Positions 1 to 64,000 of a DNA stretch of 64,000 bases are shown one piece after another. Origin of the DNA: a virus (Duplodnaviria; Caudoviricetes); IMG/VR virus record IMGVR_UViG_2595698832_000001, positions 64,001-128,000 of that record. The stretch is one strand, 5' to 3'. Under the pieces are notes generated by a model. The model made no database searches and was not told the DNA's origin. It saw nothing but the letters and a program-made list of their open reading frames with translations. Numbering within the stretch: position 1 is the first letter of the stretch; each line of letters begins with the position of its first letter. A program made the translations under genes and the position numbers.

Positions 1-419
1 GTAATTTCGGTAATTTCAAGAATCTTTCCACTTGGAACGATTATTAAAGATCCTATTAAATCGTGAATTCTGGAATCTGGTAAAGTTACATCGTATTCAT
101 TCTTAGAATTCATTGAAGATTGAACTAAATTAAATGTGGAAATTTTAGAAACATATAAACCTATACTTGTATCTAACGGAACACCAAATTGGGTTTGCAA
201 CCTTTCATATTGGTCAAATTCTTCTGAATTTTCTGGCATACCAAATATTTCAAAACAAGCTCTATTGTCCGCTTTAAAATGACTAAAATCACCAAATGTT
301 AAATCCCTGTTAATTTTTTTGGTAATGATTAATTTAAGTGGAGCACCATAAAGTCTAATGAGTTCTTCGGTAACAGATCCACTCAGATCATATTCATTAG
401 TATGCTGGTTAAAATTCAA
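1..419 (-). CDS. Neck/head-completion protein, T4 gp14-like (runs off window start)
   Basis: Manually translated from TTG at 419: MNFNQHTNEYDLSGSVTEELIRLYG...FGDFSHF...QFGVPLD...LIGSLIIVPSGKILEITEI. This matches the gp14 pattern. Late-type ATAAATA lies upstream on the - strand (442-448). Confidence 0.7.
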   Translation of the reverse strand, partial: MNFNQHTNEYDLSGSVTEELIRLYGAPLKLIITKKINRDLTFGDFSHFKADNRACFEIFGMPENSEEFDQYERLQTQFGVPLDTSIGLYVSKISTFNLVQSSMNSKNEYDVTLPDSRIHDLIGSLIIVPSGKILEITEI

Positions 420-486
420 TTTTAAAGCCTCATTTTTGATATATTTATTTTAAGTAATCAAAATAAATAAAATCAAAAGGTTCAAG

Positions 487-3400
487 ATGGACAGCACAGA
501 TAATTCTAAAGCTACGAGTATTGAAACAAATCAATATATAAAAAATCCAAAATATACAACAAAAGAAGCTATTGATAAATTTGTTAACCTATTGATCCTA
601 GGTAGATACACTGAAAAAGATTTATCAGATGCTTTGAACTATTGCTTAATACGTAGCACAGAAAGTTTTGATAATATAGATTCTATAAAAGAAGCTATAG
701 AAGAACTTAAGAAAGATTCAGAAGCTTTTAAAATATTCATAGATAATACAAATAAACTTTTAGATGCTATTCAAGATATTAATAAAGAACAAACTGCTGA
801 AATTGATAAAATTAATGAATTCTTAAAAACAGCAGTAACTTTAGATACTGAACAAACTATTACAGGAACTAAAACATTTAATAAGATTTATGTTCCAAAT
901 CCTACAGAATCTAAACAAGCTGCTAACGCTCAGTATGTTATAGATTATGTTAAAGATCAATTAAGTAAAACTATTGGAGATTTAAATAATTTAAAAACTG
1001 AATCTAAAGATTTAATTATTAATGCTATTAACGAAGTTCTTGACAATTTAAATGCTTATAAAGAAACTATAAATGAAACTGCTATTAATCAAATGATTGA
1101 TACTAAGTTAAATCCATTAATAGAAAGAATTACAACAATTGAATCTACTGCGGATTACACCAAAGAATTAGCAGAAGCTAATAAGCAAGCTATTGAAGAT
1201 TTAAATACAAAAGTAGTTGATAATACTAGTGATATAACGGATATTAATAGAAGACTTGAAGAAGCTGTTTTCTATAGTAAAATTGATGATACTCGCAAAA
1301 CTATACAACTTAAAAATTATGATAGCATTTCCGGTGTTAGTACTACTGGTGAAGGTATCAATATTGCTATGGTTTCTAAATGGGATAAAGTAGATTTAGG
1401 ATCTAATCAAATTCCTATTAACTTAAATGGATCGGAAACTAGACCAACTTATAATGATTCCAAAGAAATAGCTTTAATAGATGATGTTAACTTAAAAGCA
1501 GATGCTAGCAATGTTTATAATAAATCTGAAATTGATACTAAATTAGATACTAAAGCAGATTCAAATACCGTTTATAATAAAGAAGATTCTGACGCTAGAT
1601 TTGTTAGTTTAACTGAGAATCAAAACATTCAAGGCAATAAAGTTATAGAAGGTATTTGGGAATTTAATGGAATATTGTCTAAACCAAAACAATTAGCAAC
1701 TACTGAATATGTGGTAAATTATGCTAAAACATATGCTAACCAAAAAGTCGGAGATTTGGCAAGTCTTAAAACAGAAGCTAAAGATACAGCAGTGTCTGCT
1801 ATCAACGAATTATTTGATAAGATTGAATCTGGTAATACAGATGAGCCAGTTGATACTTATACAAAACAAGAAATAGATGCTAAATTAGAAACTAAAGCAG
1901 ATGTTGACAATGTTTATAATAAATCTGAAATTGATTCAAAAACTTGATCTTAAAGCAGACGCTGGCAGTGTCTATAACAAATCAGAGATTGATCATAAAT
2001 TTGAAAACATAACTATTGATGATATTAATTATGCGAAGTTAGGTGAGGAAAATACTTTTATTCAAGAACAAAACATAAAACAAGTAAATATAAGTGATGA
2101 ACCTACACTAGATACCCATGTAATTACTTTAAAATATTTTAAAGATAATTCTAGTGGTGGTATTTCTCCAGCTGATTATGTAACCAAGACTGAATTTACA
2201 AGTGGTATTAATAACAAAGCTGATAAAAATCATACACATGTTGTAGCTGATATAACAGATTTAAATTTAGATAGACTTGCTACAAAAGAAGAAACATATA
2301 CTAAACAAGAAATAGATAATAAAATAGATGCAATAGTACCACCTGAAATTGACTTAACTCATTATGCAAAGAAAGATGCAGCTAATATTTTTACAAAAGC
2401 TAATACTTTTACAGAAGCACCTTCGGTAGAAGTAGATGCAACACTAGATAATCACGTTATTAGAAAAAAACAATTTGACAATAACATAAAAGAAATAAAT
2501 GATAAAGTTAAATCTGTTGTTGGTGATTTAAATTCATTAAATAATGAAGTTTCTAAAGATAATTTAGTTAATGCTATAAATAGTGTGGATGATAAGTTCA
2601 AAACAACGGCTAAAACTAATGAATCAAATACATTTACAGGGGATCAAACTTATTTAGACAATATTTTACTAGAATCTGTTCCTTCTGAAAGAAATCACGC
2701 AGTTAATTTGGGATATATTTTAGACAATCCTGGAGGTATAAAACTCCCTGATCACACAGCACTTACACAGAATTCTGTTACAGAAATAACTTTTGGATAT
2801 GCAAATCCAGTAGCGTACTCTGCACAACAATTAAAAAATGTATTCCTAAAAGATATAGTAGGTAATGAATATAAAGCTATTATGGCAGATGCAACATCAT
2901 TTACAGCAAATCCTTCAAAAGAAATGGTTGTTATACTTTCTAGAACTGATTATACAAAAAATATAGATGTTAATTTTGACATAACTAAAACAGTTGATGA
3001 GCTTAAACAATATGAGCTTAAAGAAGGAGAAGTTAGAGTTATACTATCTTACGATATTGTATCTGTTTATTCTAGTGGATATGGTTATGGCGCTATGTTT
3101 TCTAGAAACGCTAATAAAAAAGACGGAGATTTAATATATGATTATTATTTTGGAAGTCAAAATGATATAACAAATAATAGAAAAGTATCTATAAAAATAG
3201 ATAAACTTGGCATTAATACTCCGGATATTGTAAGTATATCTATGACCACAAATGGTTCAGAAAAACTTACAGTTAAAACTGATGAACTAAATCCTATAGA
3301 AAACATTTATGATTCTGCAGATATGACTTATATTCATACTCCTGTAAGCAAAACTGTAGGAGATGTTCTGTATAGTAATATATCTCAAGCAATCAAATCA

Positions 3401-5752
3401 ATACATTTATTAGAAAATAATATATGTTCTTTAAAGCCTGCAGATATGGAATTACAACTTGTAAGACTTAAAGAATTTAAACAAACAATAAATAATATAT
3501 TGCAATCTATGTTTGATGAGAGCCCTGTAACTCTAAAAAATGGAGATTACATAGATGTTTCATTTAGTGGTAGTGCAAGCTGTGGAACAGGATATTGTGG
3601 GTATGTTAATATAAAAGATACTATAAGAGATATTACATATAAAGCTTATAAAGTATCTTCAAATGCTTTTAATACAACTAGTGAAACTAAAGTTATTGCA
3701 GTTCTAACTTCTGATAACAGTAAAACAAATGTAACTTATTCTGATAGTGTATCAACATTAGAATCTTATGAAGTAGCAGAAAATGAGATATTATTAGAAA
3801 TATCATTTTCAACTGCTAAGCAGTATTCTGCTAAATACGGGTATGGAGCTATGTTAGAGTATTGGGGTTCTGTATCTGATTTATGTTATGATTATTATAT
3901 GGGTTCAAACCTAGATATGAACTGTCCATTTAAAATAACAATACTAAAACTAGGAAGTTCTGTTAAAGCAGATACTATACAAATAGGTGCTCCTACTTTT
4001 GCAGGATCATTAGTTATGCACCTAAGAAAAAATACAAACGATGTTATTAATTTCCTTGTATCTACAGGTGTGAATGTAACAGGAAGAGATGGAGCTGAAA
4101 GCGGATCAGTATATAATTTAGTAGAAAAATCATTGAAACCATTAAAAGTTCTAACATCTGAAGCACATCAATCTATAAATGGTATAACTACTTTTAATAA
4201 TAAAGTGTATATGAATATAGACAATGAAAAAATTACAGACAGCAAACAACTAATACATAAAGAATACCTAGATAAAAATATTGCAGACAATGTAGCATAT
4301 AATATTAGTAATACTCCATTAGTACCTTACAATGATGTTAGCTCTTTAAACACAAAAAATATCGGTGTAAGAATATCTGCGACAACTAATAACTCTAGTT
4401 ATTCATCTGGTGATACAGTAGTAGTTAGTAATTTCAAGATAAAACTTAAAGGAGATGGTGAATACCTTAAACCTTATGGGGTTGAAGTTGTTGATAGAGA
4501 AAATAATAAAATAGGTTTAAATTTAATAGGAGATGATACAGTATATAATGATAATGATGCTTTATTATCTACAAGGCCTTCTGATTTCAACTCATCTAAT
4601 GTAGATCTTTCTAGTGGTAGTAATGCTGTAGCTACAGTAAAAACAAATGGTGCATACGATTATAGTGGAGTATATGAGATTTGTAATCCTTTCAGAGAGT
4701 ATAATAAAAAATATTGCGTATTTTTAAGTTCTGATGGATTAAAAAATCCTTACTATCAAGTTGATATAAGTAGCTCCAAACAAGTTGATAATATATCTTT
4801 TCAATTATTTGGAACTAGTGCTACAAATCCTTTTTTATATTCTAAAGACTGTAAAATTGAGTTATTTGTAGAAAATACTGTTGTAAAAACCTTCAATGTT
4901 AAAGGAAGCTCTGAAAATAATAGTCCTGTAAATATTAATATAGATTATAAAGATGGTATGTTCTTAATATCTGTTCTTGATTCTATAAATTATATAAATA
5001 ATAGAATCAATAAAAATGCAGAGTTACTTACAGGGTTAGGGAAACCCAATTTTTCACTAAACCCTAATAAAATAGGCTCTTTATACTCTGATACAACAAA
5101 TAAAGCTGTATATATGTGTATAGACAATACTTTTGGTGCTAATAAATGGGTGAATATAGTAACAGGTGATGAAATTAAACCAAACCTTAGAAAAATAGAA
5201 ATCACTTGTAATGTAAACTTAAGAAGTGGCCAATACGGTGGTTGCATGAGCGGTGTTAAAATAGGATTTGATAACGGGTATGCTTCTACAAAACAAATAG
5301 TTAAAGGATTAAATAATGGTCAGATATTATGGTCATTAGACGGTTTAGGTAATCTAGCTAGTTATTCTGAAGTAGGTTCTTTATCTCCTAGTGGTAATGA
5401 TATCAAAGGTGATGTTACTACTACTGGAATATATAACGACCCTTCATATCATTGTGTTACTAATATATTCAAAGAGTATCTTGGAAATGCTGACCAGTGT
5501 TCATTATGGTCTGACGCTAGCACTAAACAATTAAAAATAACATTAATATCTGAAAAAGTCCCTAATAAAATTACTTATGTAGGTAACGGATATTATGGTC
5601 AGACTTCTGTATCTGATGTAAAAGCTATATGGTATTATGTAAATGATGACGGTATGAAAGTAGAAGAGTCTGTAGATAATGAACTTGAAGTTAGTGTTAA
5701 TAGTTCAGAAACAAACGATAGTTCTTATATATATGCGTTCAATATAAATTAG
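487..5752 (+). CDS. Large tail fibre / receptor-binding-like protein (~1750 aa; ORFs 487-1947 and 1901-5752 joined across a +1 A at ~1940)
   Basis: KADxxxVYNKSEID repeats continue across the break. Also repeated QxIxGxKTF fibre motifs, GDLxxLKT..AINE repeats, a coiled-coil N-terminus and a beta-rich C-terminus. Confidence 0.7.
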
Positions 5753-5923
5753 ATATGTAAGACTGTATTAATGATAGATCCAACTAAAGACTTTTTAAAA
5801 GCTATTATTTGGAAACATCATTATTATTTTTGATTCATTTTATTAAAGAAAACAGAGATATAAATATTATATAATAACGAATTATCAGAAGTTGAAGAAT
5901 CTAAACAAGATTAAAGGTAAAAA

Positions 5924-6160
5924 ATGTTATCATTTGTAGTTAACCAAGCATTACCAGACTTGAATCAATCATTTAATTCAGAAGGAACTGACTTAACTAG
6001 TTATGTAAAACCAGAATCTAATTTAAACCTAGTATATAAAAAAAGATCTAATATAACTTATACAATTGAAAAATCTTTTGAATCCTATACTAAAGTAAAT
6101 GAAATCTATACTATAGATTCTTATTTACAAGTAAAAAATAAAGACACGAAGTTCGATTAA
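5924..6160 (+). CDS. Hypothetical protein
   Basis: 78-aa ORF with an AAGG RBS. Confidence 0.5.
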   Translation: MLSFVVNQALPDLNQSFNSEGTDLTSYVKPESNLNLVYKKRSNITYTIEKSFESYTKVNEIYTIDSYLQVKNKDTKFD

Positions 6161-6205
6161 TTTTAAAATAGTTCCGGGGTTGGCTATTGAAGCTGAGGGT
6201 TCTTA

Positions 6206-7566
6206 ATGGCTTTCTTTCATTTTAATACTTTAAGAAAATATACTGGAGCTTTGATACATTTATTTTCTAATTTAGAAATACAAACTATTCAAAGTAATGG
6301 TAAACCATTATATTCTATAGTTCCTATTCAGTATGCTAACAGGGAAAGATTTGATATTTATAGTCAATTATCTTATAATCAAATGTTTAATGGTAATACG
6401 CAAGTTTTACCTAGAGGTATACTCTTGTTTACTGGTATGAATGCTAATATCAACAGAGACAAAAAATAAATTTGCTAAGATATATAGAAAATCACAAATA
6501 ATTAAAGGTAGAAACTAAAAAATTAAATTATCAATTCAATTCAGTTCCTTATGATTTTACTTATCAAGTAATTATACAATGTCGTGGAATGAATGAAGCT
6601 AGTATGATATTAGAACAAGTCGCTAGTTATTTTAATCCTAGTTATTGTTTAAGAATTAAAGAAGTAGATTTACCAGATTTTGGAGATACCTCTTGTATAT
6701 TAGAATTAAACTCGACTAGTGTAGATCAAGAATCTATGGATGAATTAAGTACTAATATTGTAACTTGCACTTTTGATTTAACCTTAAGGGGTAATATATA
6801 CCCAGCAATAAAAGAACAACATTTAATAGAATTAGTTCAATTGTTTATGAGCACTGATTTGCCAGAATCTACTGAAGCTAATCCAGTAGTCACGAGAGTT
6901 TATTCCGAAGGTTCTAAAGAAACAGAATCTGGTATTCAAACTTTTATAAATCAATACAAAGCGGTTATTAAGGATATAGAATTCAACCAAGATTATTTAC
7001 TCTGTAAAATAGATTCTGAATGTGAGAAACTTATTAAATTTAAATTTAATTGGTGGGTCAATGACATCAAACAAGACAGCGAAATTGAAAAATTACATTA
7101 TGCACCACGAGATGGTGATATTGTAAAAGTTCAAGCATTTACTGATATTGTTGAGAGTGATATCTTTGAAAAAGAATTCTATTCTGATGAACCAAGATAT
7201 GATTTAATTATTAATGATTTAATTAGGGATGAAGAATTCTTAGAATGTGATTTTACTGACAGTAATCCATCAAATATTAAATATACATTTGAATGGTTTA
7301 TAAACGGTGAAAAATTAGATTTAACACAACGAATTATTAAATATAAATCTAAAGTTAGCTTTGATTGTGAATGTATTATTAGAAGCTCTGATGGTAGAGA
7401 AGCTAAATATTTTAAACATTTTCATAATAATGAAATAATTTTTAAAGATTCTTTTAAAATAAAAGATTCTATGAAACTCGAGCTCAAAACAGATTTGAAA
7501 TCTATAGCCATTGGCTACAACGATTCAATGGGTTTTGATACTAATAATGATTCAAATGATAATTAA
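6206..7566 (+). CDS. Tail sheath stabiliser/terminator, T4 gp15-like, with C-terminal extension (frameshifted ~6465-6510)
   Basis: N-terminus FFHFNTLRKYTGALIHLFSNL...VPIQYANRERF...LPR, then SVPYDF...EQVASYFNP in the downstream frame. These are gp15 motifs. Confidence 0.8.
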
Positions 7567-7574
7567 GGTTTAGA

Positions 7575-8327
7575 ATGGGTACTTTTTCATTTTCATTATC
7601 GGATATAAAGAAACAATTAGGTCCTGGTTTAGGAGTTAGATCAAATGCTTACTTACTAGAAGTTGCTGTAGTAGGTGCTGTTTCTAAAAAATTAGCAGTT
7701 CTTTGTCAAAGTACAGCATTACCTGAAAGAAATATTGGAACCACTGATATATTCTACAAAGGTAGAAAATATAAAATGCGTGGTGAAACAGACTTAAGTG
7801 GTACTTACACTATTAATATAACTGATGATTCTGAAATGAAACTTAGAAGAATGTTCGATAGCTGGATGAGAGAAGTAGATAATACCACACCTAAAGGGAC
7901 TAATGCTTTAGCAGGCTTATTTGGTGGTGCTATGGGTGACTTAATGGAGGTAGCTAATGGAACTTTGAAAGCGGTTAATGAAATTAAATCTGCTTGGGAG
8001 TTTGATGGTGGGGTTTCTTGGCTTAAAAATATGATTATGGGCAAGCCACTACCAGCAAATTATCAAACAACTGTAAACATTTGGCAATTAACTAAAGTCA
8101 AAGAAAAACTATATGGGTATGCTTTGACTAATGCTTTTCCTATTGAAGTAGGTGCGGTAGAAGTTTCTGATGAAAATGAAAATCAGTTATCTATGTTTAG
8201 TGTAACTTTTGCATATTCAGATTTTGAACCTATTGAAGATAAAGGTGTAATTGGACAAATAGTTGATACTGTAATAGGCCAAGAAGGTCAAGAAATTGTA
8301 CAAGGTGTTGAAAATCTATTGGATTAA
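7575..8327 (+). CDS. Tail tube family protein (gp19/gp54-like)
   Basis: RSNAY, LCQSTALP, GRKYKMRG, FDSW, AFPIEVGAVE, FSVTFAY tail-tube fold motifs. Confidence 0.8.
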   Translation: MGTFSFSLSDIKKQLGPGLGVRSNAYLLEVAVVGAVSKKLAVLCQSTALPERNIGTTDIFYKGRKYKMRGETDLSGTYTINITDDSEMKLRRMFDSWMREVDNTTPKGTNALAGLFGGAMGDLMEVANGTLKAVNEIKSAWEFDGGVSWLKNMIMGKPLPANYQTTVNIWQLTKVKEKLYGYALTNAFPIEVGAVEVSDENENQLSMFSVTFAYSDFEPIEDKGVIGQIVDTVIGQEGQEIVQGVENLLD

Positions 8328-8399
8328 AATATTCTTTAGATTTAAAATTTTTTAAGTTTTAATATTATATAATATGTGAAAAATTTAAATTTAAAAGAT

Positions 8400-8417
8400 T
8401 TAACACTGTAGTGTTAA
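8400..8417. promoter_or_regulatory. Palindromic operator-like site TTAACACT-NN-AGTGTTAA (representative copy)
   Basis: Perfect inverted repeat. Identical arms at 43051-43068; variants upstream of other genes. Confidence 0.5.
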
Positions 8418-8468
8418 ATGTTAGCTCTACAAAAAACTGCTAAAATCACTAAAAAATTTAAGAACATT

Positions 8469-8490
8469 TTAAGGATTAATATATTATAAT
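8469..8490 (+). promoter_or_regulatory. Early/middle-type promoter TTAAG-N11-TATAAT (representative copy)
   Basis: Same spacing at 8352, 12703, 32020, 32290, 41295, 42781, 43104, 54324, 54907, 55791. Almost all are followed by an AGGAG RBS and a start codon. Confidence 0.75.
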
Positions 8491-8510
8491 TATATTGTAA
8501 AGGAGATCAA

Positions 8511-9017
8511 ATGGATATTTCAATTAAAGAAATACAACCAAGTTCTGAACAACTGAGACAATACAAAGCGCAAAGAATAACACAAAGAAAACGCATCATA
8601 AAAGGTGGGTTTGAGCACGTTCTCGTAACTTCGGATTCTGACTTAGATGGTATTCATATAGGCGCTTTATTGGTGGGGTTTATAGAAAGATTTAGGCCGG
8701 AATACAAAGGTAGATTTGGTCGGTTTAACACGCCTGTTAAAATGGTTTTAAAAGGTGAAACTCCTATTAAATGGACTTATGACATCACAGAAGAGTTACC
8801 GGTTAAATCCGGTGAAAATGCGAAGTATTTCAAAGGTTTAGGATCTTGGCAAAAAGAATTATTAGATTTTGTTATTAAGAAGGATGGATTAGAAAATATG
8901 ATCGATGTCTATGATTTCGATAATATTAATATAATTAATGACTTCTTAGGCTCTGAAGAGAGTGATAAAAGAAAGAATTATATTAGAAATCATTCTTTTA
9001 GTATAGCAAGTCTGTAA
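8511..9017 (+). CDS. DNA topoisomerase II, C-terminal TOPRIM fragment (T4 gp60-like)
   Basis: VTSDSDLDGIHI (DxDxDG) and KYFKGLGS motifs; ends with RK.YI. Confidence 0.9.
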   Translation: MDISIKEIQPSSEQLRQYKAQRITQRKRIIKGGFEHVLVTSDSDLDGIHIGALLVGFIERFRPEYKGRFGRFNTPVKMVLKGETPIKWTYDITEELPVKSGENAKYFKGLGSWQKELLDFVIKKDGLENMIDVYDFDNINIINDFLGSEESDKRKNYIRNHSFSIASL

Positions 9018-9191
9018 TTATTTGATTGTTTTACATTTTGGTGATTTAATTTGATTCTAAGTTTTAAACTTTAGTTTATAATTTAAAGTTTATAATATAA
9101 TAGAATTAATATTAAATTAAGTTTTTTAATTTTTTATAATTGGTTTTAATATAATAGATTAAAACTGATTAATTTTTTTAAAGGTATATTT

Positions 9192-10109
9192 ATGGACATT
9201 AATTTTGATTGGAATTCAATGAATGCGGGAGCTAACCCATTCGAATCTAAAAGTTATGAAAGTGATACTCGTTTTTATACCTTAGCAAAAGATGAAAATG
9301 GTAATGGTGCAGCTTTAATCAGATTCTTACCTAGCGAAGTTCACGAAAATGGCTCAATGAGTACCATTATGAAAGTATTCAAATACAATGTTAGATCTAA
9401 AACTTCTAAAAGATTTATAGCTGAGTGGAGTCCAAGTACAATTGGTTTGCCTGACCCAATTCAAGAAAAGTGGGCATCTCTTTGGAATGCTGGCAAACAA
9501 GATGAAGCAAGAAGATATGCAAGGTCTACAAGATACATTGCTAATATTAAAGTTATTAAAGATCCAAAAAACCCAGCAAATGAAGGTAAAATTTTCTTAC
9601 TTGATATGTCACAAACACTTGGTGAGAAAATTAAATCTATTTTAACACCAAATGAACAAGAATTAGCACTAGGTGCTGTTGCTAAAAATCTTTTTGATCC
9701 TATAAAAGGATTTAACTTTAAATTGATTGCAACTAAAGGGGCCAATGGGTTTATAGAATATTCAAAAAGTGATGCTGAAGCAAATCCAAGTGCAATTTAT
9801 AATAGTGTAGAAGAAGCAGTAGCAGATATTAAAAATAATGCTTATAAATTGTCAGATTGGCAAAAACCAGAAAGCTACAAATCTTACGAAGCATTAAAAG
9901 AATTGCTAGATGGTTTGGATACACCAGTAGAATCTAACAATTTAGATTCAATGGTTCAAGCAGCACCAGTAACAAGTTTTGCTGAACCGGAAGCACCAAC
10001 AGTACGCATTAAAACAGCACCAACTGCACCAACTGCACCAGAAGCTAAAGCGCCAAGTGCTAACCAAGCAGATAATCTTGATGATTTGATGGCTGACTTA
10101 TTAAAGTAA
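9192..10109 (+). CDS. Single-stranded DNA-binding protein, T4 gp32-like
   Basis: DTRFY, GNGAALIRFLP, YIANIKVIKDP.NP.NEGKIF motifs; acidic C-terminus DNLDDLMADL. Confidence 0.92.
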   Translation: MDINFDWNSMNAGANPFESKSYESDTRFYTLAKDENGNGAALIRFLPSEVHENGSMSTIMKVFKYNVRSKTSKRFIAEWSPSTIGLPDPIQEKWASLWNAGKQDEARRYARSTRYIANIKVIKDPKNPANEGKIFLLDMSQTLGEKIKSILTPNEQELALGAVAKNLFDPIKGFNFKLIATKGANGFIEYSKSDAEANPSAIYNSVEEAVADIKNNAYKLSDWQKPESYKSYEALKELLDGLDTPVESNNLDSMVQAAPVTSFAEPEAPTVRIKTAPTAPTAPEAKAPSANQADNLDDLMADLLK

Positions 10110-10114
10110 CTTAT

Positions 10115-10134
10115 AGAAGCTCTGATGGGCTTCT
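10115..10134 (+). terminator. Putative stem-loop after gp32
   Basis: AGAAGCTC-TGAT-GGGCTTCT. Confidence 0.45.
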
Positions 10135-10149
10135 TCTCAAGGAAGAATT

Positions 10150-10422
10150 ATGATCGATATCGAAAACTTTAAACCACTTCAAGATTTTGTTCTAATAAAA
10201 ACAGAACCTGTTAAATTTGAAACTGAATCTGGCATCATCACAAAAATACAAAAATCAAATCTTTATGACCGACCAACCAAAGGTGTTGTAATTAAACAAG
10301 GGCCTAAATGTCAATATGATTTGGTTAATAAAACAGTTCAATGGGATATCACAAAAGGTCAAGATATTGAAGAAAATTATATTCTTTTGACTGAGGATTC
10401 AATACTAGGAATTATAGAGTAA
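10150..10422 (+). CDS. GroES-like co-chaperonin
   Basis: FKPLQDFVLI, TESGII mobile loop, GVVIKQG, EDSILGII. Confidence 0.85.
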   Translation: MIDIENFKPLQDFVLIKTEPVKFETESGIITKIQKSNLYDRPTKGVVIKQGPKCQYDLVNKTVQWDITKGQDIEENYILLTEDSILGIIE

Positions 10423-10872
10423 ATGAGAGCTCAGCTTTTTGAATTGCACCAAGAACTCAATATCAAGGATAATATAATCTTGTTACATTGTGATATGTTT
10501 CCTTATGCAGGAAAGAACATCATAAATTTACATATACAAGAACAAACTATGATTAATGTAGCAGCTGGTATTGCATATACTGGCAAACCAGTTATAATCT
10601 ATGGAGTTCTTGGATTTGTTTTTCTTAAAGCTCTGGAGCAAATTAAGTTTAGTATATTAGATTTTAGTGCGAAATATGCTCCAATAATTATGTGTAATGC
10701 TGGATATACTGGGTGTTATGAAATGTATGGCAAAGGCCATATTTTCAAAGAAGAATTAGATCTTTGTAAAGTTTATAATATTGAATATTTCAAACCTAAT
10801 AAAGAAAATTTTAAAGGTTTGATAAAAGATTGTTTAAAAACAAATGGTTTCAAATATATTTTGATATATTAA
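10423..10872 (+). CDS. Transketolase pyrimidine-binding-domain-like protein
   Basis: IQEQTMINVAAGIAYTGKPV...FLKALEQIK...GH motifs of the transketolase/DXS PYR domain. Confidence 0.75.
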   Translation: MRAQLFELHQELNIKDNIILLHCDMFPYAGKNIINLHIQEQTMINVAAGIAYTGKPVIIYGVLGFVFLKALEQIKFSILDFSAKYAPIIMCNAGYTGCYEMYGKGHIFKEELDLCKVYNIEYFKPNKENFKGLIKDCLKTNGFKYILIY

Positions 10873-10962
10873 ATCATTAAGCTTTTAAGCTTTAGCTTAT
10901 AGTTATTAAACATTTTAAGCTTTAGCTTTATTTTTTAAAACTTTTATAGCTTTAAATTAAAA

Positions 10963-10969
10963 ATAAATA
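10963..10969 (+). promoter_or_regulatory. Late-type promoter motif ATAAATA (T4 TATAAATA-like; representative copy)
   Basis: Found ~15-30 nt before starts at 463, 10963, 14812, 16092, 21992, 24410, 25294, 40618, 44974, 49053, 50582, 52576, 63523, mostly ahead of structural genes. Confidence 0.55.
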
Positions 10970-10990
10970 ATTTAAAACTCAGGAATTTTA

Positions 10991-12595
10991 ATGAAAGAAT
11001 TAGTAGCATCGTGGCTAGCACGCAGATTTACAGATAATGACTTTAGAAGTGTTCTCAAAAATGTCGTTCTAAAAGATGGTATAGGTAAAGGCGCCAAACG
11101 CCCAGATAATGCTACCAATTTTGTGAATACAAAAACTGGTGAATTAATAGAACCTACTAAAATTCGTGAATTTATCAAAGCTATGAATGTGGAGGTTCAA
11201 ACTCGTAATAATTTTTATAAAGGTAATACCGCTTATCAAAATGTTTCTCAAGTTACTCAAAGTGGTATTTTACAGGGTTCTGTGGTTTCAAACACACCTT
11301 ATACTGCTATGCAGGTTGTTTTAGAATCATTTGTAGGTGATGGTATTAGAAATTTTGGAACCGCAGTTCAAGCAGATTTTAATCAAGTTAAATTAAATCA
11401 AAAATCTTTATTTTTAGCACACGGTAATTATTTCGCAAGATTAGAATTTACAGCAAGTGCGATTGCTAATATTTCTGGTGGTATAAGATTAACTTATAAT
11501 CAGTCTCAACTTTGGTATGATCAAGGTAGATCAGAAGTTAATATTAATTATGATGCTTTAACAAAAATATTAGCTCTTGAAAATTTTACAGATGTAGAAA
11601 TTGGTATAGCAGATTTTAGCTCTAAAAAAATTAAATGGTTTAATAACGTTAAACTTAAAGCAAGCACATTAAAATTCACAGTTTCGCAAAATACAGAAAA
11701 TGCTAATAAAACAGTGCAAAAACGTATAGTTTCTGGGTATTTAGATTTTACAATTGATCAAACTATTGAGGATACAATATCTGAGAAATTAAGAGGTGCT
11801 TTGATCACAGCTGCTAGATTTAATAAATTCAAACAATTATTAAATAAAGCTGAAGTTGCTTGTTTATGTGATTGTAATTATTGTACTTGTGATTGTAATT
11901 ATTGTACTTGTGATTGTAATTATTGTACTTGTAATTGTAATTATTGTACTTGTGATTGTAATTATTGTACTTGTGATTGTAATTATTGTACTTGCAATAA
12001 TAATAAAGAATACACTGATAGTGTTAATTATTGGAATGGTGTTGTTTGTACTTGTAATGCGAATATTACTTGCCAAACTCAAGGTCCTGGATATACACCA
12101 GTTTATACAAACAAATATATGACTGAGTGTTCTTGTCAAGGTGATAGAAGTGTTCCGCAATACAACCAATACGGTCAAATATATGGTTATGCGTGTAGAT
12201 GTAATGCTAACTGGATTAATTCTGTTAGACAACACGCTACCGTAACTCAAGTATGTTCTTGTAACGTCGACAAGCAATGGACTAAAAATATTACAGGTAA
12301 ACCAATTTGGGATAAAAAATCTACAGGTCAAATCGATAATATTGTCAACAACAATACTTCAAATTCACAAACAAGCACTACTGTAAGAGTTTGTGTTTGC
12401 GATACAAACGTCACGATAGCCGCACAATGTGCTACAAATAGAACAATGGCTTATGTTGATGGATCAACTGGAAGTCAAGGCGGTTACAGATGTGTTTGCG
12501 ATACCAACACAAATAGACAAATTGCTTGTTCTGCTAATAGAGAATATAAATATGTCACTGACTATACTCAATTTCAAAATAAACAATACAATTAA
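10991..12595 (+). CDS. Cysteine-rich repeat protein, (CDCNYCT)6 plus dispersed CxC motifs; candidate radical-SAM substrate
   Basis: Cys-free ~290-aa N-domain, then the heptad repeat and six more CxC motifs. Own late-type promoter motif and terminator. Confidence 0.75.
   Translation: MKELVASWLARRFTDNDFRSVLKNVVLKDGIGKGAKRPDNATNFVNTKTGELIEPTKIREFIKAMNVEVQTRNNFYKGNTAYQNVSQVTQSGILQGSVVSNTPYTAMQVVLESFVGDGIRNFGTAVQADFNQVKLNQKSLFLAHGNYFARLEFTASAIANISGGIRLTYNQSQLWYDQGRSEVNINYDALTKILALENFTDVEIGIADFSSKKIKWFNNVKLKASTLKFTVSQNTENANKTVQKRIVSGYLDFTIDQTIEDTISEKLRGALITAARFNKFKQLLNKAEVACLCDCNYCTCDCNYCTCDCNYCTCNCNYCTCDCNYCTCDCNYCTCNNNKEYTDSVNYWNGVVCTCNANITCQTQGPGYTPVYTNKYMTECSCQGDRSVPQYNQYGQIYGYACRCNANWINSVRQHATVTQVCSCNVDKQWTKNITGKPIWDKKSTGQIDNIVNNNTSNSQTSTTVRVCVCDTNVTIAAQCATNRTMAYVDGSTGSQGGYRCVCDTNTNRQIACSANREYKYVTDYTQFQNKQYN
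11867..11992 (+). repeat. 21-bp coding tandem repeat x6 (TGTGATTGTAATTATTGTACT)
   Basis: Six units; the fourth has AAT instead of GAT. Confidence 0.95.
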
Positions 12596-12618
12596 AACTC
12601 AATTAACATATAATCAGC

Positions 12619-12651
12619 TTGAAGTTCTTAAAAAGAGCTTCAATGCTTTTT
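12619..12651 (+). terminator. Putative rho-independent terminator
   Basis: TTGAAGTTCT-TAAAA-AGAGCTTCAA followed by TGCTTTTT. Confidence 0.55.
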
Positions 12652-12757
12652 AAAAATTTAAGATCAAAGATTTAAAACTAAAGTTTAAATTTTAAAATAT
12701 TTTTAAGTCAAAATATATTATAATTATTTTATCAAAGCTGTATATAAAGGAGATATA

Positions 12758-13838
12758 ATGAATTATTTAGAACTTAAAAATATGGCAGAGAATTTAAAAG
12801 ATTCTAATTATAGGTCAACAAAATTAAACGATTTTAAATTCTATACTTATATATTGTCAGATTATAAAAACTTCAAAGAAAATAATACTTTTTTCATAAG
12901 AGGTTTAATGATAGATTCTAAATCTATATTAAACAAAGATACTTTAGCACCTGGTATATCGATACCAATGCCAAAATTCTTTAATATTAATGAAAATGAA
13001 GATTGGATATTACCAGATTCTACAAATCTTGAAGATTTCACTATAGTGACAAAATACGATGGTTCTTTAATGATACCTTATGAATATGATGGTATAAAAT
13101 TTAGAACTAAAATGTCTATTGACAACGATCAAACTAAATTAGCTAATAAGTATATCAAAAATAATCCAGATATATTAGATCTAATAAAAAATAATCCAGG
13201 CACCCAGTACTTTTTTGAGTTGATATCACCTTTAAATAGAATAGTGGTAGACTATAATAAAACTGAATTAAAATTAATAGCTGAATTAGATCTTAGAACA
13301 TTAGAATTTAAAATTCACGAAACTAACGAGTTTAATTTTAAAGATTTAAATATTAGGACTCTAAAAGATCTTAAAGATTATATAAACACCATATCTAATT
13401 ACGAAGGTGTCATATTACAGCATAAAGTAACTAAAAAAGTACTACAAGTTAAAAACACAAGAATATTTAGACTTACATAATACTGTAACTAATTTAGATT
13501 TAAAAGTGATATACAAAATGATATTAGAAGAAACTATAGATGATGTGTTACCAAAATTATCACCAGAAGCTGTGGCTTATGTTGATTCTGTATCTAATTC
13601 AGTAAAAGTTAAGTTAAATGAAATATTAGATTCTATAGATTCTAATTATATTAAAGCTAAAGATCTTGAAGCTCCAGCTTTATATATAAAAGATTTGAAT
13701 ATAGATCCTATAGCCAAAGATTGTTTATTTAAATTATGTAGAAATAAACTTAATTTAGACAACGTCTTAGATCAAGTTAAAAAATCTATGTTAAAATATA
13801 ACAAATTGCGAGATATTAAGGTTTTTTTAAAGCTATAA
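12758..13838 (+). CDS. rnlA: RNA ligase 1, T4 RnlA-like (frameshift ~13441)
   Basis: KFFNINE, TKYDGSL, FELISPLNRIVVDY and EGVIL motifs; helical C-domain in the next frame. Confidence 0.85.
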
Positions 13839-13991
13839 ATTATATAATATTAAAATCAAGTCTTAAATCAATCTTTAAAAGGTTTTTCTTAAATGAATTC
13901 ATTTATATATTATATTGCAGTTTACGGCGGGATAAGTGTGATTTTGAGTGTTTTTGCAGTATATATTTCTCATAAGTTTTAAAGGTATAAA

Positions 13992-14405
13992 ATGAACACA
14001 ATTAAACTAACTTGGAATGATGTTCACCAAGCTTTGCATAATCTTACAAATGAAGTAGATCTTAAAAATTTTGATTGTATAATAACTCCCAATAGAGGTG
14101 GATTAATAATAACTAGTATGTTGCAATACACCCAGGGTGTTAAATTACCTGTTTATGTAATTAATGATTCTGATGTAATCAACATTCAAAATCATAAAAA
14201 AATTTTGTTTTTAGATGATATTAATGATACAAGTAAAACAATATTTAAAATACAAAAAGTTTTTAATGGTCTCATAACATTTAAAACATTATTTGAAAGA
14301 TATAATAGTCCATTTAAAACTGAGACTATCAATATCATCTTGAATGATGCTTGGCTAATTTTTCCTTGGGATGTTGAACCAGAAGTTTTAAATCTAAGAA
14401 AGTGA
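13992..14405 (+). CDS. Type I phosphoribosyltransferase (xanthine/guanine PRT-like)
   Basis: TWND, RGG, PRPP loop LFLDDINDTSKT, C-terminal WLIFPWD. Confidence 0.85.
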   Translation: MNTIKLTWNDVHQALHNLTNEVDLKNFDCIITPNRGGLIITSMLQYTQGVKLPVYVINDSDVINIQNHKKILFLDDINDTSKTIFKIQKVFNGLITFKTLFERYNSPFKTETINIILNDAWLIFPWDVEPEVLNLRK

Positions 14406-14414
14406 GTAATTAAT

Positions 14415-14756
14415 ATGCTAGTACCAAAAATAATCAGAAATTCAAAAGTTTATAGATTTATAAAAAATATCATTAAATTCAGAAATGAATTAATAATTTG
14501 GAGACCTTATGAGCCAATATTTGATTTAAAATTGATTTATAAAATGCTTAAAATCAAAAGAGAATATTGGCTTGATGATTGTGGTGGAGCAGCTTACGAA
14601 GGTATGGAAAAAGAATTAGATACTTTAAATAGACTCTTAAATGAGTTAGACTTAGTATTTAAATATTCATATGATGGTGATGACCAAACTGCTATGATCC
14701 ATTTTGATATTTTTATGGAAATTTATAAGAAAAATGCTTTTAAATTGTGGTGTTGA
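14415..14756 (+). CDS. Hypothetical protein
   Basis: 113-aa ORF in operon context. Confidence 0.55.
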   Translation: MLVPKIIRNSKVYRFIKNIIKFRNELIIWRPYEPIFDLKLIYKMLKIKREYWLDDCGGAAYEGMEKELDTLNRLLNELDLVFKYSYDGDDQTAMIHFDIFMEIYKKNAFKLWC

Positions 14757-14844
14757 TACGAAAATGCGTGTCAGAATCTAAAATACTGAAATATTTAAGT
14801 TATATTTAATCATAAATACGATATAATATATCTAAAGGAGAATT

Positions 14845-16015
14845 ATGGAATATTTACCAAAAACTCAAGGACCTAAAAAACTTTATAATTTTGATATTAA
14901 TATGACTCAAGCGTGTACACTAAGATGTACATACTGCATTCAAGATTTTAATAAACAAAAATTTGAAAAATTATCACCAGAACTTACTAAGAAAATGATA
15001 GAAAAGTTTGATTTCTTGTTAAATTCGGTAGAATTCAATAAACATTATGATGGTATTAGAATTTCATTCTGGGGTGGAGAACCCACAACTAACCTAGAAG
15101 GTGTTAAAGAGTTTGTAGAATACTATAGACACAACCCAAAAGTTTGTTTCTTTATGTATTCAAATGGTTATAAATACAACCACGTTTTTTGATTACTTAG
15201 AAACATTTAAGTATATGCCAAATGTCGGGTCAGAACCAAAATTCTTGACTCAAATATCTTATGATGGAATGGCAAGTCACGATTCAGATAGACTTAATTT
15301 GCAAGGTAAAGGTTCAGCACAACAAGTTAAAGAAACTGTTTTTGAACTAGCAAAAAGAAATATACCTTTTATTGTTCATCCTACGATTGCAGCTAAGAAT
15401 TTCGATAAGATTGCTATTAATTATTTCGAATTTAAAAGAATGTCCGATGTCTTAGGTATTGAACTTAATTATAACCCTACGATAGATTATATGTCTAAAT
15501 ATGATTTTACAAAAGAACAATTAGAAGCATTGACAAATACTTTAAAAGAAGAATTCTTAAAAATACGTGATGCTGAAGTTGAGTTCTTTAAAAGAAAAGG
15601 ATATTTTAATTTTGGTTGGATGAATCCAAATAGAAGTATTTGTACAGCAGGTGATGGCTATTCTGGTATTGAATTGGATGGTAAAATGTATGCTTGTCAC
15701 GGTGTTTTTAGTGAAGAATATAAACCAAATAATGTTTTAAATGATATTAATTTTGAGAATGTAAAATTTACTGATACTTTAATCAAAAGCTCACAAGATC
15801 ATAGAAAAATATTAAATGAAAATATGCCTAAAGCTTGTCAAGAATGTTTTACACATTATTGTTTAAAATGCAATTCTACAAAATTTGGTATTTCTAATAA
15901 AGAAACCTACGCAGAAAGATGGACTGATTATAGTTGCCAACCTGGTTTATGTTATATGTTTAAATTCATAGGTAAATATAGAATAGCTTTGATGAAATAT
16001 ATTCAAGCTTCTTAG
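14845..16015 (+). CDS. Radical SAM/SPASM-domain protein 1 (frameshift in T6 at 15185-15190)
   Basis: CTLRCTYC, FWGGEP, SNG, ISYDG; C-terminal CTAG...YACH...CQEC...CLKC...C...C. Confidence 0.9.
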
Positions 16016-16118
16016 AATTCTAAAATAGTTCTAAATTGACACTATAGTGTTCTATTTTAGAAACTATACTGACATATACCAGAATCCAAAAATAAATATA
16101 CAAAAAGTAGGATTTATT

Positions 16119-19100
16119 TTGAGTATAATAAAATCAACTGCTAGGGGTATTAGAGGTACTTATAGAGCAGGCAAAAATGCAGTTAATAGTGTTAATTCTG
16201 CTTATAATAGTGCTGTTAGTGGTATAAACAAAGTAAATTCTGCTTTAGATCCTATGAATACAGTTAGAAGTGCTACTCAAAGACTCAATAACTGGATGGA
16301 TTCGGATTCTAAAGTATCTAAGACAACTACAAAAAAATAATGATTCAATTGTTAGTGAATTAAACAATGTAGCCAATGAAGTTGTTAGTGCAGCTAAAGC
16401 TTTAGATCCTATGAATGCTAGAAAATTAACTGAAATTTCAGAATCTCTTAAAAAATATTTCAAAACAAATCTCGGATATTAAAAAAAGGATTAATAGATA
16501 ATCAAGATACAGAAATAAGACACCAAGGTTTTGATAAAAACGTTCAAAATGTTTCAGAATCTAAAGTAAATGTACCTCAGAATAAAAGTTTTTTTGATAA
16601 ACTTTTAGGTTGGTTAGGAGGTTTATTAGGTATATCGGCAGGTGCTTTATTACCATTATTGGGATCATTAGGAAGTTTTTTAACAAAGCCTTTAGATTTC
16701 ATTTTAGATCTATTAAAAGGTGGTATTAATAAATTATGGACTTTATTTGAGCCATTATTAGGCCCTATTATAGACCCTTTAAAAAATGGATTTGAATTCT
16801 TAAAAAATAAATGGAACTCATTAGTAGATTTTATCAATAAAAAAATTAATATTGGTGATAAATGGAAAATCTCAGATAATGATAATCCAAAAAAATCCAA
16901 AATCACCAAAAGTAAGTTCATCTAATCCAGCTAAAGAACAATCTTGGATGTCTAAGAAATGGGATTCTTTTAAAGGTGCTATGCAAAATGGATATGATTG
17001 GGCTTCGCAAAAAGTAGATGATTTAAAATCATATGCTAGTAAGAAATATCAAGATATTAAAAAATTCTAAAGTAGGTAAAATTATATCTGCAGGATATGA
17101 TAAATTAAAAGCAGCACAAAAATATATTGTAGAAAAAGCTATTGAAGGATTTGATGCTGTTAAAAATATGGTAAGCTCTGCTTGGGATTCAGCAGTTAAA
17201 GCAGCACAAAAAGGCTTTAATATGCTTAAAAAGTTTGCTTTAGCTCCTATGGAGAAATTTGTTAGTTCAGTAGGTAAGAAACTATTTGGAAGTTCTAAGT
17301 TATTTTCAGTTCTACCTAGTATACTTGGAAATCTTGAAAAAATAGGAGCAAGATTAGCTGCTAGTGGTGCTAAAATAGCTTCAAAAGCTTTACCAGGTGT
17401 TGGATTTGCTGTAGGTATATACCAAGCTTGGGATTTCTTTACTCGTGGTAGATGGGTATTGGGTTCAATAGCAGCACTTAGTGCTTGTATTTCATTATTA
17501 CCAGGTATTGGTGGGATCATATCTATGTGTTTAGACTTAGGTTTATTTGCTACTGATATTATAACAAGTCCAGATGATGTAGATAATCTTAATAAAGAAC
17601 AAAATGATTTAGTAAATACAGCAAATAAAATGGTTCAAAATAATGATACTGGAGGTATTTTAGAACCAAGTCAAGTAGAAAAAGATAAAGCACAATCTGG
17701 AGTTCAAGATTCAAGTTCTAATTCAAGTTCAAGTAATAAAGGATTAAATGCTAAAGTACTTGATGGTAAATCTGCTAACGATTTTGCTGCTTCGTATACA
17801 CCACATAAAGTGGATTCTAACGGAACCGTTATAGCTGCTAAAACAGGTTCTATATATAAAGGTTTGACCTGGGTAGAATCTGAAAAATATGATGCTGAAA
17901 AGCAAGCTTATTTTAAGAAACGTGAAGAAAAAGAAGCACAATTAGATGCGCTTTTTGAACAAGGTCAAAAAGCTATGAATTCTGGAGATACTGAAACCTT
18001 TAATAAATTAGTTACACAAAGAAATAAATTATCTGATGAATTATCTAAAATGAGCTTAGATTCTATCGATTCTAAATATCAAGCTATTGGACAAGCAAGA
18101 ATTAAAAAATTAGCAAAGCCAAGGAGCTAATGCAGATTTATCGGTATTTAGAACTAATGGAGATTCAAGTACTAGTTCAGGGGGAACTGATACAAAACCA
18201 GATTCTACAAATGCTAGTGCTAGTGTAGCTTCGCAAGCTTCTGGTTCAATCTCTCCGGCGCAAGTTCAAGGAGCTCAATCCACAGAAGCCCAAGGCTCGA
18301 GTTCAGGAGGATCTCCAGGAGCAAGAGCTGCAGCAGAATTCAGTAAAAAATATAACTTAGGAACTAGAGCAACAGGCGCTTGCGCCAAGTATGTTAGATC
18401 TTATTTGATGGCAGCAGGATATCCATTATCTGGTTGGCCAGTAGCAGCTGCAGATTATATAAATTTCTTACCTAAATATGGTTTTACACCAGTTCAAGGT
18501 AGAGCTTCACAAATAAGCCCAGAAGTAGGTGACATTTCAATAACCCAGAGATTTGGAAATCACAAATATGGGCATATTGCTATTTGGAATGGTTCTAATT
18601 GGGTTTCAGATTTTAAACAAAACTCAGTTTCAATTTATAGAGACGTAAATGCTTTCGGTGGGCCGGATGCTAATATAACTATTCTAAGAGATACTTCAGG
18701 TCAAAATCCATCTCAAGAACTTGTAAATCAACAATTATCCAATATGAATAGTTCTTTTAAAGTTGCATTAGGGGGTGGAGGTGCTAAAGGTGCTGTTTAT
18801 AGTTTGGATTCTGGAGTTTCAAATGTTGTTACAAATACAGCAGGCGCTGCAGCTAGTGTTATAAGTTCTGGTGTAAGTAGTATCCAATCTTTTGCTAATG
18901 CTAATTCTATTACAACCAGAAAATCTTTAACTCAAATGTATACAGAATCTGGATTAAGTACTAGTTTTGGGTCAAGTTCAGTCCCACAAGCTGCTAGCCC
19001 AGCTGCAAATTCAACACCAAAAGAAACAAAAGCAGATATTAAGCCAGCTTCAAAACCAGTAGCGTCAACTCCAAAAGCAGTTCCTAAAGCTGCTAGCTAT

Positions 19101-19601
19101 GGTACACCACACAGAGGTCAATATGATGCAGAAACAATGGAAGACTTTAACAACTTAGGAGATAACTTTAGTAAATCCAAATCGCCAATTTCTTTACCTG
19201 GAGATTCGAAATCTAACGTTCAGACTAATAATGCTGGTTCAGTAGCACCAGTAACTCCTGTAGTTAATATAAAGAATAATTCATCTCCAAGTGATTATTC
19301 TTGGGCTTCTAAAAACAGTTTTAAAATTGCTAGAATGTTTGGTTTAGATGGCATCAGCGATTACGAAATACTTAATGAAGGTTCAGAATCTGACTTTTTA
19401 CAATCTTATGGTATGTCTAAAAGACAAGCAATTCAATCAGCAGGGTTAAACAATACAGTACAAACCAAAGTTGCTAGTAATGTTAAAACAAAAGATGTGA
19501 TACCAGCTGTCAATAAAACCCAAATAAATAATACCAATATACAGACTAAAACAAAAGAAACTTCTAATAAAGATTTGACTGATTCTTTTGTTTTGAGCTA
19601 A
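16119..19601 (+). CDS. Tape-measure/baseplate-hub-like protein with CHAP/NlpC-type peptidoglycan hydrolase domain (several frameshifts)
   Basis: Consecutive fragments of amphipathic, W-spaced, Ala/Gly-rich sequence; GACAKYVR...YGHIAIWNGSNWVSDF catalytic Cys/His; directly upstream of gp48 and gp53 homologues. Confidence 0.7.
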
Positions 19602-19628
19602 GGTTCATTAAATGCAAAGGATTAAATT

Positions 19629-20561
19629 TTGGGATTATTTGGTTCTGTCAGTAGTGTTATTTCAGGTGTTGATTTACCAAAAGCTACGAAAACTTTCTCG
19701 GCCAACAATGGCGCTGAAATTCTAAAATTTACCAAATCTTTAGAATCTGATAATTTTAAACATAAACAAATAATATTAACTGTTTATGACCCAAATGATT
19801 TCTATAAAAAAGTCAAAGATGCTATTGGTCAAAAAATGTCAAGCCTGATGACAGCAGGAACTTCAGCATTTTCTGGTGATGGGTATGATTCTTCAGATGC
19901 TAGCCAAGCTCTAAAAGATGCGGGCCAAGACATTGTAGATATGTCAGCTGTCAATATATTATATACAATACATTTACCATTAATGAATGCTTTTCAGGAA
20001 CAAAATTCCCATAATTATTCTGAAGATACTGGTATTTTAGGTTCTATGGCAAATGCTGCTAATGAATTATCAAGTACAGCTAGTTCTGGTATAATTGAAG
20101 CTTATGGTAGATTTGGAGATTTTGGTGGAAATACAGATAATATGGCATTTGCTCCGCAACTACCACAAGTAGATCCATTAAAATGGCAAAACTTTAAAGG
20201 TTCCAACTTAAGAACATTTCAATTTACTTTTAAAATATCTCCTAGAAATATAGATGAAGCTTCTAATATGATGAGAATATTTTGGTTATTAAAAAGAAGT
20301 TCATACCCTAAAAAAGAAGCTGGTGGTGTCTTATTGATACCGCCTGCAAGAATAGGTGTCCAATTTTCAAACCCACTGCTACATAAGTTGATAGCTCCTG
20401 GTATTTGTGTAATAGATGGTGTTTCTATGGTTTATGAAAACGGTGATGATATTGCTGTAACATTAGACGGAGTTCCAAAGAAAATAGAGTTTACATTATC
20501 ATTAAAAGAATTCCGTCAAAAATACCAGGATGATTGGAATTTTGAAAATGCTAGTCTATAG
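19629..20561 (+). CDS. Baseplate tail-tube cap, T4 gp48-like
   Basis: IHLPL, FKGSNLRTFQFTFKISPRN..EA, SYP, LSLKE motifs. Confidence 0.8.
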   Translation: MGLFGSVSSVISGVDLPKATKTFSANNGAEILKFTKSLESDNFKHKQIILTVYDPNDFYKKVKDAIGQKMSSLMTAGTSAFSGDGYDSSDASQALKDAGQDIVDMSAVNILYTIHLPLMNAFQEQNSHNYSEDTGILGSMANAANELSSTASSGIIEAYGRFGDFGGNTDNMAFAPQLPQVDPLKWQNFKGSNLRTFQFTFKISPRNIDEASNMMRIFWLLKRSSYPKKEAGGVLLIPPARIGVQFSNPLLHKLIAPGICVIDGVSMVYENGDDIAVTLDGVPKKIEFTLSLKEFRQKYQDDWNFENASL

Positions 20562-20569
20562 GAGTTAGA

Positions 20570-21061
20570 ATGTATATTAGTAAGCAACTTACAAATTATT
20601 TAGATAATTATTCGTTCAGTGAAGCTAATAAGACCGAAGCAGAAGTTTGTAATGTTAGAGATTACAGGTCTATGGATTATAGCACTATAACAAAATATAT
20701 TAATGATTCTAATACTATTAATGTTAAAATAAATGCAAATGATTTCATTGAAAGTGTTTCTAATAGATTGTATAATGATCCTAATTTATGGGATTTATTA
20801 ATGCTTATTAATAATAAAGATGCCTTGAGTGATATGCCTTATGATAATGATAGAATAGCAGATATGGCTGACGAATTGATAGCCAATTATTTTAATAATC
20901 CTGAGAAACCATACCAAGGTAATGTTACTGAACAATTAATAACCGAATACAGGGAATATTTGATAGATTTATTAACACAAAAGAATTATCAAAATATGAT
21001 TATAAAAGCTTTAGACCCTGCTTATTTGGGTGACTTCTTAAGACTTTTTAAGTACAAATAA
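20570..21061 (+). CDS. Baseplate wedge protein, T4 gp53-like
   Basis: ESVSNRLYNDPNLWDLLMLINN...DMP LysM-like motif. Confidence 0.75.
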   Translation: MYISKQLTNYLDNYSFSEANKTEAEVCNVRDYRSMDYSTITKYINDSNTINVKINANDFIESVSNRLYNDPNLWDLLMLINNKDALSDMPYDNDRIADMADELIANYFNNPEKPYQGNVTEQLITEYREYLIDLLTQKNYQNMIIKALDPAYLGDFLRLFKYK

Positions 21062-21067
21062 TTTAAT

Positions 21068-21933
21068 AAGCCAAGCATTTTTTATACTTTTTAATATTAG
21101 TTTAAGCTTTGCTTTAAGTTTTAAGCATATGCTAGGATATATAGCATTGTTATATACTATTAAAAAAGCCAAGCATTTTTTATACTTTTTAATATTAGTT
21201 TAAGCTTTGCTTTAAGTTTTAAGCATATACTAGGATATAATACTATAGTATACACTACTAAAAAGCCAAGCATTTTTTATACTTTTTAATATTGCTTTAA
21301 GATTTGTTTTGTATTTTAATGTGAGATTCCAAGTCCTTGAAAATTTTTTAAAAAAATTTTTACTCTTTAATATGATATATTATAATATAAAGCTTTTTAA
21401 AAAAGTTTTTTCGGGTTTTTAAAACCAAAATTTTAGTTTAGATTTTAAAACTTAAAGCAATATTAAAAAGTATAAAAAATGCTTGGCTTTTTAGTAGTGT
21501 ATAACAATGCTATATATCCTATCATATGCTTAAAACTTAAAGCAATATTAAAAAGTATAAAAAATGCTTGGCTTTTTAGTAGTGTATAACAATGCTATAT
21601 ATCCTATCATATGCTTAAAACTTAAAGCAATATTAAAAAGTATAAAAAATGCTTGGCTTTTTAGTAGTGTATAACAATGCTATATATCCTATCATATGCT
21701 TAAAACTTAAAGCAATATTAAAAAGTATAAAAAATGCTTGGCTTTTTAGTAGTGTATAACAATGCTATATATCCTATCATATGCTTAAAACTTAAAGCAA
21801 TATTAAAAAGTATAAAAAATGCTTGGCTTTTTAGTAGTGTATAACAATGCTATATATCCTATCATATGCTTAAAACTTAAAGCAATATTAAAAAGTATAA
21901 AAAATGCTTGGCTTTTTAGTAGTGTATAACAAT
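21068..21933. repeat. Intergenic inverted tandem-repeat array (3 units of ~97-98 bp facing ~5.7 units of 85 bp)
   Basis: GCCAAGC cores at 21070, 21168, 21265; reverse-complement GCTTGGC cores at 21481, 21566, 21651, 21736, 21821, 21906; AT-rich spacer ~21300-21445. Confidence 0.95.
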
Positions 21934-22029
21934 GACTACATTTCAGTTAAAATTCAGTTATATTTTAATATAATACCGTAAGTATAAAAAAATAAATACT
22001 TGAATATAATATAACAAGCAAGGAAATAT

Positions 22030-22533
22030 ATGACTAGTAATAGCTATTCGCAATCTAGTAATTATAAAATATTTTTACCTTTTCTAGGCGATGAATGGAT
22101 ATATGCTCAAAATATAGCATTACCGGGGTTTAGTCTGAACCCAAGTCAAGCCAACTTCGGCGGTAAAACTATTTATGTTGGTGGTGACCACATAGACTAT
22201 GACCCAGTAACTGTAGGTTTCCTTGTGGGAGAAGATTTCAAAATATATACAAAATTAATCAAATATATTTTCGATAGAGTTCACCCAAATAATGGTAATA
22301 TCGAACCATTAAAAGAATTTACTTGTGGTGTGGAAATAACCGACAATAAAGGAGAATCGTTGGTCAGTATGACTATGTATGGTTGTAAAATCACAAACTT
22401 AGGTGCTTTACAACTAATATCGAATGCTGATGATGCTGAACAAACTTTTGATCTTACCTTTAATTTCGATAATTTCGAATTGATCGATTATTTTGAATCT
22501 ATTAAATTAAAAGAAGCTGTTATAAAATCATAA
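22030..22533 (+). CDS. Tail completion protein, T4 gp3-like
   Basis: ALPGFSL...GDHIDYDPVTVGFLVGEDFKIY pattern. Confidence 0.7.
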   Translation: MTSNSYSQSSNYKIFLPFLGDEWIYAQNIALPGFSLNPSQANFGGKTIYVGGDHIDYDPVTVGFLVGEDFKIYTKLIKYIFDRVHPNNGNIEPLKEFTCGVEITDNKGESLVSMTMYGCKITNLGALQLISNADDAEQTFDLTFNFDNFELIDYFESIKLKEAVIKS

Positions 22534-22542
22534 AGGGTTCTA

Positions 22543-22962
22543 ATGGAACAAGTAATAGAAGCAGAAATCGTTGAGTTCGATTCTGAGAAAGCTAAAATTA
22601 ATAAAGCTCAATTAAATCCAGATGAAATAATTCAATTGGATTTAGTAGTAGACGATTATAATAAATTAAGACAAATTATTTTAGCTAATGTAGCACAATT
22701 AAAAGTTATGAGTGACAACCTAGTTCAAGAAATGGAAATTGAAGGATATAACCCAGACTTAGTAACTGCTTATAGTAAACTAATTGAAACTTCAAACAAG
22801 TCTTTAAAAATTCTAACGGATTCTTATAAAGGGATATCTGATATTTTAATTAATATTAATAAAATTAATGCATTGCACCCAAGTACAGAAGTTAAAGAAG
22901 ATTTTGAAGTTATTTCAACTGCAGATGTTATTAAAAGAATCCGAGATTCAAAACAGGATTAA
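22543..22962 (+). CDS. Probable terminase small subunit, gp16-like
   Basis: DDYNKLRQ...AYSKLI...STADVI helical pattern and size match T4-type gp16. Confidence 0.55.
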   Translation: MEQVIEAEIVEFDSEKAKINKAQLNPDEIIQLDLVVDDYNKLRQIILANVAQLKVMSDNLVQEMEIEGYNPDLVTAYSKLIETSNKSLKILTDSYKGISDILININKINALHPSTEVKEDFEVISTADVIKRIRDSKQD

Positions 22963-22999
22963 ATATTGAAAACAAAGTATTTCAGATAGGACAAATCAA

Positions 23000-24355
23000 A
23001 TGCCTTTAAGTGTAAATGAATTTATTAAGAAACCAAAATATTTTAAACCTTTTCTTAATAAATTAGAAACAAATGATTTTTTATTAGAAGGAGATCTTGG
23101 TGTTTTTAGTTTTGATTTAAAAGACCCTACAAATATTAGATTGTTTGAATTAATTAAAAGTATGAATATTGATGCTGTAGAACTTTTAATATATGACAAA
23201 GCTACTAAAAAATATAAAAACTTTAAAGGTTCAATTAATCGAAAGAAAGGTGAAATACCTTTTAGTAAAATTCATAAATCTAATGTATCTGGTTTAACAT
23301 TAAAAGGTCAAAAAAGTGATAACAAAGACGACTTAGCAGAGTGTGGTGTTGTATACTATTTAGATATGTTTTTAAATACTAAATTAACCGATATTAAATT
23401 CTATAATGAAACTCAAGTTAAAAATACTAGGACTAAGACGCCATTAGATTCTGTTAAAACATTTTTATTTGAAAATCCAGATTGGGATAAAGCTTGTAAA
23501 GATGCATCTAAATGTATTCTAAATGAAATTATTTTAAAACAAAACCTTAGAAATTATGAATTTCACCACAAAACTGATGTTTTTAATGATCTTAAAAAGC
23601 AAGGTAAACAATTAACTAAATTAGCAGAGGATAAATGGAATCCTGGAGATTTCTTTTTGGTTAAACCTACATATAAAATCAAATCATACAAAACTTATCA
23701 AGAACTTAACAAAGAAATTAATGATTTTGATAATATAATACCTATAAGTCTTAAGAAATCTGCTAAAGAAGCTTTAGGTGGTTCCTATGCTTTGAATAAT
23801 TTATCAGGTAATTATGGTTTACCAAATTTTAAGAGTATTAAATATAAATCATTCGATAATAATTTTTTTAATTTTTTTAAAGAATGTATGGTTGAATTAA
23901 AGAAGCATAAAAATTCAGATATCATTAGAGTTAGAACTAATAACATTAACTTAGCTGACATTTATGATGAAATTGCCAGCAATGCTAAAGCTGCTAATTT
24001 TTTCGAAGGGTTTCCACCGAGTTTAGCATTTATATCTATGAGTTCAAAATATTTTAATGATATTATATTTGAAGTTGTTTGTAATTGTTTAAGTAGATCT
24101 CTATTAAGTTCTAATTTTTATAAAGTTTCAGGAAATCATTTAGAAGTATTTGATACATTGCCTTCAGATTTAAAAATCGAATACTGTGTTGTCTCCTGCG
24201 ATGGTAATGCTGATATCAAATGGAATATTAAAATAGACGGTAAATTATGGAAATTGCAATTAAGATCTAAAGGTTCTTTACCACAATTTATGTTGGTACC
24301 TCAACCGGTAAGTGCTTCAAGTCAAGACAAAAAAATTCAAGCTATTAATGTTTAA
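23000..24355 (+). CDS. Putative PD-(D/E)XK restriction-endonuclease-like protein
   Basis: LAE...DKWNPGDFFL...IPISLKK motif arrangement. Confidence 0.5.
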   Translation: MPLSVNEFIKKPKYFKPFLNKLETNDFLLEGDLGVFSFDLKDPTNIRLFELIKSMNIDAVELLIYDKATKKYKNFKGSINRKKGEIPFSKIHKSNVSGLTLKGQKSDNKDDLAECGVVYYLDMFLNTKLTDIKFYNETQVKNTRTKTPLDSVKTFLFENPDWDKACKDASKCILNEIILKQNLRNYEFHHKTDVFNDLKKQGKQLTKLAEDKWNPGDFFLVKPTYKIKSYKTYQELNKEINDFDNIIPISLKKSAKEALGGSYALNNLSGNYGLPNFKSIKYKSFDNNFFNFFKECMVELKKHKNSDIIRVRTNNINLADIYDEIASNAKAANFFEGFPPSLAFISMSSKYFNDIIFEVVCNCLSRSLLSSNFYKVSGNHLEVFDTLPSDLKIEYCVVSCDGNADIKWNIKIDGKLWKLQLRSKGSLPQFMLVPQPVSASSQDKKIQAINV

Positions 24356-24432
24356 AAATCTGCACTCGAGTGTTAGATCTAGCACTATATTTAGCATCCA
24401 AATAAGTGAATAAATACATAAAAAGGATCATA

Positions 24433-24946
24433 ATGGCAAAATTAATCTTACAAAGAATACAAGAATGTACCAATGTTAGAAAACCAAGTAAAGAAAAAAT
24501 ACGAAGGATCTACATTATCTGATTTAATATTATATGATGACAATGATCAAATTCTTTGGAAAGGTGCTGCTTGTGAAAATGCCGGACCAAGCACAGAAGA
24601 ATCAGGAACTGATAAACGTATAACAGCAGGTTCTTATAAATTAGAATGGTGTGCTAGTTCTAAAAATGTTGGATTAGCTAAAAAATACCCACAATGGTAC
24701 AATAAAGATCGGTCAACCATAGCAATTTGGGTTAAAAGACCAAACGATGCTAATTTTAACAATAGATTAATCAGAATACATATTGGAAATTACCCACAAG
24801 ATACAGAAGGTTGTATTTTACCTGGTAAAACCAGAGGTGCTGGCATTGTTTCTAGTTCAGCAGATGCTTGCAACGAACTCTATACTAAAATAAAAGAAAT
24901 TGGAATTAAAACTGTAGATTTTATTATTAAAGAAATTGAAGCTTAA
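24433..24946 (+). CDS. DUF5675 / L,D-transpeptidase-fold putative endolysin (frameshift ~24495)
   Basis: MAKLILQR start after an AAGGA RBS; RITAGSY, IRIHIGNYPQDTEGCILPG. Confidence 0.7.
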
Positions 24947-24954
24947 GGATTAAA

Positions 24955-25297
24955 ATGAGGGGGTTAGTTTATAAATCACCACTTAAAGTTGATTTAGATT
25001 TAGCAGAATCTTATAAAGGTAATATATTTTTATATAATGAACCAATAAAAAATGATCCAGAATATAGCATACAAGATTCTATTGATTTAGTATCTAAACC
25101 AGATCCTGTAACTTTTAGTGAATCAATATCTTTAGATGATACTAACCACTTCAATATTGATTTCAATTTTTAACGAAACAGCGATATTAAGAGAATCTGT
25201 CTTTGATATAACTTCTGAGACTATTGATTCTGATTTTAGTAGAGATCCAGAGCCTGTAGATCCTGGATTTAACTCTGATTCAAAACCAAGTGTATAA
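24955..25297 (+). CDS. Acidic hypothetical protein (frameshift ~25170)
   Basis: 72-aa ORF continues in an adjacent open frame to TAA at 25297. Confidence 0.45.
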
Positions 25298-25325
25298 ATA
25301 AATACAAAAAAAACAAGGATTTTAA

Positions 25326-26081
25326 ATGTCAGATAAGTTAAAATTACTTTATGAATATCACGATGCTAATGTACTTATCGAAGAATCAGTTAACGACAAA
25401 AAAGAAAAAGTTAAAAAATATAAAATTGCTGGTATTTTTTCAACAATAGGTGAAAAAAACCGTAACGGTAGAATTTACCCAAAAGAACTCTGGGAAAGTA
25501 ATGTTAAAAAATACCAAGACGTTATAAAAAGCGGTTCTATTAATAGACTTTGTGAGTGGGAACATCCTGAAAGAGGTACAGTTGATCCTATGGAAGCAGT
25601 TGCTGCCATCAATAAACTTGAAATCAACGGCAAGTATGTTATGGGTGAAGCTACATTGTTAGATAATCCAAGAGCTAACCAATTAAAATCCTTAATAGAT
25701 AATGGTATTAAATTGTCTGTATCTAGTAGAGGTTCTGGTAGAGTTAAAAATGGTATTGTCGAATCATTTGATTTAATTACATATGATTTAGTATCTGCAC
25801 CAAGCGATTATAATGCTACTATGGAAGGAACATCTATATATGAATCACAAAAAGAATTTGTAATGGTGGATGGTAAATTAGTAGAATCTAAAGATTCTGA
25901 CAGTGCTAAAGATTCTGACAGCGATAGCAAAGCTGATACTAAAGATTCGAAAGATTCGAAAGATTCTGATTCAAACGATTCTAAAGATAATACTGAAGAT
26001 TCGAAACTAAAAGAATCTATTCTTAAAGAACATTTCTTAGAGTTTATTGAAATACTTAAGAACAAAAATAAAAACAAATAA
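25326..26081 (+). CDS. Prohead protease, T4 gp21-like
   Basis: KNRNGRIYP, EWEHP, VSSRGSG, TYDLVSAPS; C-terminal DSK low-complexity tract. Confidence 0.92.
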   Translation: MSDKLKLLYEYHDANVLIEESVNDKKEKVKKYKIAGIFSTIGEKNRNGRIYPKELWESNVKKYQDVIKSGSINRLCEWEHPERGTVDPMEAVAAINKLEINGKYVMGEATLLDNPRANQLKSLIDNGIKLSVSSRGSGRVKNGIVESFDLITYDLVSAPSDYNATMEGTSIYESQKEFVMVDGKLVESKDSDSAKDSDSDSKADTKDSKDSKDSDSNDSKDNTEDSKLKESILKEHFLEFIEILKNKNKNK

Positions 26082-26101
26082 TCTATAACAGGAGTTAAAA
26101 A

Positions 26102-26308
26102 ATGTATGACGATATTGTAAAGAATGTAATTCAAAATAAAGGGCTGGCTCAAGCAAGTAATGATTTCAGAGCTATTCTAATTGATAAGTTCGACTATATG
26201 CCAGAAATTAGATCAAGACTAGCTTCTATTGAAAAATATAGGGATATGAGAGCTTCACAATTTTCTGCAAATAATGCATATAACCCAGATCGAGATTCGA
26301 TTTCTTAA
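26102..26308 (+). CDS. Small hypothetical protein (possible prohead core component)
   Basis: 68-aa ORF with an AGGAG RBS after gp21. Confidence 0.5.
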   Translation: MYDDIVKNVIQNKGLAQASNDFRAILIDKFDYMPEIRSRLASIEKYRDMRASQFSANNAYNPDRDSIS

Positions 26309-26461
26309 ACATTTAAAATCCAAATTTTACTCGAGAGCTAACATTTTAAAATACTAAAATATTAGCTCTTCAGCTTCAAATTTCAAACCATAATCAGTTA
26401 ATTTTAATATATAATATAATATAATATAATATAATAAAACAAAATCATAAAAAGATTTATA

Positions 26462-27673
26462 ATGTTAAGCAAAGAAGAAATAAAATATTTTCAAACACAT
26501 AAAAATGAAATAACAGACGAACTCTTAGAAACAATTAGAGCTCAAGGAAAACTAGGAAAAGCACAAGCCTTAGAAATCTTAGATTTACCTAAAGACTCTG
26601 ACAACTATTACTTAGATGCGTATAATACGAGAATTAGTTATAATGGGTCTCGTGGTCTTAAAAAAGCTTACACAAAATTAAACTTAAGTCCGATACATAT
26701 CAGCGAGCTTGAAAAATGTGCGAATGATCCACTTTATTTCTTAAGAAATTATGTTCGAATGACTACACCAAAAGGTTTTGATTTCGTAGATTCTAGGCCA
26801 TACCAGGATGAATTTATACAATTGCTGAGCGATGATTCTATCGAAAACGTGATATCAATGCAGCCTCGTCAATGCATTGAAGCAAATACTAAAATAAATG
26901 TAAATGGTAATGAAACTACTATTATTGAATTATTCGTTAACCAAGAATCTAATAAAAGATTATATTTTAATAGTTCTAAGTTTATTGAAAGTTATGAATG
27001 TAAAGACAAATATGTAGAAACGCCTATAGGTAAAGTCAAAATTCTCGAAGTCCATAAAACTATTAAATACAATATTTTTGAGATAGAAACCGAAAATGGA
27101 TTCAAGTTACAAGCATCTGAATTACACGTATTAATAGACGAAAATGATAACGAATTATATGTTAGAGATTGTTTAAATAAGGTAATTAAAACAAAATCAG
27201 GACCTTCTAAAATAATATCTAAAACATTTATAAAATATGATCATTGTTATGATTTAACTTTAGAGCATTATCACCTTTATTACACCAATGGTGTTTTAAG
27301 TCATAATTCATCTAAATCAACTACAACAAGTGTAAAACTTGCACATTTATACTGTTTTAAGAAAGATCTTACCATAGGTATAGTTGCTTATAGTGGTAAT
27401 TCTGCCCGAGAGTTCTTAGATAAAACAAAGAAAATATTAATAGGTTTACCAATATGGATGCAGCCAGGAACAGTTACTTGGAATAAAGGTTCAATAGAAT
27501 GTGAAAATAATATACGTATTTTAACGGACGTGCCGAGCAACAGCTCATTTAGGGGATTCAGTTGCTGTCTCGAAAATACTCGAGTGCAGGTAAGAAATAA
27601 ATATACTAATAAAATAGAAACGCTTACCATAAAGGAATTGTATGCTAGGTTACAAGAACTCAAAAAATCTTAA
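26462..27673 (+). CDS. Terminase large subunit (gp17), N-terminal gene: extein + intein 1 + extein + split-intein N-half
   Basis: KCANDPLYF, RPYQ, QPRQ|SSKST Walker A, WNKGSIE, FRGFS. Confidence 0.93.
   Translation: MLSKEEIKYFQTHKNEITDELLETIRAQGKLGKAQALEILDLPKDSDNYYLDAYNTRISYNGSRGLKKAYTKLNLSPIHISELEKCANDPLYFLRNYVRMTTPKGFDFVDSRPYQDEFIQLLSDDSIENVISMQPRQCIEANTKINVNGNETTIIELFVNQESNKRLYFNSSKFIESYECKDKYVETPIGKVKILEVHKTIKYNIFEIETENGFKLQASELHVLIDENDNELYVRDCLNKVIKTKSGPSKIISKTFIKYDHCYDLTLEHYHLYYTNGVLSHNSSKSTTTSVKLAHLYCFKKDLTIGIVAYSGNSAREFLDKTKKILIGLPIWMQPGTVTWNKGSIECENNIRILTDVPSNSSFRGFSCCLENTRVQVRNKYTNKIETLTIKELYARLQELKKS
26873..27307 (+). mobile_element. Mini-intein 1 (145 aa) in TerL Walker A
   Basis: CIEANT...SELH...YDL...NGVLSHN|S. 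Confidence 0.9.
27563..27670 (+). mobile_element. Split intein 2, N-half (36 aa)
   Basis: CCLENTRVQV...TIKELY...stop, directly after RGFS. Confidence 0.85.
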
Positions 27674-28907
27674 ATTAACACATAATGTTGAATTTCCTAA
27701 GGACTTTTTAGAACCACACCCAATACCAAAATGTTCATTAAATGATGAAGAAAAACAAATAATAAAAAACATACTCGAAGAAGTTAATTTTTTTAATGCT
27801 AAATATAATAGTGAGTTAACAAGATTTAGATTCTGGGAGAGAACAAATCCAGAATTAGGTGCTAAATTTTTAAAAGATTTTAATTTTTTTAAATCCTATT
27901 ATCATAAAATTAGACTTATAGATTATATAAAGGTTTTTATATTAAATACAGAGACACAAAAAAGTCTTACCAGAAAATTTAAAGACATAGATGATTTTGT
28001 AAAAAATGCCAGATATTGTGATAGTACAATAGTAAACAATAATAAGTTGATAGAATCAAATGAAATTAAAAAATATATTAATTTTAAACCTATTAAAGCT
28101 AGTGAATTATTATTTTGTTATTATGCTAATATTAAAGATAGACCACTTTGTAAAATGTGCACCAAAGAAGTAGAGTTTCAAAATATGCAATATGGTTATA
28201 GATTGTTTTGTTCACCAGAATGTCAAATAACATACCATAATTCTAAAAAACCTATAAAGCATTCTAATTTATCACACGATGAAATTATAAAAATTATTAA
28301 GAGTGTCCCGCCTGATATCAGAAATACTGCAAATGAAAAAATAGCAAATATTTTTGGTAATGTACTTGAATATACAAAAGATTCGGATATCAGAGATGAT
28401 GAAAGATTATATCTATATGTTAATAAATTAAGTACTAACCACGTATTTTGTGAATGTGGAAATAAAAAATCATTTAAAAGCCAAATACAAGGTTATGCTA
28501 AAACTTGTGGGTCAATATATTGCATCTTACTAAGTAAAGGCCATAAACCCCGTAGGCCTAAAGGAACGTATTCTAATACTGTTTCTGGAAATGGTTACGG
28601 TATGCCCGGAAATGTTTATGTATTATATTCAGAATCATTAGGTGCTTACAAAGTAGGAATAACCAAAAACTTAGAACAGCGTTTAAGAGATTTAAGACGC
28701 TTTGTTCCTGACCTGGATTTAAAAATATGTGTATTCGTAAGCGACTCGGGCCGTGTCGAGAAATTTATACATAAAAAATATAAAGATAATAATGTTAAAT
28801 TTAGGGAGGGATTTCCAGGATCTGGCGAATTCTTTGATTTAAATAAAGCTGAAATGGAAGACATAACAAGAATATTAATAGAAGCGAACTTCAAGGAAAA
28901 TGTGTGA
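27642..28907 (+). mobile_element. Free-standing homing endonuclease (Zn-ribbon repeats + GIY-YIG/T5orf172-type domain)
   Basis: CKMC..FCSPEC and CECG..TCGSIYC; VYVL..YKVGIT..RL..E..IH..GEFF; overlaps both terminase halves. Confidence 0.8.
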
Positions 28908-29215
28908 GTGAAATCCAAGATATAAATCCATATGAAATATTAACACCACAAGGATTTAAACCTTTTGTTGATATCATTAAATCAATTCAAACAACTGGCA
29001 TAACAATAACTTTAGAGGATTCAAGAGAGATATCAGTTACATTAGATCACAAATTTAAACACTTAAATGATTATAAAGAAGCCAAATATTTTAAAGTAGG
29101 TGATAAATTACAGTGTTCAAAAATTATTAAAATTGAAAATATTGAAGGTGAATTTTATGAACCTTTAGAAGTTCAAGATCACGAGTATATAGCCAACGAC
29201 TTTATAAATCATAAT
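28904..29215 (+). mobile_element. Split intein 2, C-half (104 aa)
   Basis: ILTPQGF...VTLDH (block B)...YIANDFINHN|C. Confidence 0.85.
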
Positions 29216-30748
29216 TGTAATATAATCGTTGTTGATGAATGTTTAGAATACAGCACTACCATAAACATATATAGCAAAACGTTAAATGAATCTTTTGATA
29301 TTAAGATCGGAGACTTCTACAATCAAAATCCTAACATAAACAATTTCAAAGTTCTAACTTCTAATGGTTATAAATCATTCAAAGGTATTAAAAAAACTAT
29401 TAGACGCGATAACTTGCAAATATTTTTCGAAGATTCTAATATTATAGTAACACCTGAACATAAATTTTATGATAATGGAACTTTCATAAGAGCAAAGGAT
29501 ATAAAAATTAACGATATCATAAATGGTAAAAAAGTTAAATCAATTAAAGAAAATGTTGCTTGTAGCAATGAATTCTTTGATTTATTAGATGTTGAAGATG
29601 GTCATCATTTTACTGCTAATAATATAGAAGTTTCAAATTGTGCATATTTAGATCCAGCCTCTTGGATAGATTTCACTGATGGTGTTTTACCATCACAAGC
29701 TGGCTTAGCTTTCAAAAAATTAGTTATTTTATCTACACCTAAAGGTAAGAATCATTTTTACGATATTTGGCAGGGTGCTGGAGATACTTTAGATACTTCT
29801 GTTAATGGATTTGTAAAACATAAAGTAGATTGGAGATTAGTCCCAAGGTTTAAATCTGATGGTACTAAGTATGAACCAGAAGAATTTAAACAACAACAAA
29901 TTAAATCCAGTGGTCTAGTCATTTGGAATTCTGCATACGAATGCAAATTTGAAGGTTCTGCGATGACATTGATACCTAGTGAAATATTAGATACTTATAA
30001 ACCACAAGAACCAATAGAAGTTGATAATATTAAGGATTCTAAAATACTAATATACGAAGAACCAATACCCGGACATAAATACGTTATGGGTGTTGACACT
30101 GCTAAAGAAGGTGCTGATTTTACAGGGGTTCAAATATTTGATACTACAGATTTAAATTTCAGACAAGTAGCATCAGCAAAACTTAAAATAGATTATATGT
30201 TATTACCAGAGTTACTCAATGAGTATGGTTTAAGGTTCAATCAAGCTTTAATAATTGTAGAAAATAATGAAGGCTCTGGTCAAGTGGTTGCTGATATTCT
30301 CAAAAGAGATTATGAATATGAGAACTTATATTATGACGTCAATAAACAAAAACAAAGATTAAAATATCCTGGGTTCAGAACTACAAAATTATCAAGGGAT
30401 GTTATTTTACAAACTGTATCAACGTTAGCACAAGCTAATAAATTATTATTAGTGGACAAAGAAACTATTAAGGAGTTTGGAGTATTTACATTAAATGATA
30501 ATGGTAAGTACCAAGCAGCTGTAGGATATCACGATGATTTAGTAATGTCTTGTTGTTTATGTTTTGGTATTTTTACAAATGTTAAGAACTTTGAAGATAT
30601 GAAAGAAATTGTAGATTCTTTAAAAAGTTCCGAAGGAAAAAGTTTTGAGTATCTAACATTTGGAGCTTTTGCAGATGGTTTAGGTACAGAGCCAGATTCT
30701 AACACTGATAATAAGGATTTGAATCACAGTAATTTGGAATATTATTAA
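28904..30748 (+). CDS. Terminase large subunit, C-terminal gene: split-intein C-half + 8-aa extein + intein 3 + ATPase C-part/nuclease
   Basis: CNIIVVDE|CAY Walker B, LSTPKG.NHFY, GVDTA, IVENN, HDDLVM. Confidence 0.93.
   Translation: MSEIQDINPYEILTPQGFKPFVDIIKSIQTTGITITLEDSREISVTLDHKFKHLNDYKEAKYFKVGDKLQCSKIIKIENIEGEFYEPLEVQDHEYIANDFINHNCNIIVVDECLEYSTTINIYSKTLNESFDIKIGDFYNQNPNINNFKVLTSNGYKSFKGIKKTIRRDNLQIFFEDSNIIVTPEHKFYDNGTFIRAKDIKINDIINGKKVKSIKENVACSNEFFDLLDVEDGHHFTANNIEVSNCAYLDPASWIDFTDGVLPSQAGLAFKKLVILSTPKGKNHFYDIWQGAGDTLDTSVNGFVKHKVDWRLVPRFKSDGTKYEPEEFKQQQIKSSGLVIWNSAYECKFEGSAMTLIPSEILDTYKPQEPIEVDNIKDSKILIYEEPIPGHKYVMGVDTAKEGADFTGVQIFDTTDLNFRQVASAKLKIDYMLLPELLNEYGLRFNQALIIVENNEGSGQVVADILKRDYEYENLYYDVNKQKQRLKYPGFRTTKLSRDVILQTVSTLAQANKLLLVDKETIKEFGVFTLNDNGKYQAAVGYHDDLVMSCCLCFGIFTNVKNFEDMKEIVDSLKSSEGKSFEYLTFGAFADGLGTEPDSNTDNKDLNHSNLEYY
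29240..29638 (+). mobile_element. Mini-intein 3 (133 aa) directly after Walker B
   Basis: CLEYST...VTPEH...FDL...NNIEVSN|C; penultimate residue is Ser, not His. Confidence 0.88.
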
Positions 30749-30763
30749 AATTTTGGATTCTAA

Positions 30764-31493
30764 ATGAAAGAATATATTAAATACAACGATAGAAAATTTA
30801 CTTTAACAGCTTACAAAGTTAAAACTGAAAGAGATTTATTATTAACTGCAAGCTCAGATGATACTGTATACAGTAAAGATCTAAATGATTTAAACTTAGA
30901 CATTTACTTAAGAATCTTAGAACCTTATATAGATTCTAATATAAACATTTATGATTTATATCCGGAAGAAAAATTATTTTTACTTTATAGATTAAGAGCA
31001 ACTTCAGTTTCTGACCAATTATCTTTAAATACTAGGTGTGATTGTGGTTGTACTTTTAAATCTAACATAGATTTAGGAAAAATTGGAGATCTCCATAGTA
31101 TTGATACAAATACATACCCAGATTTGAAAGACGTTTATAGCCCAAATTTAACCGACATATACAGTGATTCTTACTTAGAATCTAATATTATGGATTATGA
31201 TTCTGAATTAGATATGTATTTAGAAGCTAATACTACTAAATTTAACTTTATTAAAGTTGTTAAATGTTATAATTGTAAGAAAGATCTTGAAATCGATTTA
31301 ACAAACCCAGAAATATATAAAAATATATTTTACAGAGAATCCTATAGGTGAGTTCTACAAAAGTTTGACAAGATTATCATTTCTAGGTAAGTTTACCATA
31401 GATGGTATTTTAAATGATTTATATCCATTTGAAAGAGAAATCTTTATAAGTTTAATAAATGATGAAGTAGAAGAACAAAATAAAGACACTTAA
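30764..31493 (+). CDS. Baseplate hub assembly protein, gp26-like with gp51-like tail (frameshift ~31335)
   Basis: YKVKTERDLL, LRATSV, CDCG, CYNC; downstream frame LYPFEREIFISLI. Confidence 0.65.
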
Positions 31494-31527
31494 AAAACAA
31501 TCTTAGTCTTTAAGTGCTTAGTGTGCG

Positions 31528-31947
31528 CTACTTTGTATTGTTTTTATCTAATCTATCCTTAATGCTTTCATTAATTTCTACAGTTATTTCAGATTTTAAG
31601 TCATTCTTGACTTCGGACTTAACTTCAGACTTTATAGCATCCTTAACATCATTCTTAATATTTTCAGCAAGTTTAGCTAAATCTTTATTTTTTTGTTTTT
31701 CTTTGAGTTGATCAATAATAACTTCTGGTTTTTTAGAACAACCAATTAAACTACCATTAAGATCTTGTTGTGGTGTTACATAATTTCCCGTCGATAAGTA
31801 TAAAACACCGTCTACACAAACTTGATTAATTCTGGAATCCGAAGTTCCACGAACTTCTTTGCCTGTTTTATCGCTGGAATAATCAGATCCACACCCTATT
31901 ATAAACAAAGCTAACAAAGCTATAACGAAACATTTTAGATTCTTCAT
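31528..31947 (-). CDS. Lipoprotein
   Basis: Signal peptide MKNLK-hydrophobic-FIIG|C lipobox; VCVDGVLY; coiled-coil C-terminus. Confidence 0.7.
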   Translation of the reverse strand: MKNLKCFVIALLALFIIGCGSDYSSDKTGKEVRGTSDSRINQVCVDGVLYLSTGNYVTPQQDLNGSLIGCSKKPEVIIDQLKEKQKNKDLAKLAENIKNDVKDAIKSEVKSEVKNDLKSEITVEINESIKDRLDKNNTK

Positions 31948-32328
31948 AGACCCTCTTTTAATATTATTTATGATTTTATGATTTTTGATTTAAAACTTTA
32001 GTTTTGAATTAAGAATGTTTTAAGATATTTTATAATATAATTACTCAAAGGAGATTGAAATGAAAGTAATTTTTTTATAATTTAATAGCACAAATCAAAG
32101 GGCTTAAAATTCATAAAAATGAAAAAGATACTTGGTATTTAAAATGGGATTTACACACCGGGTATTATATTGAAGGTTTAAATACTAAACGTAGATTATA
32201 TTGTAGTGGATATTCTGATAGTTTAAACAAATTAAAAGATTTGTATTGAAGCTTTGTATTAGTGTGAATAATAAAACGTTAAGAAACTTTTAAGATATTT
32301 TGCAATATAATTACATAAAGGAGATTCA

Positions 32329-33844
32329 ATGATCAAAAAATTAACCGATAGAGAACATATTCTAAAAAGACCTAGTATGTATATAGGTGCTATAGATTCT
32401 ACAAATACAGAAGATTTTATTATAGAATCAGGTAAAATTAAATACACTACTTTGAATTATGTACCCGGTTTAATTAAAATAATCAATGAGATTATCGATA
32501 ATTCAGTAGATGCTGCAATTAGATCTAAATTTAAATCTGGCTTAAATATCAGTGTTAAAATATCTAATGATACTGTTAGCATTGAAGATGATGGAACTGG
32601 TATACCAGTAATAAAATCAGGTGACCACTATATGCCAGAACTAGCTTGGAATCACGCTAAAGCAGGTTCTAACTTCGATGATGATGCTAATCGTGTAACA
32701 ATAGGTACCAACGGAGTTGGAAGTTATTGTACAAATGTTTGGAGTATTAATTTTAAAGGTATTACAGACGATGGTAAAAATAGATATATTTTTAAATCTA
32801 AAAACAATGCTGAAACTTATAGTGAAAATATAGAAGCTTCTAAAAAATCAGGAACTTTAGTAGAATTTAAACCAGATTTAGAAAGATTTAATCTTAAAGA
32901 AATCGATGAAACTCATAAGAATATAATCTATCAAAGATTATTAAACTTAGCTATTTGTTACCCAGAAATTAATTTTAAATTTAATTCTAAAAAAATAGAT
33001 TTTAAATCTTTTAAGAATTATTTAAATATGTTTAGTCCAGATTTTGAGTTATACGAAAATCAAAATATTAAAATTGGTATTATTCCAAATGAATTGGATG
33101 ACTTTAAACAATTTAGTTTTGTCAATGGTTTAAAAATACCAGACGGTGGTGTCCATATAGATACTATTATGAGCAATGTAGTTCAAGGTATAAGAGATAA
33201 ATTAGTTAAAAAATATAAAAGTATTAAACCTGGCGATATTAAAAATAAATTAATGATTGTTTGTTTTATTAATGAAATGCCAAATCTTAAATTTAATTCG
33301 CAGTCTAAAGAAAAAATTACAAACTCAGTAAAAGAATTTAATGATTTTTCTAATATAGATTATAATTTCATCAATAAAATTCTTAAAAATAAATCTATTA
33401 TAGATCCTATTATAGACATATATAAAGTTAAAGAAGCTTTAAATGCAGATAAAGCTCTTAAGAGTGTAGAAAAATCTAAGAAGTTAAAATCTAGAAAAAT
33501 ATTTTAGAGCAACAAAAAGTCAAAAATATCTTTGTATTTGTGAAGGTTTTTCCGCTTATGGTGGTATATCACAAGTTCTTGGAAATGAACATACGAGCTT
33601 CTATGTTCTTAAAGGTAAACCATTAAATTCCTGGGATGTCACTAATCAAAAATTTGCAGCCAATCGCGAATTATCTGAATTATATCAAATACTTTCTGAG
33701 AACGCAGAATTTGAAGATCTACAAGATGGTAAATTCTATGAAGTCACAATAGATGGTAAAACATATATTATGAATGCAAATGATACAATTGAAATTAATA
33801 ATATTAAATATAATTTCGAAGATCTACAAAAAGGATTGCAATGA
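32329..33844 (+). CDS. DNA topoisomerase II ATPase subunit, T4 gp39-like (frameshift ~33493)
   Basis: EHILKRPSMYIG, EIIDNSVD, DDGTGIP, GTNGVG, SQSKE; downstream frame CEGFSA...LKGKPLN. Confidence 0.92.
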
Positions 33845-34375
33845 GACCAGTTAGAATAGCAATTTCAGGAGCTCAATGTTCTGGTAAAACTACATTAATT
33901 AATTTAATGAAGAAACATAGTTATTTTAAGAATTTTGATTTCATAGAATCATTTTCTAATAAAATAGCTAAAACAAACAAGAAACACTCAGAAAATACAA
34001 ACTTAGCAACGCAGTTACAAATGTTATATTATAGTGTTAATGACTTTAAAAAATATAAATGCACCCACTGTACACGATAGATGTATTTTGGATGTTATAG
34101 TATATACAGGTATTAACAAAGACATCGGTTTAAAATTATTTACAGATTCTTTAATAAAATATTATAAACAGTTCGATTTTATTTTTGTTTTAGATTCTGA
34201 AAATATACCATTAGAATCAAATGGTGTTAGATCAATAGACCCTGAATTTAGATCTAAAATAAACAATATTTTTAAGAAAGTAGACTTAGAAAACGTCGTT
34301 CACTTAGATTCTAAATTAGACCCAGATTCTAGGATATTAAAAATAATCGAAGCTATAAAATCTAAAACTAATTAA
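33841..34375 (+). CDS. P-loop nucleotide kinase (AAA_28/NadR-like; frameshift ~34050)
   Basis: ISGAQCSGKTT, DRCILD, NGVRS; next to dUTPase. Confidence 0.7.
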
Positions 34376-34386
34376 TAGGAGAAATA

Positions 34387-34845
34387 ATGGATTTGAATCT
34401 TTATATACATAAAACAAATGAAGATGCTGTAATACCAGAAATTGCTTATAATGGAACTTCAGCAGCATTTGATATTACTTGCACCGAAACAACTGAAATT
34501 AAACCAGGAGAATCAAAAGTTGTTCCAAATGGATTAAGAATTTCAATTGATGAAAAAGATCCTTTTTATATGACCGTTCATTTAAGAAGTTCTTTAGGTT
34601 TTAAAAAAGATCTAATTCCACATATTGGTATTATTGACGCTGGATATACTGGAGATTTTGGAGTTAAAATTAATAATATTGGTAAAGAAACTATAGTTAT
34701 TGAAAAAGGTTCAAGATATGCGCAAGTTTTAATTCATAGAAAATATAGTTTTAAGTTCGTCGAACTTAATAATTCTGAATTCAAGGATTTTGAAGCTAAG
34801 CAAGAAAGAGGGTCTAAAGGATTTGGATCGAGTGGTAAATCTTAA
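34387..34845 (+). CDS. dut: Trimeric dUTPase
   Basis: AAFDI, RSS, GIIDAGYTG, AQ, RGSKGFGSSG. Confidence 0.93.
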   Translation: MDLNLYIHKTNEDAVIPEIAYNGTSAAFDITCTETTEIKPGESKVVPNGLRISIDEKDPFYMTVHLRSSLGFKKDLIPHIGIIDAGYTGDFGVKINNIGKETIVIEKGSRYAQVLIHRKYSFKFVELNNSEFKDFEAKQERGSKGFGSSGKS

Positions 34846-34886
34846 AAGATTTGCACATTTTAATAATTCTTAATAAGGATTTAAGT

Positions 34887-35129
34887 ATGAATACAATAAA
34901 ATTTTATCATAGACAAAAGGAATATATAGTTCAATCTCAAAATATTAATCAACATACATTTAATAAGAACTATAATAAAGTTCTAGCATTATTAAATGAA
35001 AATGAAATTAAATCTATTAATGAATGTGAATTAATACCAGCGGGTAAAACTGATATTTTAAAATTATCTGCAATGGGTAGTGATGGGTTAATACAAGAGT
35101 TTGAATTAAGATTAGAAAACGTTTATTAA
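34887..35129 (+). CDS. Hypothetical protein
   Basis: ATG after an AAGGA RBS, between dut and primase. Confidence 0.5.
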   Translation: MNTIKFYHRQKEYIVQSQNINQHTFNKNYNKVLALLNENEIKSINECELIPAGKTDILKLSAMGSDGLIQEFELRLENVY

Positions 35130-35141
35130 TAGGAGATATAG

Positions 35142-36218
35142 GTGTTAGACTTTGTAGATATTAAGTATTTTAAGTTAGCAGTTCCTGGACCTTATAAAGA
35201 AAGTTCTTTGGATATTGCTGTTAAATGTCCAATTTGCGGAGACTCAAAATATAAAAAATCTGTTAAAAGACTACACCTATATGAAAAACAAGGAGTTACT
35301 TTAGTCCATTGTTTTAATGGTGATTGTGAATTAAATACTCAAATGAGTTTAAGTAATTTCTTAAAGATTTATAAACCAGAATTATTATTGCCGTATAAAT
35401 CAGAGAATTTTAAATTTAAAATTAATTCAATTGATTCTAGTACCAAATCTAACATAGAAAGTAATAATGAAATAGAGACTATGAAGTCTTGTTTTGATTC
35501 TAGTGCTAGCAATACTAGCGATTCTAATGAATCTAGCAATACAAGTATTGAAAACATTACTAGCTCTACTAGCATTGAAAGCGCCAACAATGGGTTCAAA
35601 TATATTAACTTAACTTCAGTGTTAGACACTAATACAAGTAAACAAATAGAGTTTTTAAAATCTCGTGGGTTTAACGATGATACTATTAACTTTTTAGATT
35701 TTTATAATGGTACTAAATCTTTCAATTTAAATGGTGTTTATTATGGAATTAAAGATTATCTCGTAATTCCGTTTTCTAAAAATTCAAATTATTATGGGTT
35801 CTATGCAAGATCTTTGACTGAAAAAAGATTTATTAATTTTACATTGAATCAAAATTATGGAGTTTGGAATCTATTTAATATTGATTTAAATAAACCAGTT
35901 TTTATATTTGAAGCTATTCTCGATGCTTTGTCTTTTAGACAAATATACAGAACTAATCAAATAATAGCTTTAAATACTTCCACAATAGCAAAGAATGTTT
36001 TAGATTTAATAAAGTACCCTTTCTTTTGTTTAGATAACGACAAAGTTGGAATTGAAAAAATGATAAAATATAATTCGATACCAGATAGTCATTTTATATG
36101 TTATCCAAATGATTTAACACAAAAAGATTTTAATGAAATGCTTCAAAATAATATTAAAATAGAACTTGTTTTTAAGAAAGGCTTCGGCGCTTTATTACAT
36201 TTAAAATCTTTATTATGA
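35142..36218 (+). CDS. DNA primase, T4 gp61-like
   Basis: CPICGDS...HCFNGDC zinc finger; FEAILD, LDNDKVG, KDFNE TOPRIM motifs. Confidence 0.92.
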   Translation: MLDFVDIKYFKLAVPGPYKESSLDIAVKCPICGDSKYKKSVKRLHLYEKQGVTLVHCFNGDCELNTQMSLSNFLKIYKPELLLPYKSENFKFKINSIDSSTKSNIESNNEIETMKSCFDSSASNTSDSNESSNTSIENITSSTSIESANNGFKYINLTSVLDTNTSKQIEFLKSRGFNDDTINFLDFYNGTKSFNLNGVYYGIKDYLVIPFSKNSNYYGFYARSLTEKRFINFTLNQNYGVWNLFNIDLNKPVFIFEAILDALSFRQIYRTNQIIALNTSTIAKNVLDLIKYPFFCLDNDKVGIEKMIKYNSIPDSHFICYPNDLTQKDFNEMLQNNIKIELVFKKGFGALLHLKSLL

Positions 36219-36247
36219 TTTTAATTATAAATAAAAAGGATAATAAA

Positions 36248-37827
36248 ATGGTAAAAAGACAAAAGAGTATCGAAAATATAGTACTTAATTTTCCATCCAA
36301 AAATTGTGTATTAAAGGAAGTTCCATCAAAAGGCGAGAAAAATAATGAGATTTTCTTTGATAATATTTTAAATAAAAATGAAATAGACACACTTTTCAGT
36401 CCAAAAGTTTTAGGGAGTTTTGAATTAATTGGCAACGGTGATTTGAAAACCACTCTTAAAAATAATCCTAATTTATTAATAAAAGGCGACAATTTAATTG
36501 GCTTACATTCTTTAAAAAAGAAATTTGCGAATAAAGTTAAACTTATCTATATTGATCCACCTTATAATACAGGCAATACTAGTTTTAATTATAACGACAA
36601 ATTTAAACACACTACTTGGCTTACTTTTATGAAAAATCGCCTTGAAATTGCTAGGGAATTTTTAAGAGATGATGGTGTAATATTCGTTCAATGTGACGAT
36701 AACGAGCAAGCGTATTTAAAAGTACTTATGGATGATATATTTGGTAGAGAGAATTTTGTTAATTGTATTGTAGTCAAGATGAACGAATCTAAAGGATTAA
36801 AAAATGCTAATTGTCATAAAAAATTACCGAAAAATAAAGAATACATTCTACTTTATAAAAAACAAGATAATAAATCTGTATTAAAACAAATTAGATTAAA
36901 AAAATCACAAAATAAATTATCATCATATATTAAATTTTATAACAAATACATTCCAAATATTGAAAGCGATTATAAAGAATGGGAAATAAAATATTTTGAC
37001 CCAAAATTAAATAAACAAGATTATTTTAAAAACTTGATATATTTAGTAAAACCTGATAATAACATTAATATTAATATGGAAGAAGGGACTTTTGAAAAAA
37101 TAATAAATTCAAAAGGTAGAACACATTATTATTATATGAATAATGGTGTAATTATGAAAGTTTTGTTTTTAAATGAAAATCTTGATTATACTTTAGGTGA
37201 TTTATGGACAGACATATCTACAATTAACATTTGTAAAGAAGGACTGAAAACAACTATTAAAAATAGGACAAAAACCTGAAGTATTATTACAAAGAATTAT
37301 AGAATCAAGTACAAATGAAAACGACATAGTAATGGACTTTTTTTGCAGGAAGTGGCACTACCCTAGCTGTTGCCCATAAAATGAAACGCAAATGGATAGG
37401 CATAGAACAAATGGATTATATAGAAACTATCACAAAAGAAAGACTCAAAAAAGTCATAGAAGGTGAGCAAGGTGGTATCAGCAAAGCAGTAAATTGGCAA
37501 GGTGGTGGAAGTTTTGTTTATGCTGAACTTATGCCACTTAATGCAATTTATAAAGAAAAAATACAAAATTTAAATGATGAAAAAGAATTAGATAACATTT
37601 ACCAAGAGTTAAAAACTAAAGCTTTTTTAGATTATAGAGTAGACATAAATAAAATTTTAAAAGATAAAGAATTTGAAAATTTAGACTTAGAAAGCAAAAA
37701 AGAAATTTTAAAACTTGTTTTAGATTCTAATATGGATTATGTTTTGTATGGTGATATAAAAGATGAAGATTATGGTATATCTGAAGAAATAATAAAACTT
37801 AATAAAATATTTTATGAGGAGTGCTAA
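36248..37827 (+). CDS. Orphan type III R-M Mod-like N6-adenine methyltransferase (frameshifts ~37266 and ~37340)
   Basis: NLLIKGDNL, IYIDPPYNTG, then QKPE..L.RII, MDFFAGSGTT.AVAH, WIGIEQ, WQGGGSF. No Res gene follows. Confidence 0.88.
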
Positions 37828-38004
37828 ACATTCTTAAGATATAAAATCTGTAAAAATTTGTATCATTTCATAGATTTGGGTCGTATTTAAATTTAATAAT
37901 CCACTATGGTGTAAGTTTATATTAATGTTATAATTTTAAATTAAATTTTAATTTTGTATCAAGCTAAAATATATTATAATTAAGAAAATATTAAAAGGAG
38001 TTCA

Positions 38005-38919
38005 ATGACAGTAGATTTAAAACACGATATTTGGGTAGAAAAATATCGTCCTCAAAAAATTGATGACTTAATTTTACCAAATGTTTATTTAGATAAATTT
38101 AGAAAATATATTGAAAAACCGTCAAACATTTTATTAAGTTCAGTAAACCCAGGAACAGGAAAAACAAGCACAGCACAAGCCATTATAAAAGAAGGTAATT
38201 TTGAATCTTTATATATTAACGCTTCATTAGAATCTGGTATTGATACTATGAGAAGTAAAATATTACAATTTGCTAGTACTGAAAGCTTTGATGGAAAACC
38301 TAAAATTGTTTTAGCAGATGAATTTGACTACTTTGGCCAAAATGGTCAAGCAGCTGCAAGAGCACTTATTGAAGAAGTTGCTGCTAATTGTAGATTCATA
38401 TTAACTTGTAATTATGTTTCTAATATAATGCCTCCTATAGTTAACAGATTTGAAGTATTTGATTTTGATGTTGTTCACGCTTCTAATAAACAAGAACTTG
38501 TTCAAAAAGCTTTTAATTTACTAAAAGAAATCTTAGATAATGAAAAAGTTTCTTATACAAATGAGGATCTTGTTAATATTATTAAGAACTATTATCCAAG
38601 TATAAGAGGTATGATTGCTTGTTTACAAAAATGTAATTTCAATAATAAATTAGTTCTTGACATTCAAAAAGATTCTGATTTTGAAGGTTTAATTAACTTA
38701 ATTAGATCTCGCGATTTCGATAATTTAATGAAAGTAGTTTATGGTTTAACAAACCCAGATGCTTTTTATGAATATGCATTTAAAAAATTAGATATTCAAA
38801 ATAATAATAAACCACAAGCTATCATAATACTAGCTAAATATCAATACCAAAGTGCTTTCTCAAGAGATAGAAACTTAAATTTAGCTGCTTGTATTATGGA
38901 ATTAGCACCATTATTGTAA
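38005..38919 (+). CDS. Sliding clamp loader large subunit, T4 gp44-like
   Basis: WVEKYRP, PGTGKTS, DEFD, FILTCN. Confidence 0.93.
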   Translation: MTVDLKHDIWVEKYRPQKIDDLILPNVYLDKFRKYIEKPSNILLSSVNPGTGKTSTAQAIIKEGNFESLYINASLESGIDTMRSKILQFASTESFDGKPKIVLADEFDYFGQNGQAAARALIEEVAANCRFILTCNYVSNIMPPIVNRFEVFDFDVVHASNKQELVQKAFNLLKEILDNEKVSYTNEDLVNIIKNYYPSIRGMIACLQKCNFNNKLVLDIQKDSDFEGLINLIRSRDFDNLMKVVYGLTNPDAFYEYAFKKLDIQNNNKPQAIIILAKYQYQSAFSRDRNLNLAACIMELAPLL

Positions 38920-38928
38920 GGATTATAT

Positions 38929-39987
38929 ATGATTTTATATGATTTAAGTTCTTTGATTCACAGAGCTTTACATACTAGTATTAAGCAAATGAATCCACAT
39001 AAAAAAGACGGTAAATATATTACTGAAGAATTCATAAGTGGGACTATTTTTAGAATTATAGAAGAATTATTAGAAAATTATAGACTTTATAGAGGTAAAT
39101 ATAATACTATGGTTATTTGTATAGATGATCATAGTGTTCCATATTGGAGAAAATCTTTATATCCAGATTATAAAGCTCAAAGAAAAACTCAAAGAGAAGA
39201 ATCTGAAGTTAATTTTAAAGAAGTTTATAAACATATTAATATACTAATTAGAATTCTAAATGATTATACACCATTTAAAGCTATTGGTGTCCCAGGAGCT
39301 GAAGCTGATGATATCATTGGTGTATTAACTAGGAAGTTCTGCAAAGCAGAATCTATTTTAATTCTGAGTCCCGATAAAGACTTTAAACAATTGCATAAAT
39401 TAGGCGATATAAAACAATATTCAGCAATAACTAATAAATGGATCATCAATGATGACCCAGAAGGTTGGGAAAGAATACATTGTTGTTTAGGTGATGCTGC
39501 CGATAATGTACCACGTGTTGTGGATTTTTCTGAATTTACACCTGAGTTTAAAGCTTATTATCAAGGAACTGAATTAGATTTCTATAAGTTAGATGAAAAC
39601 TTAAAACTAGGTATTATTAATAATTTTAATGAAGTTTATCCTGATGTTGAAGTTTATAAAAAACAAAGATTTGGTGAAGCTGCTTTAAATAAAAAGATTA
39701 AAGAGTTTGGTTCTTTAGACGCCTTCTTAGATTCTAACGAAATATATAGACTTAATTATAATCGTAATTATAAGTTAGTTATGGATAGTGAAATACCTAT
39801 TGATATTGAATTAGAAATCTTAAAGAAATATACAGAATCTAGTACAGATTTTAATATGGAAAATCTTAATAAGTATTTTTCATTTTATAATATAACTACT
39901 TGTAGTCAATGGTTTAGTCAATTATGGAATGAAATGAGTAAACCTATAGAAATGACACCTTGGAATGTGGATTTTAGTAAGATCTAA
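38929..39987 (+). CDS. rnh: T4-type RNase H / 5'-3' flap exonuclease
   Basis: YWRK..YPDYKAQR, EADDIIG, SPDKDFKQL, GDAADNVP. Confidence 0.92.
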   Translation: MILYDLSSLIHRALHTSIKQMNPHKKDGKYITEEFISGTIFRIIEELLENYRLYRGKYNTMVICIDDHSVPYWRKSLYPDYKAQRKTQREESEVNFKEVYKHINILIRILNDYTPFKAIGVPGAEADDIIGVLTRKFCKAESILILSPDKDFKQLHKLGDIKQYSAITNKWIINDDPEGWERIHCCLGDAADNVPRVVDFSEFTPEFKAYYQGTELDFYKLDENLKLGIINNFNEVYPDVEVYKKQRFGEAALNKKIKEFGSLDAFLDSNEIYRLNYNRNYKLVMDSEIPIDIELEILKKYTESSTDFNMENLNKYFSFYNITTCSQWFSQLWNEMSKPIEMTPWNVDFSKI

Positions 39988-40049
39988 AATCCCTTCATAT
40001 CTTAACAAAAACAGGGTTTAAATCAATTTTAAATTAAAGGGGTAATTAT

Positions 40050-40598
40050 ATGACATTCTTGACTGGAGGAAATGGTTATTTAGCCAGTTTATTAAGCAAA
40101 TATACCAAGGATATAGATTATATGGCTATTTTTGGGTGTCCTAGCAGCACCAAAGATATAGATTTAAACCCAAAGAGGTTAGCTTCTACATTAGATACTA
40201 TTGTTGCAGCCAAAGAGTTCGATCGTAAGATTATTTTTGCGAGTTCAATGGGTTCTAATTATCCTGGTTTACCAGGAACTCAAGGATATTATAATCGTTA
40301 TAAAAATGTTGCAGAACATTATATAACAAATATGTATAATGATTATTTGATTTATAAAATTCCAAGAGTTTATGGGCCTAATAAAGTTAAAGGTATTTTT
40401 AAGACTTTAAAAGATGGAACTTATGATGGTTCTTTAGACACTAAAATCGATTATATTAATGAAAAAGATTTTATTACTTGGTTTGTAGAAAACACAGATT
40501 CTAATAATAAAATAATAGAATATAATAAAGATTTTAGAAGTATTAAAGTTAGTGATCTTAAAGATTTAATACTTAATAATGCTTTACATTTGTTATAA
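40050..40598 (+). CDS. Short NAD-dependent epimerase/dehydratase-like protein
   Basis: LTGGNGYL, FASS, YNRYK (YxxxK), PRVYGP. Confidence 0.75.
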   Translation: MTFLTGGNGYLASLLSKYTKDIDYMAIFGCPSSTKDIDLNPKRLASTLDTIVAAKEFDRKIIFASSMGSNYPGLPGTQGYYNRYKNVAEHYITNMYNDYLIYKIPRVYGPNKVKGIFKTLKDGTYDGSLDTKIDYINEKDFITWFVENTDSNNKIIEYNKDFRSIKVSDLKDLILNNALHLL

Positions 40599-40642
40599 AT
40601 TATATTATAGATCGGAAATAAATATCCAAAAAAGGCTCAGCA

Positions 40643-41275
40643 GTGAACGTAAGATTACGTATTATTAATAATCAGCAAGTACCAGAATTACCAAGTTTCA
40701 CAGATTCTAAAGAAGATAACTTAACTACAGATGTTAAATTAGATGTCTTAACACACCAAGAAGTAGATAGAAACTTTGCTAATATTATTACGTGGTTAAA
40801 AACTGTTAGTGATAAAATAATTGAGCAATCTACAGTTCTAAAACAATTAGATCCCGAAAATATGGAGAAACTTTTAAAAGCTGCTGAACAAATACAAACA
40901 ATTTCTGATGATATTAAAAGCTTAGAAACTAAATACAACCAAGTTAATAATGATTTAACAAATTATAAAACTTCAAATGATTTAGCTTTATCTAAGAAAT
41001 TAGATTCTATAAAAACTATAAATGGAACTGATATCACAGGTTCAGGAAATGCTGAAATTAATATAACAAGAACTCAATTCACAAATCACTTAACTAATAT
41101 TGGCATTAATGAAATTGGTAGCATAGCTATATTAGATTCAAAAACAACTTTGGTTTTTAATAATTTATATGCAGGATCTGGTTTATCTACAGACACTTAT
41201 GCATATATGCAAGGTACTTGGAAATGTACTGGTAAAATAAGTGACACTAAAGGCTTATTCATCAGAGTATCGTAA
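40643..41275 (+). CDS. Probable tail-fibre-associated structural protein
   Basis: LTHQEVDRNF, coiled coil, IKTING.DI.GSGN, GTWKCTG...LFIRVS fibre-type motifs; late motif upstream. Confidence 0.55.
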   Translation: MNVRLRIINNQQVPELPSFTDSKEDNLTTDVKLDVLTHQEVDRNFANIITWLKTVSDKIIEQSTVLKQLDPENMEKLLKAAEQIQTISDDIKSLETKYNQVNNDLTNYKTSNDLALSKKLDSIKTINGTDITGSGNAEINITRTQFTNHLTNIGINEIGSIAILDSKTTLVFNNLYAGSGLSTDTYAYMQGTWKCTGKISDTKGLFIRVS

Positions 41276-41334
41276 TCAAAAACTTAAGCAGATTTTAAGC
41301 ATTTATATAATATAATAACAAATAAGGAGATTTA

Positions 41335-42012
41335 ATGGTATTAGAATATAACCCTATCAAATTAGGTAATAGATCTATTAAAGTTCGTAATTGGAAAGTT
41401 AAAGATAGAGAACTCTATAAAAGTAAATTAAAAAATACTAGTTCCACAGAAGACGAACTTAAAGCAAGATATGAATGTTTTGTTACAAATGTTTTAGAAA
41501 ACCCGACAGCTTTAAATAACGACGAATTAGAATATTTGTTTTTATTGTTAAGAATTATAAATCTTGGTGATGATTTAAATTACAGTTGGTGGTGCAGAAG
41601 TTGTGAAAAAACTACTGATTCTAAAATTAAATTAAGCAAATTATTTACAACAAAATCAGGTAAAATCCAAGATATTGATATTGGTGATATCAAAATTGAA
41701 CTACAAGATGTTCAAAATATCGAACTCTATAATAACAAATTAAGAACTTCAGATTCACCAAGCACAGATGATTTGATTTTCCATATTAAATCAATTAATG
41801 GCGATAACACAAAAGGCTTCCAAGATATTAAGGACTACTTCAATGAGTTAGATATTAATATAATGGATAAGATTTCTGAAGCATTTGAAAAAATGATATT
41901 TAAAATTGAATCTAGGGAACATACAGTAACTTGTTCACGTTGTGGTGCTAGTTCAACTTTTAATTTCGATGTAATACCAGATATTATACCCCCAAAATGG
42001 TTAAAACGTTAA
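41335..42012 (+). CDS. Second gp26-like baseplate hub protein
   Basis: VRNWKVKD, YLFLLLR, CRSC and CSRC zinc motifs. Confidence 0.65.
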   Translation: MVLEYNPIKLGNRSIKVRNWKVKDRELYKSKLKNTSSTEDELKARYECFVTNVLENPTALNNDELEYLFLLLRIINLGDDLNYSWWCRSCEKTTDSKIKLSKLFTTKSGKIQDIDIGDIKIELQDVQNIELYNNKLRTSDSPSTDDLIFHIKSINGDNTKGFQDIKDYFNELDINIMDKISEAFEKMIFKIESREHTVTCSRCGASSTFNFDVIPDIIPPKWLKR

Positions 42013-42026
42013 GAAAGGATTAAATT

Positions 42027-42719
42027 ATGAGTATGTATATAACATATATAGATCAAGGTGCTTATAATATGATTGTTTCCGCGCAAAGAGACAATGCTTT
42101 TTTGTTACCGGGGTCTAGCACATTAGAAGTTTTTGACAGTAAATTATTTACAGCAGTTTTGGAAGCATTAGCAGATAAAAAAACTTGTAAATTCTATAAA
42201 GATATTGACGTGTTAACTTTAGAAAACTTGGAAATTGACGAGAGCGCTAACTTAGTTAAGAATTCATATATTTTCCAATTAACTTCTGCAATTAGTCAGA
42301 TTTTTACGAGAATACCACAATATACTTATTTTAGATTCCAATATCTTAATAATATATTTGCTTCACAAGGTTATTTTATAACTGATGATAATCGTGAAGA
42401 GATGTATATTAAAATTCTTGAAACTGATAATGATAAATTAATCGCTAGTCTTGAAGAATATCTTAAGATTGTGAATCAATTAAATCAATATGAAAAAATG
42501 TATCAAGAATTCTTAAATGGTTTAGATGAAATGGAAATGACAGATGATGAAGCAACTTTAGATCAAATCTTACAAGAAGCTTTAAATTATTTTACGAACG
42601 CTCAAAAGAATTTCGTAACTATGGATTATAAAGGATGGTTTTCAACAATTAAAGCAGATTATGAAAATCGCCAAAATTCAGCTCAGCCTTCAAATCAGAC
42701 TACAGACACTCAAAAATAA
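42027..42719 (+). CDS. Hypothetical helical protein
   Basis: 230-aa ORF with an AAGGA RBS. Confidence 0.6.
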   Translation: MSMYITYIDQGAYNMIVSAQRDNAFLLPGSSTLEVFDSKLFTAVLEALADKKTCKFYKDIDVLTLENLEIDESANLVKNSYIFQLTSAISQIFTRIPQYTYFRFQYLNNIFASQGYFITDDNREEMYIKILETDNDKLIASLEEYLKIVNQLNQYEKMYQEFLNGLDEMEMTDDEATLDQILQEALNYFTNAQKNFVTMDYKGWFSTIKADYENRQNSAQPSNQTTDTQK

Positions 42720-42742
42720 AGATCTAAGATAACTTAGATCTT
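42719..42742 (+). terminator. Putative terminator hairpin
   Basis: AAGATCTAAG-ATAA-CTTAGATCTT, perfect 10-bp stem. Confidence 0.6.
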
Positions 42743-42821
42743 TCTCACTTTAACATTTAAATTTCTAAATTCAAAAAACTTTAAGTTATTTTATTATATA
42801 ATAAAACAAAAGGAGATATAA

Positions 42822-43040
42822 ATGAATAACCAAAATGCAGAAGTTTTAATGAAAGATATTTTAGAAGCTGAAGCTAATATCAGTAAGTTTTTAGATTCTT
42901 GGACTTTAACAGTTTTTGAACACCAGGTATTAGTAAGATTTTTAACTAATGAGTTTATCGGTGCTAACTTTAATGATCCTGAAACTCTAAATCATTTAGG
43001 AAATAGAGCTAGGTTTTATATTGAAGAATTCATTAAATAA
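42822..43040 (+). CDS. Hypothetical protein
   Basis: Own TTAAG-N11-TATAAT promoter and AGGAG RBS. Confidence 0.6.
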   Translation: MNNQNAEVLMKDILEAEANISKFLDSWTLTVFEHQVLVRFLTNEFIGANFNDPETLNHLGNRARFYIEEFIK

Positions 43041-43142
43041 TAAGCTATATTTAACACTTTAGTGTTAATTTAAATATAAAACTAAAACAATTTACAAAAA
43101 ACTTTAAGTTGTTATATTATATAATATGAAAAAGGAGATTAA

Positions 43143-43937
43143 ATGATTTTCAAAACACGAACTAAAAAAGTTCCATTCTATGAATTTTTTGGTGACACCA
43201 TTCAAGGTGAAGGACCAAGATTAAAATCTGCAGTATTTGTTAGAGTTGCGGGTTGTAATAATACTTGTAAAGGTTTTGGATGCTCTGCAGTAGCTCCAGA
43301 TGGTTCAGTAGTAACAGGTTGTGATACTATTCGTGCAGTATCTCCAAAATTTAAATCACAATGGAAATACTTTGATAATTTCAAAGATTTAACATCAATT
43401 ATTGACCCATTAGTCACATTTAAAAACTCTGAAATTAAACATACTAAAGACATTATTTTAACTGGCGGTGAACCTTTATTATATTGGGATACTAATGTTA
43501 TTCAAGATTTCTTAGCTTATTATATTTCAAGAAAACATCAAATAACAATAGAGACTAATGCAAGTTTGGATATTGAGTTCTTTAAAGAATACCAAAAAGA
43601 AATTATGTTCAGTATGTCAGTTAAATTAAGTTGTTCAGGAGAACCTAAAAAGAAAAGAATTAATATAAAAACAATCAGTAAGATTCTTGAAAATTGTCCT
43701 AAATCTTATCTTAAATTTGTAGTTAACCCAGAAACTTGGGATACGGACTACACTGAAATAAAAGAAATACTTTATGATTTACCTATATATACTGAAGTAT
43801 ATCTAATGCCTATGGGTGAAACTCGTGAATTACAGATTAAGAATACACCATTTGTGTTTGAAAAATGTGCTGAGCACGGATTTAGTTTTAGTCCAAGAGC
43901 ACATATTTTAGCTTTTGATACTAAGGAGGGTATATGA
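43143..43937 (+). CDS. queE: 7-carboxy-7-deazaguanine synthase (radical SAM)
   Basis: TIQGEG, FVRVAGCNNTC.GF...CDT, LTGGEP, IETN, LMPMG, SPRAH. Confidence 0.88.
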   Translation: MIFKTRTKKVPFYEFFGDTIQGEGPRLKSAVFVRVAGCNNTCKGFGCSAVAPDGSVVTGCDTIRAVSPKFKSQWKYFDNFKDLTSIIDPLVTFKNSEIKHTKDIILTGGEPLLYWDTNVIQDFLAYYISRKHQITIETNASLDIEFFKEYQKEIMFSMSVKLSCSGEPKKKRINIKTISKILENCPKSYLKFVVNPETWDTDYTEIKEILYDLPIYTEVYLMPMGETRELQIKNTPFVFEKCAEHGFSFSPRAHILAFDTKEGI

Positions 43938-44197
43938 TGTTAAGTAATTATGCGCAATATAATATATTAGAAACAACTGGTTTAATTATTATTAAATTTT
44001 TGTTATTATTAGTTGAATTAGGCTTCTATGTGTCGGCTTTATTTTTAGCAGTTCTTAGCATTATCAGTGTGTTTAAAATACCAGGAGTGTTTTATAAGTT
44101 ATTCGTTTTTATTGTTTTAGGTTTAGCAGCGTTTGCTTGTTTAAGTTTAGGCTATACTATAGGTTTAACTAATATTGAATTTATATTTAAGATTTAA
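43934..44197 (+). CDS. Small membrane protein
   Basis: Two long hydrophobic segments. Confidence 0.55.
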   Translation: MMLSNYAQYNILETTGLIIIKFLLLLVELGFYVSALFLAVLSIISVFKIPGVFYKLFVFIVLGLAAFACLSLGYTIGLTNIEFIFKI

Positions 44198-44206
44198 GGA
44201 GTTAAT

Positions 44207-44977
44207 ATGAACTTAATAATTGGTTTTGGTGTAGTCGGACAAAGCTTAGGAAATTATTTTGATTCTAAAGGCATTGAATATAATATAATAGATCCAAGAT
44301 TTAATGATAAAGATCTTAATGAAATTGGTTTAAATTGTTATAGCAAGATTTTTATATGCATTAATGTGTTAAATGATAATATCGATTCAAATCAAGACAC
44401 AAAAACATTATACGAAATTTTAAATACCATAGAATCAAAAGATTTTAGTGGTTTAGTTGTTATTAGATCAACATTGTTACCTAGTAATGTAGATTTTATA
44501 GAATCTGAATACAATTTAAAATTTGTAACCTGGCCAGAATTTCTAACAGAAGTTGAATCATTGAAACGAGCAAAATATCACGTGATAGGCGCTAATAATA
44601 TTATGTATGCTAAAGAAATTGCTGAATTAATAGATACGCCTTATGATTTTTGTAGTCTTAGAGAAGCAATGGAAGTTAAATACGCTAGAAATGCTTTAGG
44701 TGCTTTAAAGGTATTATTCTTTCACGAATTAAATGAAGCTGGGTTCAATGTTAGAAAAATAGAATTATTATTAAATGAGTTCGAAGATTTTGATTCTCAA
44801 GGATTAATGGCTAAGTTATGTGTAGATGGTAAAAAAGGTTTTGGTGGTAAATGTTTTCCTAAAGATGTCCAAGCACTGATGTTTGAGTCTAATAAACAAT
44901 CTAAACAAGCTGGAGATTTCTTTAGAAATATTTTAGAAGCTAATAATCGACTTAGATATTGTTATAAAAAATCATAA
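44207..44977 (+). CDS. UDP-glucose/GDP-mannose dehydrogenase-like protein (lacks C-terminal domain)
   Basis: IGFGVVG, IRST..P, PEFL, KYARN, GFGGKCFPKD. Confidence 0.85.
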   Translation: MNLIIGFGVVGQSLGNYFDSKGIEYNIIDPRFNDKDLNEIGLNCYSKIFICINVLNDNIDSNQDTKTLYEILNTIESKDFSGLVVIRSTLLPSNVDFIESEYNLKFVTWPEFLTEVESLKRAKYHVIGANNIMYAKEIAELIDTPYDFCSLREAMEVKYARNALGALKVLFFHELNEAGFNVRKIELLLNEFEDFDSQGLMAKLCVDGKKGFGGKCFPKDVQALMFESNKQSKQAGDFFRNILEANNRLRYCYKKS

Positions 44978-45001
44978 ATATATTAAATTTAAAGGTGTTA
45001 A

Positions 45002-45379
45002 ATGAATATGAATGTACAAAATCCAAAATTTTCTTTTACTGAAGATCAAACAAAACAAGTTCTTATGACAGCCTATCATCTAAGTCAAGCTTCAGAATAT
45101 ATTCAAGAAACTAACGGTATGATGTCTTTAATGTTTAATTCTATGGCTATTGAATTATTAGATCAAGCTGGTTTATCTCAAGCATTTTTAGATGAATTAG
45201 GATATACTAAAACAACTGAGCCTAAAATTCAACTTAATAAGAAAGAACAAGCAGAAGTAGACTCTTTATTTGATGAGATTTTAAATGGATCTAAATCTAC
45301 ACCAAATGTAGAAACTGAAGTTAAAGATTCAAAATACAATCACGAGAGTTGCGATTGTAACGATTCAAAAGGAATATAA
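45002..45379 (+). CDS. Hypothetical protein, first gene of the radical SAM operon
   Basis: 125-aa ORF; stop overlaps the next start. Confidence 0.6.
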   Translation: MNMNVQNPKFSFTEDQTKQVLMTAYHLSQASEYIQETNGMMSLMFNSMAIELLDQAGLSQAFLDELGYTKTTEPKIQLNKKEQAEVDSLFDEILNGSKSTPNVETEVKDSKYNHESCDCNDSKGI

Positions 45380-46227
45380 TGGTTCAACAAGAATTAAGAA
45401 AAATAATTTTTATATTATTTGATGAACGTTTACTTTCACAAGTTGTAGAAATGTTCGAAAAATACGAATATATCATAGAAAATAACCCAGAGGGTATAGA
45501 AACAAGAACTGCGTATTTAATTTCGAAAATATATACAACTGATGATAAATCTAAAGTTTTAGATTATTTAAAACAATTGGGTGAATTAGAAGCTACTGAT
45601 ATTTTTCCAGATATCAAAATGCTCCAATGTAAATTAGCTATGAATTGTTATGAAAACAATTTAATTGAATATAGTAAATTAATAGCAACATTTGATAAAA
45701 ATGATTTGGATTACGCACAAGCAAATAACCCAGTAGTTTACAACACACCAGCGTTGTACAGAGTTTCTATCAATGGTAAAGATTTTGATGATAATATTAA
45801 TAATATCAATAAATGTCTGACTTATTTAGGTGATAAGGTTGTATTTAGACAAACAATTGATAAAGTAGATAGACCAAGTTATAAAAATTATCTTAAGATT
45901 AGACATTCTTTAGAACTTGGTGATTATGATTATGGGTTTGATGCTGTTAAAGCATTACAAGAATTATTTTATCAAGAAGGTTTAGATGCTAAAATAAACT
46001 CTGTTAATTATAAAGAACTTTTAAGTGATTATATTATAATAATGGATTTTATGAGCGCTTTCCAATTACTTGGATATAAGTTTACCGATAAACCAGAATA
46101 TAACAAATTAAAGCAAATGTTTAAAGATATTATTATAGAATTAAGTGTAGATTCTTTATTAATTTTAGAAACTTCCCAAGAAAATGTTCTTAAAATTATT
46201 GCAGAAACTAAAAAAACGTACTTATAA
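45379..46227 (+). CDS. Hypothetical helical protein
   Basis: 282-aa ORF, translationally coupled. Confidence 0.6.
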   Translation: MVQQELRKIIFILFDERLLSQVVEMFEKYEYIIENNPEGIETRTAYLISKIYTTDDKSKVLDYLKQLGELEATDIFPDIKMLQCKLAMNCYENNLIEYSKLIATFDKNDLDYAQANNPVVYNTPALYRVSINGKDFDDNINNINKCLTYLGDKVVFRQTIDKVDRPSYKNYLKIRHSLELGDYDYGFDAVKALQELFYQEGLDAKINSVNYKELLSDYIIIMDFMSAFQLLGYKFTDKPEYNKLKQMFKDIIIELSVDSLLILETSQENVLKIIAETKKTYL

Positions 46228-46239
46228 ATGATGTAAAAT

Positions 46240-46521
46240 ATGATGCTAGTGAAGTTGATGCTTATTTGGGTCCAATTTTACAAAGGATTAAAGACAGTGG
46301 TAAAAGATTTAATAGATAAAAATCAAGCCGAAGTTCAGTTAAAAATACAAGATTTGCAAGACATCAGAGTGGGTATAAAATATGCTTTGCGTTGTGCTAA
46401 AAAGATTAGTTTAAATTCTGAATCTAACTCAAGTTTAGATTCGGATTTAAGCCAAGAAGAACTAAACTTTTTAGCTTGTTTAACTTGCTTACCTAAGACC
46501 AAAACTAAAAACAAAGGTTAA
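46240..46521 (+). CDS. Hypothetical protein
   Basis: 93-aa ORF ending 1 nt before the radical SAM start; start uncertain. Confidence 0.45.
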   Translation: MMLVKLMLIWVQFYKGLKTVVKDLIDKNQAEVQLKIQDLQDIRVGIKYALRCAKKISLNSESNSSLDSDLSQEELNFLACLTCLPKTKTKNKG

Positions 46522-46522
46522 A

Positions 46523-47626
46523 ATGGCAGGTAAACTAATAGTAGAATTTAGCTTAGATACTAAATGTAACTTAGCTTGTAAATATTGTTATAGTGCACAT
46601 ACACCACCAAACCCTATGTCTATAGACACAGCTATGAAATTCTTTGATAGAATTAATTATATGTTAGATTATTATGATAAAGATAGCTATCATATTTCAT
46701 ACTTTGGTGGGGAACCTTTATTAAACTGGGAAGTGATTGAAGCAACTTTACCAAAATTCCAAGAAGATCCAAGATGTACCAGCTATGTTGTGATAACTAA
46801 TGGTGCATTATTAGACCCTAAAAAAGTTCAGTTCTTAAAGGCTCATAATTGTGGAATTTCACTGAGTTTTGATGGTCTATGGCAAAATACTAATCGACCA
46901 GTGGTTGAAGGTACTTTTGAAGGAACTTTAGATTATTTTAAGCAAAACAAAGCATTAATTCATAGCATTACAGATACCTGTAAAGTTATGATACAACCCA
47001 AGAACTTCACAACAATGACTGAAAATTTTGAGTTTTTTGTTAACGATTATGAATTCTTAAGACCTGATTTTTGTTTAGTTCGTGATAACATTTATACTAA
47101 AAGTCAAATAGAAACATTTGCTATAGAAGTTGAAAGATTAGCACATAAAGTACTTGAATATCAACATAAAGGAATACCAGCAAGTGTAGGATTATTTGAT
47201 TTATATGCTTTAGATATTTTAGCAGGTGCTAGATTTGGTAAAAGAGACCACGGTTGTTTCGTAGGAAATAACGGTTGTTTATATGCGGTAGATGGTAAAT
47301 TCTGGCCTTGTGAGCGATACAGATCAACTAATAAAATGGTTCTATATAGTCCAGAATCTGGATTAAATCTAAAGAATCTTAAGTTTATGTCTAAATACGC
47401 TGACCCAAGAAAATTCAAGAAATGTATGAAGTGCGAAATTCGTGAGTATTGTAATGTTGGGTGTACGCACCAAGAAATGCGAGAAGCTAAATTCGAAGGT
47501 AGAGAACCAATAGATTCTGTATGTCATTTATTTAAACATTCTTTTAAGTGGGCTATGTTTGTTTTTAAGAACTCTACTAAAGAATACAAAGATTATCTAT
47601 ATAGAAGACTTGAAGTTGGATCTTGA
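46523..47626 (+). CDS. Radical SAM/SPASM-domain protein 2
   Basis: CNLACKYC, YFGGEPLL, ITNG, SLSFDG; SPASM GCFVG...WPCER...CMKC..REYCNVGC...C. Confidence 0.92.
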   Translation: MAGKLIVEFSLDTKCNLACKYCYSAHTPPNPMSIDTAMKFFDRINYMLDYYDKDSYHISYFGGEPLLNWEVIEATLPKFQEDPRCTSYVVITNGALLDPKKVQFLKAHNCGISLSFDGLWQNTNRPVVEGTFEGTLDYFKQNKALIHSITDTCKVMIQPKNFTTMTENFEFFVNDYEFLRPDFCLVRDNIYTKSQIETFAIEVERLAHKVLEYQHKGIPASVGLFDLYALDILAGARFGKRDHGCFVGNNGCLYAVDGKFWPCERYRSTNKMVLYSPESGLNLKNLKFMSKYADPRKFKKCMKCEIREYCNVGCTHQEMREAKFEGREPIDSVCHLFKHSFKWAMFVFKNSTKEYKDYLYRRLEVGS

Positions 47627-47708
47627 TACCTTTAGTATATCTAACGCTCGAGTGTTATTTTTAAAAGCCTTTAATCAAAATTTAAACAAAATTAGGATAT
47701 AATTAATT

Positions 47709-48041
47709 ATGGCAAATATATTCGAACAATTTACAAACTGTCTCAAAGACAAAGATTATAATGAGAGTTTAGGTTTTAATAGCTTTATGTTTTGTAGATT
47801 TTTAGGGTCAAGCCCTAGCACTTTACAATTAGCTAATGCTATTAATATATTATATAAAAGCTTACCAGATGAAGCACAATATAATTTAGTGAGATACACA
47901 AAAAATAAACCAAAATTTATAAGATTTGCGAAAGCGTTAGCTGAATCAGAATCTATCAAAGAAATACAATTAAAATATAAGGTAAATAAAGAAGTAGCTA
48001 AATTATATGCAAGTATTTTAGATTCTATGTGTAAATCTTAA
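47709..48041 (+). CDS. Clamp loader small subunit, T4 gp62-like
   Basis: FNSFMFCRFL...LPDEAQY...KFIRFAK...YKVNKEVAKLY pattern. Confidence 0.7.
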   Translation: MANIFEQFTNCLKDKDYNESLGFNSFMFCRFLGSSPSTLQLANAINILYKSLPDEAQYNLVRYTKNKPKFIRFAKALAESESIKEIQLKYKVNKEVAKLYASILDSMCKS

Positions 48042-48046
48042 TCAAA

Positions 48047-48063
48047 GGAGCTATATTAGCTCC
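48047..48063. terminator. Bidirectional terminator between convergent genes
   Basis: GGAGCTA-TAT-TAGCTCC. Confidence 0.6.
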
Positions 48064-48068
48064 AATAA

Positions 48069-48674
48069 TTAAAACATTACACTCCATTGAATTCTGAATG
48101 CAACTGTTGATTCTTTTACTTTACCTTTAAAGGTTCTCATAGCAATTAAATTTGTACCACTATACAAACCAGCTTCAGTATAAACTACACCATCATTAGC
48201 ACAGTTAAAAGCATCTTGCGCAATATTAATAGTATAAGTTACTACAGGCTCTGCTTGCTCAATACCAGTAACTGTAATATCTACTGTAGAGTTATTATTA
48301 GCACCATCCTGAACGTTTGTGGCAGCAGTGTTAACCATATTACCACTTGGTGTAAAAATTACTTGGTTCCAAGTTCTATTAATATCACCTTGTTCTTGAC
48401 CACTGAAAATATCAGTAACAGACGCAGTAAATCCAGTAGTTTCATCCTTTGGTGTTAAAATATCAGAACCTTGATGTCCTTTAGTACCCATAACAAATCT
48501 ATTAACAGCATTACTTTCATTGATACCGGCAATCAATTTAGCAAATTCAGCTCTTGCCACATTTGTAATAAGATTTTTCTGTTCGAATTTATCAATAACA
48601 TTACCATTAGCATCTAAACTTTCAATACAAAAATAACCTCTGGCAGGTGTTTTTTGAGCTTCTTTAAAATTCAT
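48069..48674 (-). CDS. Tail-collar/baseplate-attachment-like structural protein
   Basis: KNLITNVAR, TEAGLY, LIAMRTF..KVK, IQWSV pattern; late motif upstream. Confidence 0.55.
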   Translation of the reverse strand: MNFKEAQKTPARGYFCIESLDANGNVIDKFEQKNLITNVARAEFAKLIAGINESNAVNRFVMGTKGHQGSDILTPKDETTGFTASVTDIFSGQEQGDINRTWNQVIFTPSGNMVNTAATNVQDGANNNSTVDITVTGIEQAEPVVTYTINIAQDAFNCANDGVVYTEAGLYSGTNLIAMRTFKGKVKESTVAFRIQWSVMF

Positions 48675-49068
48675 ATTAGGCCTTTATGGTTTTTTTTGAT
48701 ATATTTATTTAGTAATAAAGATATAAACTTCATATAAAACTTATAAAAAATTATAAAATTCTGTATAAGATTTTATAAAAAGTTTCCTGAAAACTCTAGA
48801 TGAATCTACTTCATCTAGAGAAACTCTATATCTCACTTTAGAATTTTTTACAAAAGAATACATCTCCATAAAACTATTAAAAGACTCTTTAATACCGATT
48901 TCTTCCAATGATAGATAATAAAGATTTCTATCTTTTTCATAGTTTCCAAAGATGTTATATCTTATTTATATAATTTATCTTATTATTTTGATTCATTTTA
49001 TTAAAGAAAACAGAGATATTTATATTGTCTTTATAATTATAAATAAAGTCCTATAAATAAAACAAAAA

Positions 49069-50589
49069 GTGAATACAATGCAAAAAGATCAAATTGATAT
49101 ATCTATATTAAATGCAAACAAATATTTAACTAGCCAAGCAAGAAAAGAAGCTTTTATCTATGATAAAGTTAAAGTAGAAGAAAAATATGATGGTATTAAA
49201 GTAACTATAGTTCATATAGATAAAACTGGTGATTATAAACAAGATTTTATTGTTTCATACAAATCCAATATTATATATCCTGATGAGTTTGAATACGCAG
49301 TCAAATCCAAAATAAGACCTGAAAGCATTAATAATTCACAATTTACATTTATTTTCGATATTCTTAAAAAATGTGATTCAAAGAGTTTACCTTTAAATTA
49401 TGAATTCTTTGTAGAATTCTTGATGAAAAAACCTACGTTACAACATAAGTATAAGAAGATGGGTGCAATTTTATTAGCTTATAGCCCTTGTACTTATGAA
49501 GTCAAATTTGGGAGATTATTCACAAAACCAAAAGGTTTCTATACAGATTCAAGAGAAACTTATGCTAAGAAATTAGGATTTGATTACCCAAGAACTATAT
49601 TTGAAGGTAATTTCGCTAATTTTGAACGTGGTATCAAATCACAAGAACTCAATGATATTTTTAGAACTTATAAAAATATTCTTAAAATAGAAAACATAGA
49701 TTTATATATACAACAAATATCTGAAATGTTTCTTAAAATGGAATCTAAGTATGGTGGTAAACCTGAAGGTTATGTTTTAACTTATCCCGGATTCTTATTA
49801 AAAATTCAACAACCTTATCAAGTGGATCCTAAAGCAAGAGCAGAAACACGTTCACAATATCAAGGAGATCCTGATACTGAAAATGCTTATTGGGCTAACG
49901 TTAGATTAGCAGCTTTAAATATTATTGGAGCTAGTAATATTAAAGGTTCTTTAAACGAAATACTTCAAAGGTATGGAGAAGCTCTTAAGAAATATAAGTT
50001 GAATTTTACACATCCTAAAAAGACACAATTTCAAATAAAAGATGATATTCAAGGTAATATCAAAATGATCGTTATTAAAAGACTTAAAGGAAATAATAAC
50101 TTTTTATTCTTAGGCAAGTTTAGAATTTTAACTAAAGCTCATTATAATATTATTAAAAATGGATTAAAAAAATACGATAATGGTGTAGTCTGTTTGGTAA
50201 CTTCAAAAGATACTAAAGAATTTGAAGATCTTAGATTAGAAATGTTAAAATCTTGTTTTCCTGAAATTGAAATTATACAACATAGTACAGGAAATATTAT
50301 TAGTATTATGAATAAATCTAAAATGAATATAAATGCTATTTTATGTGGTAGTGATAGATATAATGACTATGTAAACCAATTAAGAGCTAACCCAGATATT
50401 CAAGTTGTCGAAACGCCTAGAGATACTGGCGCTATTTCTGCAACTGCAGTAATTGAGAATCTAAATTCAGAAATTTTCTTTAAAAGAAATACACCAAGTG
50501 AAATACATTCTATGTATAATAAAATATTAAAAAGATTTAAAAGCTTAGGTTTAGTATCATATTTGTCTAAAGAACCAGAAAATAAATAA
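49069..50589 (+). CDS. Fusion of a ligase-type nucleotidyltransferase domain and a cytidylyltransferase-like domain
   Basis: N-part EEKYDG...EF...EGYV..K; C-part GKFRILTKAH, GSDR, ISAT. Confidence 0.65.
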   Translation: MNTMQKDQIDISILNANKYLTSQARKEAFIYDKVKVEEKYDGIKVTIVHIDKTGDYKQDFIVSYKSNIIYPDEFEYAVKSKIRPESINNSQFTFIFDILKKCDSKSLPLNYEFFVEFLMKKPTLQHKYKKMGAILLAYSPCTYEVKFGRLFTKPKGFYTDSRETYAKKLGFDYPRTIFEGNFANFERGIKSQELNDIFRTYKNILKIENIDLYIQQISEMFLKMESKYGGKPEGYVLTYPGFLLKIQQPYQVDPKARAETRSQYQGDPDTENAYWANVRLAALNIIGASNIKGSLNEILQRYGEALKKYKLNFTHPKKTQFQIKDDIQGNIKMIVIKRLKGNNNFLFLGKFRILTKAHYNIIKNGLKKYDNGVVCLVTSKDTKEFEDLRLEMLKSCFPEIEIIQHSTGNIISIMNKSKMNINAILCGSDRYNDYVNQLRANPDIQVVETPRDTGAISATAVIENLNSEIFFKRNTPSEIHSMYNKILKRFKSLGLVSYLSKEPENK

Positions 50590-50615
50590 CAAAAAATAGA
50601 CGGGCAAGGTTTAAA

Positions 50616-51804
50616 ATGACTGAGTTAAGATTAAATGTAGATTCTAAAGATATCATAGAAGCGGGAGATTATAAATCTACCCAAAGAGGTATGTTAACAT
50701 TTTCTAAAAATGCTGTGTATTTAGGTGATGGTAACAAAGCTAATAAAATTATAGATGCAGAAAGCTTAAAAACCGAAATAGAAAAAAGTTCAAAATAATG
50801 TAAATAACACTATAACTCAGCAAATACAAAACGTAAATAACACTATAACTCAAGTTCAAAACACACCTGCAGTTCAATTTTTAAACATATGTGATAATGC
50901 GACTGATTTAGCCACGTTAAAATCAAGTGTTACATTAAAAAATGTTTTTGATAATTGGGTAAGACATTCTATTATGAATTCTGCTAGTGGTCCTAAATTA
51001 GATGATGATGCTGGTCAAGCAGAAGCTGCTAAATGGTCTTACATAGAAGCAGAAGATGCTATAGCAAGTAATATAAATTCAAGTTATTATAATATGTTTT
51101 TAAGTAATGACGTCAAAGATACTTATAGTGTGCAAATATCAGCTGTGGGTCAAGATGATGATGATGATGTTTTAAGTATTGTTGTAGCAGCTAAAATGAT
51201 CAATGGTAAATTATATACATTAAGCGCAGTGAGATCTTTACAATTAAACGCTTTACCAGGTGGTACTTCGTGGGGTTTATTTTTTAATTATTGTGGCAAC
51301 AATGAAGAACCTTATACAACTTATAGGTTATTAGCTTCTAAAGGCAATATTACAGATAATTATCCTAAAACAATTTGGCAAGCAGGTAAACATTTATTAA
51401 AAGTGGCTAGAACTAAAAATAGAGTACAATGTTGGACTTCAGATCTAAACCAAGCATTGGATGACAACTCATTAATTGATTATACATTACCAACAACAAA
51501 ACCTAGTGTTTTATCCGATAATGAATTTAATATATTGAAAGAATTATTAAATTCACCTTGTCAAATGGGTTTTGGTAATTGGTCTCAAAATATTAAATTT
51601 TATTTTGATTCACAATCAGGTGTGTATGATGATACTATAATAGATATATCAAACAATCAAAAATGGACATATAATAGTTCTAATAAAACTTGGGTGTCAT
51701 CTACATTAGATAACTCAACAATACCAGAAAATGTTTTAATTAGTTCTAAGAAAACTAAAAAATTGTTTTATAATAATGGTATTGAAATATCAAGTTTAAA
51801 CTAG
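50616..51804 (+). CDS. Probable structural/fibre protein with a lectin-like beta domain (frameshift ~50790)
   Basis: VYLGDG N-terminal fibre motif, NVNNTITQ repeats, DDDDVLSIV motif; late motif upstream. Confidence 0.5.
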
Positions 51805-51814
51805 GATTTAACAC

Positions 51815-52018
51815 TTGTCAAACCATTTAATTAAAACTTTCTTAAATATGACTATAGCCGTATCAGTAGGTATAATTTGTTTTTTAATTGATTTTTATAT
51901 ACATCATACATTATCTTGGAAAATGTTCTTAATATTTTGTATAATAACCATATATTATGATATTAAATTAATTTGTGATGTTGTTAATGAACCGTCAAAT
52001 ACTAATATAAAAACATAA
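51815..52018 (+). CDS. Small two-TM membrane protein
   Basis: Two hydrophobic segments. Confidence 0.4.
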   Translation: MSNHLIKTFLNMTIAVSVGIICFLIDFYIHHTLSWKMFLIFCIITIYYDIKLICDVVNEPSNTNIKT

Positions 52019-52129
52019 AATATAAAGACTAAAAAATAGCAAGATTTAAAACCTCGAGAACTAAAAACTTATGAAATAGAAGAACTTATAGTTCTAAATA
52101 CAAAAACTGCAAAAGAACTCAGAGATTCT

Positions 52130-52572
52130 ATGGTAGAATCAAACCCAATTTGTCCTTTATGCGGTTCTAAGATCTTCAATCCTGTACTTGATCACAAACA
52201 TAGTAAAAAACAAGAAAATTTAGGTGTACAAGGCGCTGGCTTAGTCAGAAATGTTATTTGCAGTACTTGTAATATTTTCTTAGGTAAAATGGAAAATAAT
52301 TATAAAAGATATAGAATTCAAAACTTGTCTGATTTTTTTAAGAAATGCTGCAAATTATTTGGAAACTGATACAACACCATATGTATACCCAAGCGAAGAC
52401 AAAAAAATTAAAAGAAATGTTTCCGAAGTCTTTATATAATAAACTGATTAAAGCAATTCATTTAGAAACCAAAAAAGATATTAATTATATTAAAAAGAAA
52501 ATTAAGCACACAAAATATCTTAGCCAAAAAACAAAAGATTTATTAATATCTTATGGTTTATATAAAATCTAA
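52130..52572 (+). CDS. Recombination endonuclease VII, T4 gp49-like (frameshift ~52335; true start may be upstream)
   Basis: CPLC, VLDHKH, GLVRNVICSTCNIFLGKME. Confidence 0.85.
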
Positions 52573-52598
52573 AACATAAATACTAAAAAAGGTTAATA

Positions 52599-54280
52599 AT
52601 GGGGTTATTAGAAAGTATAAAAAATAGTATTATAGGTGAAAAAATAGATAGACCATTCTTAGAACAACCTATTAATAAAATAGATACTACAGTTCCATTC
52701 GGTAGAGTAATAAACACTTTATCTGATGATGAACCTTTAAGATTCCAAACCTTTTTTTGATAATGTAAATGACATAACTTATGTTGATAATCTACAAAAA
52801 GCATCAGAACAAGCTCAAAAAATTGATATCTACAGACAAACTGCTAAGATTGCTGAATGTTGGAGTGGTTTAACAGAAATTGTGGACGAAGTCGCATATT
52901 GTAGAGATTTCAAAGATCCTATTAAATTAGAAGTTGATACTTCGAATAAGAAAATAGACATAGCAATATCTAATGCTTTTGAAAAAATAATGAAATTATT
53001 TGGAACCCAAAAATATCTACATTCTTTTATCAGACAATCTTATATAGACGGCCAAATGAATATATTAATTAAATACCACGATGATAAGAAAAAAGGTATA
53101 AAAGAATTATATTATTTAGATCCTAGATATCTTTGGTATGATTTAACAGATTCTAAATACAAATACATAGATATAAATTCTTCAGTAGCTCTTAAAAATA
53201 ATTTCTTAGGAAATCAAAGATATATCAATATCAATGGTAAAGCTCCAGTTCGAATAGATCAAGCTGCTTTAGAATACGATATAGAAGAAATAGTTCATCA
53301 AAATTTTGGTTTGTTTTCAGATTCTGGTATTTGTTTAAGTGAATTAGAAGCTTCTGTTAAAACAGCTAATCAATTAAAAACACTTGAAGATTTGTTAATA
53401 CCTTTAAGATTTTCAAGATCAATTTCAAGACGTGTGTTTAATATAGATTTAAGTGAATTACCTAATTCTAAAGCAGAAGCTTATATGAGGGATTTGACTA
53501 ATAAGTTCAAATATAAAAAACAATACAATCCAGAAACTGGTGAAGTAACTAATAACCAACATATCGTCACTATGGTCGAAGATTATTGGATTGGTAATAA
53601 AGCTGGTGCTAAAGGTATGCAAGTAGATATCTTAGACGAAACTGGTAACTTAGGAGAACTTGGTGATATTATGTTCTTCTACAAGTTATTATATAGATCT
53701 ATGGGAATACCAGTTAATAGAATCTACTTAGATGACCAATCACAACAACCATTATTTGATTTGCAAGCAGATGCTATCACAAACGAAGACATCAAATTCT
53801 TACCAAAAAATAACTAGGATTCGCCAAGTATACACTGAATTCTTTATGCAAATTCTAAAAAGAGAATTAATTTGTACTAAAGTTTGTACTGAAAAACAAT
53901 TTCAAGAACTTAAAGATTCTATTAATATATACTTTAGTGAAGAAAATCAATTTATTGAAAGAATGAACCTAACATTGTTTATGAAACGTATAGATGCATT
54001 CTCAACAGCTAAAGATTTTGGAGGAACAGTTTTACCTGTAGATACGTTATATAAAGAAATCTTTAGATTTAATGATGCTGAAATTAAAAAGAATCTTAAA
54101 GCTATTCAAAAAGAATCTAAGAATCCATTGTATAAACAATTTTACAGAGATTTTGAAAGTGGGGATGAATTCAGTTCAGATTCTGATTCTAATGATGAAC
54201 CTAAATACGACGATTCTAATAACAATGTTGATAATACAGATACCGAAGAAGAATATGATAAAACCGGTTTATACTATTAA
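52599..54280 (+). CDS. Portal protein, T4 gp20-like (frameshifts ~52755-52870 and ~53805)
   Basis: YIDG, LDPR, KTANQLKTLED, RRVFNID..LP..KAE.Y, MVEDYW, GNLGE..DI.FF. Confidence 0.92.
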
Positions 54281-54373
54281 AAAAGACTCATTGATTTAAA
54301 ACTTTAGTTACATTCAGAAATTTTTAAGTTATATTATATTATAATTATTTCATTAAAATATAAAGGAGTTTAA

Positions 54374-54892
54374 ATGAAATTAATAGATGGTTATTATGTA
54401 GATTCAAACAATAATAAATGGGATGCTTCTAGGTATACAGAAGAGCAAGCTATAAAAGTTTCTAATTCATTAATTGATTGCTATGATTGTACAGATTGCT
54501 ACGATTGTAACGAATGTGAAAATTGTATTAGCTGTATAAGATGTGTTGGTTGTATAGATTGTGAAGAATGTGAAACTTGTATGAGATGTATTGGTTGTAA
54601 AGAATGTATAAGGTGTATTGGTTGTAACGAATGTATAGATTGTGTAGAATGTGAAGTTTGTGATTGTTGTGAAGTTTGCGATTGTTGCTATTGTTGTAAA
54701 TATTGCATTAAATGTTTTGATTGTAAAGAATGTGCAAGATGTTCAGAATGTGCAAGATGTTCAGAATGTACAAGATGTTCAGAATGTAAAGAATGTACAA
54801 GATGCATAGATTGTGTAAGATGTGAGTTTTGTATAGATTGTGCAGAATGTTCAGAATGTTCTAACATTAAAACATTAAAATGTTATAGCTAG
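54374..54892 (+). CDS. Cys-rich (Cxx)n repeat protein A
   Basis: ~35-aa Cys-free leader, then Cys at every third residue; own promoter and RBS. Confidence 0.8.
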   Translation: MKLIDGYYVDSNNNKWDASRYTEEQAIKVSNSLIDCYDCTDCYDCNECENCISCIRCVGCIDCEECETCMRCIGCKECIRCIGCNECIDCVECEVCDCCEVCDCCYCCKYCIKCFDCKECARCSECARCSECTRCSECKECTRCIDCVRCEFCIDCAECSECSNIKTLKCYS

Positions 54893-54956
54893 AACTTCAG
54901 AAATTTTTAAGTTCAATTATATTATAATTATTTCATTAAAATATAAAGGAGCAAAA

Positions 54957-55811
54957 ATGGAACTAATAGACGGTTATTATATAGATTCTGACAACAATAA
55001 ATGGGATGCTGAATTATATTCTGAGGACCAAGCTAAAAAAGCTTCAGAATCTTTAGTAAATTGTAAAGACTGTGTTAATTGTTTTAACTGCGAAGATTGC
55101 TTTGGTTGTGAAGACTGTGAAAAATGTAGCGAGTGTATAGATTGCGAAAACTGCGAAGATTGCTTTGGTTGTGAAGACTGTGTCAGATGTAATGGTTGTG
55201 CTGAATGTTATGAATGTTTTGTTTGTGAAGGTTGTAAGAACTGCACAAAATGTTGTGACTGCGAAAGTTGTGATTGTTGTTATAATTGTGTCAGATGCAA
55301 AAAATGTGGAGATTGTGAAGACTGTACAGATTGTGAAGACTGTACAGATTGCGTAGAATGTTATAAATGTGAAATTTGCACAGATTGTAAAGAATGTGAA
55401 ATTTGTAAAAACTGTGCTTATTGTGAATCCTGCAGTAAATGCACAGATTGTAAAGAATGCACAGATTGTAAAGAATGTGAAATTTGTAAAAACTGTGGTA
55501 AATGTACAGATTGCATTAAATGTTTAGATTGCGCAGCTTGTCAAAATAGTAATTCATTAATTGAATGTGTCAATTGTGTAGAATGTGAAATATGCACTAA
55601 ATGCGAAAATCTTAAAGATTGTAGAATTTGTGGGAATTGTAATGACTGTGAAAACTGTAGTGAGTGTGTAGATTGTAAAAACTGTAAAAAATGTAAAGAA
55701 TGTGATTGTTGTTTGAATTGTGTTGATTGTACCGACTGCTATGGCTCAATGGATTCTAAAAAACGAGAAAATGCACGATTTAATAATTTTTTAAGTTCTA
55801 ATATATTATAA
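54957..55811 (+). CDS. Cys-rich (Cxx)n repeat protein B, paralogue of A
   Basis: Leader LIDGYY.DS.NNKWDA..Y.E.QA.K.S.SL shared with A; duplicated upstream region. Confidence 0.8.
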   Translation: MELIDGYYIDSDNNKWDAELYSEDQAKKASESLVNCKDCVNCFNCEDCFGCEDCEKCSECIDCENCEDCFGCEDCVRCNGCAECYECFVCEGCKNCTKCCDCESCDCCYNCVRCKKCGDCEDCTDCEDCTDCVECYKCEICTDCKECEICKNCAYCESCSKCTDCKECTDCKECEICKNCGKCTDCIKCLDCAACQNSNSLIECVNCVECEICTKCENLKDCRICGNCNDCENCSECVDCKNCKKCKECDCCLNCVDCTDCYGSMDSKKRENARFNNFLSSNIL

Positions 55812-55829
55812 TTATTAAAAGGAGATCAA

Positions 55830-57120
55830 ATGCAAATTATAACAGATTTTTTTAAATGAATTAAATGCTTCAAATAGTTCTAATTATAAATTAGAAGTTC
55901 TTAAAAAATATAACAATGAAATCATTAAAGAATTTCTTTCATTAGTTTATGATAAAGTCAAATATTCTTACGGAATTAAAAAAGTACCAGAATTCCAAAA
56001 TAATAATGAAACCATAGATTTCAATACAATTAAAAATACGTTCATAGCGTTGCATAATCGCGATTTTACAGGGAATAAAGCAATTAGTGTTGTTCAGTCA
56101 TTACTTAATAATAAAACTCCAGAAATAACCAGGATCATTACTTGTATTTTAGACAGAGATATTCATTCAGGTATTTCAACTAAACAAATTAACAAAGTTC
56201 ATAAAAAACTTATAACAGAATTTCCATATATGCGTTGCTCACTAATGGATAAATTTAAGAATATTAGATTTCCAGCAATGATTCAAATAAAAGCGGATGG
56301 AACTTATAGAACTTTTATTAAAAAAGGTGATAGTGTCCAAGCATTTTCAAGATCTGGTGAAAGTTATGATCACCCTAAAGTATATTCAGCATTATTGAAT
56401 CTGCCAGATGGTGCTTATATTGGTGAATTAATTTGTAATGAAGTTGAAGGTACTAATTCAACTGAAATCAGATATAAATCTAATGGTTTACTTAATAGTT
56501 TAACACCACCTGAAAATGTAACTTTTTATATGTGGGATTATTTGACTTTAGAAGAATTTGAAAATGGAAATAGTAAAACACCATATAAAGAAAGATTTGA
56601 GTTTGTTTGGAGATTAACTGAATCTTTAGAATCTAATACATTAACTGTTGTTAGAACCAGAGTTATTGATAATATAGAAGCTGCTAATGAGTATTTAAAT
56701 ACTTGGTTAAAAGAAGGTGAAGAAGGTGCTATATTAAAAAATTGTGACGCTGTATTTAAGAATGGTACTAGTACAGAACAAATAAAATTAAAACCAGAAA
56801 TAGAAGTTGAAGTTCGTTGTATTGATTTTACAGAAGGTAATGGTAAGTTTAAGGATACTTTTGGTGCTATTGTTTTTAAAACAGATGATGAATTAATTCA
56901 AGGTAAAGTTTCTGGGATTAGCGATACTGAAAGAGCTGAAATATTTAAAAATAGTTCTAAGTATTTAAATAAAGTTTTTACAGTTAAAGCAACAGCATTG
57001 ACAAAATCTGAAGATTCTGAAATATATGCTTTAATGCATCCAAGATTTAATGGATTTAGAGAAGATAAAGATTATACAGATACTTTAGATAGAGTTAAAA
57101 ATATGGGATTAAAATTTTAA
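55830..57120 (+). CDS. ATP-dependent DNA ligase, T4 gp30-like (frameshift in T tract ~55850)
   Basis: QIKADG, GEL, WDYL, EEGAILKN, KLK, HPRF..FREDK. Confidence 0.92.
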
Positions 57121-57129
57121 GAAATCAAT

Positions 57130-58329
57130 ATGAAAGTAACGGTTATTGGTAAAGGTACTGCTGGTATTTTAACAACTAAATCTTTAAGATTTAATTTCCC
57201 AGATCTTGAAATAGATTGGATATATCCAGAATCTAATAAGTTTATAGGTGTAGGAGAAGCATTAGTTCCAGCAAGTTCAAAGTTTTTAAAGACTATTGGT
57301 GTTGATAATAAAATGATTCTAAAAGATTTTAGAGGTTCAATCAAAGCAGGTCTTAAAATGATTGGATGGGCTGATAAAACATTTAATTTACCTTTTGATA
57401 ATTCAGTTTTATTAAATAGATATATGAATAAAGATTTATTTCCAGAAAATTTTATAAATTTTGAAAATGTTAGTCACCACTTCAATACATTTTCTTTGCA
57501 AAATTTATATGTAGAAAATATTAATAATATTAATAAAACTGTTACTTCGTTTAAAGATATTGATAGTGATTTAATTGTAGATTGTAGAGGTTTTCAAGAT
57601 TCTGATGATTTTATTGAACCCGGTATACTTAAAAATAATATAGCATTAACAACTAGAATACCAGTTCAAAATTTTTTAAATCCATATTCATCGTTTTTTG
57701 CTAGGGATTTTGGCTGGTGTTGGACTATACCGTTACAAGATTATATAAGTATCGGTTATGTCACAAATGATAGCTTTATTAATCAAGCATCTGAAGATTT
57801 AAAGAAGCATTTACAAGAAAATTTTAAAACTGATTTAAAAGATTATAATACTATTAAATTCAAAACAGGTTATAAGAAGCAACAAATAGCTAAAATTGAG
57901 GGTCATAATGTATTTTCAGTAGGTTTAAATGCTGCATTTGTCGAACCATTGCAATCAACTGGGTTGTGGCTAGCAAGCCAGCAAATACAAGAATTGATTA
58001 ATTATATTAAAAATGGTGATACTAACTGGAATCAAAGATTTGAAGATATGTATAATAGAGTATATCAATTTATTTTAAATCATTTTATATTATGTAAAAA
58101 ATCTAACGAATATTGGGATTACTATAAAAATTTTAATTTTAAAGATTCTTTGTTTACCGGTTCTAATGGAAATAACGTTTTTGATGGTGAATTTGAAAAT
58201 TTTTTATATGATAGTTTTCAAGGCAAATCTGTTAAATATAATATAGATAAAAATATAGTGGGGGGGAAGGCGGCTCTTACTAAATTAAAGAAATTTGATG
58301 AATTATTAAGGGATTATTTAAGCAAATGA
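57130..58329 (+). CDS. Tryptophan halogenase-like flavin-dependent enzyme
   Basis: IGKGTAG, IGVGEA, IKAG, VDCRGF, GWCWTIP (WxWxIP), AFVEPLQSTGL. Confidence 0.85.
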   Translation: MKVTVIGKGTAGILTTKSLRFNFPDLEIDWIYPESNKFIGVGEALVPASSKFLKTIGVDNKMILKDFRGSIKAGLKMIGWADKTFNLPFDNSVLLNRYMNKDLFPENFINFENVSHHFNTFSLQNLYVENINNINKTVTSFKDIDSDLIVDCRGFQDSDDFIEPGILKNNIALTTRIPVQNFLNPYSSFFARDFGWCWTIPLQDYISIGYVTNDSFINQASEDLKKHLQENFKTDLKDYNTIKFKTGYKKQQIAKIEGHNVFSVGLNAAFVEPLQSTGLWLASQQIQELINYIKNGDTNWNQRFEDMYNRVYQFILNHFILCKKSNEYWDYYKNFNFKDSLFTGSNGNNVFDGEFENFLYDSFQGKSVKYNIDKNIVGGKAALTKLKKFDELLRDYLSK

Positions 58330-58828
58330 AATTCCAAGATTTAAATTTAGAAAACGCTAAGTTATTAAATCCGAAAAGATATAAAAATCCTAAATATCTT
58401 TTAAATAATAAAATATATAGACGTTTGGATGAGCCAATTGTTTTTTTATAATTAAGTATTATTTAGATGGTTTTAAAAAATACTACAATAATTTTGAATT
58501 ACATTCCGACTACATAACCAGGGATTTCACCAAGGGGTATACTTCAACCTCTGTCAAAAATATACAAAAAATTAAATCTTATTTTTTCAAATGTTTTGGT
58601 GATGGTGACATCTTCCTCTTCAGTGATTTTCTCAAAGCGTCGAATATTATTTGTAACATATGTATTGATGAAGAAACATTATGTGGTTTATTATTAAAAA
58701 GAATTAAACTTCTGGGTAGTGATATGGTTTGTCGAAAGTTAGATATTAGTGAATTTGAATTTAAAAATGCTATTGATTTATGTAGAGATTTTTTAAGTCC
58801 GCAAGAAATTATCAGGTTATATAGATAA
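58326..58828 (+). CDS. Hypothetical protein (frameshift in T tract ~58445)
   Basis: ATGA overlap with the halogenase stop; open frame continues to TAA at 58828. Confidence 0.45.
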
Positions 58829-60370
58829 CTCGCTAGCTGCTTGAATTCTAAATACAACTTCTTCAATTAAATATTTAGGTTTATAATAAACATCTACATA
58901 AATGTTATTATCCTGAGTAGGATTATTAGAAATATCACAAACTATTTTAAAATCTTCTATATTATTATCTGCAACATAACTTCTACAAATTTCTTTTATT
59001 TTTGAAGCTAAATCATTTCTTGTATATTCATCATTATTTTCAAATACATAATATAATGCAGCATTTTCACATTCTCGAACTAAATTGAAATGTATTATTC
59101 TATTTGTTAATTTAGATCCTTTTAAGGTATTTTCACTTAAAGCGTATATACCGGAATATCCTTTTTTAACAATATTAATATTTAAATCATATAAATCTTT
59201 TATTTGTGATTCTGTTAAATATATATCCAAATCTATTGTATTTAAGAAACTATAAATTGTTTTACAGTGAGATACTGATAATTCTTGTGAATTAATTAAT
59301 CTGGTTCTTAAACCAACAATATCGCCTATGCAATTAACATATATATTTTGATTATTAAATGGATTTAATTGTAATTTAGAACCATAGTAGACAACAGCAT
59401 TGTTTGAAATTTGTAATTGTTTAATATATTCTTCAGGTTTGATACCTCTAGGTATGCCTACGAAAGCGCAGCAATCACCACGAGTATCTGCTAAATTGAT
59501 AGCAGAATTTGGACTTTGTGTATTAGCAATTATAAAATCAAATATATAATCGTTAGATTCGCCTACATTTTTATATGTTTCATCTATTTGAGCTGCACTT
59601 GGTAAACTTGCGTACCCGTTACTTAATTTAAGACTATTAGAACCGTAAAAAACTGTTTTATCTGAGTTAGGTTCATTTCCATCAGCTAAGCGATTTAAGC
59701 CATCCACATAGTGTATATTACCATCATATAACTTGTATTTTTTAGGATCGAAAATAATGAATATATAATTAGAATTTTCATTAATAGTATCTACCATATC
59801 CTCAGCTTCTTTTAAGATATATTTTTCCATTAATGTATCTTTTAAGAACACACAAATACAATATTGATTTGAACTCATTGAATTTTGAATATCTTTTGCT
59901 AAATAATTGCTGTGTATTAACATATTATTAAGAACTTCATATTGTGTAAAAATACAAACTGTTAAATCATTTCCCCACTCTCCTGGGTTTCTAGCAAGGA
60001 TTCTCAAGAAATTATTTTCAGAAATTATACGTTTACTTCTAAAATCATCTAAGTTATCTATTCTGACGTCAAAGTCATTAAATGGATAGCTAATACTAGC
60101 ATTAACTGAATTTTCACCAATAGATCTCGAAATAACTATTTCATTATTATCATATAAAAAATAATTATAAATTTGAAACCAGTCATTTATATTATTTTTG
60201 TTTGGTTTACCAAATTTTGTTTTAAAATCTAATATAGAATAAACGGGTGTTAAAGTATCTGGTGAACCTTTATCGAAATATCCAGCATAGAATACTCTTC
60301 TTGGTTGCGAATAATTTGATGTTGAACTGGTATCACTATCAATAAATCTAACACTTGGGACTGGCATCAT
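58817..60370 (-). CDS. Tail sheath protein, gp18-like
   Basis: PSVRFID, AGYFDKG, FGKPN, ARNPGEWGN, RGDCCAF, LYDLNIN, FENNDEYTR, VCDISNN, YKPKYLIE. Confidence 0.88.
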   Translation of the reverse strand: MMPVPSVRFIDSDTSSTSNYSQPRRVFYAGYFDKGSPDTLTPVYSILDFKTKFGKPNKNNINDWFQIYNYFLYDNNEIVISRSIGENSVNASISYPFNDFDVRIDNLDDFRSKRIISENNFLRILARNPGEWGNDLTVCIFTQYEVLNNMLIHSNYLAKDIQNSMSSNQYCICVFLKDTLMEKYILKEAEDMVDTINENSNYIFIIFDPKKYKLYDGNIHYVDGLNRLADGNEPNSDKTVFYGSNSLKLSNGYASLPSAAQIDETYKNVGESNDYIFDFIIANTQSPNSAINLADTRGDCCAFVGIPRGIKPEEYIKQLQISNNAVVYYGSKLQLNPFNNQNIYVNCIGDIVGLRTRLINSQELSVSHCKTIYSFLNTIDLDIYLTESQIKDLYDLNINIVKKGYSGIYALSENTLKGSKLTNRIIHFNLVRECENAALYYVFENNDEYTRNDLASKIKEICRSYVADNNIEDFKIVCDISNNPTQDNNIYVDVYYKPKYLIEEVVFRIQAASELSI

Positions 60371-60478
60371 AATCCTTCATATAAAAATATATAAAATGAA
60401 TGTAACTACTAAAAGTAGTATTAATAAATCTACTATTATTAATTGTTCATATTCTTGGTCATTATGTATCAACATATT

Positions 60479-61682
60479 TTATACTTTAGTGTTTACTAAG
60501 CCAACTAGTTCAGATTCTTTAGATTCTAAAGCTATACCTATAAAATATTTTTCTTCTTTTTTGTCTTGGGTTTACACAAGCATAACCGTCATACTCAGCG
60601 TATAATTCATCACCGGCTTTTACAGAACCTTTAACAATTACTGGTGTCTGACCCTTTAAAGCTATTAACACACCTTTACAATCTTTATTAAGAATAAATC
60701 CTGGTTTATCTGAAACTACACCTAAAGGTCTATTATGTTTATAGATGTCGAAATATTCAATTTCTGAATTTTCATTAATACCTAGAACAGCTCCAACTTC
60801 AAACTCTTTATCGGTTTCGTAGACCTCAGCTAAGTCAGCGTATTTTGCTTTTAAAGCAGTTCCTATAAAATCTTGAGCATACATAGCTTTAAATTGTTGC
60901 GTTGTTGAGCCAATTGTAGATATTAAGTTTAATCCTGGTAATAATCCGGCTTCTGTGGTTAACCAAGCTTCTTTTTTACTTTTACGAGTTTGTAATTGTT
61001 TAGATTTAGAATCAACAAATACATAATCCGTTAACAAATCATCTATATTAGCAACACTTTGTTTCACTTCATCTATTAAAACGTCGACATATTTTTTAGT
61101 TGTTACGTGAGTAGGTTTAGATACTTCTAAATCTATTTTATTGTCTTGTTTAATATAGATGCCTGCGAGATAACCATCTAAGAAATCTTTAAATTGTTCT
61201 AAAGACCATTTAAGATACTTTAAGTTAATAACATCGTAATCATCGACAATAGGCCAATCTTTATCATTGTCAGTTTTAGTAGGGTAATTATCTACATCTA
61301 ACCAAGGATATAATTCATTTAAAGTGACTTTTTTCCACATATCAGAGTTAGCATCTGGATAATACCCTTGATTTTCGATATCACTAGGCAATGCTAAATA
61401 ATATGAATTTTTAATGGTTTCCACATCTGGATTATCTTCTGTTATATAAGAAACTATTTCACCTGCTTCATAAATTATGCTAGCATCCCATCTGATAGAT
61501 TCTTTTGAAGTTAATATTTTAAATTGACCGATTAATTGATTAACCTCTCTTTTGAGTTTATTAACCGACTTGTTTAGTGCGTCTGCGCTAGCTCTTTGGT
61601 TATCCATAATATTGAATTCCTGAACGAACTCTCTAAAACTAGTTAAGTTAAAATTGTAGCCTTGGTATCTAAAATCAGACAT
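60479..61682 (-). CDS. Tail fibre/spike-like protein with C-terminal intramolecular-chaperone (peptidase G2-like) domain (frameshift ~60565)
   Basis: YADLAEVY...GVVSDKPGFILN...IALKGQTPV.V.G.V.AGD; the adjacent frame ends IGIALE...VNTKV. Confidence 0.65.
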
Positions 61683-61745
61683 TAAATCTCCTGCTTATAT
61701 TTTTAGTATTTATTTTTGATCAGAGGCTTAAATAATTTAAATAGA

Positions 61746-62108
61746 TTAATTAGTATTTAAGGTTATTGTATAAGTTTCAAAGCTTGAAGTTTCTACGCCT
61801 GTAAAATTATAATTAATACTTAATATAACCCTGTTGAATTCTGGTTGTGAATAAATGTCTACACTTTGAACTTTGATTCTAGGTTCGTAAACTTTTAGAC
61901 ATCTTGTAATTTCGGTTTGCATACTATTAATAGTAATATGGTCAATCATTTCAAACAAATAAGCATATAAATTGCAACCAAATTCTGGTTTACCAGCTAA
62001 GGAACCTTTTCTAGTAGTTAATATATTAAAAATACTTTGTTCTATAGCTCGTTTATCTATAACTACATCATTCAAAGAATCATTATGAAAATCTTTATAA
62101 GTTGCCAT
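61746..62108 (-). CDS. Baseplate wedge subunit, T4 gp25-like
   Basis: AIEQSI.NILTTRKG....PEFGC.L..YLFE...YEPRI. Confidence 0.92.
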   Translation of the reverse strand: MATYKDFHNDSLNDVVIDKRAIEQSIFNILTTRKGSLAGKPEFGCNLYAYLFEMIDHITINSMQTEITRCLKVYEPRIKVQSVDIYSQPEFNRVILSINYNFTGVETSSFETYTITLNTN

Positions 62109-62183
62109 TTATATACCTATTATATTATTTTAAGGTATAAGCCGATTTAATACCGACTTATTTTTACCTTAATTTTCGCTATG

Positions 62184-62601
62184 TTAATCTTCAGACTCAG
62201 TTACTTCAACACTTAATTTAACAACTTTTTCAGAACCACCCTTAGCTGTAGCTTTTACAGTAATTTCAGAAGTTCCTTTAGTTGCAGCAGTTATAGTGAA
62301 TTTACCTGAATTTTTTTGTAACTGTAGCATTAGTATTGTTAGACTCAACTGTGAAATCACTAGCATTTGTAGTTACAGTGATATCTTTAGTCTGGCCTTT
62401 TTCAATAGTTTGTTTATCAGCTGGATTTAAAGATAAAGTAGTTTCTACTGATGGTGATTCTGGACCACTTTCTTCATTATCTGCTAAGTTTGCTTCAGTT
62501 CTTTCAGCTATGATAGCTTTAACCTCAGCTTGCGATTTTTCATAGATTGAACCATTTATGTCAACTTTAACTGGATCTGCAGTAATATGTTCTAATGCCA
62601 T
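62184..62601 (-). CDS. Small Ig-like domain virion protein (frameshift ~62315)
   Basis: ITVTTNASDFTVES.N...FTITA...GTSEITVKA beta-sandwich pattern. Confidence 0.6.
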
Positions 62602-62702
62602 AAAATACCTTTCATAATTATTAATTATTAGATATTTATTTTACATTCTAATGTTATATGTTTTTTAAAACTAACATTAAGTATATTCAAAATCTTTGAA
62701 TG

Positions 62703-63032
62703 TTATAATTTGGAATCTTTATCTTTGGGAGATATGTTATCTAATAATCTATCAATTATACTTTGTATTTTTTCATATCCAGCGAATGCTATAAAAATAG
62801 ACACACCTATTCTGCTCGAATACGTTAAATCAAAATTATCAGTTATTAAAAAAGAAGATAATGCTAAAACACCAGAAGTTGATGATGTTTTTATAAAAAG
62901 TTTAAATCTCGTTAAAAAATTGGTTTTAGATTTAGCAGCTTTATCTATATGTAAGAATTGAACAGTACCTATAACAGCACCTATAAGTAGTATAGGAAGG
63001 GAGCCAAATAACACATCGTAAATATTCAACAT
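62703..63032 (-). CDS. Putative holin
   Basis: 109 aa, three hydrophobic segments, charged C-terminus. Confidence 0.5.
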   Translation of the reverse strand: MLNIYDVLFGSLPILLIGAVIGTVQFLHIDKAAKSKTNFLTRFKLFIKTSSTSGVLALSSFLITDNFDLTYSSRIGVSIFIAFAGYEKIQSIIDRLLDNISPKDKDSKL

Positions 63033-63089
63033 TTTACTCCCTTTAAAAATTTATGTTATTTATAAACATAAATGCTGATGATCAATGGG

Positions 63090-63302
63090 TTAACCAACAT
63101 AATTAAAAAAACTAGCTATTGCATATATTAACGAAAATGTAATAACTCCCCATATAGTTCTATTACATATTTTCCAAACAGTTCTCAACGAAATGGTATA
63201 ATGTTCACCACTGGAACAATGGTATCTACCTATTAAAAACCATCTGAAAATAAACCAATAATATCTTAGTTTCTTTTTTAAACCTTCTGTGCGTTCACCC
63301 AT
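63090..63302 (-). CDS. Small membrane protein
   Basis: C-terminal TM segment. Confidence 0.5.
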   Translation of the reverse strand: MGERTEGLKKKLRYYWFIFRWFLIGRYHCSSGEHYTISLRTVWKICNRTIWGVITFSLIYAIASFFNYVG

Positions 63303-63310
63303 TTTAAACC

Positions 63311-63463
63311 TTATTTATTGTCATATTTTTCTTTTAATTCATCATATTCTTTTTTAAGAGCTTCATAAAGAGCTTCAGCTTTTTTAGAGCCGTTAACACG
63401 AATACAATAACCTATAGCAAGGCCAACAACGAATATAGCAACATAAATAGCAACACTTAACAT
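63311..63463 (-). CDS. Small N-anchored membrane protein with coiled coil
   Basis: Manually translated MLSVAIYVAIFVVGLAIGYCIRVNG...YDELKEKYDNK; AAGGA RBS. Confidence 0.55.
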   Translation of the reverse strand: MLSVAIYVAIFVVGLAIGYCIRVNGSKKAEALYEALKKEYDELKEKYDNK

Positions 63464-63552
63464 TCATAATCCTTTAATATTTTTTATTATTTATTAAACA
63501 AAAAATTGGTCATAAAAATCAAATAAATATTACAAAAAATCAGGATTTTCAA

Positions 63553-64000
63553 ATGGCTATTATAAAAGAAACATTGCCTTTTACATACGATGAAATATAC
63601 CAAGATATAGCTAAAAGATTAATTGAAAAAGGCTGGGATGGAGGAGCTTATGAAGGCTCTAATGGGGCAATCTTAGCATCTGTTTTATCTTATATTGTAA
63701 GTTCTTTGAACTTCAATACCGCAGTAAATGTTAATGAGAATGTTTTAACTTTGGCGACTAAACGTAAAAATGTTATACAAGATGCTAGGGTTTTGTCTTA
63801 TGAACCTTCTCATAAAAAATCTACAATACTCGAAATAACATTAAGTTTTACCAGAACTGGCTATTTTAAAATACCAAAATATAGCACATTTACCATAAAT
63901 GGGTTTACTTACAATTATTTAGGTGATGATTTAGAATTTAATATAGATAAAATAGGAGCTACAACTACAATACAAGTAAAAGAAGGTACATTAATTAAAA
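63553..64000 (+). CDS. Baseplate wedge protein, T4 gp6-like (truncated by window end)
   Basis: YEGSN...LSY...NENVLTLATKRKNV..ARVLSYEP...IPKYSTF. Confidence 0.85.
   Translation, partial: MAIIKETLPFTYDEIYQDIAKRLIEKGWDGGAYEGSNGAILASVLSYIVSSLNFNTAVNVNENVLTLATKRKNVIQDARVLSYEPSHKKSTILEITLSFTRTGYFKIPKYSTFTINGFTYNYLGDDLEFNIDKIGATTTIQVKEGTLIK

Follow-up and report, generated by a model that had tools for sequence, protein, structure and literature searches.

A Campylobacter phage protein with cysteine heptads and two radical SAM enzymes belong to a conserved phage gene module that probably cross-links a phage protein

The window analyzed here, the 64,000-nucleotide stretch at positions 64,001 to 128,000 of IMG/VR record IMGVR_UViG_2595698832_000001, comes from a CP220-like Campylobacter phage (Firehammervirus). 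Several of its genes have orthologues that form a single cassette in uncultured phages, whereas in Firehammervirus the module occupies several places in the genome. The features concerned are these:

10423..10872, + strand, transketolase C-terminal-like subunit, directly before P0001; orthologue of the cassette's last gene (41% identity, 1.3e-33)
10991..12595, + strand, P0001, a 534-aa heptad protein (CP220 gp140 / CPT_0180), the candidate substrate
11861..11998, + strand, array CLC-(D/N)CNYCT x6, in 21-bp repeats
14845..16015, + strand, rSAM1, radical SAM protein with a SPASM-like C-terminus; orthologue of the cassette's first-position 368-aa enzyme
42027..42719, + strand, homologue of cassette protein F5 (8e-21)
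44207..44977, + strand, UDP-glucose dehydrogenase-like protein; orthologue of the cassette's first gene, F11 (9e-19; 8.6e-27)
45002..46521, + strand, three genes (125, 282 and 93 aa) with no assigned function, directly upstream of rSAM2
46523..47626, + strand, rSAM2, radical SAM/SPASM protein without an N-terminal RRE; orthologue of the cassette's 374-aa enzyme
54374..55811, + strand, two (Cxx)n paralogues of 172 and 284 aa (phrog_15341) with a common 35-aa N-terminus
57130..58329, + strand, P0003, a 399-aa flavin-dependent halogenase-like protein (Trp_halogenase PF04820, 1.2e-42)

The first 290 aa or so of P0001 form an N-terminal domain; the C-terminal half that follows is Cys-rich, and the protein has 35 Cys in total. 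As an earlier sequence-only reading of the window had noticed, the protein carries exactly six C[DN]CNYCT heptads (residues 293-334) and six further CxC units, at 353, 380, 402, 422, 468 and 501; all six isolated units read CxC[ND]x[ND]. At the DNA level the array corresponds to the repeat region that Timms et al. 2010 (PMC2853527) call 'x'. The heptad block is unchanged in full-length relatives of P0001 (22-58% identity), including those only 22-30% identical elsewhere, and contigs that are far apart encode this same peptide with different codons. Such conservation of a peptide in distant relatives through different codons points to selection on the heptad peptide itself. An N or D stands at +3 from 27 of the 35 Cys, against a mean of 6.7 and a maximum of 12 in 500 shuffles; the share is 68-83% in all 18 heptad family members. 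Within each heptad the third Cys is an exception, with neither N nor D three residues on.

Structure prediction says little about this half of the protein, for which AlphaFold gives no confident model (pLDDT about 25-30), and fold searches started from the N-terminal domain gave weak matches (best Z 6.2, best Foldseek E 7e-3). In many heptad proteins the sequence ...CNCNYSD.RLK.NI leads into a Peptidase_S74 domain (PF13884, 28.1 bits versus a cut-off of 22), and in the short ones the last heptads pass straight into the conserved S-D-x-R-L-K start of S74; a Pfam scan of P0001 found no S74 domain. Several cassettes are preceded by a tail-fibre-like gene. Because many heptad proteins end in this self-cleaving chaperone of tailspikes and fibres, they look like parts of trimeric fibres and not like peptides, and they may have a place in the virion. 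Known S74 proteins have a beta-helix or coiled stalk before the cleavage site, not a Cys array.

The frame of rSAM2 is intact and matches PF04055 with 44.7 bits (cut-off 29.5). G258 and seven C-terminal Cys (245, 263, 301, 304, 310, 314 and 334) do not vary across 12 orthologues of 30-44% identity, and together they form the SPASM pattern. The protein is 38% identical to the 374-aa cassette enzyme (9e-76), and in a quick ML tree its clade has a member from each of 20 loci (SH-aLRT 100). The other enzyme, rSAM1, is 29% identical to the 368-aa cassette enzyme (1.7e-28), and in the window it is read in two frames, 14845-15192 and 15164-16015, because of a single T in the T-run at 15185-15190 that is extra relative to CP220 and F379. 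Contigs from four of four other runs (four studies) are without the extra T, and rSAM1 is intact there as in CP220 and F379. The break is either an error in this assembly or a private mutation of this phage. In the same tree, 19 loci contribute members to the clade of the intact CP220 protein (SH-aLRT 93). The two enzymes fall in two position-specific clades of the cassette. The proposal of two SPASM radical SAM proteins holds for rSAM2, with its PF04055 match and seven Cys; for rSAM1 the frame is split and the SPASM call is under threshold (TIGR04085, 23.6 bits versus 27).

How does the cassette look in other phages? We collected 40 IMG/VR contigs with at least two consecutive heptads, many of them closely related, so that independent lineages are well below 40. 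Genes matching PF04055 are present in 36 of them, 3-16 each, and the four contigs without such genes are fragments, 7-33% complete. Heptads occur within the clusters of radical SAM genes and share their strand. Twenty loci (GC 24-43%) were fetched; in 19 the heptad gene has an F0 radical SAM gene (rSAM1/rSAM2 family) 1-3 genes, or 4-1101 nt, upstream, and in the twentieth ORF picking returned no heptad gene. The search was also made in reverse, from viral loci whose enzyme has 29% identity or more to rSAM2, 58 in all. Of these, 42 have two or more C[DNQ]CNY units within 10 kb, and seven more have variants (CNCNFCT, CNCNFCP, octads), for a total of 49. The nine loci without heptads include CP220 and CPt10, where the gene is elsewhere in the genome, and five (L069, L081, L111, L133 and L134) on short contigs or at contig ends; L084 has none, and L141 has another Cys-rich ORF. 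Fletchervirus NCTC12673, of the sister genus, has neither a PF04055 match nor a heptad. The co-occurrence and synteny suggested as a check on the sequence-only reading are thus observed, and they strongly support a link between P0001 and the two radical SAM genes. We found no paper describing the cassette.

The caution that the genes of the window are dispersed, and that adjacency does not prove a link, was well placed, as P0001 lies 2.25 kb from rSAM1 and 34 kb from rSAM2. We note that orthologues of six more cassette genes are present in the Campylobacter phage genome, with those at 10423-10872 and 44207-44977 flanking the finding. Elsewhere that genome encodes orthologues of further cassette enzymes, namely a third SPASM-type radical SAM protein, other radical SAM proteins (four or five), a glycosyltransferase of the GT2 family and a split transketolase. 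The F5 gene, which follows the heptad gene in other phages, here follows baseplate-hub genes. The three genes at 45002..46521 apparently form one operon with rSAM2; the first of them has a conserved CxC at the protein end, and comparison with F7 and F8, small proteins of the cassette, showed no relative of their products. In all 13 Firehammervirus records rSAM2 is 98.9-99.7% identical at the protein level and P0001 90.6-98.9%.

Of the other genes drawn into the sequence-only reading, the Trp-halogenase-like gene is real, and P0003 aligns to PyrH (2WET, 9e-27) and to cyanophage VirX1 (6QGM, 7e-19), with GxGxxG, WxWxIP and the aligned lysine of PyrH kept, although at 399 aa versus 511-550 most of the C-terminal substrate-binding part is missing. 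A role for it in the maturation system finds less favor. The halogenase is present in 21 of the 40 heptad contigs and in only two of the 13 Firehammervirus records, both IBB_35; halogenases are common in cyanophages, and no cyanophage halogenase record was among the 17 records matching an rSAM2-type query at E <= 1e-10. We regard it as an accessory, often a neighbor of the cassette, whose membership in the module is merely possible. The two (Cxx)n paralogues (54374-54892 and 54957-55811) are indeed a pair, with 47 and 76 Cys at period 3. They matched no NCBIfam model, their relatives were found only in Campylobacter phage sequences, and comparison lends no support to membership in the system. 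The ATAAATA motif does precede P0001, rSAM1 and the rSAM2 operon as claimed, but of the 58 gene starts on the + strand nine have it ending 8-40 nt upstream, versus 1.3% of random positions, and it is therefore a gene-upstream motif, not specific to the module. The T4 late consensus TATAAATA occurs 13 times against an expectation of 29, and so shows no enrichment.

What reaction might the two enzymes carry out? Their best NCBIfam matches are the PapB, nif11-type, QhpD and SCIFF maturases, all far under the curated cut-offs (for rSAM2, PapB 132 of 340 bits, SCIFF 79 of 425 and anSME 57.5 of 349), so that the reaction type is a guess. The closest solved relative of rSAM2 is CteB of SCIFF/thermocellin (5WGG, 6e-17). 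It shares with CteB and with PapB, the freyrasin enzyme, a radical SAM core and a 7-Cys SPASM pattern; the alignment starts at chain residue 104 of CteB, and the N-terminal RRE (residues 1-103) has no counterpart. PapB and CteB form side-chain thioethers from Cys to Asp or to Thr, in motifs that are repeated. No RRE is fused to the phage enzymes, and a discrete RRE was not found when one F8 member was scanned against Pfam. The term RiPP-like therefore fits only loosely, since the candidate substrates in the cassettes are proteins of 170-830 aa, unlike those of PapB and CteB, many with an S74 chaperone. The CXXX-repeat maturation system (TIGR04115; rSAM2 55 bits, cut-off 350) also joins a SPASM maturase to regular Cys repeats, with a period of four; the heptad is a unit of seven residues with three Cys, and (Cxx)n has a period of three. 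QhpD is a SPASM radical SAM enzyme that forms Cys-Asp and Cys-Glu thioethers in a protein subunit, QhpC, according to the introduction of PMC13692751; rSAM2 matches its model TIGR03906 nearly over the whole length (92.7 bits, cut-off 453), although QhpC, a small subunit of its enzyme, bears three links and is no repeat array. In the same 2026 paper, CrpC of Methanococcus voltae, also a SPASM radical SAM enzyme, makes ranthionine (non-alpha thioether) links in the Cys-repeat protein CrpA, whose repeats contain C-X-X-Q/D, so that there too a SPASM enzyme works on a large Cys-repeat protein and not on a short peptide. We liken the two by description only: the archaeal system has one enzyme with a predicted RRE, a 17-residue repeat and no assigned function, whereas the phage module has two or three SPASM enzymes without an RRE, a 7-residue unit and, in many members, S74.

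From the family, its orthology and synteny, and the motif statistics, we infer, with a confidence slightly better than even, that P0001, rSAM1 and rSAM2 are the Campylobacter-phage form of a conserved module in which the enzymes staple P0001. Could the array instead be a metal-thiolate or Fe-S rod, serving as a structural metal ladder in a trimeric fibre or as an Fe-S store or conduit for the many radical SAM enzymes of the phage, while the radical SAM enzymes beside it make something else, such as a modified sugar transferred by GT2? Three Cys per seven residues and the CxC spacing would suit such a rod, iron is bound by HxH motifs along the three-fold axis at the tip of the T4 long tail fibre, and AlphaFold would be expected to fail on the region alone if cofactors or partner chains were needed. 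The cassette also holds sugar-type enzymes (the UDP-glucose dehydrogenase-like protein, GT2 and split transketolase), so that the radical SAM enzymes might serve another product, and the Crp cluster is induced on pyrite, CrpA perhaps binding metals in the view of its authors (PMC13692751). Still, we think the rod unlikely, since the upstream enzymes are closest to thioether-forming maturases and not to sugar-modifying ones, the enriched and conserved N/D at +3 is not needed for metal binding alone, and the two SPASM clades stay by the heptad gene in L057, L059 and L060, whose cassettes are without GT2 and transketolase.

Less probable again is that the enzymes act on the heptad protein by other chemistry, be it anSME-type conversion of Cys to formylglycine, a sactionine (S to C-alpha), epimerisation or methylation. 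The anSME model TIGR03942 does match rSAM2 (57.5 bits) and the C-terminal part of rSAM1 (40.8 bits) over nearly the whole length, one GenBank record calls an rSAM2 homologue 'arylsulfatase regulator', and both enzymes are without an RRE, as anSME presumably is, and would act on a protein. Those scores are under those of the PapB, QhpD and SCIFF maturases, however, the best solved relative is a thioether synthase, and the sulfatase motif, C/S-x-P/A-x-R, does not occur in the P0001 repeats. It is improbable, too, that the enzymes and P0001 have no working connection in Firehammervirus, with the radical SAM genes serving as auxiliary metabolic genes that aid the host at low oxygen and P0001 being an unrelated repeat protein. 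This would agree with the dispersal of the genes, with the rSAM1 break in the window assembly, and with the metabolic role at low oxygen that Timms et al. 2010 put forward for the radical SAM genes (PMC2853527). Yet both enzymes are orthologous to cassette enzymes kept beside heptad genes over deep divergence, rSAM2 and P0001 have the identities given above among the 13 records, and the break is missing from CP220, F379 and the four other assemblies. We give least credence to a released peptide-like product, a bacteriocin or signal, made in place of a particle component, with the large N-terminal part as leader and S74 as a cut-off follower, even though L049, L063 and L060 have 2-4 tandem heptad genes, like RiPP clusters with several precursors, and short heptad forms are merely 170-310 aa. 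Instead of leaders, the N-terminal regions are domains that are conserved and folded; S74 chaperones belong to trimeric tailspikes and fibres, where they cleave and leave the upstream rod; and Pfam, run on 19 proteins of L053, showed no protease or exporter.

The stapling module, then, would have at its center a fibre-like protein with heptads of the form C-[DN]-C-[DN]-[YF]-C-x arrayed in its C-terminal part. Two SPASM enzymes, nearest to thioether-forming ranthipeptide maturases and without the leader-binding RRE, would act on the protein itself and join the Cys sulfur to a side-chain carbon of the Asn or Asp three residues on; the N/D at +3 makes such Cys-to-Asn/Asp thioethers the likely chemistry. 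Covalent staples might so follow one another along the array like the rungs of a ladder, in what is probably a trimeric rod, and in the short relatives the S74 chaperone would then cut itself off directly behind the last heptad. The third SPASM enzyme, other radical SAM proteins, GT2 and the split transketolase of the cassette would probably add further decorations. The proposal that the phage enzymes act on their own Cys-repeat, perhaps virion, protein thus gains from synteny, from orthology and from the joint absence in NCTC12673, while its chemistry and the place in the virion stay conjectural. On this evidence it is probable that the phage makes chemical cross-links in a protein of its own.

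What purpose is served by the many radical SAM genes of the CP220-like Campylobacter phages? The source record (182,833 bp in IMG/VR, its bases 64001-128000 being the window) has 11 PF04055 matches in the whole genome. Two stretches of the window match Firehammervirus Campylobacter phages only (13 of 13 records per search, at 91-99% DNA identity, including CP220, CPt10, IBB_35, F379, CJLB-12/13/14, CP20, WX1 and CC_R7), and the gene order of the window is that of CP220 and IBB_35. In the sections of their paper that concern these genes, Timms et al. (2010, PMC2853527) report 11 radical SAM proteins for CP220 and 12 for CPt10, term this highly unusual, and guess that the abundance brings a metabolic benefit at low oxygen. 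The sole intragenic 21-bp repeat noted in those sections (PMC2853527) is in CPT_0180, a homologue of P0001, the candidate substrate considered here. The sequence-only reading of the window had proposed a maturation system made up chiefly of the following genes.

10991-12595: P0001, 534-aa Cys-heptad protein
14845-16015: rSAM1, SPASM-type radical SAM protein, read as one gene
46523-47626: rSAM2, SPASM-type radical SAM protein
57130-58329: P0003, 399-aa protein resembling Trp halogenases

P0001 is as that reading described it, with six C[DN]CNYCT heptads at residues 293-334, six further CxC units, and 35 Cys in all. A large protein collection yielded 75 matching proteins at E <= 0.001. Among the full-length relatives, at 22-58% identity, the N-terminal domain has diverged, the (C[DN]CNYCT)n block is unchanged, and several isolated CxC units are invariant or nearly so; the other matches share the repeat alone, and some of these continue into Hint domains. 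In one group, of about 300 aa, ...CNCNYCTCNCNYS is followed directly by D-x-R-L-K-T-N-I and then by a Peptidase_S74 chaperone domain. The short heptad protein of locus L047 scores 28.1 bits with PF13884 (cut-off 22), and S74 is found in several others of the matching proteins; P0001 has no S74 domain, and no Pfam match at all. The S74 chaperone of known tailspikes and fibres trimerises, aids folding of the rod that precedes it, and cuts itself off. By analogy, the heptads would be the C-terminal end of a mature rod, and the S74 context suggests that the heptad protein is probably trimeric. The same heptad peptide is written in different codons on different contigs, e.g. TGC/AAC-rich versus TGT/AAT-rich, which argues that selection acts on the peptide.

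Variant repeats are found beside rSAM2-type enzymes (loci L099, L102, L106-L109, L078, L009, L122 and L127), namely CNCNFCT, CNCNFCP, the eight-residue CTCQCNYA, and a looser CxCNxxC before the start of S74. Invariant across the variants are the three Cys, the N/D positions and the aromatic residue.

The AlphaFold monomer of P0001 is confident only for residues ~40-290, with pLDDT ~25-30 in the Cys-rich half, and a model of the N-terminal domain has a mean pLDDT of 69. Fold searches with the whole model and the N-domain model gave Z values up to 6.2 and Foldseek E values of 7e-3 or weaker, and no fold was adopted from them. The best tail or baseplate rows are weak matches (Z 5.6-4.0, rmsd 3.7-5.1 over ~100 residues), and tail-tube, Hcp and baseplate-initiator chains recur among the weak matches. 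An ESM Atlas search with residues 1-292 reached scores of at most 0.77, in unnamed viral clusters.

Do heptad proteins and these enzymes keep company in other phages? The sequence-only reading proposed a test of their co-occurrence and synteny, and the result supports the link. Scanning IMG/VR for two consecutive heptads yielded 40 contigs, the records of CP220 and CPt10 among them; many IMG/VR contigs are closely related, so that this count and those that follow overstate the number of independent lineages. Radical SAM genes are carried by 36 of the 40, at 3-16 each, and are present even on heptad contigs of 25-60 kb, while the four contigs that have none are all fragments, 7-33% complete. 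The heptads sit inside radical SAM clusters, on the same strand. In 13 of 20 loci fetched from these contigs (GC 24-43%), one common gene order is seen, the cassette, which reads as follows.

5' part: UDP-glucose-dehydrogenase-like, radical SAM of 368 aa (SPASM), radical SAM of 374 aa, ~100 aa, radical SAM of ~290 aa, ~130 aa
Middle: heptad protein (1-4 copies), ~132 aa (DUF6356-like), ~330 aa, ~300 aa
3' part: radical SAM, GT2, radical SAM, radical SAM, ~270 aa, radical SAM, split transketolase

The remaining seven loci have a smaller core, in which two or three radical SAM genes of F0, the family that includes rSAM1 and rSAM2, directly precede the heptad gene. The adjacency of substrate and enzyme that the window lacks is thus present in 19 of the 20 loci of other phages, where an F0 gene lies 1-3 genes (4-1101 nt) upstream of the heptad gene; in the twentieth the motif is present and ORF picking returned no heptad ORF. 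As an aside, the cassette protein of ~270 aa (e.g. L053:15066-15881) has a weak Peptidase_U32 match of 18 bits, below the cut-off; the Peptidase_U32 family includes oxygen-independent hydroxylases.

For the reverse test, IMG/VR was queried with aligned rSAM2-type enzymes, and 58 loci matched at 29% identity or more. In 42 of these, two or more C[DNQ]CNY units lie within 10 kb, and seven further loci have repeat variants (CNCNFCT, CNCNFCP, eight-residue units). The nine loci with no repeat nearby comprise CP220 and CPt10, where the gene is elsewhere, five that lie at the end of a contig or on a short one, one that has another kind of Cys-rich ORF, and one with none. Two C[DNQ]CNY units were found in none of the 19 loci with weaker matches (21-28%); in four of the 19, one lone C[DNQ]CNY occurs within a CxC-rich protein, and of two such proteins read, one has an S74 tail. 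A close relative (37-38% identity) of the 374-aa cassette enzyme occurs in only 13 of 50,697 GenBank phage records, all Firehammervirus. Fletchervirus belongs to the same subfamily, and its type phage NCTC12673 has neither a PF04055 match nor a heptad; a tail-sheath query returned no Fletchervirus at E <= 1e-20. The divergence of the enzyme clade (30-44% identity to rSAM2) and the range of GC contents indicate that the linkage of heptad and enzyme is old. The literature searched gave no description of the module, and no relevant occurrence of the motif strings.

In prokaryotes, at one genome per species, the two-heptad pattern was found on five contigs only, at least three of which look like phage pieces. 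A Campylobacter concisus chromosome (L145) and contig (L147) match the two-heptad DNA pattern, with no heptad ORF of at least 70 aa in the ORF listing of either; the C. concisus pattern may be what is left of a prophage, or a gene that is short or broken.

Which genes of the present phage correspond to the cassette? The cassette proteins were compared by BLAST and HMM with all ORFs of the genome.

Cassette proteins and their counterparts in this genome
Radical SAM, 374 aa: rSAM2 (38% identity, 9e-76)
Radical SAM, 368 aa: rSAM1 (29% identity, 1.7e-28)
UDP-glucose-dehydrogenase-like gene: window 44207-44977 (8.6e-27)
Gene that follows the heptad gene: window 42027-42719 (8e-21)
Transketolase C-terminal part: window 10423-10872, directly before P0001 (41% identity, 1.3e-33)
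Third SPASM-type enzyme: genome 11873-12832
Fourth radical SAM, 330 aa: genome 139732-140601, 289 aa (44% identity)
GT2: counterpart elsewhere in genome
Protein of ~300 aa: counterpart elsewhere in genome
Transketolase N-terminal part: counterpart elsewhere in genome

HMMs of five other cassette families (F3, F6, F7, F8 and F16) found nothing in the genome at E <= 0.01, nor did profile comparison link F7 or F8 to the small proteins before rSAM1 and rSAM2 (probability <=1%). We also built a quick maximum-likelihood tree of 57 family members and three Campylobacter-phage sequences; its careful search is unfinished, it has several long branches, and support is given as SH-aLRT. Three clades follow cassette position: in that of rSAM2 every one of the 20 loci is represented once (support 100), that of CP220's intact rSAM1 has members from 19 loci (support 93), and the third holds the 319-aa enzyme (support 99). 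Clade membership across the loci thus identifies rSAM1 and rSAM2 as the two enzymes that are always beside heptad genes.

The window also has a QueE-like radical SAM gene (43143-43937) and a small phosphoribosyltransferase (13992-14405), which are annotated as queuosine / 7-deazaguanine genes in relatives. The QueE-like gene is a separate radical SAM function, and is not to be counted with the heptad module.

The description of rSAM1 as one gene holds for CP220 and F379, where it is intact, but in the window the gene is split into 14845-15192 and 15164-16015. Compared with CP220 and F379, the T-run at 15185-15190 is longer by one T, so that rSAM1 is not a single frame here, and the extra T is missing from the contigs of four out of four other sequencing runs, from four studies. 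Judged by ORF lengths only, other window genes are also split or shorter than in CP220 and IBB_35:

52882-53817 plus 53732-54280: portal, split
52130-52369 plus 52345-52572: HNH endonuclease, split
12758-13480 plus 13506-13838: RNA ligase, split
16047-19601 (region): 3.5-kb gene after rSAM1, in at least three ORFs
56050-57120 (region): DNA ligase, 356 aa versus 429

Together, the split genes and the extra T point to probable indel errors in the window's assembly. Because the T is missing from the other runs and other genes are shortened, we read the rSAM1 break as a likely assembly error or private mutation, not as gene loss in the phage group.

As for rSAM2, it is the intact radical SAM protein with a SPASM pattern that the sequence-only reading took it for. 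PF04055 matches it at 44.7 bits, and the N-terminal part of rSAM1 at 35 bits (cut-off 29.5). Across 12 orthologues (30-44% identity) the CX3CX2C cluster (C15, C19, C22) is invariant, as is the seven-Cys C-terminal pattern by which we define SPASM, C-x(n)-G-x4-C ... CX2CX5CX3C ... C (C245, G258, C263, C301, C304, C310, C314, C334). For rSAM2 no match to the Pfam SPASM model was reported at E <= 0.01. With PF13186, the rSAM1 orthologue of L053 scores 21.5 bits, exactly the cut-off, and rSAM1, frameshifted in the window, has a central CX2CX4CX2C motif and 23.6 bits with TIGR04085 (cut-off 27). The best family matches of rSAM2 are to the PapB-type ranthipeptide maturase (132 bits) and to nif11-type, QhpD and SCIFF maturases. 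The scores are far below all curated cut-offs, so that rSAM2 is a member of none of these families: it has 132.2 bits with the PapB family (NF047865, cut-off 340; the rSAM1 parts have 42.3 and 40) and 79.2 with the SCIFF maturase/CteB family (TIGR03974, cut-off 425), and no N-terminal RRE. The scores with the anaerobic sulfatase maturase family are also below the cut-off (TIGR03942, cut-off 349; rSAM2 57.5 bits, rSAM1 C-terminal part 40.8). The nearest solved structure to rSAM2 is CteB (5WGG), and the alignment begins at chain residue 104 and at rSAM2 residue 12, which leaves no room for an RRE, the leader-binding domain being without counterpart. As for a discrete RRE, one member of the small cassette protein F8, from L053, gave no Pfam match. 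The protein identity of rSAM2 among all 13 Firehammervirus records is 98.9-99.7%, against 90.6-98.9% for P0001 and 91-98% for the region's DNA; by this comparison the constraint on rSAM2 is unusually strong.

The first gene of the rSAM2 operon (45002-45379) encodes a 125-aa protein that ends H-E-S-C-x-C-x-D-S-K-G-I. Its CxC is kept in CP220 and IBB_35 and the surrounding residues are not, and the protein might be a small substrate or partner. We considered its C-terminal 'CDCN' as a second heptad copy and dropped the idea, as CP220 and IBB_35 have CGCK.

What might these enzymes do to the heptad protein? Asn or Asp stands at +3 of 27 of the 35 Cys of P0001 (shuffles give a mean of 6.7 and a maximum of 12 in 500), and of 68-83% of the Cys in all 18 family members, so that each CxC[ND]x[ND] unit can be read as a pair of Cxx[N/D] motifs that overlap. 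In every heptad the third Cys is without an N/D at +3. Repeat variants in which Phe replaces Tyr and Pro replaces Thr speak against the Tyr hydroxyl and Thr as universal acceptors. The enzymes anSME and QhpD act on proteins and have no leader-binding domain, and rSAM2 resembles them in this respect, its presumed target being a protein. There is also a precedent for a SPASM enzyme acting on Cys repeats, as the relevant portion of one 2026 report (PMC13692751) describes CrpC placing ranthionine links in CrpA, a Cys-repeat protein with C-X-X-Q/D repeats. From the enzyme relatives, the N/D at +3, the CrpC/CrpA precedent and the Phe/Pro variants, we infer that these enzymes probably make side-chain thioethers from Cys to Asn/Asp in the heptad protein. 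As predicted thioether synthases they can be likened to QhpD with QhpC, CrpC with CrpA, and the ranthipeptide maturases. The heptad system nevertheless belongs to none of the named maturase families. Unlike in those families, its candidate substrate is a phage protein of fibre-like character, built on a unit of seven residues with three Cys and often bearing an S74 chaperone, and it has two or three paralogous enzymes and a large tailoring cassette. Nor is the RiPP definition, a short leader+core precursor next to the enzyme, a fit, as the candidate substrates are of 170-830 aa and have folded N-terminal domains.

Taken as a whole, the reading is that tailed phages build a chemically stapled, further tailored fibre. 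Two or three SPASM radical SAM enzymes dedicated to the task would cross-link a trimeric rod of CxC[ND][YF]Cx heptads, one residue after another, and the stapled rod would then receive further modifications from as many as five additional radical SAM enzymes, from a glycosyltransferase and, in some cases, from a halogenase. We put this forward tentatively, at somewhat less than an even chance. The sugar-type genes in the cassette leave space for another reading, with the radical SAM enzymes making something else and the Cys rod binding metal; the recurrence of N/D at +3 is among the grounds for thioethers.

Two other gene types had been included in the proposed system. The two leader+(Cxx)n proteins are indeed paralogues (phrog_15341) with 27% Cys, but their one tie to the enzymes is the Cys content. 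There is a third paralogue, located beyond the window:

141413-141838 of the whole record genome (G000), minus strand: (Cxx)n protein, 141 aa, 26 Cys

It is two genes upstream of the 289-aa radical SAM gene, the orthologue of the cassette's fourth (44% identity). The paralogues vary in number and length between Firehammervirus genomes. Searches found relatives at one locus in IMG/VR and in seven proteins at E <= 0.001, and none outside Campylobacter phage sequences in IMG/VR and the protein collection; the other fetched loci have no (Cxx)n ORF apart from off-frame readings.

The identification of P0003 as halogenase-like is borne out (PF04820, 1.2e-42, 146.8 bits, cut-off 21). Among solved enzymes it matches PyrH (2WET) at 9e-27 and VirX1 (6QGM), from a cyanophage, at 7e-19, and its motifs GKGTAG and GWCWTIP, together with a lysine, align to PyrH; GxGxxG, WxWxIP and the catalytic lysine are what we take to define the flavin-dependent halogenase family. 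It is 399 aa long versus 511-550 in solved enzymes, and the matches end near residue 341. Is the halogenase part of the system? It is a frequent neighbour of heptads, on 21 of the 40 contigs, mostly 3-10 kb downstream and on the same strand, but neither CP220 nor CPt10 has it, IBB_35's being the only Firehammervirus records that do, and halogenases are common in cyanophages and found also in a pelagiphage. No halogenase-bearing cyanophage or pelagiphage is among the 17 records that match the rSAM2-type query at E <= 1e-10. On balance we consider its membership in the module unlikely, at a clearly minor chance.

The upstream sequences had also been offered as a link. ATAAATA is present before P0001, rSAM1 and the 45002 operon, as claimed, but also before six other + strand genes; it is upstream of nine of 58 + strand starts, versus 1.3% of random positions. 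The T4 late consensus TATAAATA is not enriched, and if anything depleted (13 found versus 29 expected). We also tried GAAATWTTTAAGYT, upstream of rSAM1 and the Cxx genes and at first with three genome sites, as a specific link, and rejected it: it is part of a sigma-70-like promoter, it stands also before two unrelated genes, and with three mismatches allowed it has nine matches versus a shuffle mean of 6.2. Four genes, both (Cxx)n paralogues among them, have a nearly identical upstream element of ~57 nt (TTAAGT, spacer, TATAAT), which looks like a sigma-70-type promoter:

Window 54317-54373: ~57-nt element
Window 54900-54956: ~57-nt element
Genome 158535, minus strand: ~57-nt element
Genome 152506, minus strand: ~57-nt element

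The stretch before rSAM1 shares the first 20 nt of this element. The (Cxx)n promoters are sigma-70-like, unlike the sequence before P0001.

What does this mean for the CP220-type phages? Of their radical SAM surplus, at least three genes, and by orthology up to eight, are tied to a Cys-heptad module. The window adds a dispersed form of the module in a cultured, well-studied phage group, and with it a concrete explanation for part of the radical SAM puzzle. If the heptad protein is a stapled fibre, it would be the first case of a radical-SAM, RiPP-type modification of a virion structural protein, and would explain the 11-12 radical SAM genes of CP220-like Campylobacter phages. Radical-SAM thioether chemistry, so far a matter of peptides and a few proteins of cells, would then reach virus particles as well, and the stapled fibre would be a new route to extremely stable protein rods. 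Firehammervirus phages are cultured and already grown for biocontrol work, so that the idea is directly testable in them.

Follow-up and report, generated by a model that had tools for sequence, protein, structure and literature searches.

A large terminase gene with three inteins, one of them split by an endonuclease gene, in a Firehammervirus-like Campylobacter phage

In a Firehammervirus-like Campylobacter phage with a complete genome of 182,833 bp (182.8 kb), the large terminase (TerL) is coded by two ORFs that share one frame, and the gene carries three inteins, one of which (intein 2) is split by an endonuclease gene (Table 1). The window analysed is a stretch of 64,000 nucleotides of this genome (positions 64,001 to 128,000 of IMG/VR record IMGVR_UViG_2595698832_000001). 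It is very probable that the three inteins in this sole TerL gene are mobile elements of the HINT fold, that intein 2 was broken by the nuclease gene, and that the terminase is completed by a predicted trans-splicing reaction. The arrangement belongs to a described kind, the fractured genes and atypically split TerL inteins, and is common in metagenomes; this prior art had been stated in the original prediction and is found in the available text of PMC2677866 and PMC11766414.

Table 1 Features of the TerL locus (positions are those of the window).
Feature	Position	Strand	Description
ORF1	26462-27673	+	403 aa; TerL 1-137, intein 1, 85 extein residues, IntN, stop TAA
TerL N-extein	26462-26872	+	residues 1-137; end ...ISMQPRQ = first part of Walker A
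Intein 1	26873-27307	+	contiguous 145-aa mini-intein (Cys1...SHN/Ser+1), aa 138-282, inside Walker A
Extein segment 2	27308-27562	+	85 aa, SSKST...FRGFS
IntN + TAA	27563-27673	+	36 aa, CCLENTRVQV...ELKKS; IntN 27563-27670
ORF2 (nuclease gene)	27642-28907	+	free-standing, 421 aa; frame other than ORF1/ORF3; C-terminal T5orf172/MUG113 (GIY-YIG-like) domain; AAGGA 5 nt before ATG
ORF3	28904-30748	+	614 aa; frame of ORF1; IntC, CNIIVVDE, intein 3, 369 extein residues
IntC	28904-29215	+	104 aa; GTG start, AAGGA 6 nt upstream; block B TLDH; ...INHN/Cys+1
Extein segment 3	29216-29239	+	CNIIVVDE, Walker B strand; 8 residues between two inteins
Intein 3	29240-29638	+	contiguous 133-aa mini-intein, Cys1, block B TPEH, ...EVSN/Cys+1; directly after Walker B DE
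TerL C-extein	29639-30748	+	369 aa; remaining ATPase and nuclease domain

Anatomy of the terminase locus

The original prediction of three inteins was reproduced at every coordinate: intein 1 interrupts Walker A between PRQ and SSKST, a 36-aa intein N-half follows RGFS at the end of the first gene, a free-standing endonuclease ORF of 421 aa lies in another frame, and the second gene opens with a 104-aa intein C-half followed by the 8-residue extein CNIIVVDE and intein 3. ORF1 and ORF2 overlap by 32 nt, the stop codon of ORF2 overlaps the GTG start of ORF3 by 4 nt (GTGA), and in the frame of ORF1 and ORF3 stop codons occur throughout 27671-28903. When the three inteins are removed computationally, the product of 599 aa aligns without a gap to the TerL of Campylobacter phage CC_R7, which has no inteins and is likewise 599 aa long (...RGYS-CNIIVVDE-CAYLDP...). 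The excision is thus exact relative to CC_R7, and the product contains the anticipated junction RGFS-CNIIVVDE-CAY. The anticipated match to the spacing of T4 gp17 fits HMMER alignments to gp17 structures, which are matched by both the N-extein and the C-extein (3ezk, E 3.7e-28). The C-extein is the only copy in the genome, and no second terminase was found in the complete 182,833-bp sequence.

All three inteins have a complete catalytic set, i.e. Cys1, block B (T/S)xxH, a terminal Asn and a Cys or Ser at +1, reading C...SELH...SHN/S in intein 1, C...TLDH...NHN/C in intein 2 and C...TPEH...VSN/C in intein 3. Matches to the Pfam Intein_splicing model reached 19.2 and 21.7 bits, below the curated cutoff of 35.8. 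For intein 1 the assignment to the HINT fold is based on the record of CP220, which annotates a Hint domain at this position, and intein 3 matches CatC (HMMER, E 8.2e-10) and is 32% identical to intein 2 (E 2e-14). The penultimate residue of intein 3 is Ser rather than His, which is common to its relatives and could slow splicing.

Three nearby genes (gp51-like, gp39 topoisomerase and P-loop NTPase) appear frameshifted in this record, and its base-level accuracy is therefore imperfect. Such apparent indels could suggest that the broken terminase is an error of sequencing or assembly, and that the true gene holds a single ordinary intein whose endonuclease domain is in frame. This we regard as extremely improbable, as two frameshifts that cancel each other would be required, together with the disappearance of numerous stop codons. 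A fusion into a single frame was searched for among related sequences with a negative result: the cultured phage IBB_35 and contigs X1 and X10, which stem from two other studies, keep the stop codon, the frame offset and the overlaps, and between 27317 and 29147 the frame shows no net change in IBB_35 and the independent contigs. The same neighbours could also be taken as signs of a TerL gene decaying under the load of selfish elements and non-functional in this genome. We give this a very slim chance, since all motifs are intact, all 137 of the 137 residues of the N-extein are identical to IBB_35, pN/pS relative to IBB_35 is well below 1 in every part, and the gene is the only terminase of a genome whose layout recurs in a cultured phage. 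As a cultured phage, IBB_35 must package DNA.

The split intein 2 and its endonuclease gene

Contiguous homologues located at this site align over their first ~30 residues with IntN, whose first Cys is Cys1; IntN alone gave no significant match in PDB. The proposed comparison with published split TerL inteins gave a clear result for IntC, which matches the consensus intein Cat (CatC, 6dsl_B of PDB 6DSL) with E 2.4e-6 in HMMER. A structure model of IntC, the 8-aa extein and intein 3 had a pLDDT of 86.9, and Foldseek superimposed IntC on 6dsl_B with an rmsd of 2.1 A over 102 columns (probability 1.00, 32% identity); the Foldseek matches listed, 58 of them with E<=0.001, are inteins or other HINT-domain proteins such as Cat, gp41-1, VidaL and NrdJ-1. 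Since CatC and IntC begin at the same position in the alignment, the break point of intein 2 is the same as in Cat. Relative to IBB_35 the pN/pS values are 0.05 for IntN, 0.18 for IntC and 0.23 for ORF2, which, with few sites to count, points to purifying selection on all three.

Taken together, we propose that three mobile inteins, distinct elements that share the HINT fold, invaded the only large-terminase gene of the phage, and that a free-standing homing-endonuclease gene of T5orf172/GIY-YIG type broke intein 2 in a loop after its first ~36 residues. With intein 2 broken by the nuclease gene, TerL would be translated as two polypeptides. Inteins 1 and 3 would each excise in cis from their own polypeptide, and the 36-aa IntN tail would dock into the near-complete 104-aa IntC of the second polypeptide and complete the HINT fold, upon which trans-splicing would join ...FRGFS to CNIIVVDE... 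and produce a 599-aa ATPase-nuclease with Walker A and Walker B intact. Packaging would need two cis-splicing events and one trans-splicing event, which we consider a sound deduction from the gene layout.

It is conceivable that the intein halves, or the exteins, keep the two TerL polypeptides associated non-covalently and that the pair is active without any peptide bond being formed, as the HEG-split NrdA of phage Aeh1 functions without splicing (cited in the available text of PMC2677866). We find this very unlikely for the present terminase, where the splicing residues Cys1, TLDH, HN and Cys+1 are all kept under purifying selection and the protein is interrupted 8 residues ahead of Walker B, within the ATPase core. 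A HINT domain of 140 aa retained there, beside a further intein site, would probably obstruct both the active site and the pentamer; in its accessible part PMC5050341 argues that splicing of TerL inteins must precede pentamer assembly.

The product of ORF2 matches the Pfam families T5orf172 (E 1.1e-10, 42.3 bits, cutoff 20) and MUG113 (E 2.1e-9, 38.3 bits, cutoff 22.3), and falls below the cutoff of 22.6 for the GIY-YIG model (E 0.025, 15.3 bits). It is assigned to phrog_8130, its own atlas neighbours are T5orf172 clusters, and it is present in one copy in the genome. The structure model of ORF2 was poor (pLDDT 33.3), and its putative nuclease activity is therefore based on Pfam.

In IBB_35 the terminase has been read as "intein plus intron" (Carvalho 2012, PMC3322345, available part), and the removal of 27671-28906 would indeed be in-frame because ORF1 and ORF3 share a frame. 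ORF2 could then be part of a group I intron with self-splicing activity, or of a translational bypass element, and a contiguous intein would be restored at the level of mRNA or ribosome. Several observations make this highly improbable: an Rfam scan of 26300-30900 at E<=1 returned no intron family and only a chance snoRNA (E 0.99), there is no non-coding space as ORF2 fills the gap and overlaps both neighbours, and ORF3 is equipped with a ribosome-binding site and a GTG start of its own. In addition, the same break is seen in the relative L091, where just ~100 nt and no gene separate the halves, and 92 of the best 150 of 313 library matches start with an IntC-like domain. We accordingly retain a split intein, and the published reading of the IBB_35 terminase is corrected.

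Natural alleles of the three inteins

Contigs assembled from other public runs (X1, X5, X6 and X10) skip each of the three elements separately at the predicted borders; no RNA run was among the public runs listed for the stretch. None of the three inteins is present in CC_R7, only intein 1 in CP220, CPt10 and WX1, inteins 2 and 3 in an X1 contig, inteins 1 and 2 in X10 contigs, and only intein 3 in X5 and X6; the proteins P0003 and P0005 have intein 2 and read IntC-CNIIVVDE-CAYLDP, i.e. without intein 3. Intein 1 is missing at the exact place in CC_R7, the X1, X5 and X6 contigs join 26872 to 27317, and an X10 contig skips intein 3 exactly (29241 to 29642). ORF2 is sporadic, being present in the window, IBB_35, X1 and X10 and absent from CC_R7, CP220, WX1, F379, X5 and X6, and in X5 and X6 it is missing together with both IntN and IntC.

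IntN, the endonuclease gene and IntC (27563-29215) behave as one mobile unit, the nuclease presumably cutting unit-less terminase alleles near the insertion site, so that repair would copy in the whole unit. An indirect hint for such cleavage comes from a hypervariable patch in the last ~45 nt of extein segment 2 (about 27518-27562), directly upstream of the insertion of intein 2. Compared with CC_R7, CP220 and IBB_35 there are 9-13 differences per 30 nt just before the bin that ends at the junction, 5-10 in that bin and 0-7 in the remaining bins; in the X5 and X6 contigs 33 letters upstream of the junction are unaligned, and WX1 too has divergent bins, near its 3' end. The patch is a candidate for the endonuclease target or for a co-conversion tract.

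The split layout of intein 2 is also found in the cultured IBB_35 and in the ~50% identical metagenomic phage L089. IBB_35 has the same intein 1, the same split intein 2, the 8-aa spacer and the N-part of intein 3, its ORF2 is 89% identical and its second terminase ORF 93% identical. It differs in that an HNH (MobE-like) nuclease, read in frame with the N-part, interrupts its intein 3 after ~28 residues. The IBB_35 record leaves the terminase as a misc_feature.

Breaks in the same loop are seen for each of the three paralogous inteins of this terminase gene, i.e. in intein 1 (F379), intein 2 (the window) and intein 3 (IBB_35 and L092-L094), and the nuclease genes at the three sites are different, with no significant pairwise similarity. 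Among the best 150 of 313 library matches the intein family occupies at least three TerL sites, the C-motif site being the commonest, and 16 of these 150 have the tandem layout. It is possible, though on balance somewhat doubtful, that the loop after ~30 residues is the one place in this intein family that tolerates the landing of a free-standing nuclease gene with the intein still working, and that inteins spaced by 8 residues impose an ordered three-step maturation of the terminase. If there is such a single tolerant loop, "atypical" split inteins would for that reason arise repeatedly.

Comparison with known systems and implications

The atypically split inteins AceL-TerL, GOS-TerL and the consensus Cat-TerL trans-splice in vitro (Thiel 2014; Bachmann & Mootz 2015; Stevens 2018; all via the available text of the review PMC11766414). 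According to the same text their IntN has 25-37 aa, compared with 36 aa here, and GOS has Ser1/Cys+1 where intein 2 has Cys1/Cys+1. The IntC of ~104 aa and the break point agree. The host protein is in both cases a T4-like large terminase, but only about a third of the residues are identical to Cat, and the terminase described here has a second intein 8 residues on and a third in Walker A. We take the characterised AceL, GOS and Cat inteins to be located at the TerL C-motif site (CxFxGS..TLI), and the site of intein 2, 8 residues before the Walker B DE, is probably a different one.

Dassa, London, Stoddard, Schueler-Furman & Pietrokovski 2009 described "fractured genes" at 27 loci, one being a terminase that resembles gp17, is "fractured at an unusual point" and has a long C-part (PMC2677866, available text, also for the following comparison). 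The order on one strand of N-extein with IntN, endonuclease gene, and IntC with C-extein is the same, and GIY-YIG nucleases occur at some of their loci. At their loci the nuclease gene is preceded by 27-51 nt of non-coding spacer that may form a hairpin, whereas here the spacer is absent and ORF2 starts within the coding region of IntN, as given by the 32-nt overlap. This spacer is a descriptive trait of the 2009 loci and no mechanistic requirement. Further differences are the T5orf172/MUG113 branch of the nuclease, the presence of three inteins in the gene, and the source, which was metagenomic reads there and is a complete genome near cultured phages here. The TerL inteins of mycobacteriophages are concentrated in the ATPase domain, where they occupy the P-loop, Walker B and C-motif (Kelley 2016, PMC5050341), a clustering at ATPase motifs that is shared by the TerL of the window; they differ in being contiguous, mostly LAGLIDADG and one per gene, and no split or tandem TerL intein was found in the accessible part of that report.

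Atypically split TerL inteins, hitherto characterised from metagenomic reads, are placed in a complete phage genome close to the cultured IBB_35, which could open trans-splicing, homing and packaging to phage genetics. An atypical split intein with Cys1/Cys+1 and about one-third identity to Cat is possibly an orthogonal labelling tool. For annotation, the two terminase ORFs should be joined conceptually, and the second should not be named a MobE endonuclease or a hypothetical protein. The population, with most of the presence/absence combinations and with inteins 1 and 3 occurring in both contiguous and broken form, is a natural test series for the gene-breaking model of Dassa 2009. If the tentative proposal above is true, the spacing of just 8 residues between two inteins would turn the maturation of the terminase into an ordered three-step assembly of the protein, and DNA packaging could be gated by it.

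Organisation of the interrupted terminase gene

The large terminase (TerL) gene is carried in two parts, ORF1 and ORF3, separated by the endonuclease gene ORF2. Both parts aligned to T4 gp17 structures with HMMER (E 1e-22 for ORF1 and 4e-28 for ORF3), and the alignments stop at the predicted intein borders. ORF2 starts 32 nt within ORF1 with AAGGA upstream, and is closed by the tetranucleotide GTGA, whose GTG is the start of ORF3. From 27671 to 28903 the frame shared by ORF1 and ORF3 contains many stop codons. The parent virus record (182,833 bp, of which the window is bases 64001-128000) is rated complete, and no other terminase was found in the whole record.

Coordinates and content of the interrupted TerL gene.
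Feature	Position (nt)	Strand	Content
ORF1	26462-27673	+	403 aa: TerL 1-137, intein 1, 85 extein residues, IntN, TAA
TerL residues 1-137	N-terminal portion of ORF1	+	
Intein 1	26873-27307	+	145 aa, Cys138 to ...SHN, then Ser
Second extein segment	between intein 1 and IntN	+	85 residues, ending FRGFS
IntN of intein 2	27563-27670	+	36 residues, CCLENTRVQV...ELKKS, then TAA
ORF2	27642-28907	+	421 aa, frame different from ORF1/ORF3
ORF3	28904-30748	+	614 aa, frame of ORF1
IntC of intein 2	start of ORF3	+	104 residues, ...INHN, then CNIIVVDE
Intein 3	29240-29638	+	133 aa, Cys...EVSN, then Cys
TerL C-terminal part	after intein 3	+	Cys + 369 TerL residues

When 50,697 phage records were searched by tblastn, ORF3 matched 2484 of them. 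The closest were Firehammervirus phages of Campylobacter, led by vB_CcoM-IBB_35 (92.8% identity). The ORF2 matches were confined to the two IBB_35 records (89.1%). The cultured phage IBB_35 has the same layout as the window. The original prediction would have failed if resequencing had put IntN, the endonuclease and IntC into one frame; independent assemblies (Logan contigs) have the same stop, frame offset and overlaps, which are thus not sequencing errors. An intron was proposed in the IBB_35 paper (Carvalho 2012, PMC3322345), but the ORF2 region is unlikely to be one: no Rfam intron family was found at E<=1, there is no non-coding space, and the metagenome locus L091 keeps the break in the absence of a gene between the halves.

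Identity and independence of the three inteins

The three inserts are inteins. Each of them has Cys1, a block-B (T/S)xxH motif, a terminal Asn and a +1 nucleophile. IntC matched CatC, the IntC of the consensus atypically split Cat intein (PDB 6DSL, "consensus engineered intein with atypical split site"), with an E-value of 2.4e-6 and was also matched by gp41-1; intein 3 matched CatC at 8.2e-10. Identity between inteins 2 and 3 is 32% (E 2e-14); intein 1 is farther from both. Since the N-terminus of CatC maps onto the N-terminus of IntC, the two share the same break point. Modelled with AlphaFold (27-row alignment, mean pLDDT 86.9), residues 1-260 of ORF3 showed two beta-rich domains joined by a low-confidence linker at residues 108-110. 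Searched against the PDB with Foldseek, the model gave 58 matches with E<=0.001; those listed were inteins or other HINT-domain proteins, including gp41-1, VidaL and NrdJ-1, and the Cat match had an rmsd of 2.1 A over 102 columns. IntN alone gave only chance matches to PDB sequences (best E 0.022), and the Pfam Intein_splicing scores were under the curated cutoff. IntN corresponds to the first ~30 residues of homologues that are contiguous at this TerL site (e.g. the database proteins P0009, P0015 and P0023), which also identify the first of its two cysteines as Cys1.

Scripted removal of the three inserts gave a 599-aa product that aligned without gaps to the 599-aa TerL of the intein-less Campylobacter phage CC_R7 (...RGYS-CNIIVVDE-CAYLDP...), and the junctions in IBB_35 are identical to those in the window. 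The Walker A motif that splicing would restore (26852-26872 + 27308-27322) reads QPRQ-SSKST, with Ser replacing the usual Gly before Lys; this is common to all Firehammervirus alleles seen, that of CC_R7 included, and the metagenomic relatives L089 and L090 have GRQSGKS.

The phages CP220, CPt10 and WX1 have intein 1 alone. At the +1 position of the intein 2 site, alleles of the CP220 type have Thr and those of the CC_R7 type Cys. Two database proteins, P0003 and P0005, start with IntC and continue directly with CNIIVVDE-CAYLDP, and therefore have intein 2 and lack intein 3. Further alleles were obtained by comparing Logan contigs, from four sequencing runs of four studies, with 26400-30800. 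In an X1 contig 26872 is joined to 27317, with intein 1 absent, and IntN, ORF2, IntC and intein 3 are continuous at ~96% identity, with no indel from 27317 to 29147. The X5 and X6 contigs are joined from 26872 to 27317 and from 27528 to 29215, the intervening letters being diverged extein codons only, and retain intein 3 with 2-4 differences across 29215-30800. Among the X10 contigs, one has intein 1, a second runs through IntN, ORF2 and IntC and then joins 29241 to 29642 without intein 3, and a third passes from extein codons directly into intein 3. It follows from these patterns of presence and absence that the three elements are independent of one another and that 27563-29215 (IntN, ORF2 and IntC) is one unit.

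Intervening genes and occurrence of related inteins

Residues 325-410 of ORF2 matched Pfam T5orf172 (E 1.1e-10, 42.3 bits, cutoff 20) and MUG113 (2.1e-9), and the GIY-YIG model was sub-threshold. The ESM Atlas neighbours of ORF2 are T5orf172 clusters, and the genome has one copy of the gene. No PDB sequence matched it at E<=10, and its AlphaFold model, built from 5 close sequences, was unusable (mean pLDDT 33.3). We infer nuclease activity for the ORF2 protein, and likewise its target. In every comparison, extein DNA varies most in the ~45 nt before the insertion point of intein 2 (about 27518-27562), and far more there than in the remainder of the gene. This is so even between the two unit-carrying phages, that of the window and IBB_35, with 12 and 7 differences in the two 30-nt bins of this patch, against 0-2 elsewhere. 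Many of the changes in the patch are synonymous. The patch would fit as a hint on the ORF2 target and is compatible with target-site evolution or co-conversion.

All three inteins occur in a broken form, with the break in the same loop, between a short helix and the strand xxLTPxGF. For intein 2 the broken allele is that of the window. For intein 1 it is found in phage F379 (L003 2866-6212), where a 30-aa IntN is followed by an overlapping 381-aa ORF and a 111-aa IntC with a TTG start; the ORF, annotated as an "intron-associated endonuclease", has a sub-threshold T5orf172 match (E 0.0043). F379 intein 1 is a further terminase intein with an atypical split, at another site. Intein 3 is broken in IBB_35 (L001 4001-6805), where a 28-aa N-part is in frame with an HNH nuclease (phrog_655, 1e-20) annotated as MobE, so that the nuclease is fused to IntN as in the metagenome loci L092 and L093. 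In the IBB_35 record the reading frame also changes near 5586, within the C-part of intein 3. Pairwise BLAST showed no significant similarity among the three intervening nuclease ORFs.

The frequency of related terminase inteins was assessed with IntC plus the following 8 aa as the query, searched with HMMER against 1.84 billion representatives. At E<=0.001 it gave 313 matches, the best 150 of which were sorted by insertion site with regular expressions, so that a few rows (e.g. P0123) may be misfiled. Among the N-terminal-IntC proteins of these 150, Met comes first in 90 of the 91 that could be classified.

Insertion sites of the best 150 of 313 matches.
Site	Position	Representatives	With N-terminal IntC
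A, single	4-7 residues before DE (intein 2 site of the window), second intein absent	26	13
A, tandem	as for A, single, with a second intein directly after DE	16	10
B	after DE (site of intein 3)	30	21
C	CxFxGS..TLI	56	40
Other sites		15	7
Site class not settled		7	1
All sites		best 150 of 313	92

An extein-based search of viral contigs (query P0007) gave 72 loci. A profile scan of each ORF detected no IntC-like domains in them outside CP220 and CPt10, so that the set offered no context for split relatives. One scan gave six metagenome loci, L089-L094. L089, from a ~50%-identical phage, repeats the full three-intein layout with an unrelated 332-aa ORF (phrog_22706) between the intein 2 halves, and L090 has the split intein alone. 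In L092 and L093 an in-frame HNH breaks intein 3, which in L094 is broken with a 115-aa ORF between the halves. In L091 (469-1940) the site carries this split intein too, but IntN and IntC are just ~100 nt apart, with no gene in this gap. It resembles the stage of the gene-breaking model at which the endonuclease has been lost.

The gp39-like topoisomerase, a single protein of 503 aa in relatives, is read here in two frames: its first ORF (32329-33507) has 392 aa and ends at an A-run (about 33495-33507), and the remainder lies in another frame at 33488-33844. The frameshift is either genuine or due to an error in the homopolymer. A P-loop NTPase (33841-34375) occupies two overlapping frames, 33841-34080 and 34034-34375, and is one gene of ~177 aa in relatives. 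The gp51-like baseplate gene (30764-31493) encodes 195 aa compared with 246 aa in IBB_35, its C-terminal part being a separate 42-aa ORF (31365-31493). With it, the 4 kb downstream of the terminase have three apparent frameshifts. Outside the window the same genome has further interrupted genes at about 175.5-178.9 kb, 158.6-161.9 kb and 33.7-37 kb (L009-L013): a PolB-like gene whose Ser1 intein, of the typically split type, flanks a 333-aa ORF, an NrdA-like gene in which a 273-aa ORF comes after an intein N-part, and a PhoH-like gene with intein-profile matches nearby.

Precedents, expression and splicing

The general kind of arrangement is already known. Dassa 2009 (PMC2677866) describes fractured genes including one gp17-like terminase with an unusual break point, and a 2025 review (PMC11766414) gives an IntN of 25 aa for AceL-TerL, one of 37 aa with Ser1/Cys+1 for GOS-TerL, and halves of 30 and 104 aa for Cat. 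TerL intein hot spots are documented in Kelley 2016 (PMC5050341). According to a 2025 Angewandte paper, a split PolB intein from the Campylobacter phage CP21 has already been put to use, and a 2025 preprint deals with nucleases encoded out of frame in the inteins of actinophages. Among the papers listed by searches of a full-text collection that lacks most subscription papers, no passage describes a Campylobacter phage with a split terminase intein, or two terminase inteins 8 residues apart. Some details appear to be unreported in these sources: the insertion site, the spacing of the tandem inteins, the presence of three inteins in a single gene, and the overlap of a T5orf172 nuclease gene with each half of the split intein.

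A scan gave 41 promoter-like sites, not above the 33.4 +/- 6.9 in shuffles, and 0 terminator-like sites. The T4 late-promoter word, TATAAATA, is absent inside the terminase gene, with the nearest copy at 25293. In view of these results, co-transcription is therefore still presumed.

Relative to IBB_35, and with small counts throughout, pN/pS was 0.05 for IntN, 0.18 for IntC, 0.23 for ORF2, 0.46 for intein 1 and 0 for extein 1. Each expected cis-splicing intermediate has a counterpart among natural precursors, namely the N-fragment of the L090 type and the C-fragments of the P0003 type, and the inteins therefore need no special cooperation. The locus is real and precisely delimited, and it is very probably functional.
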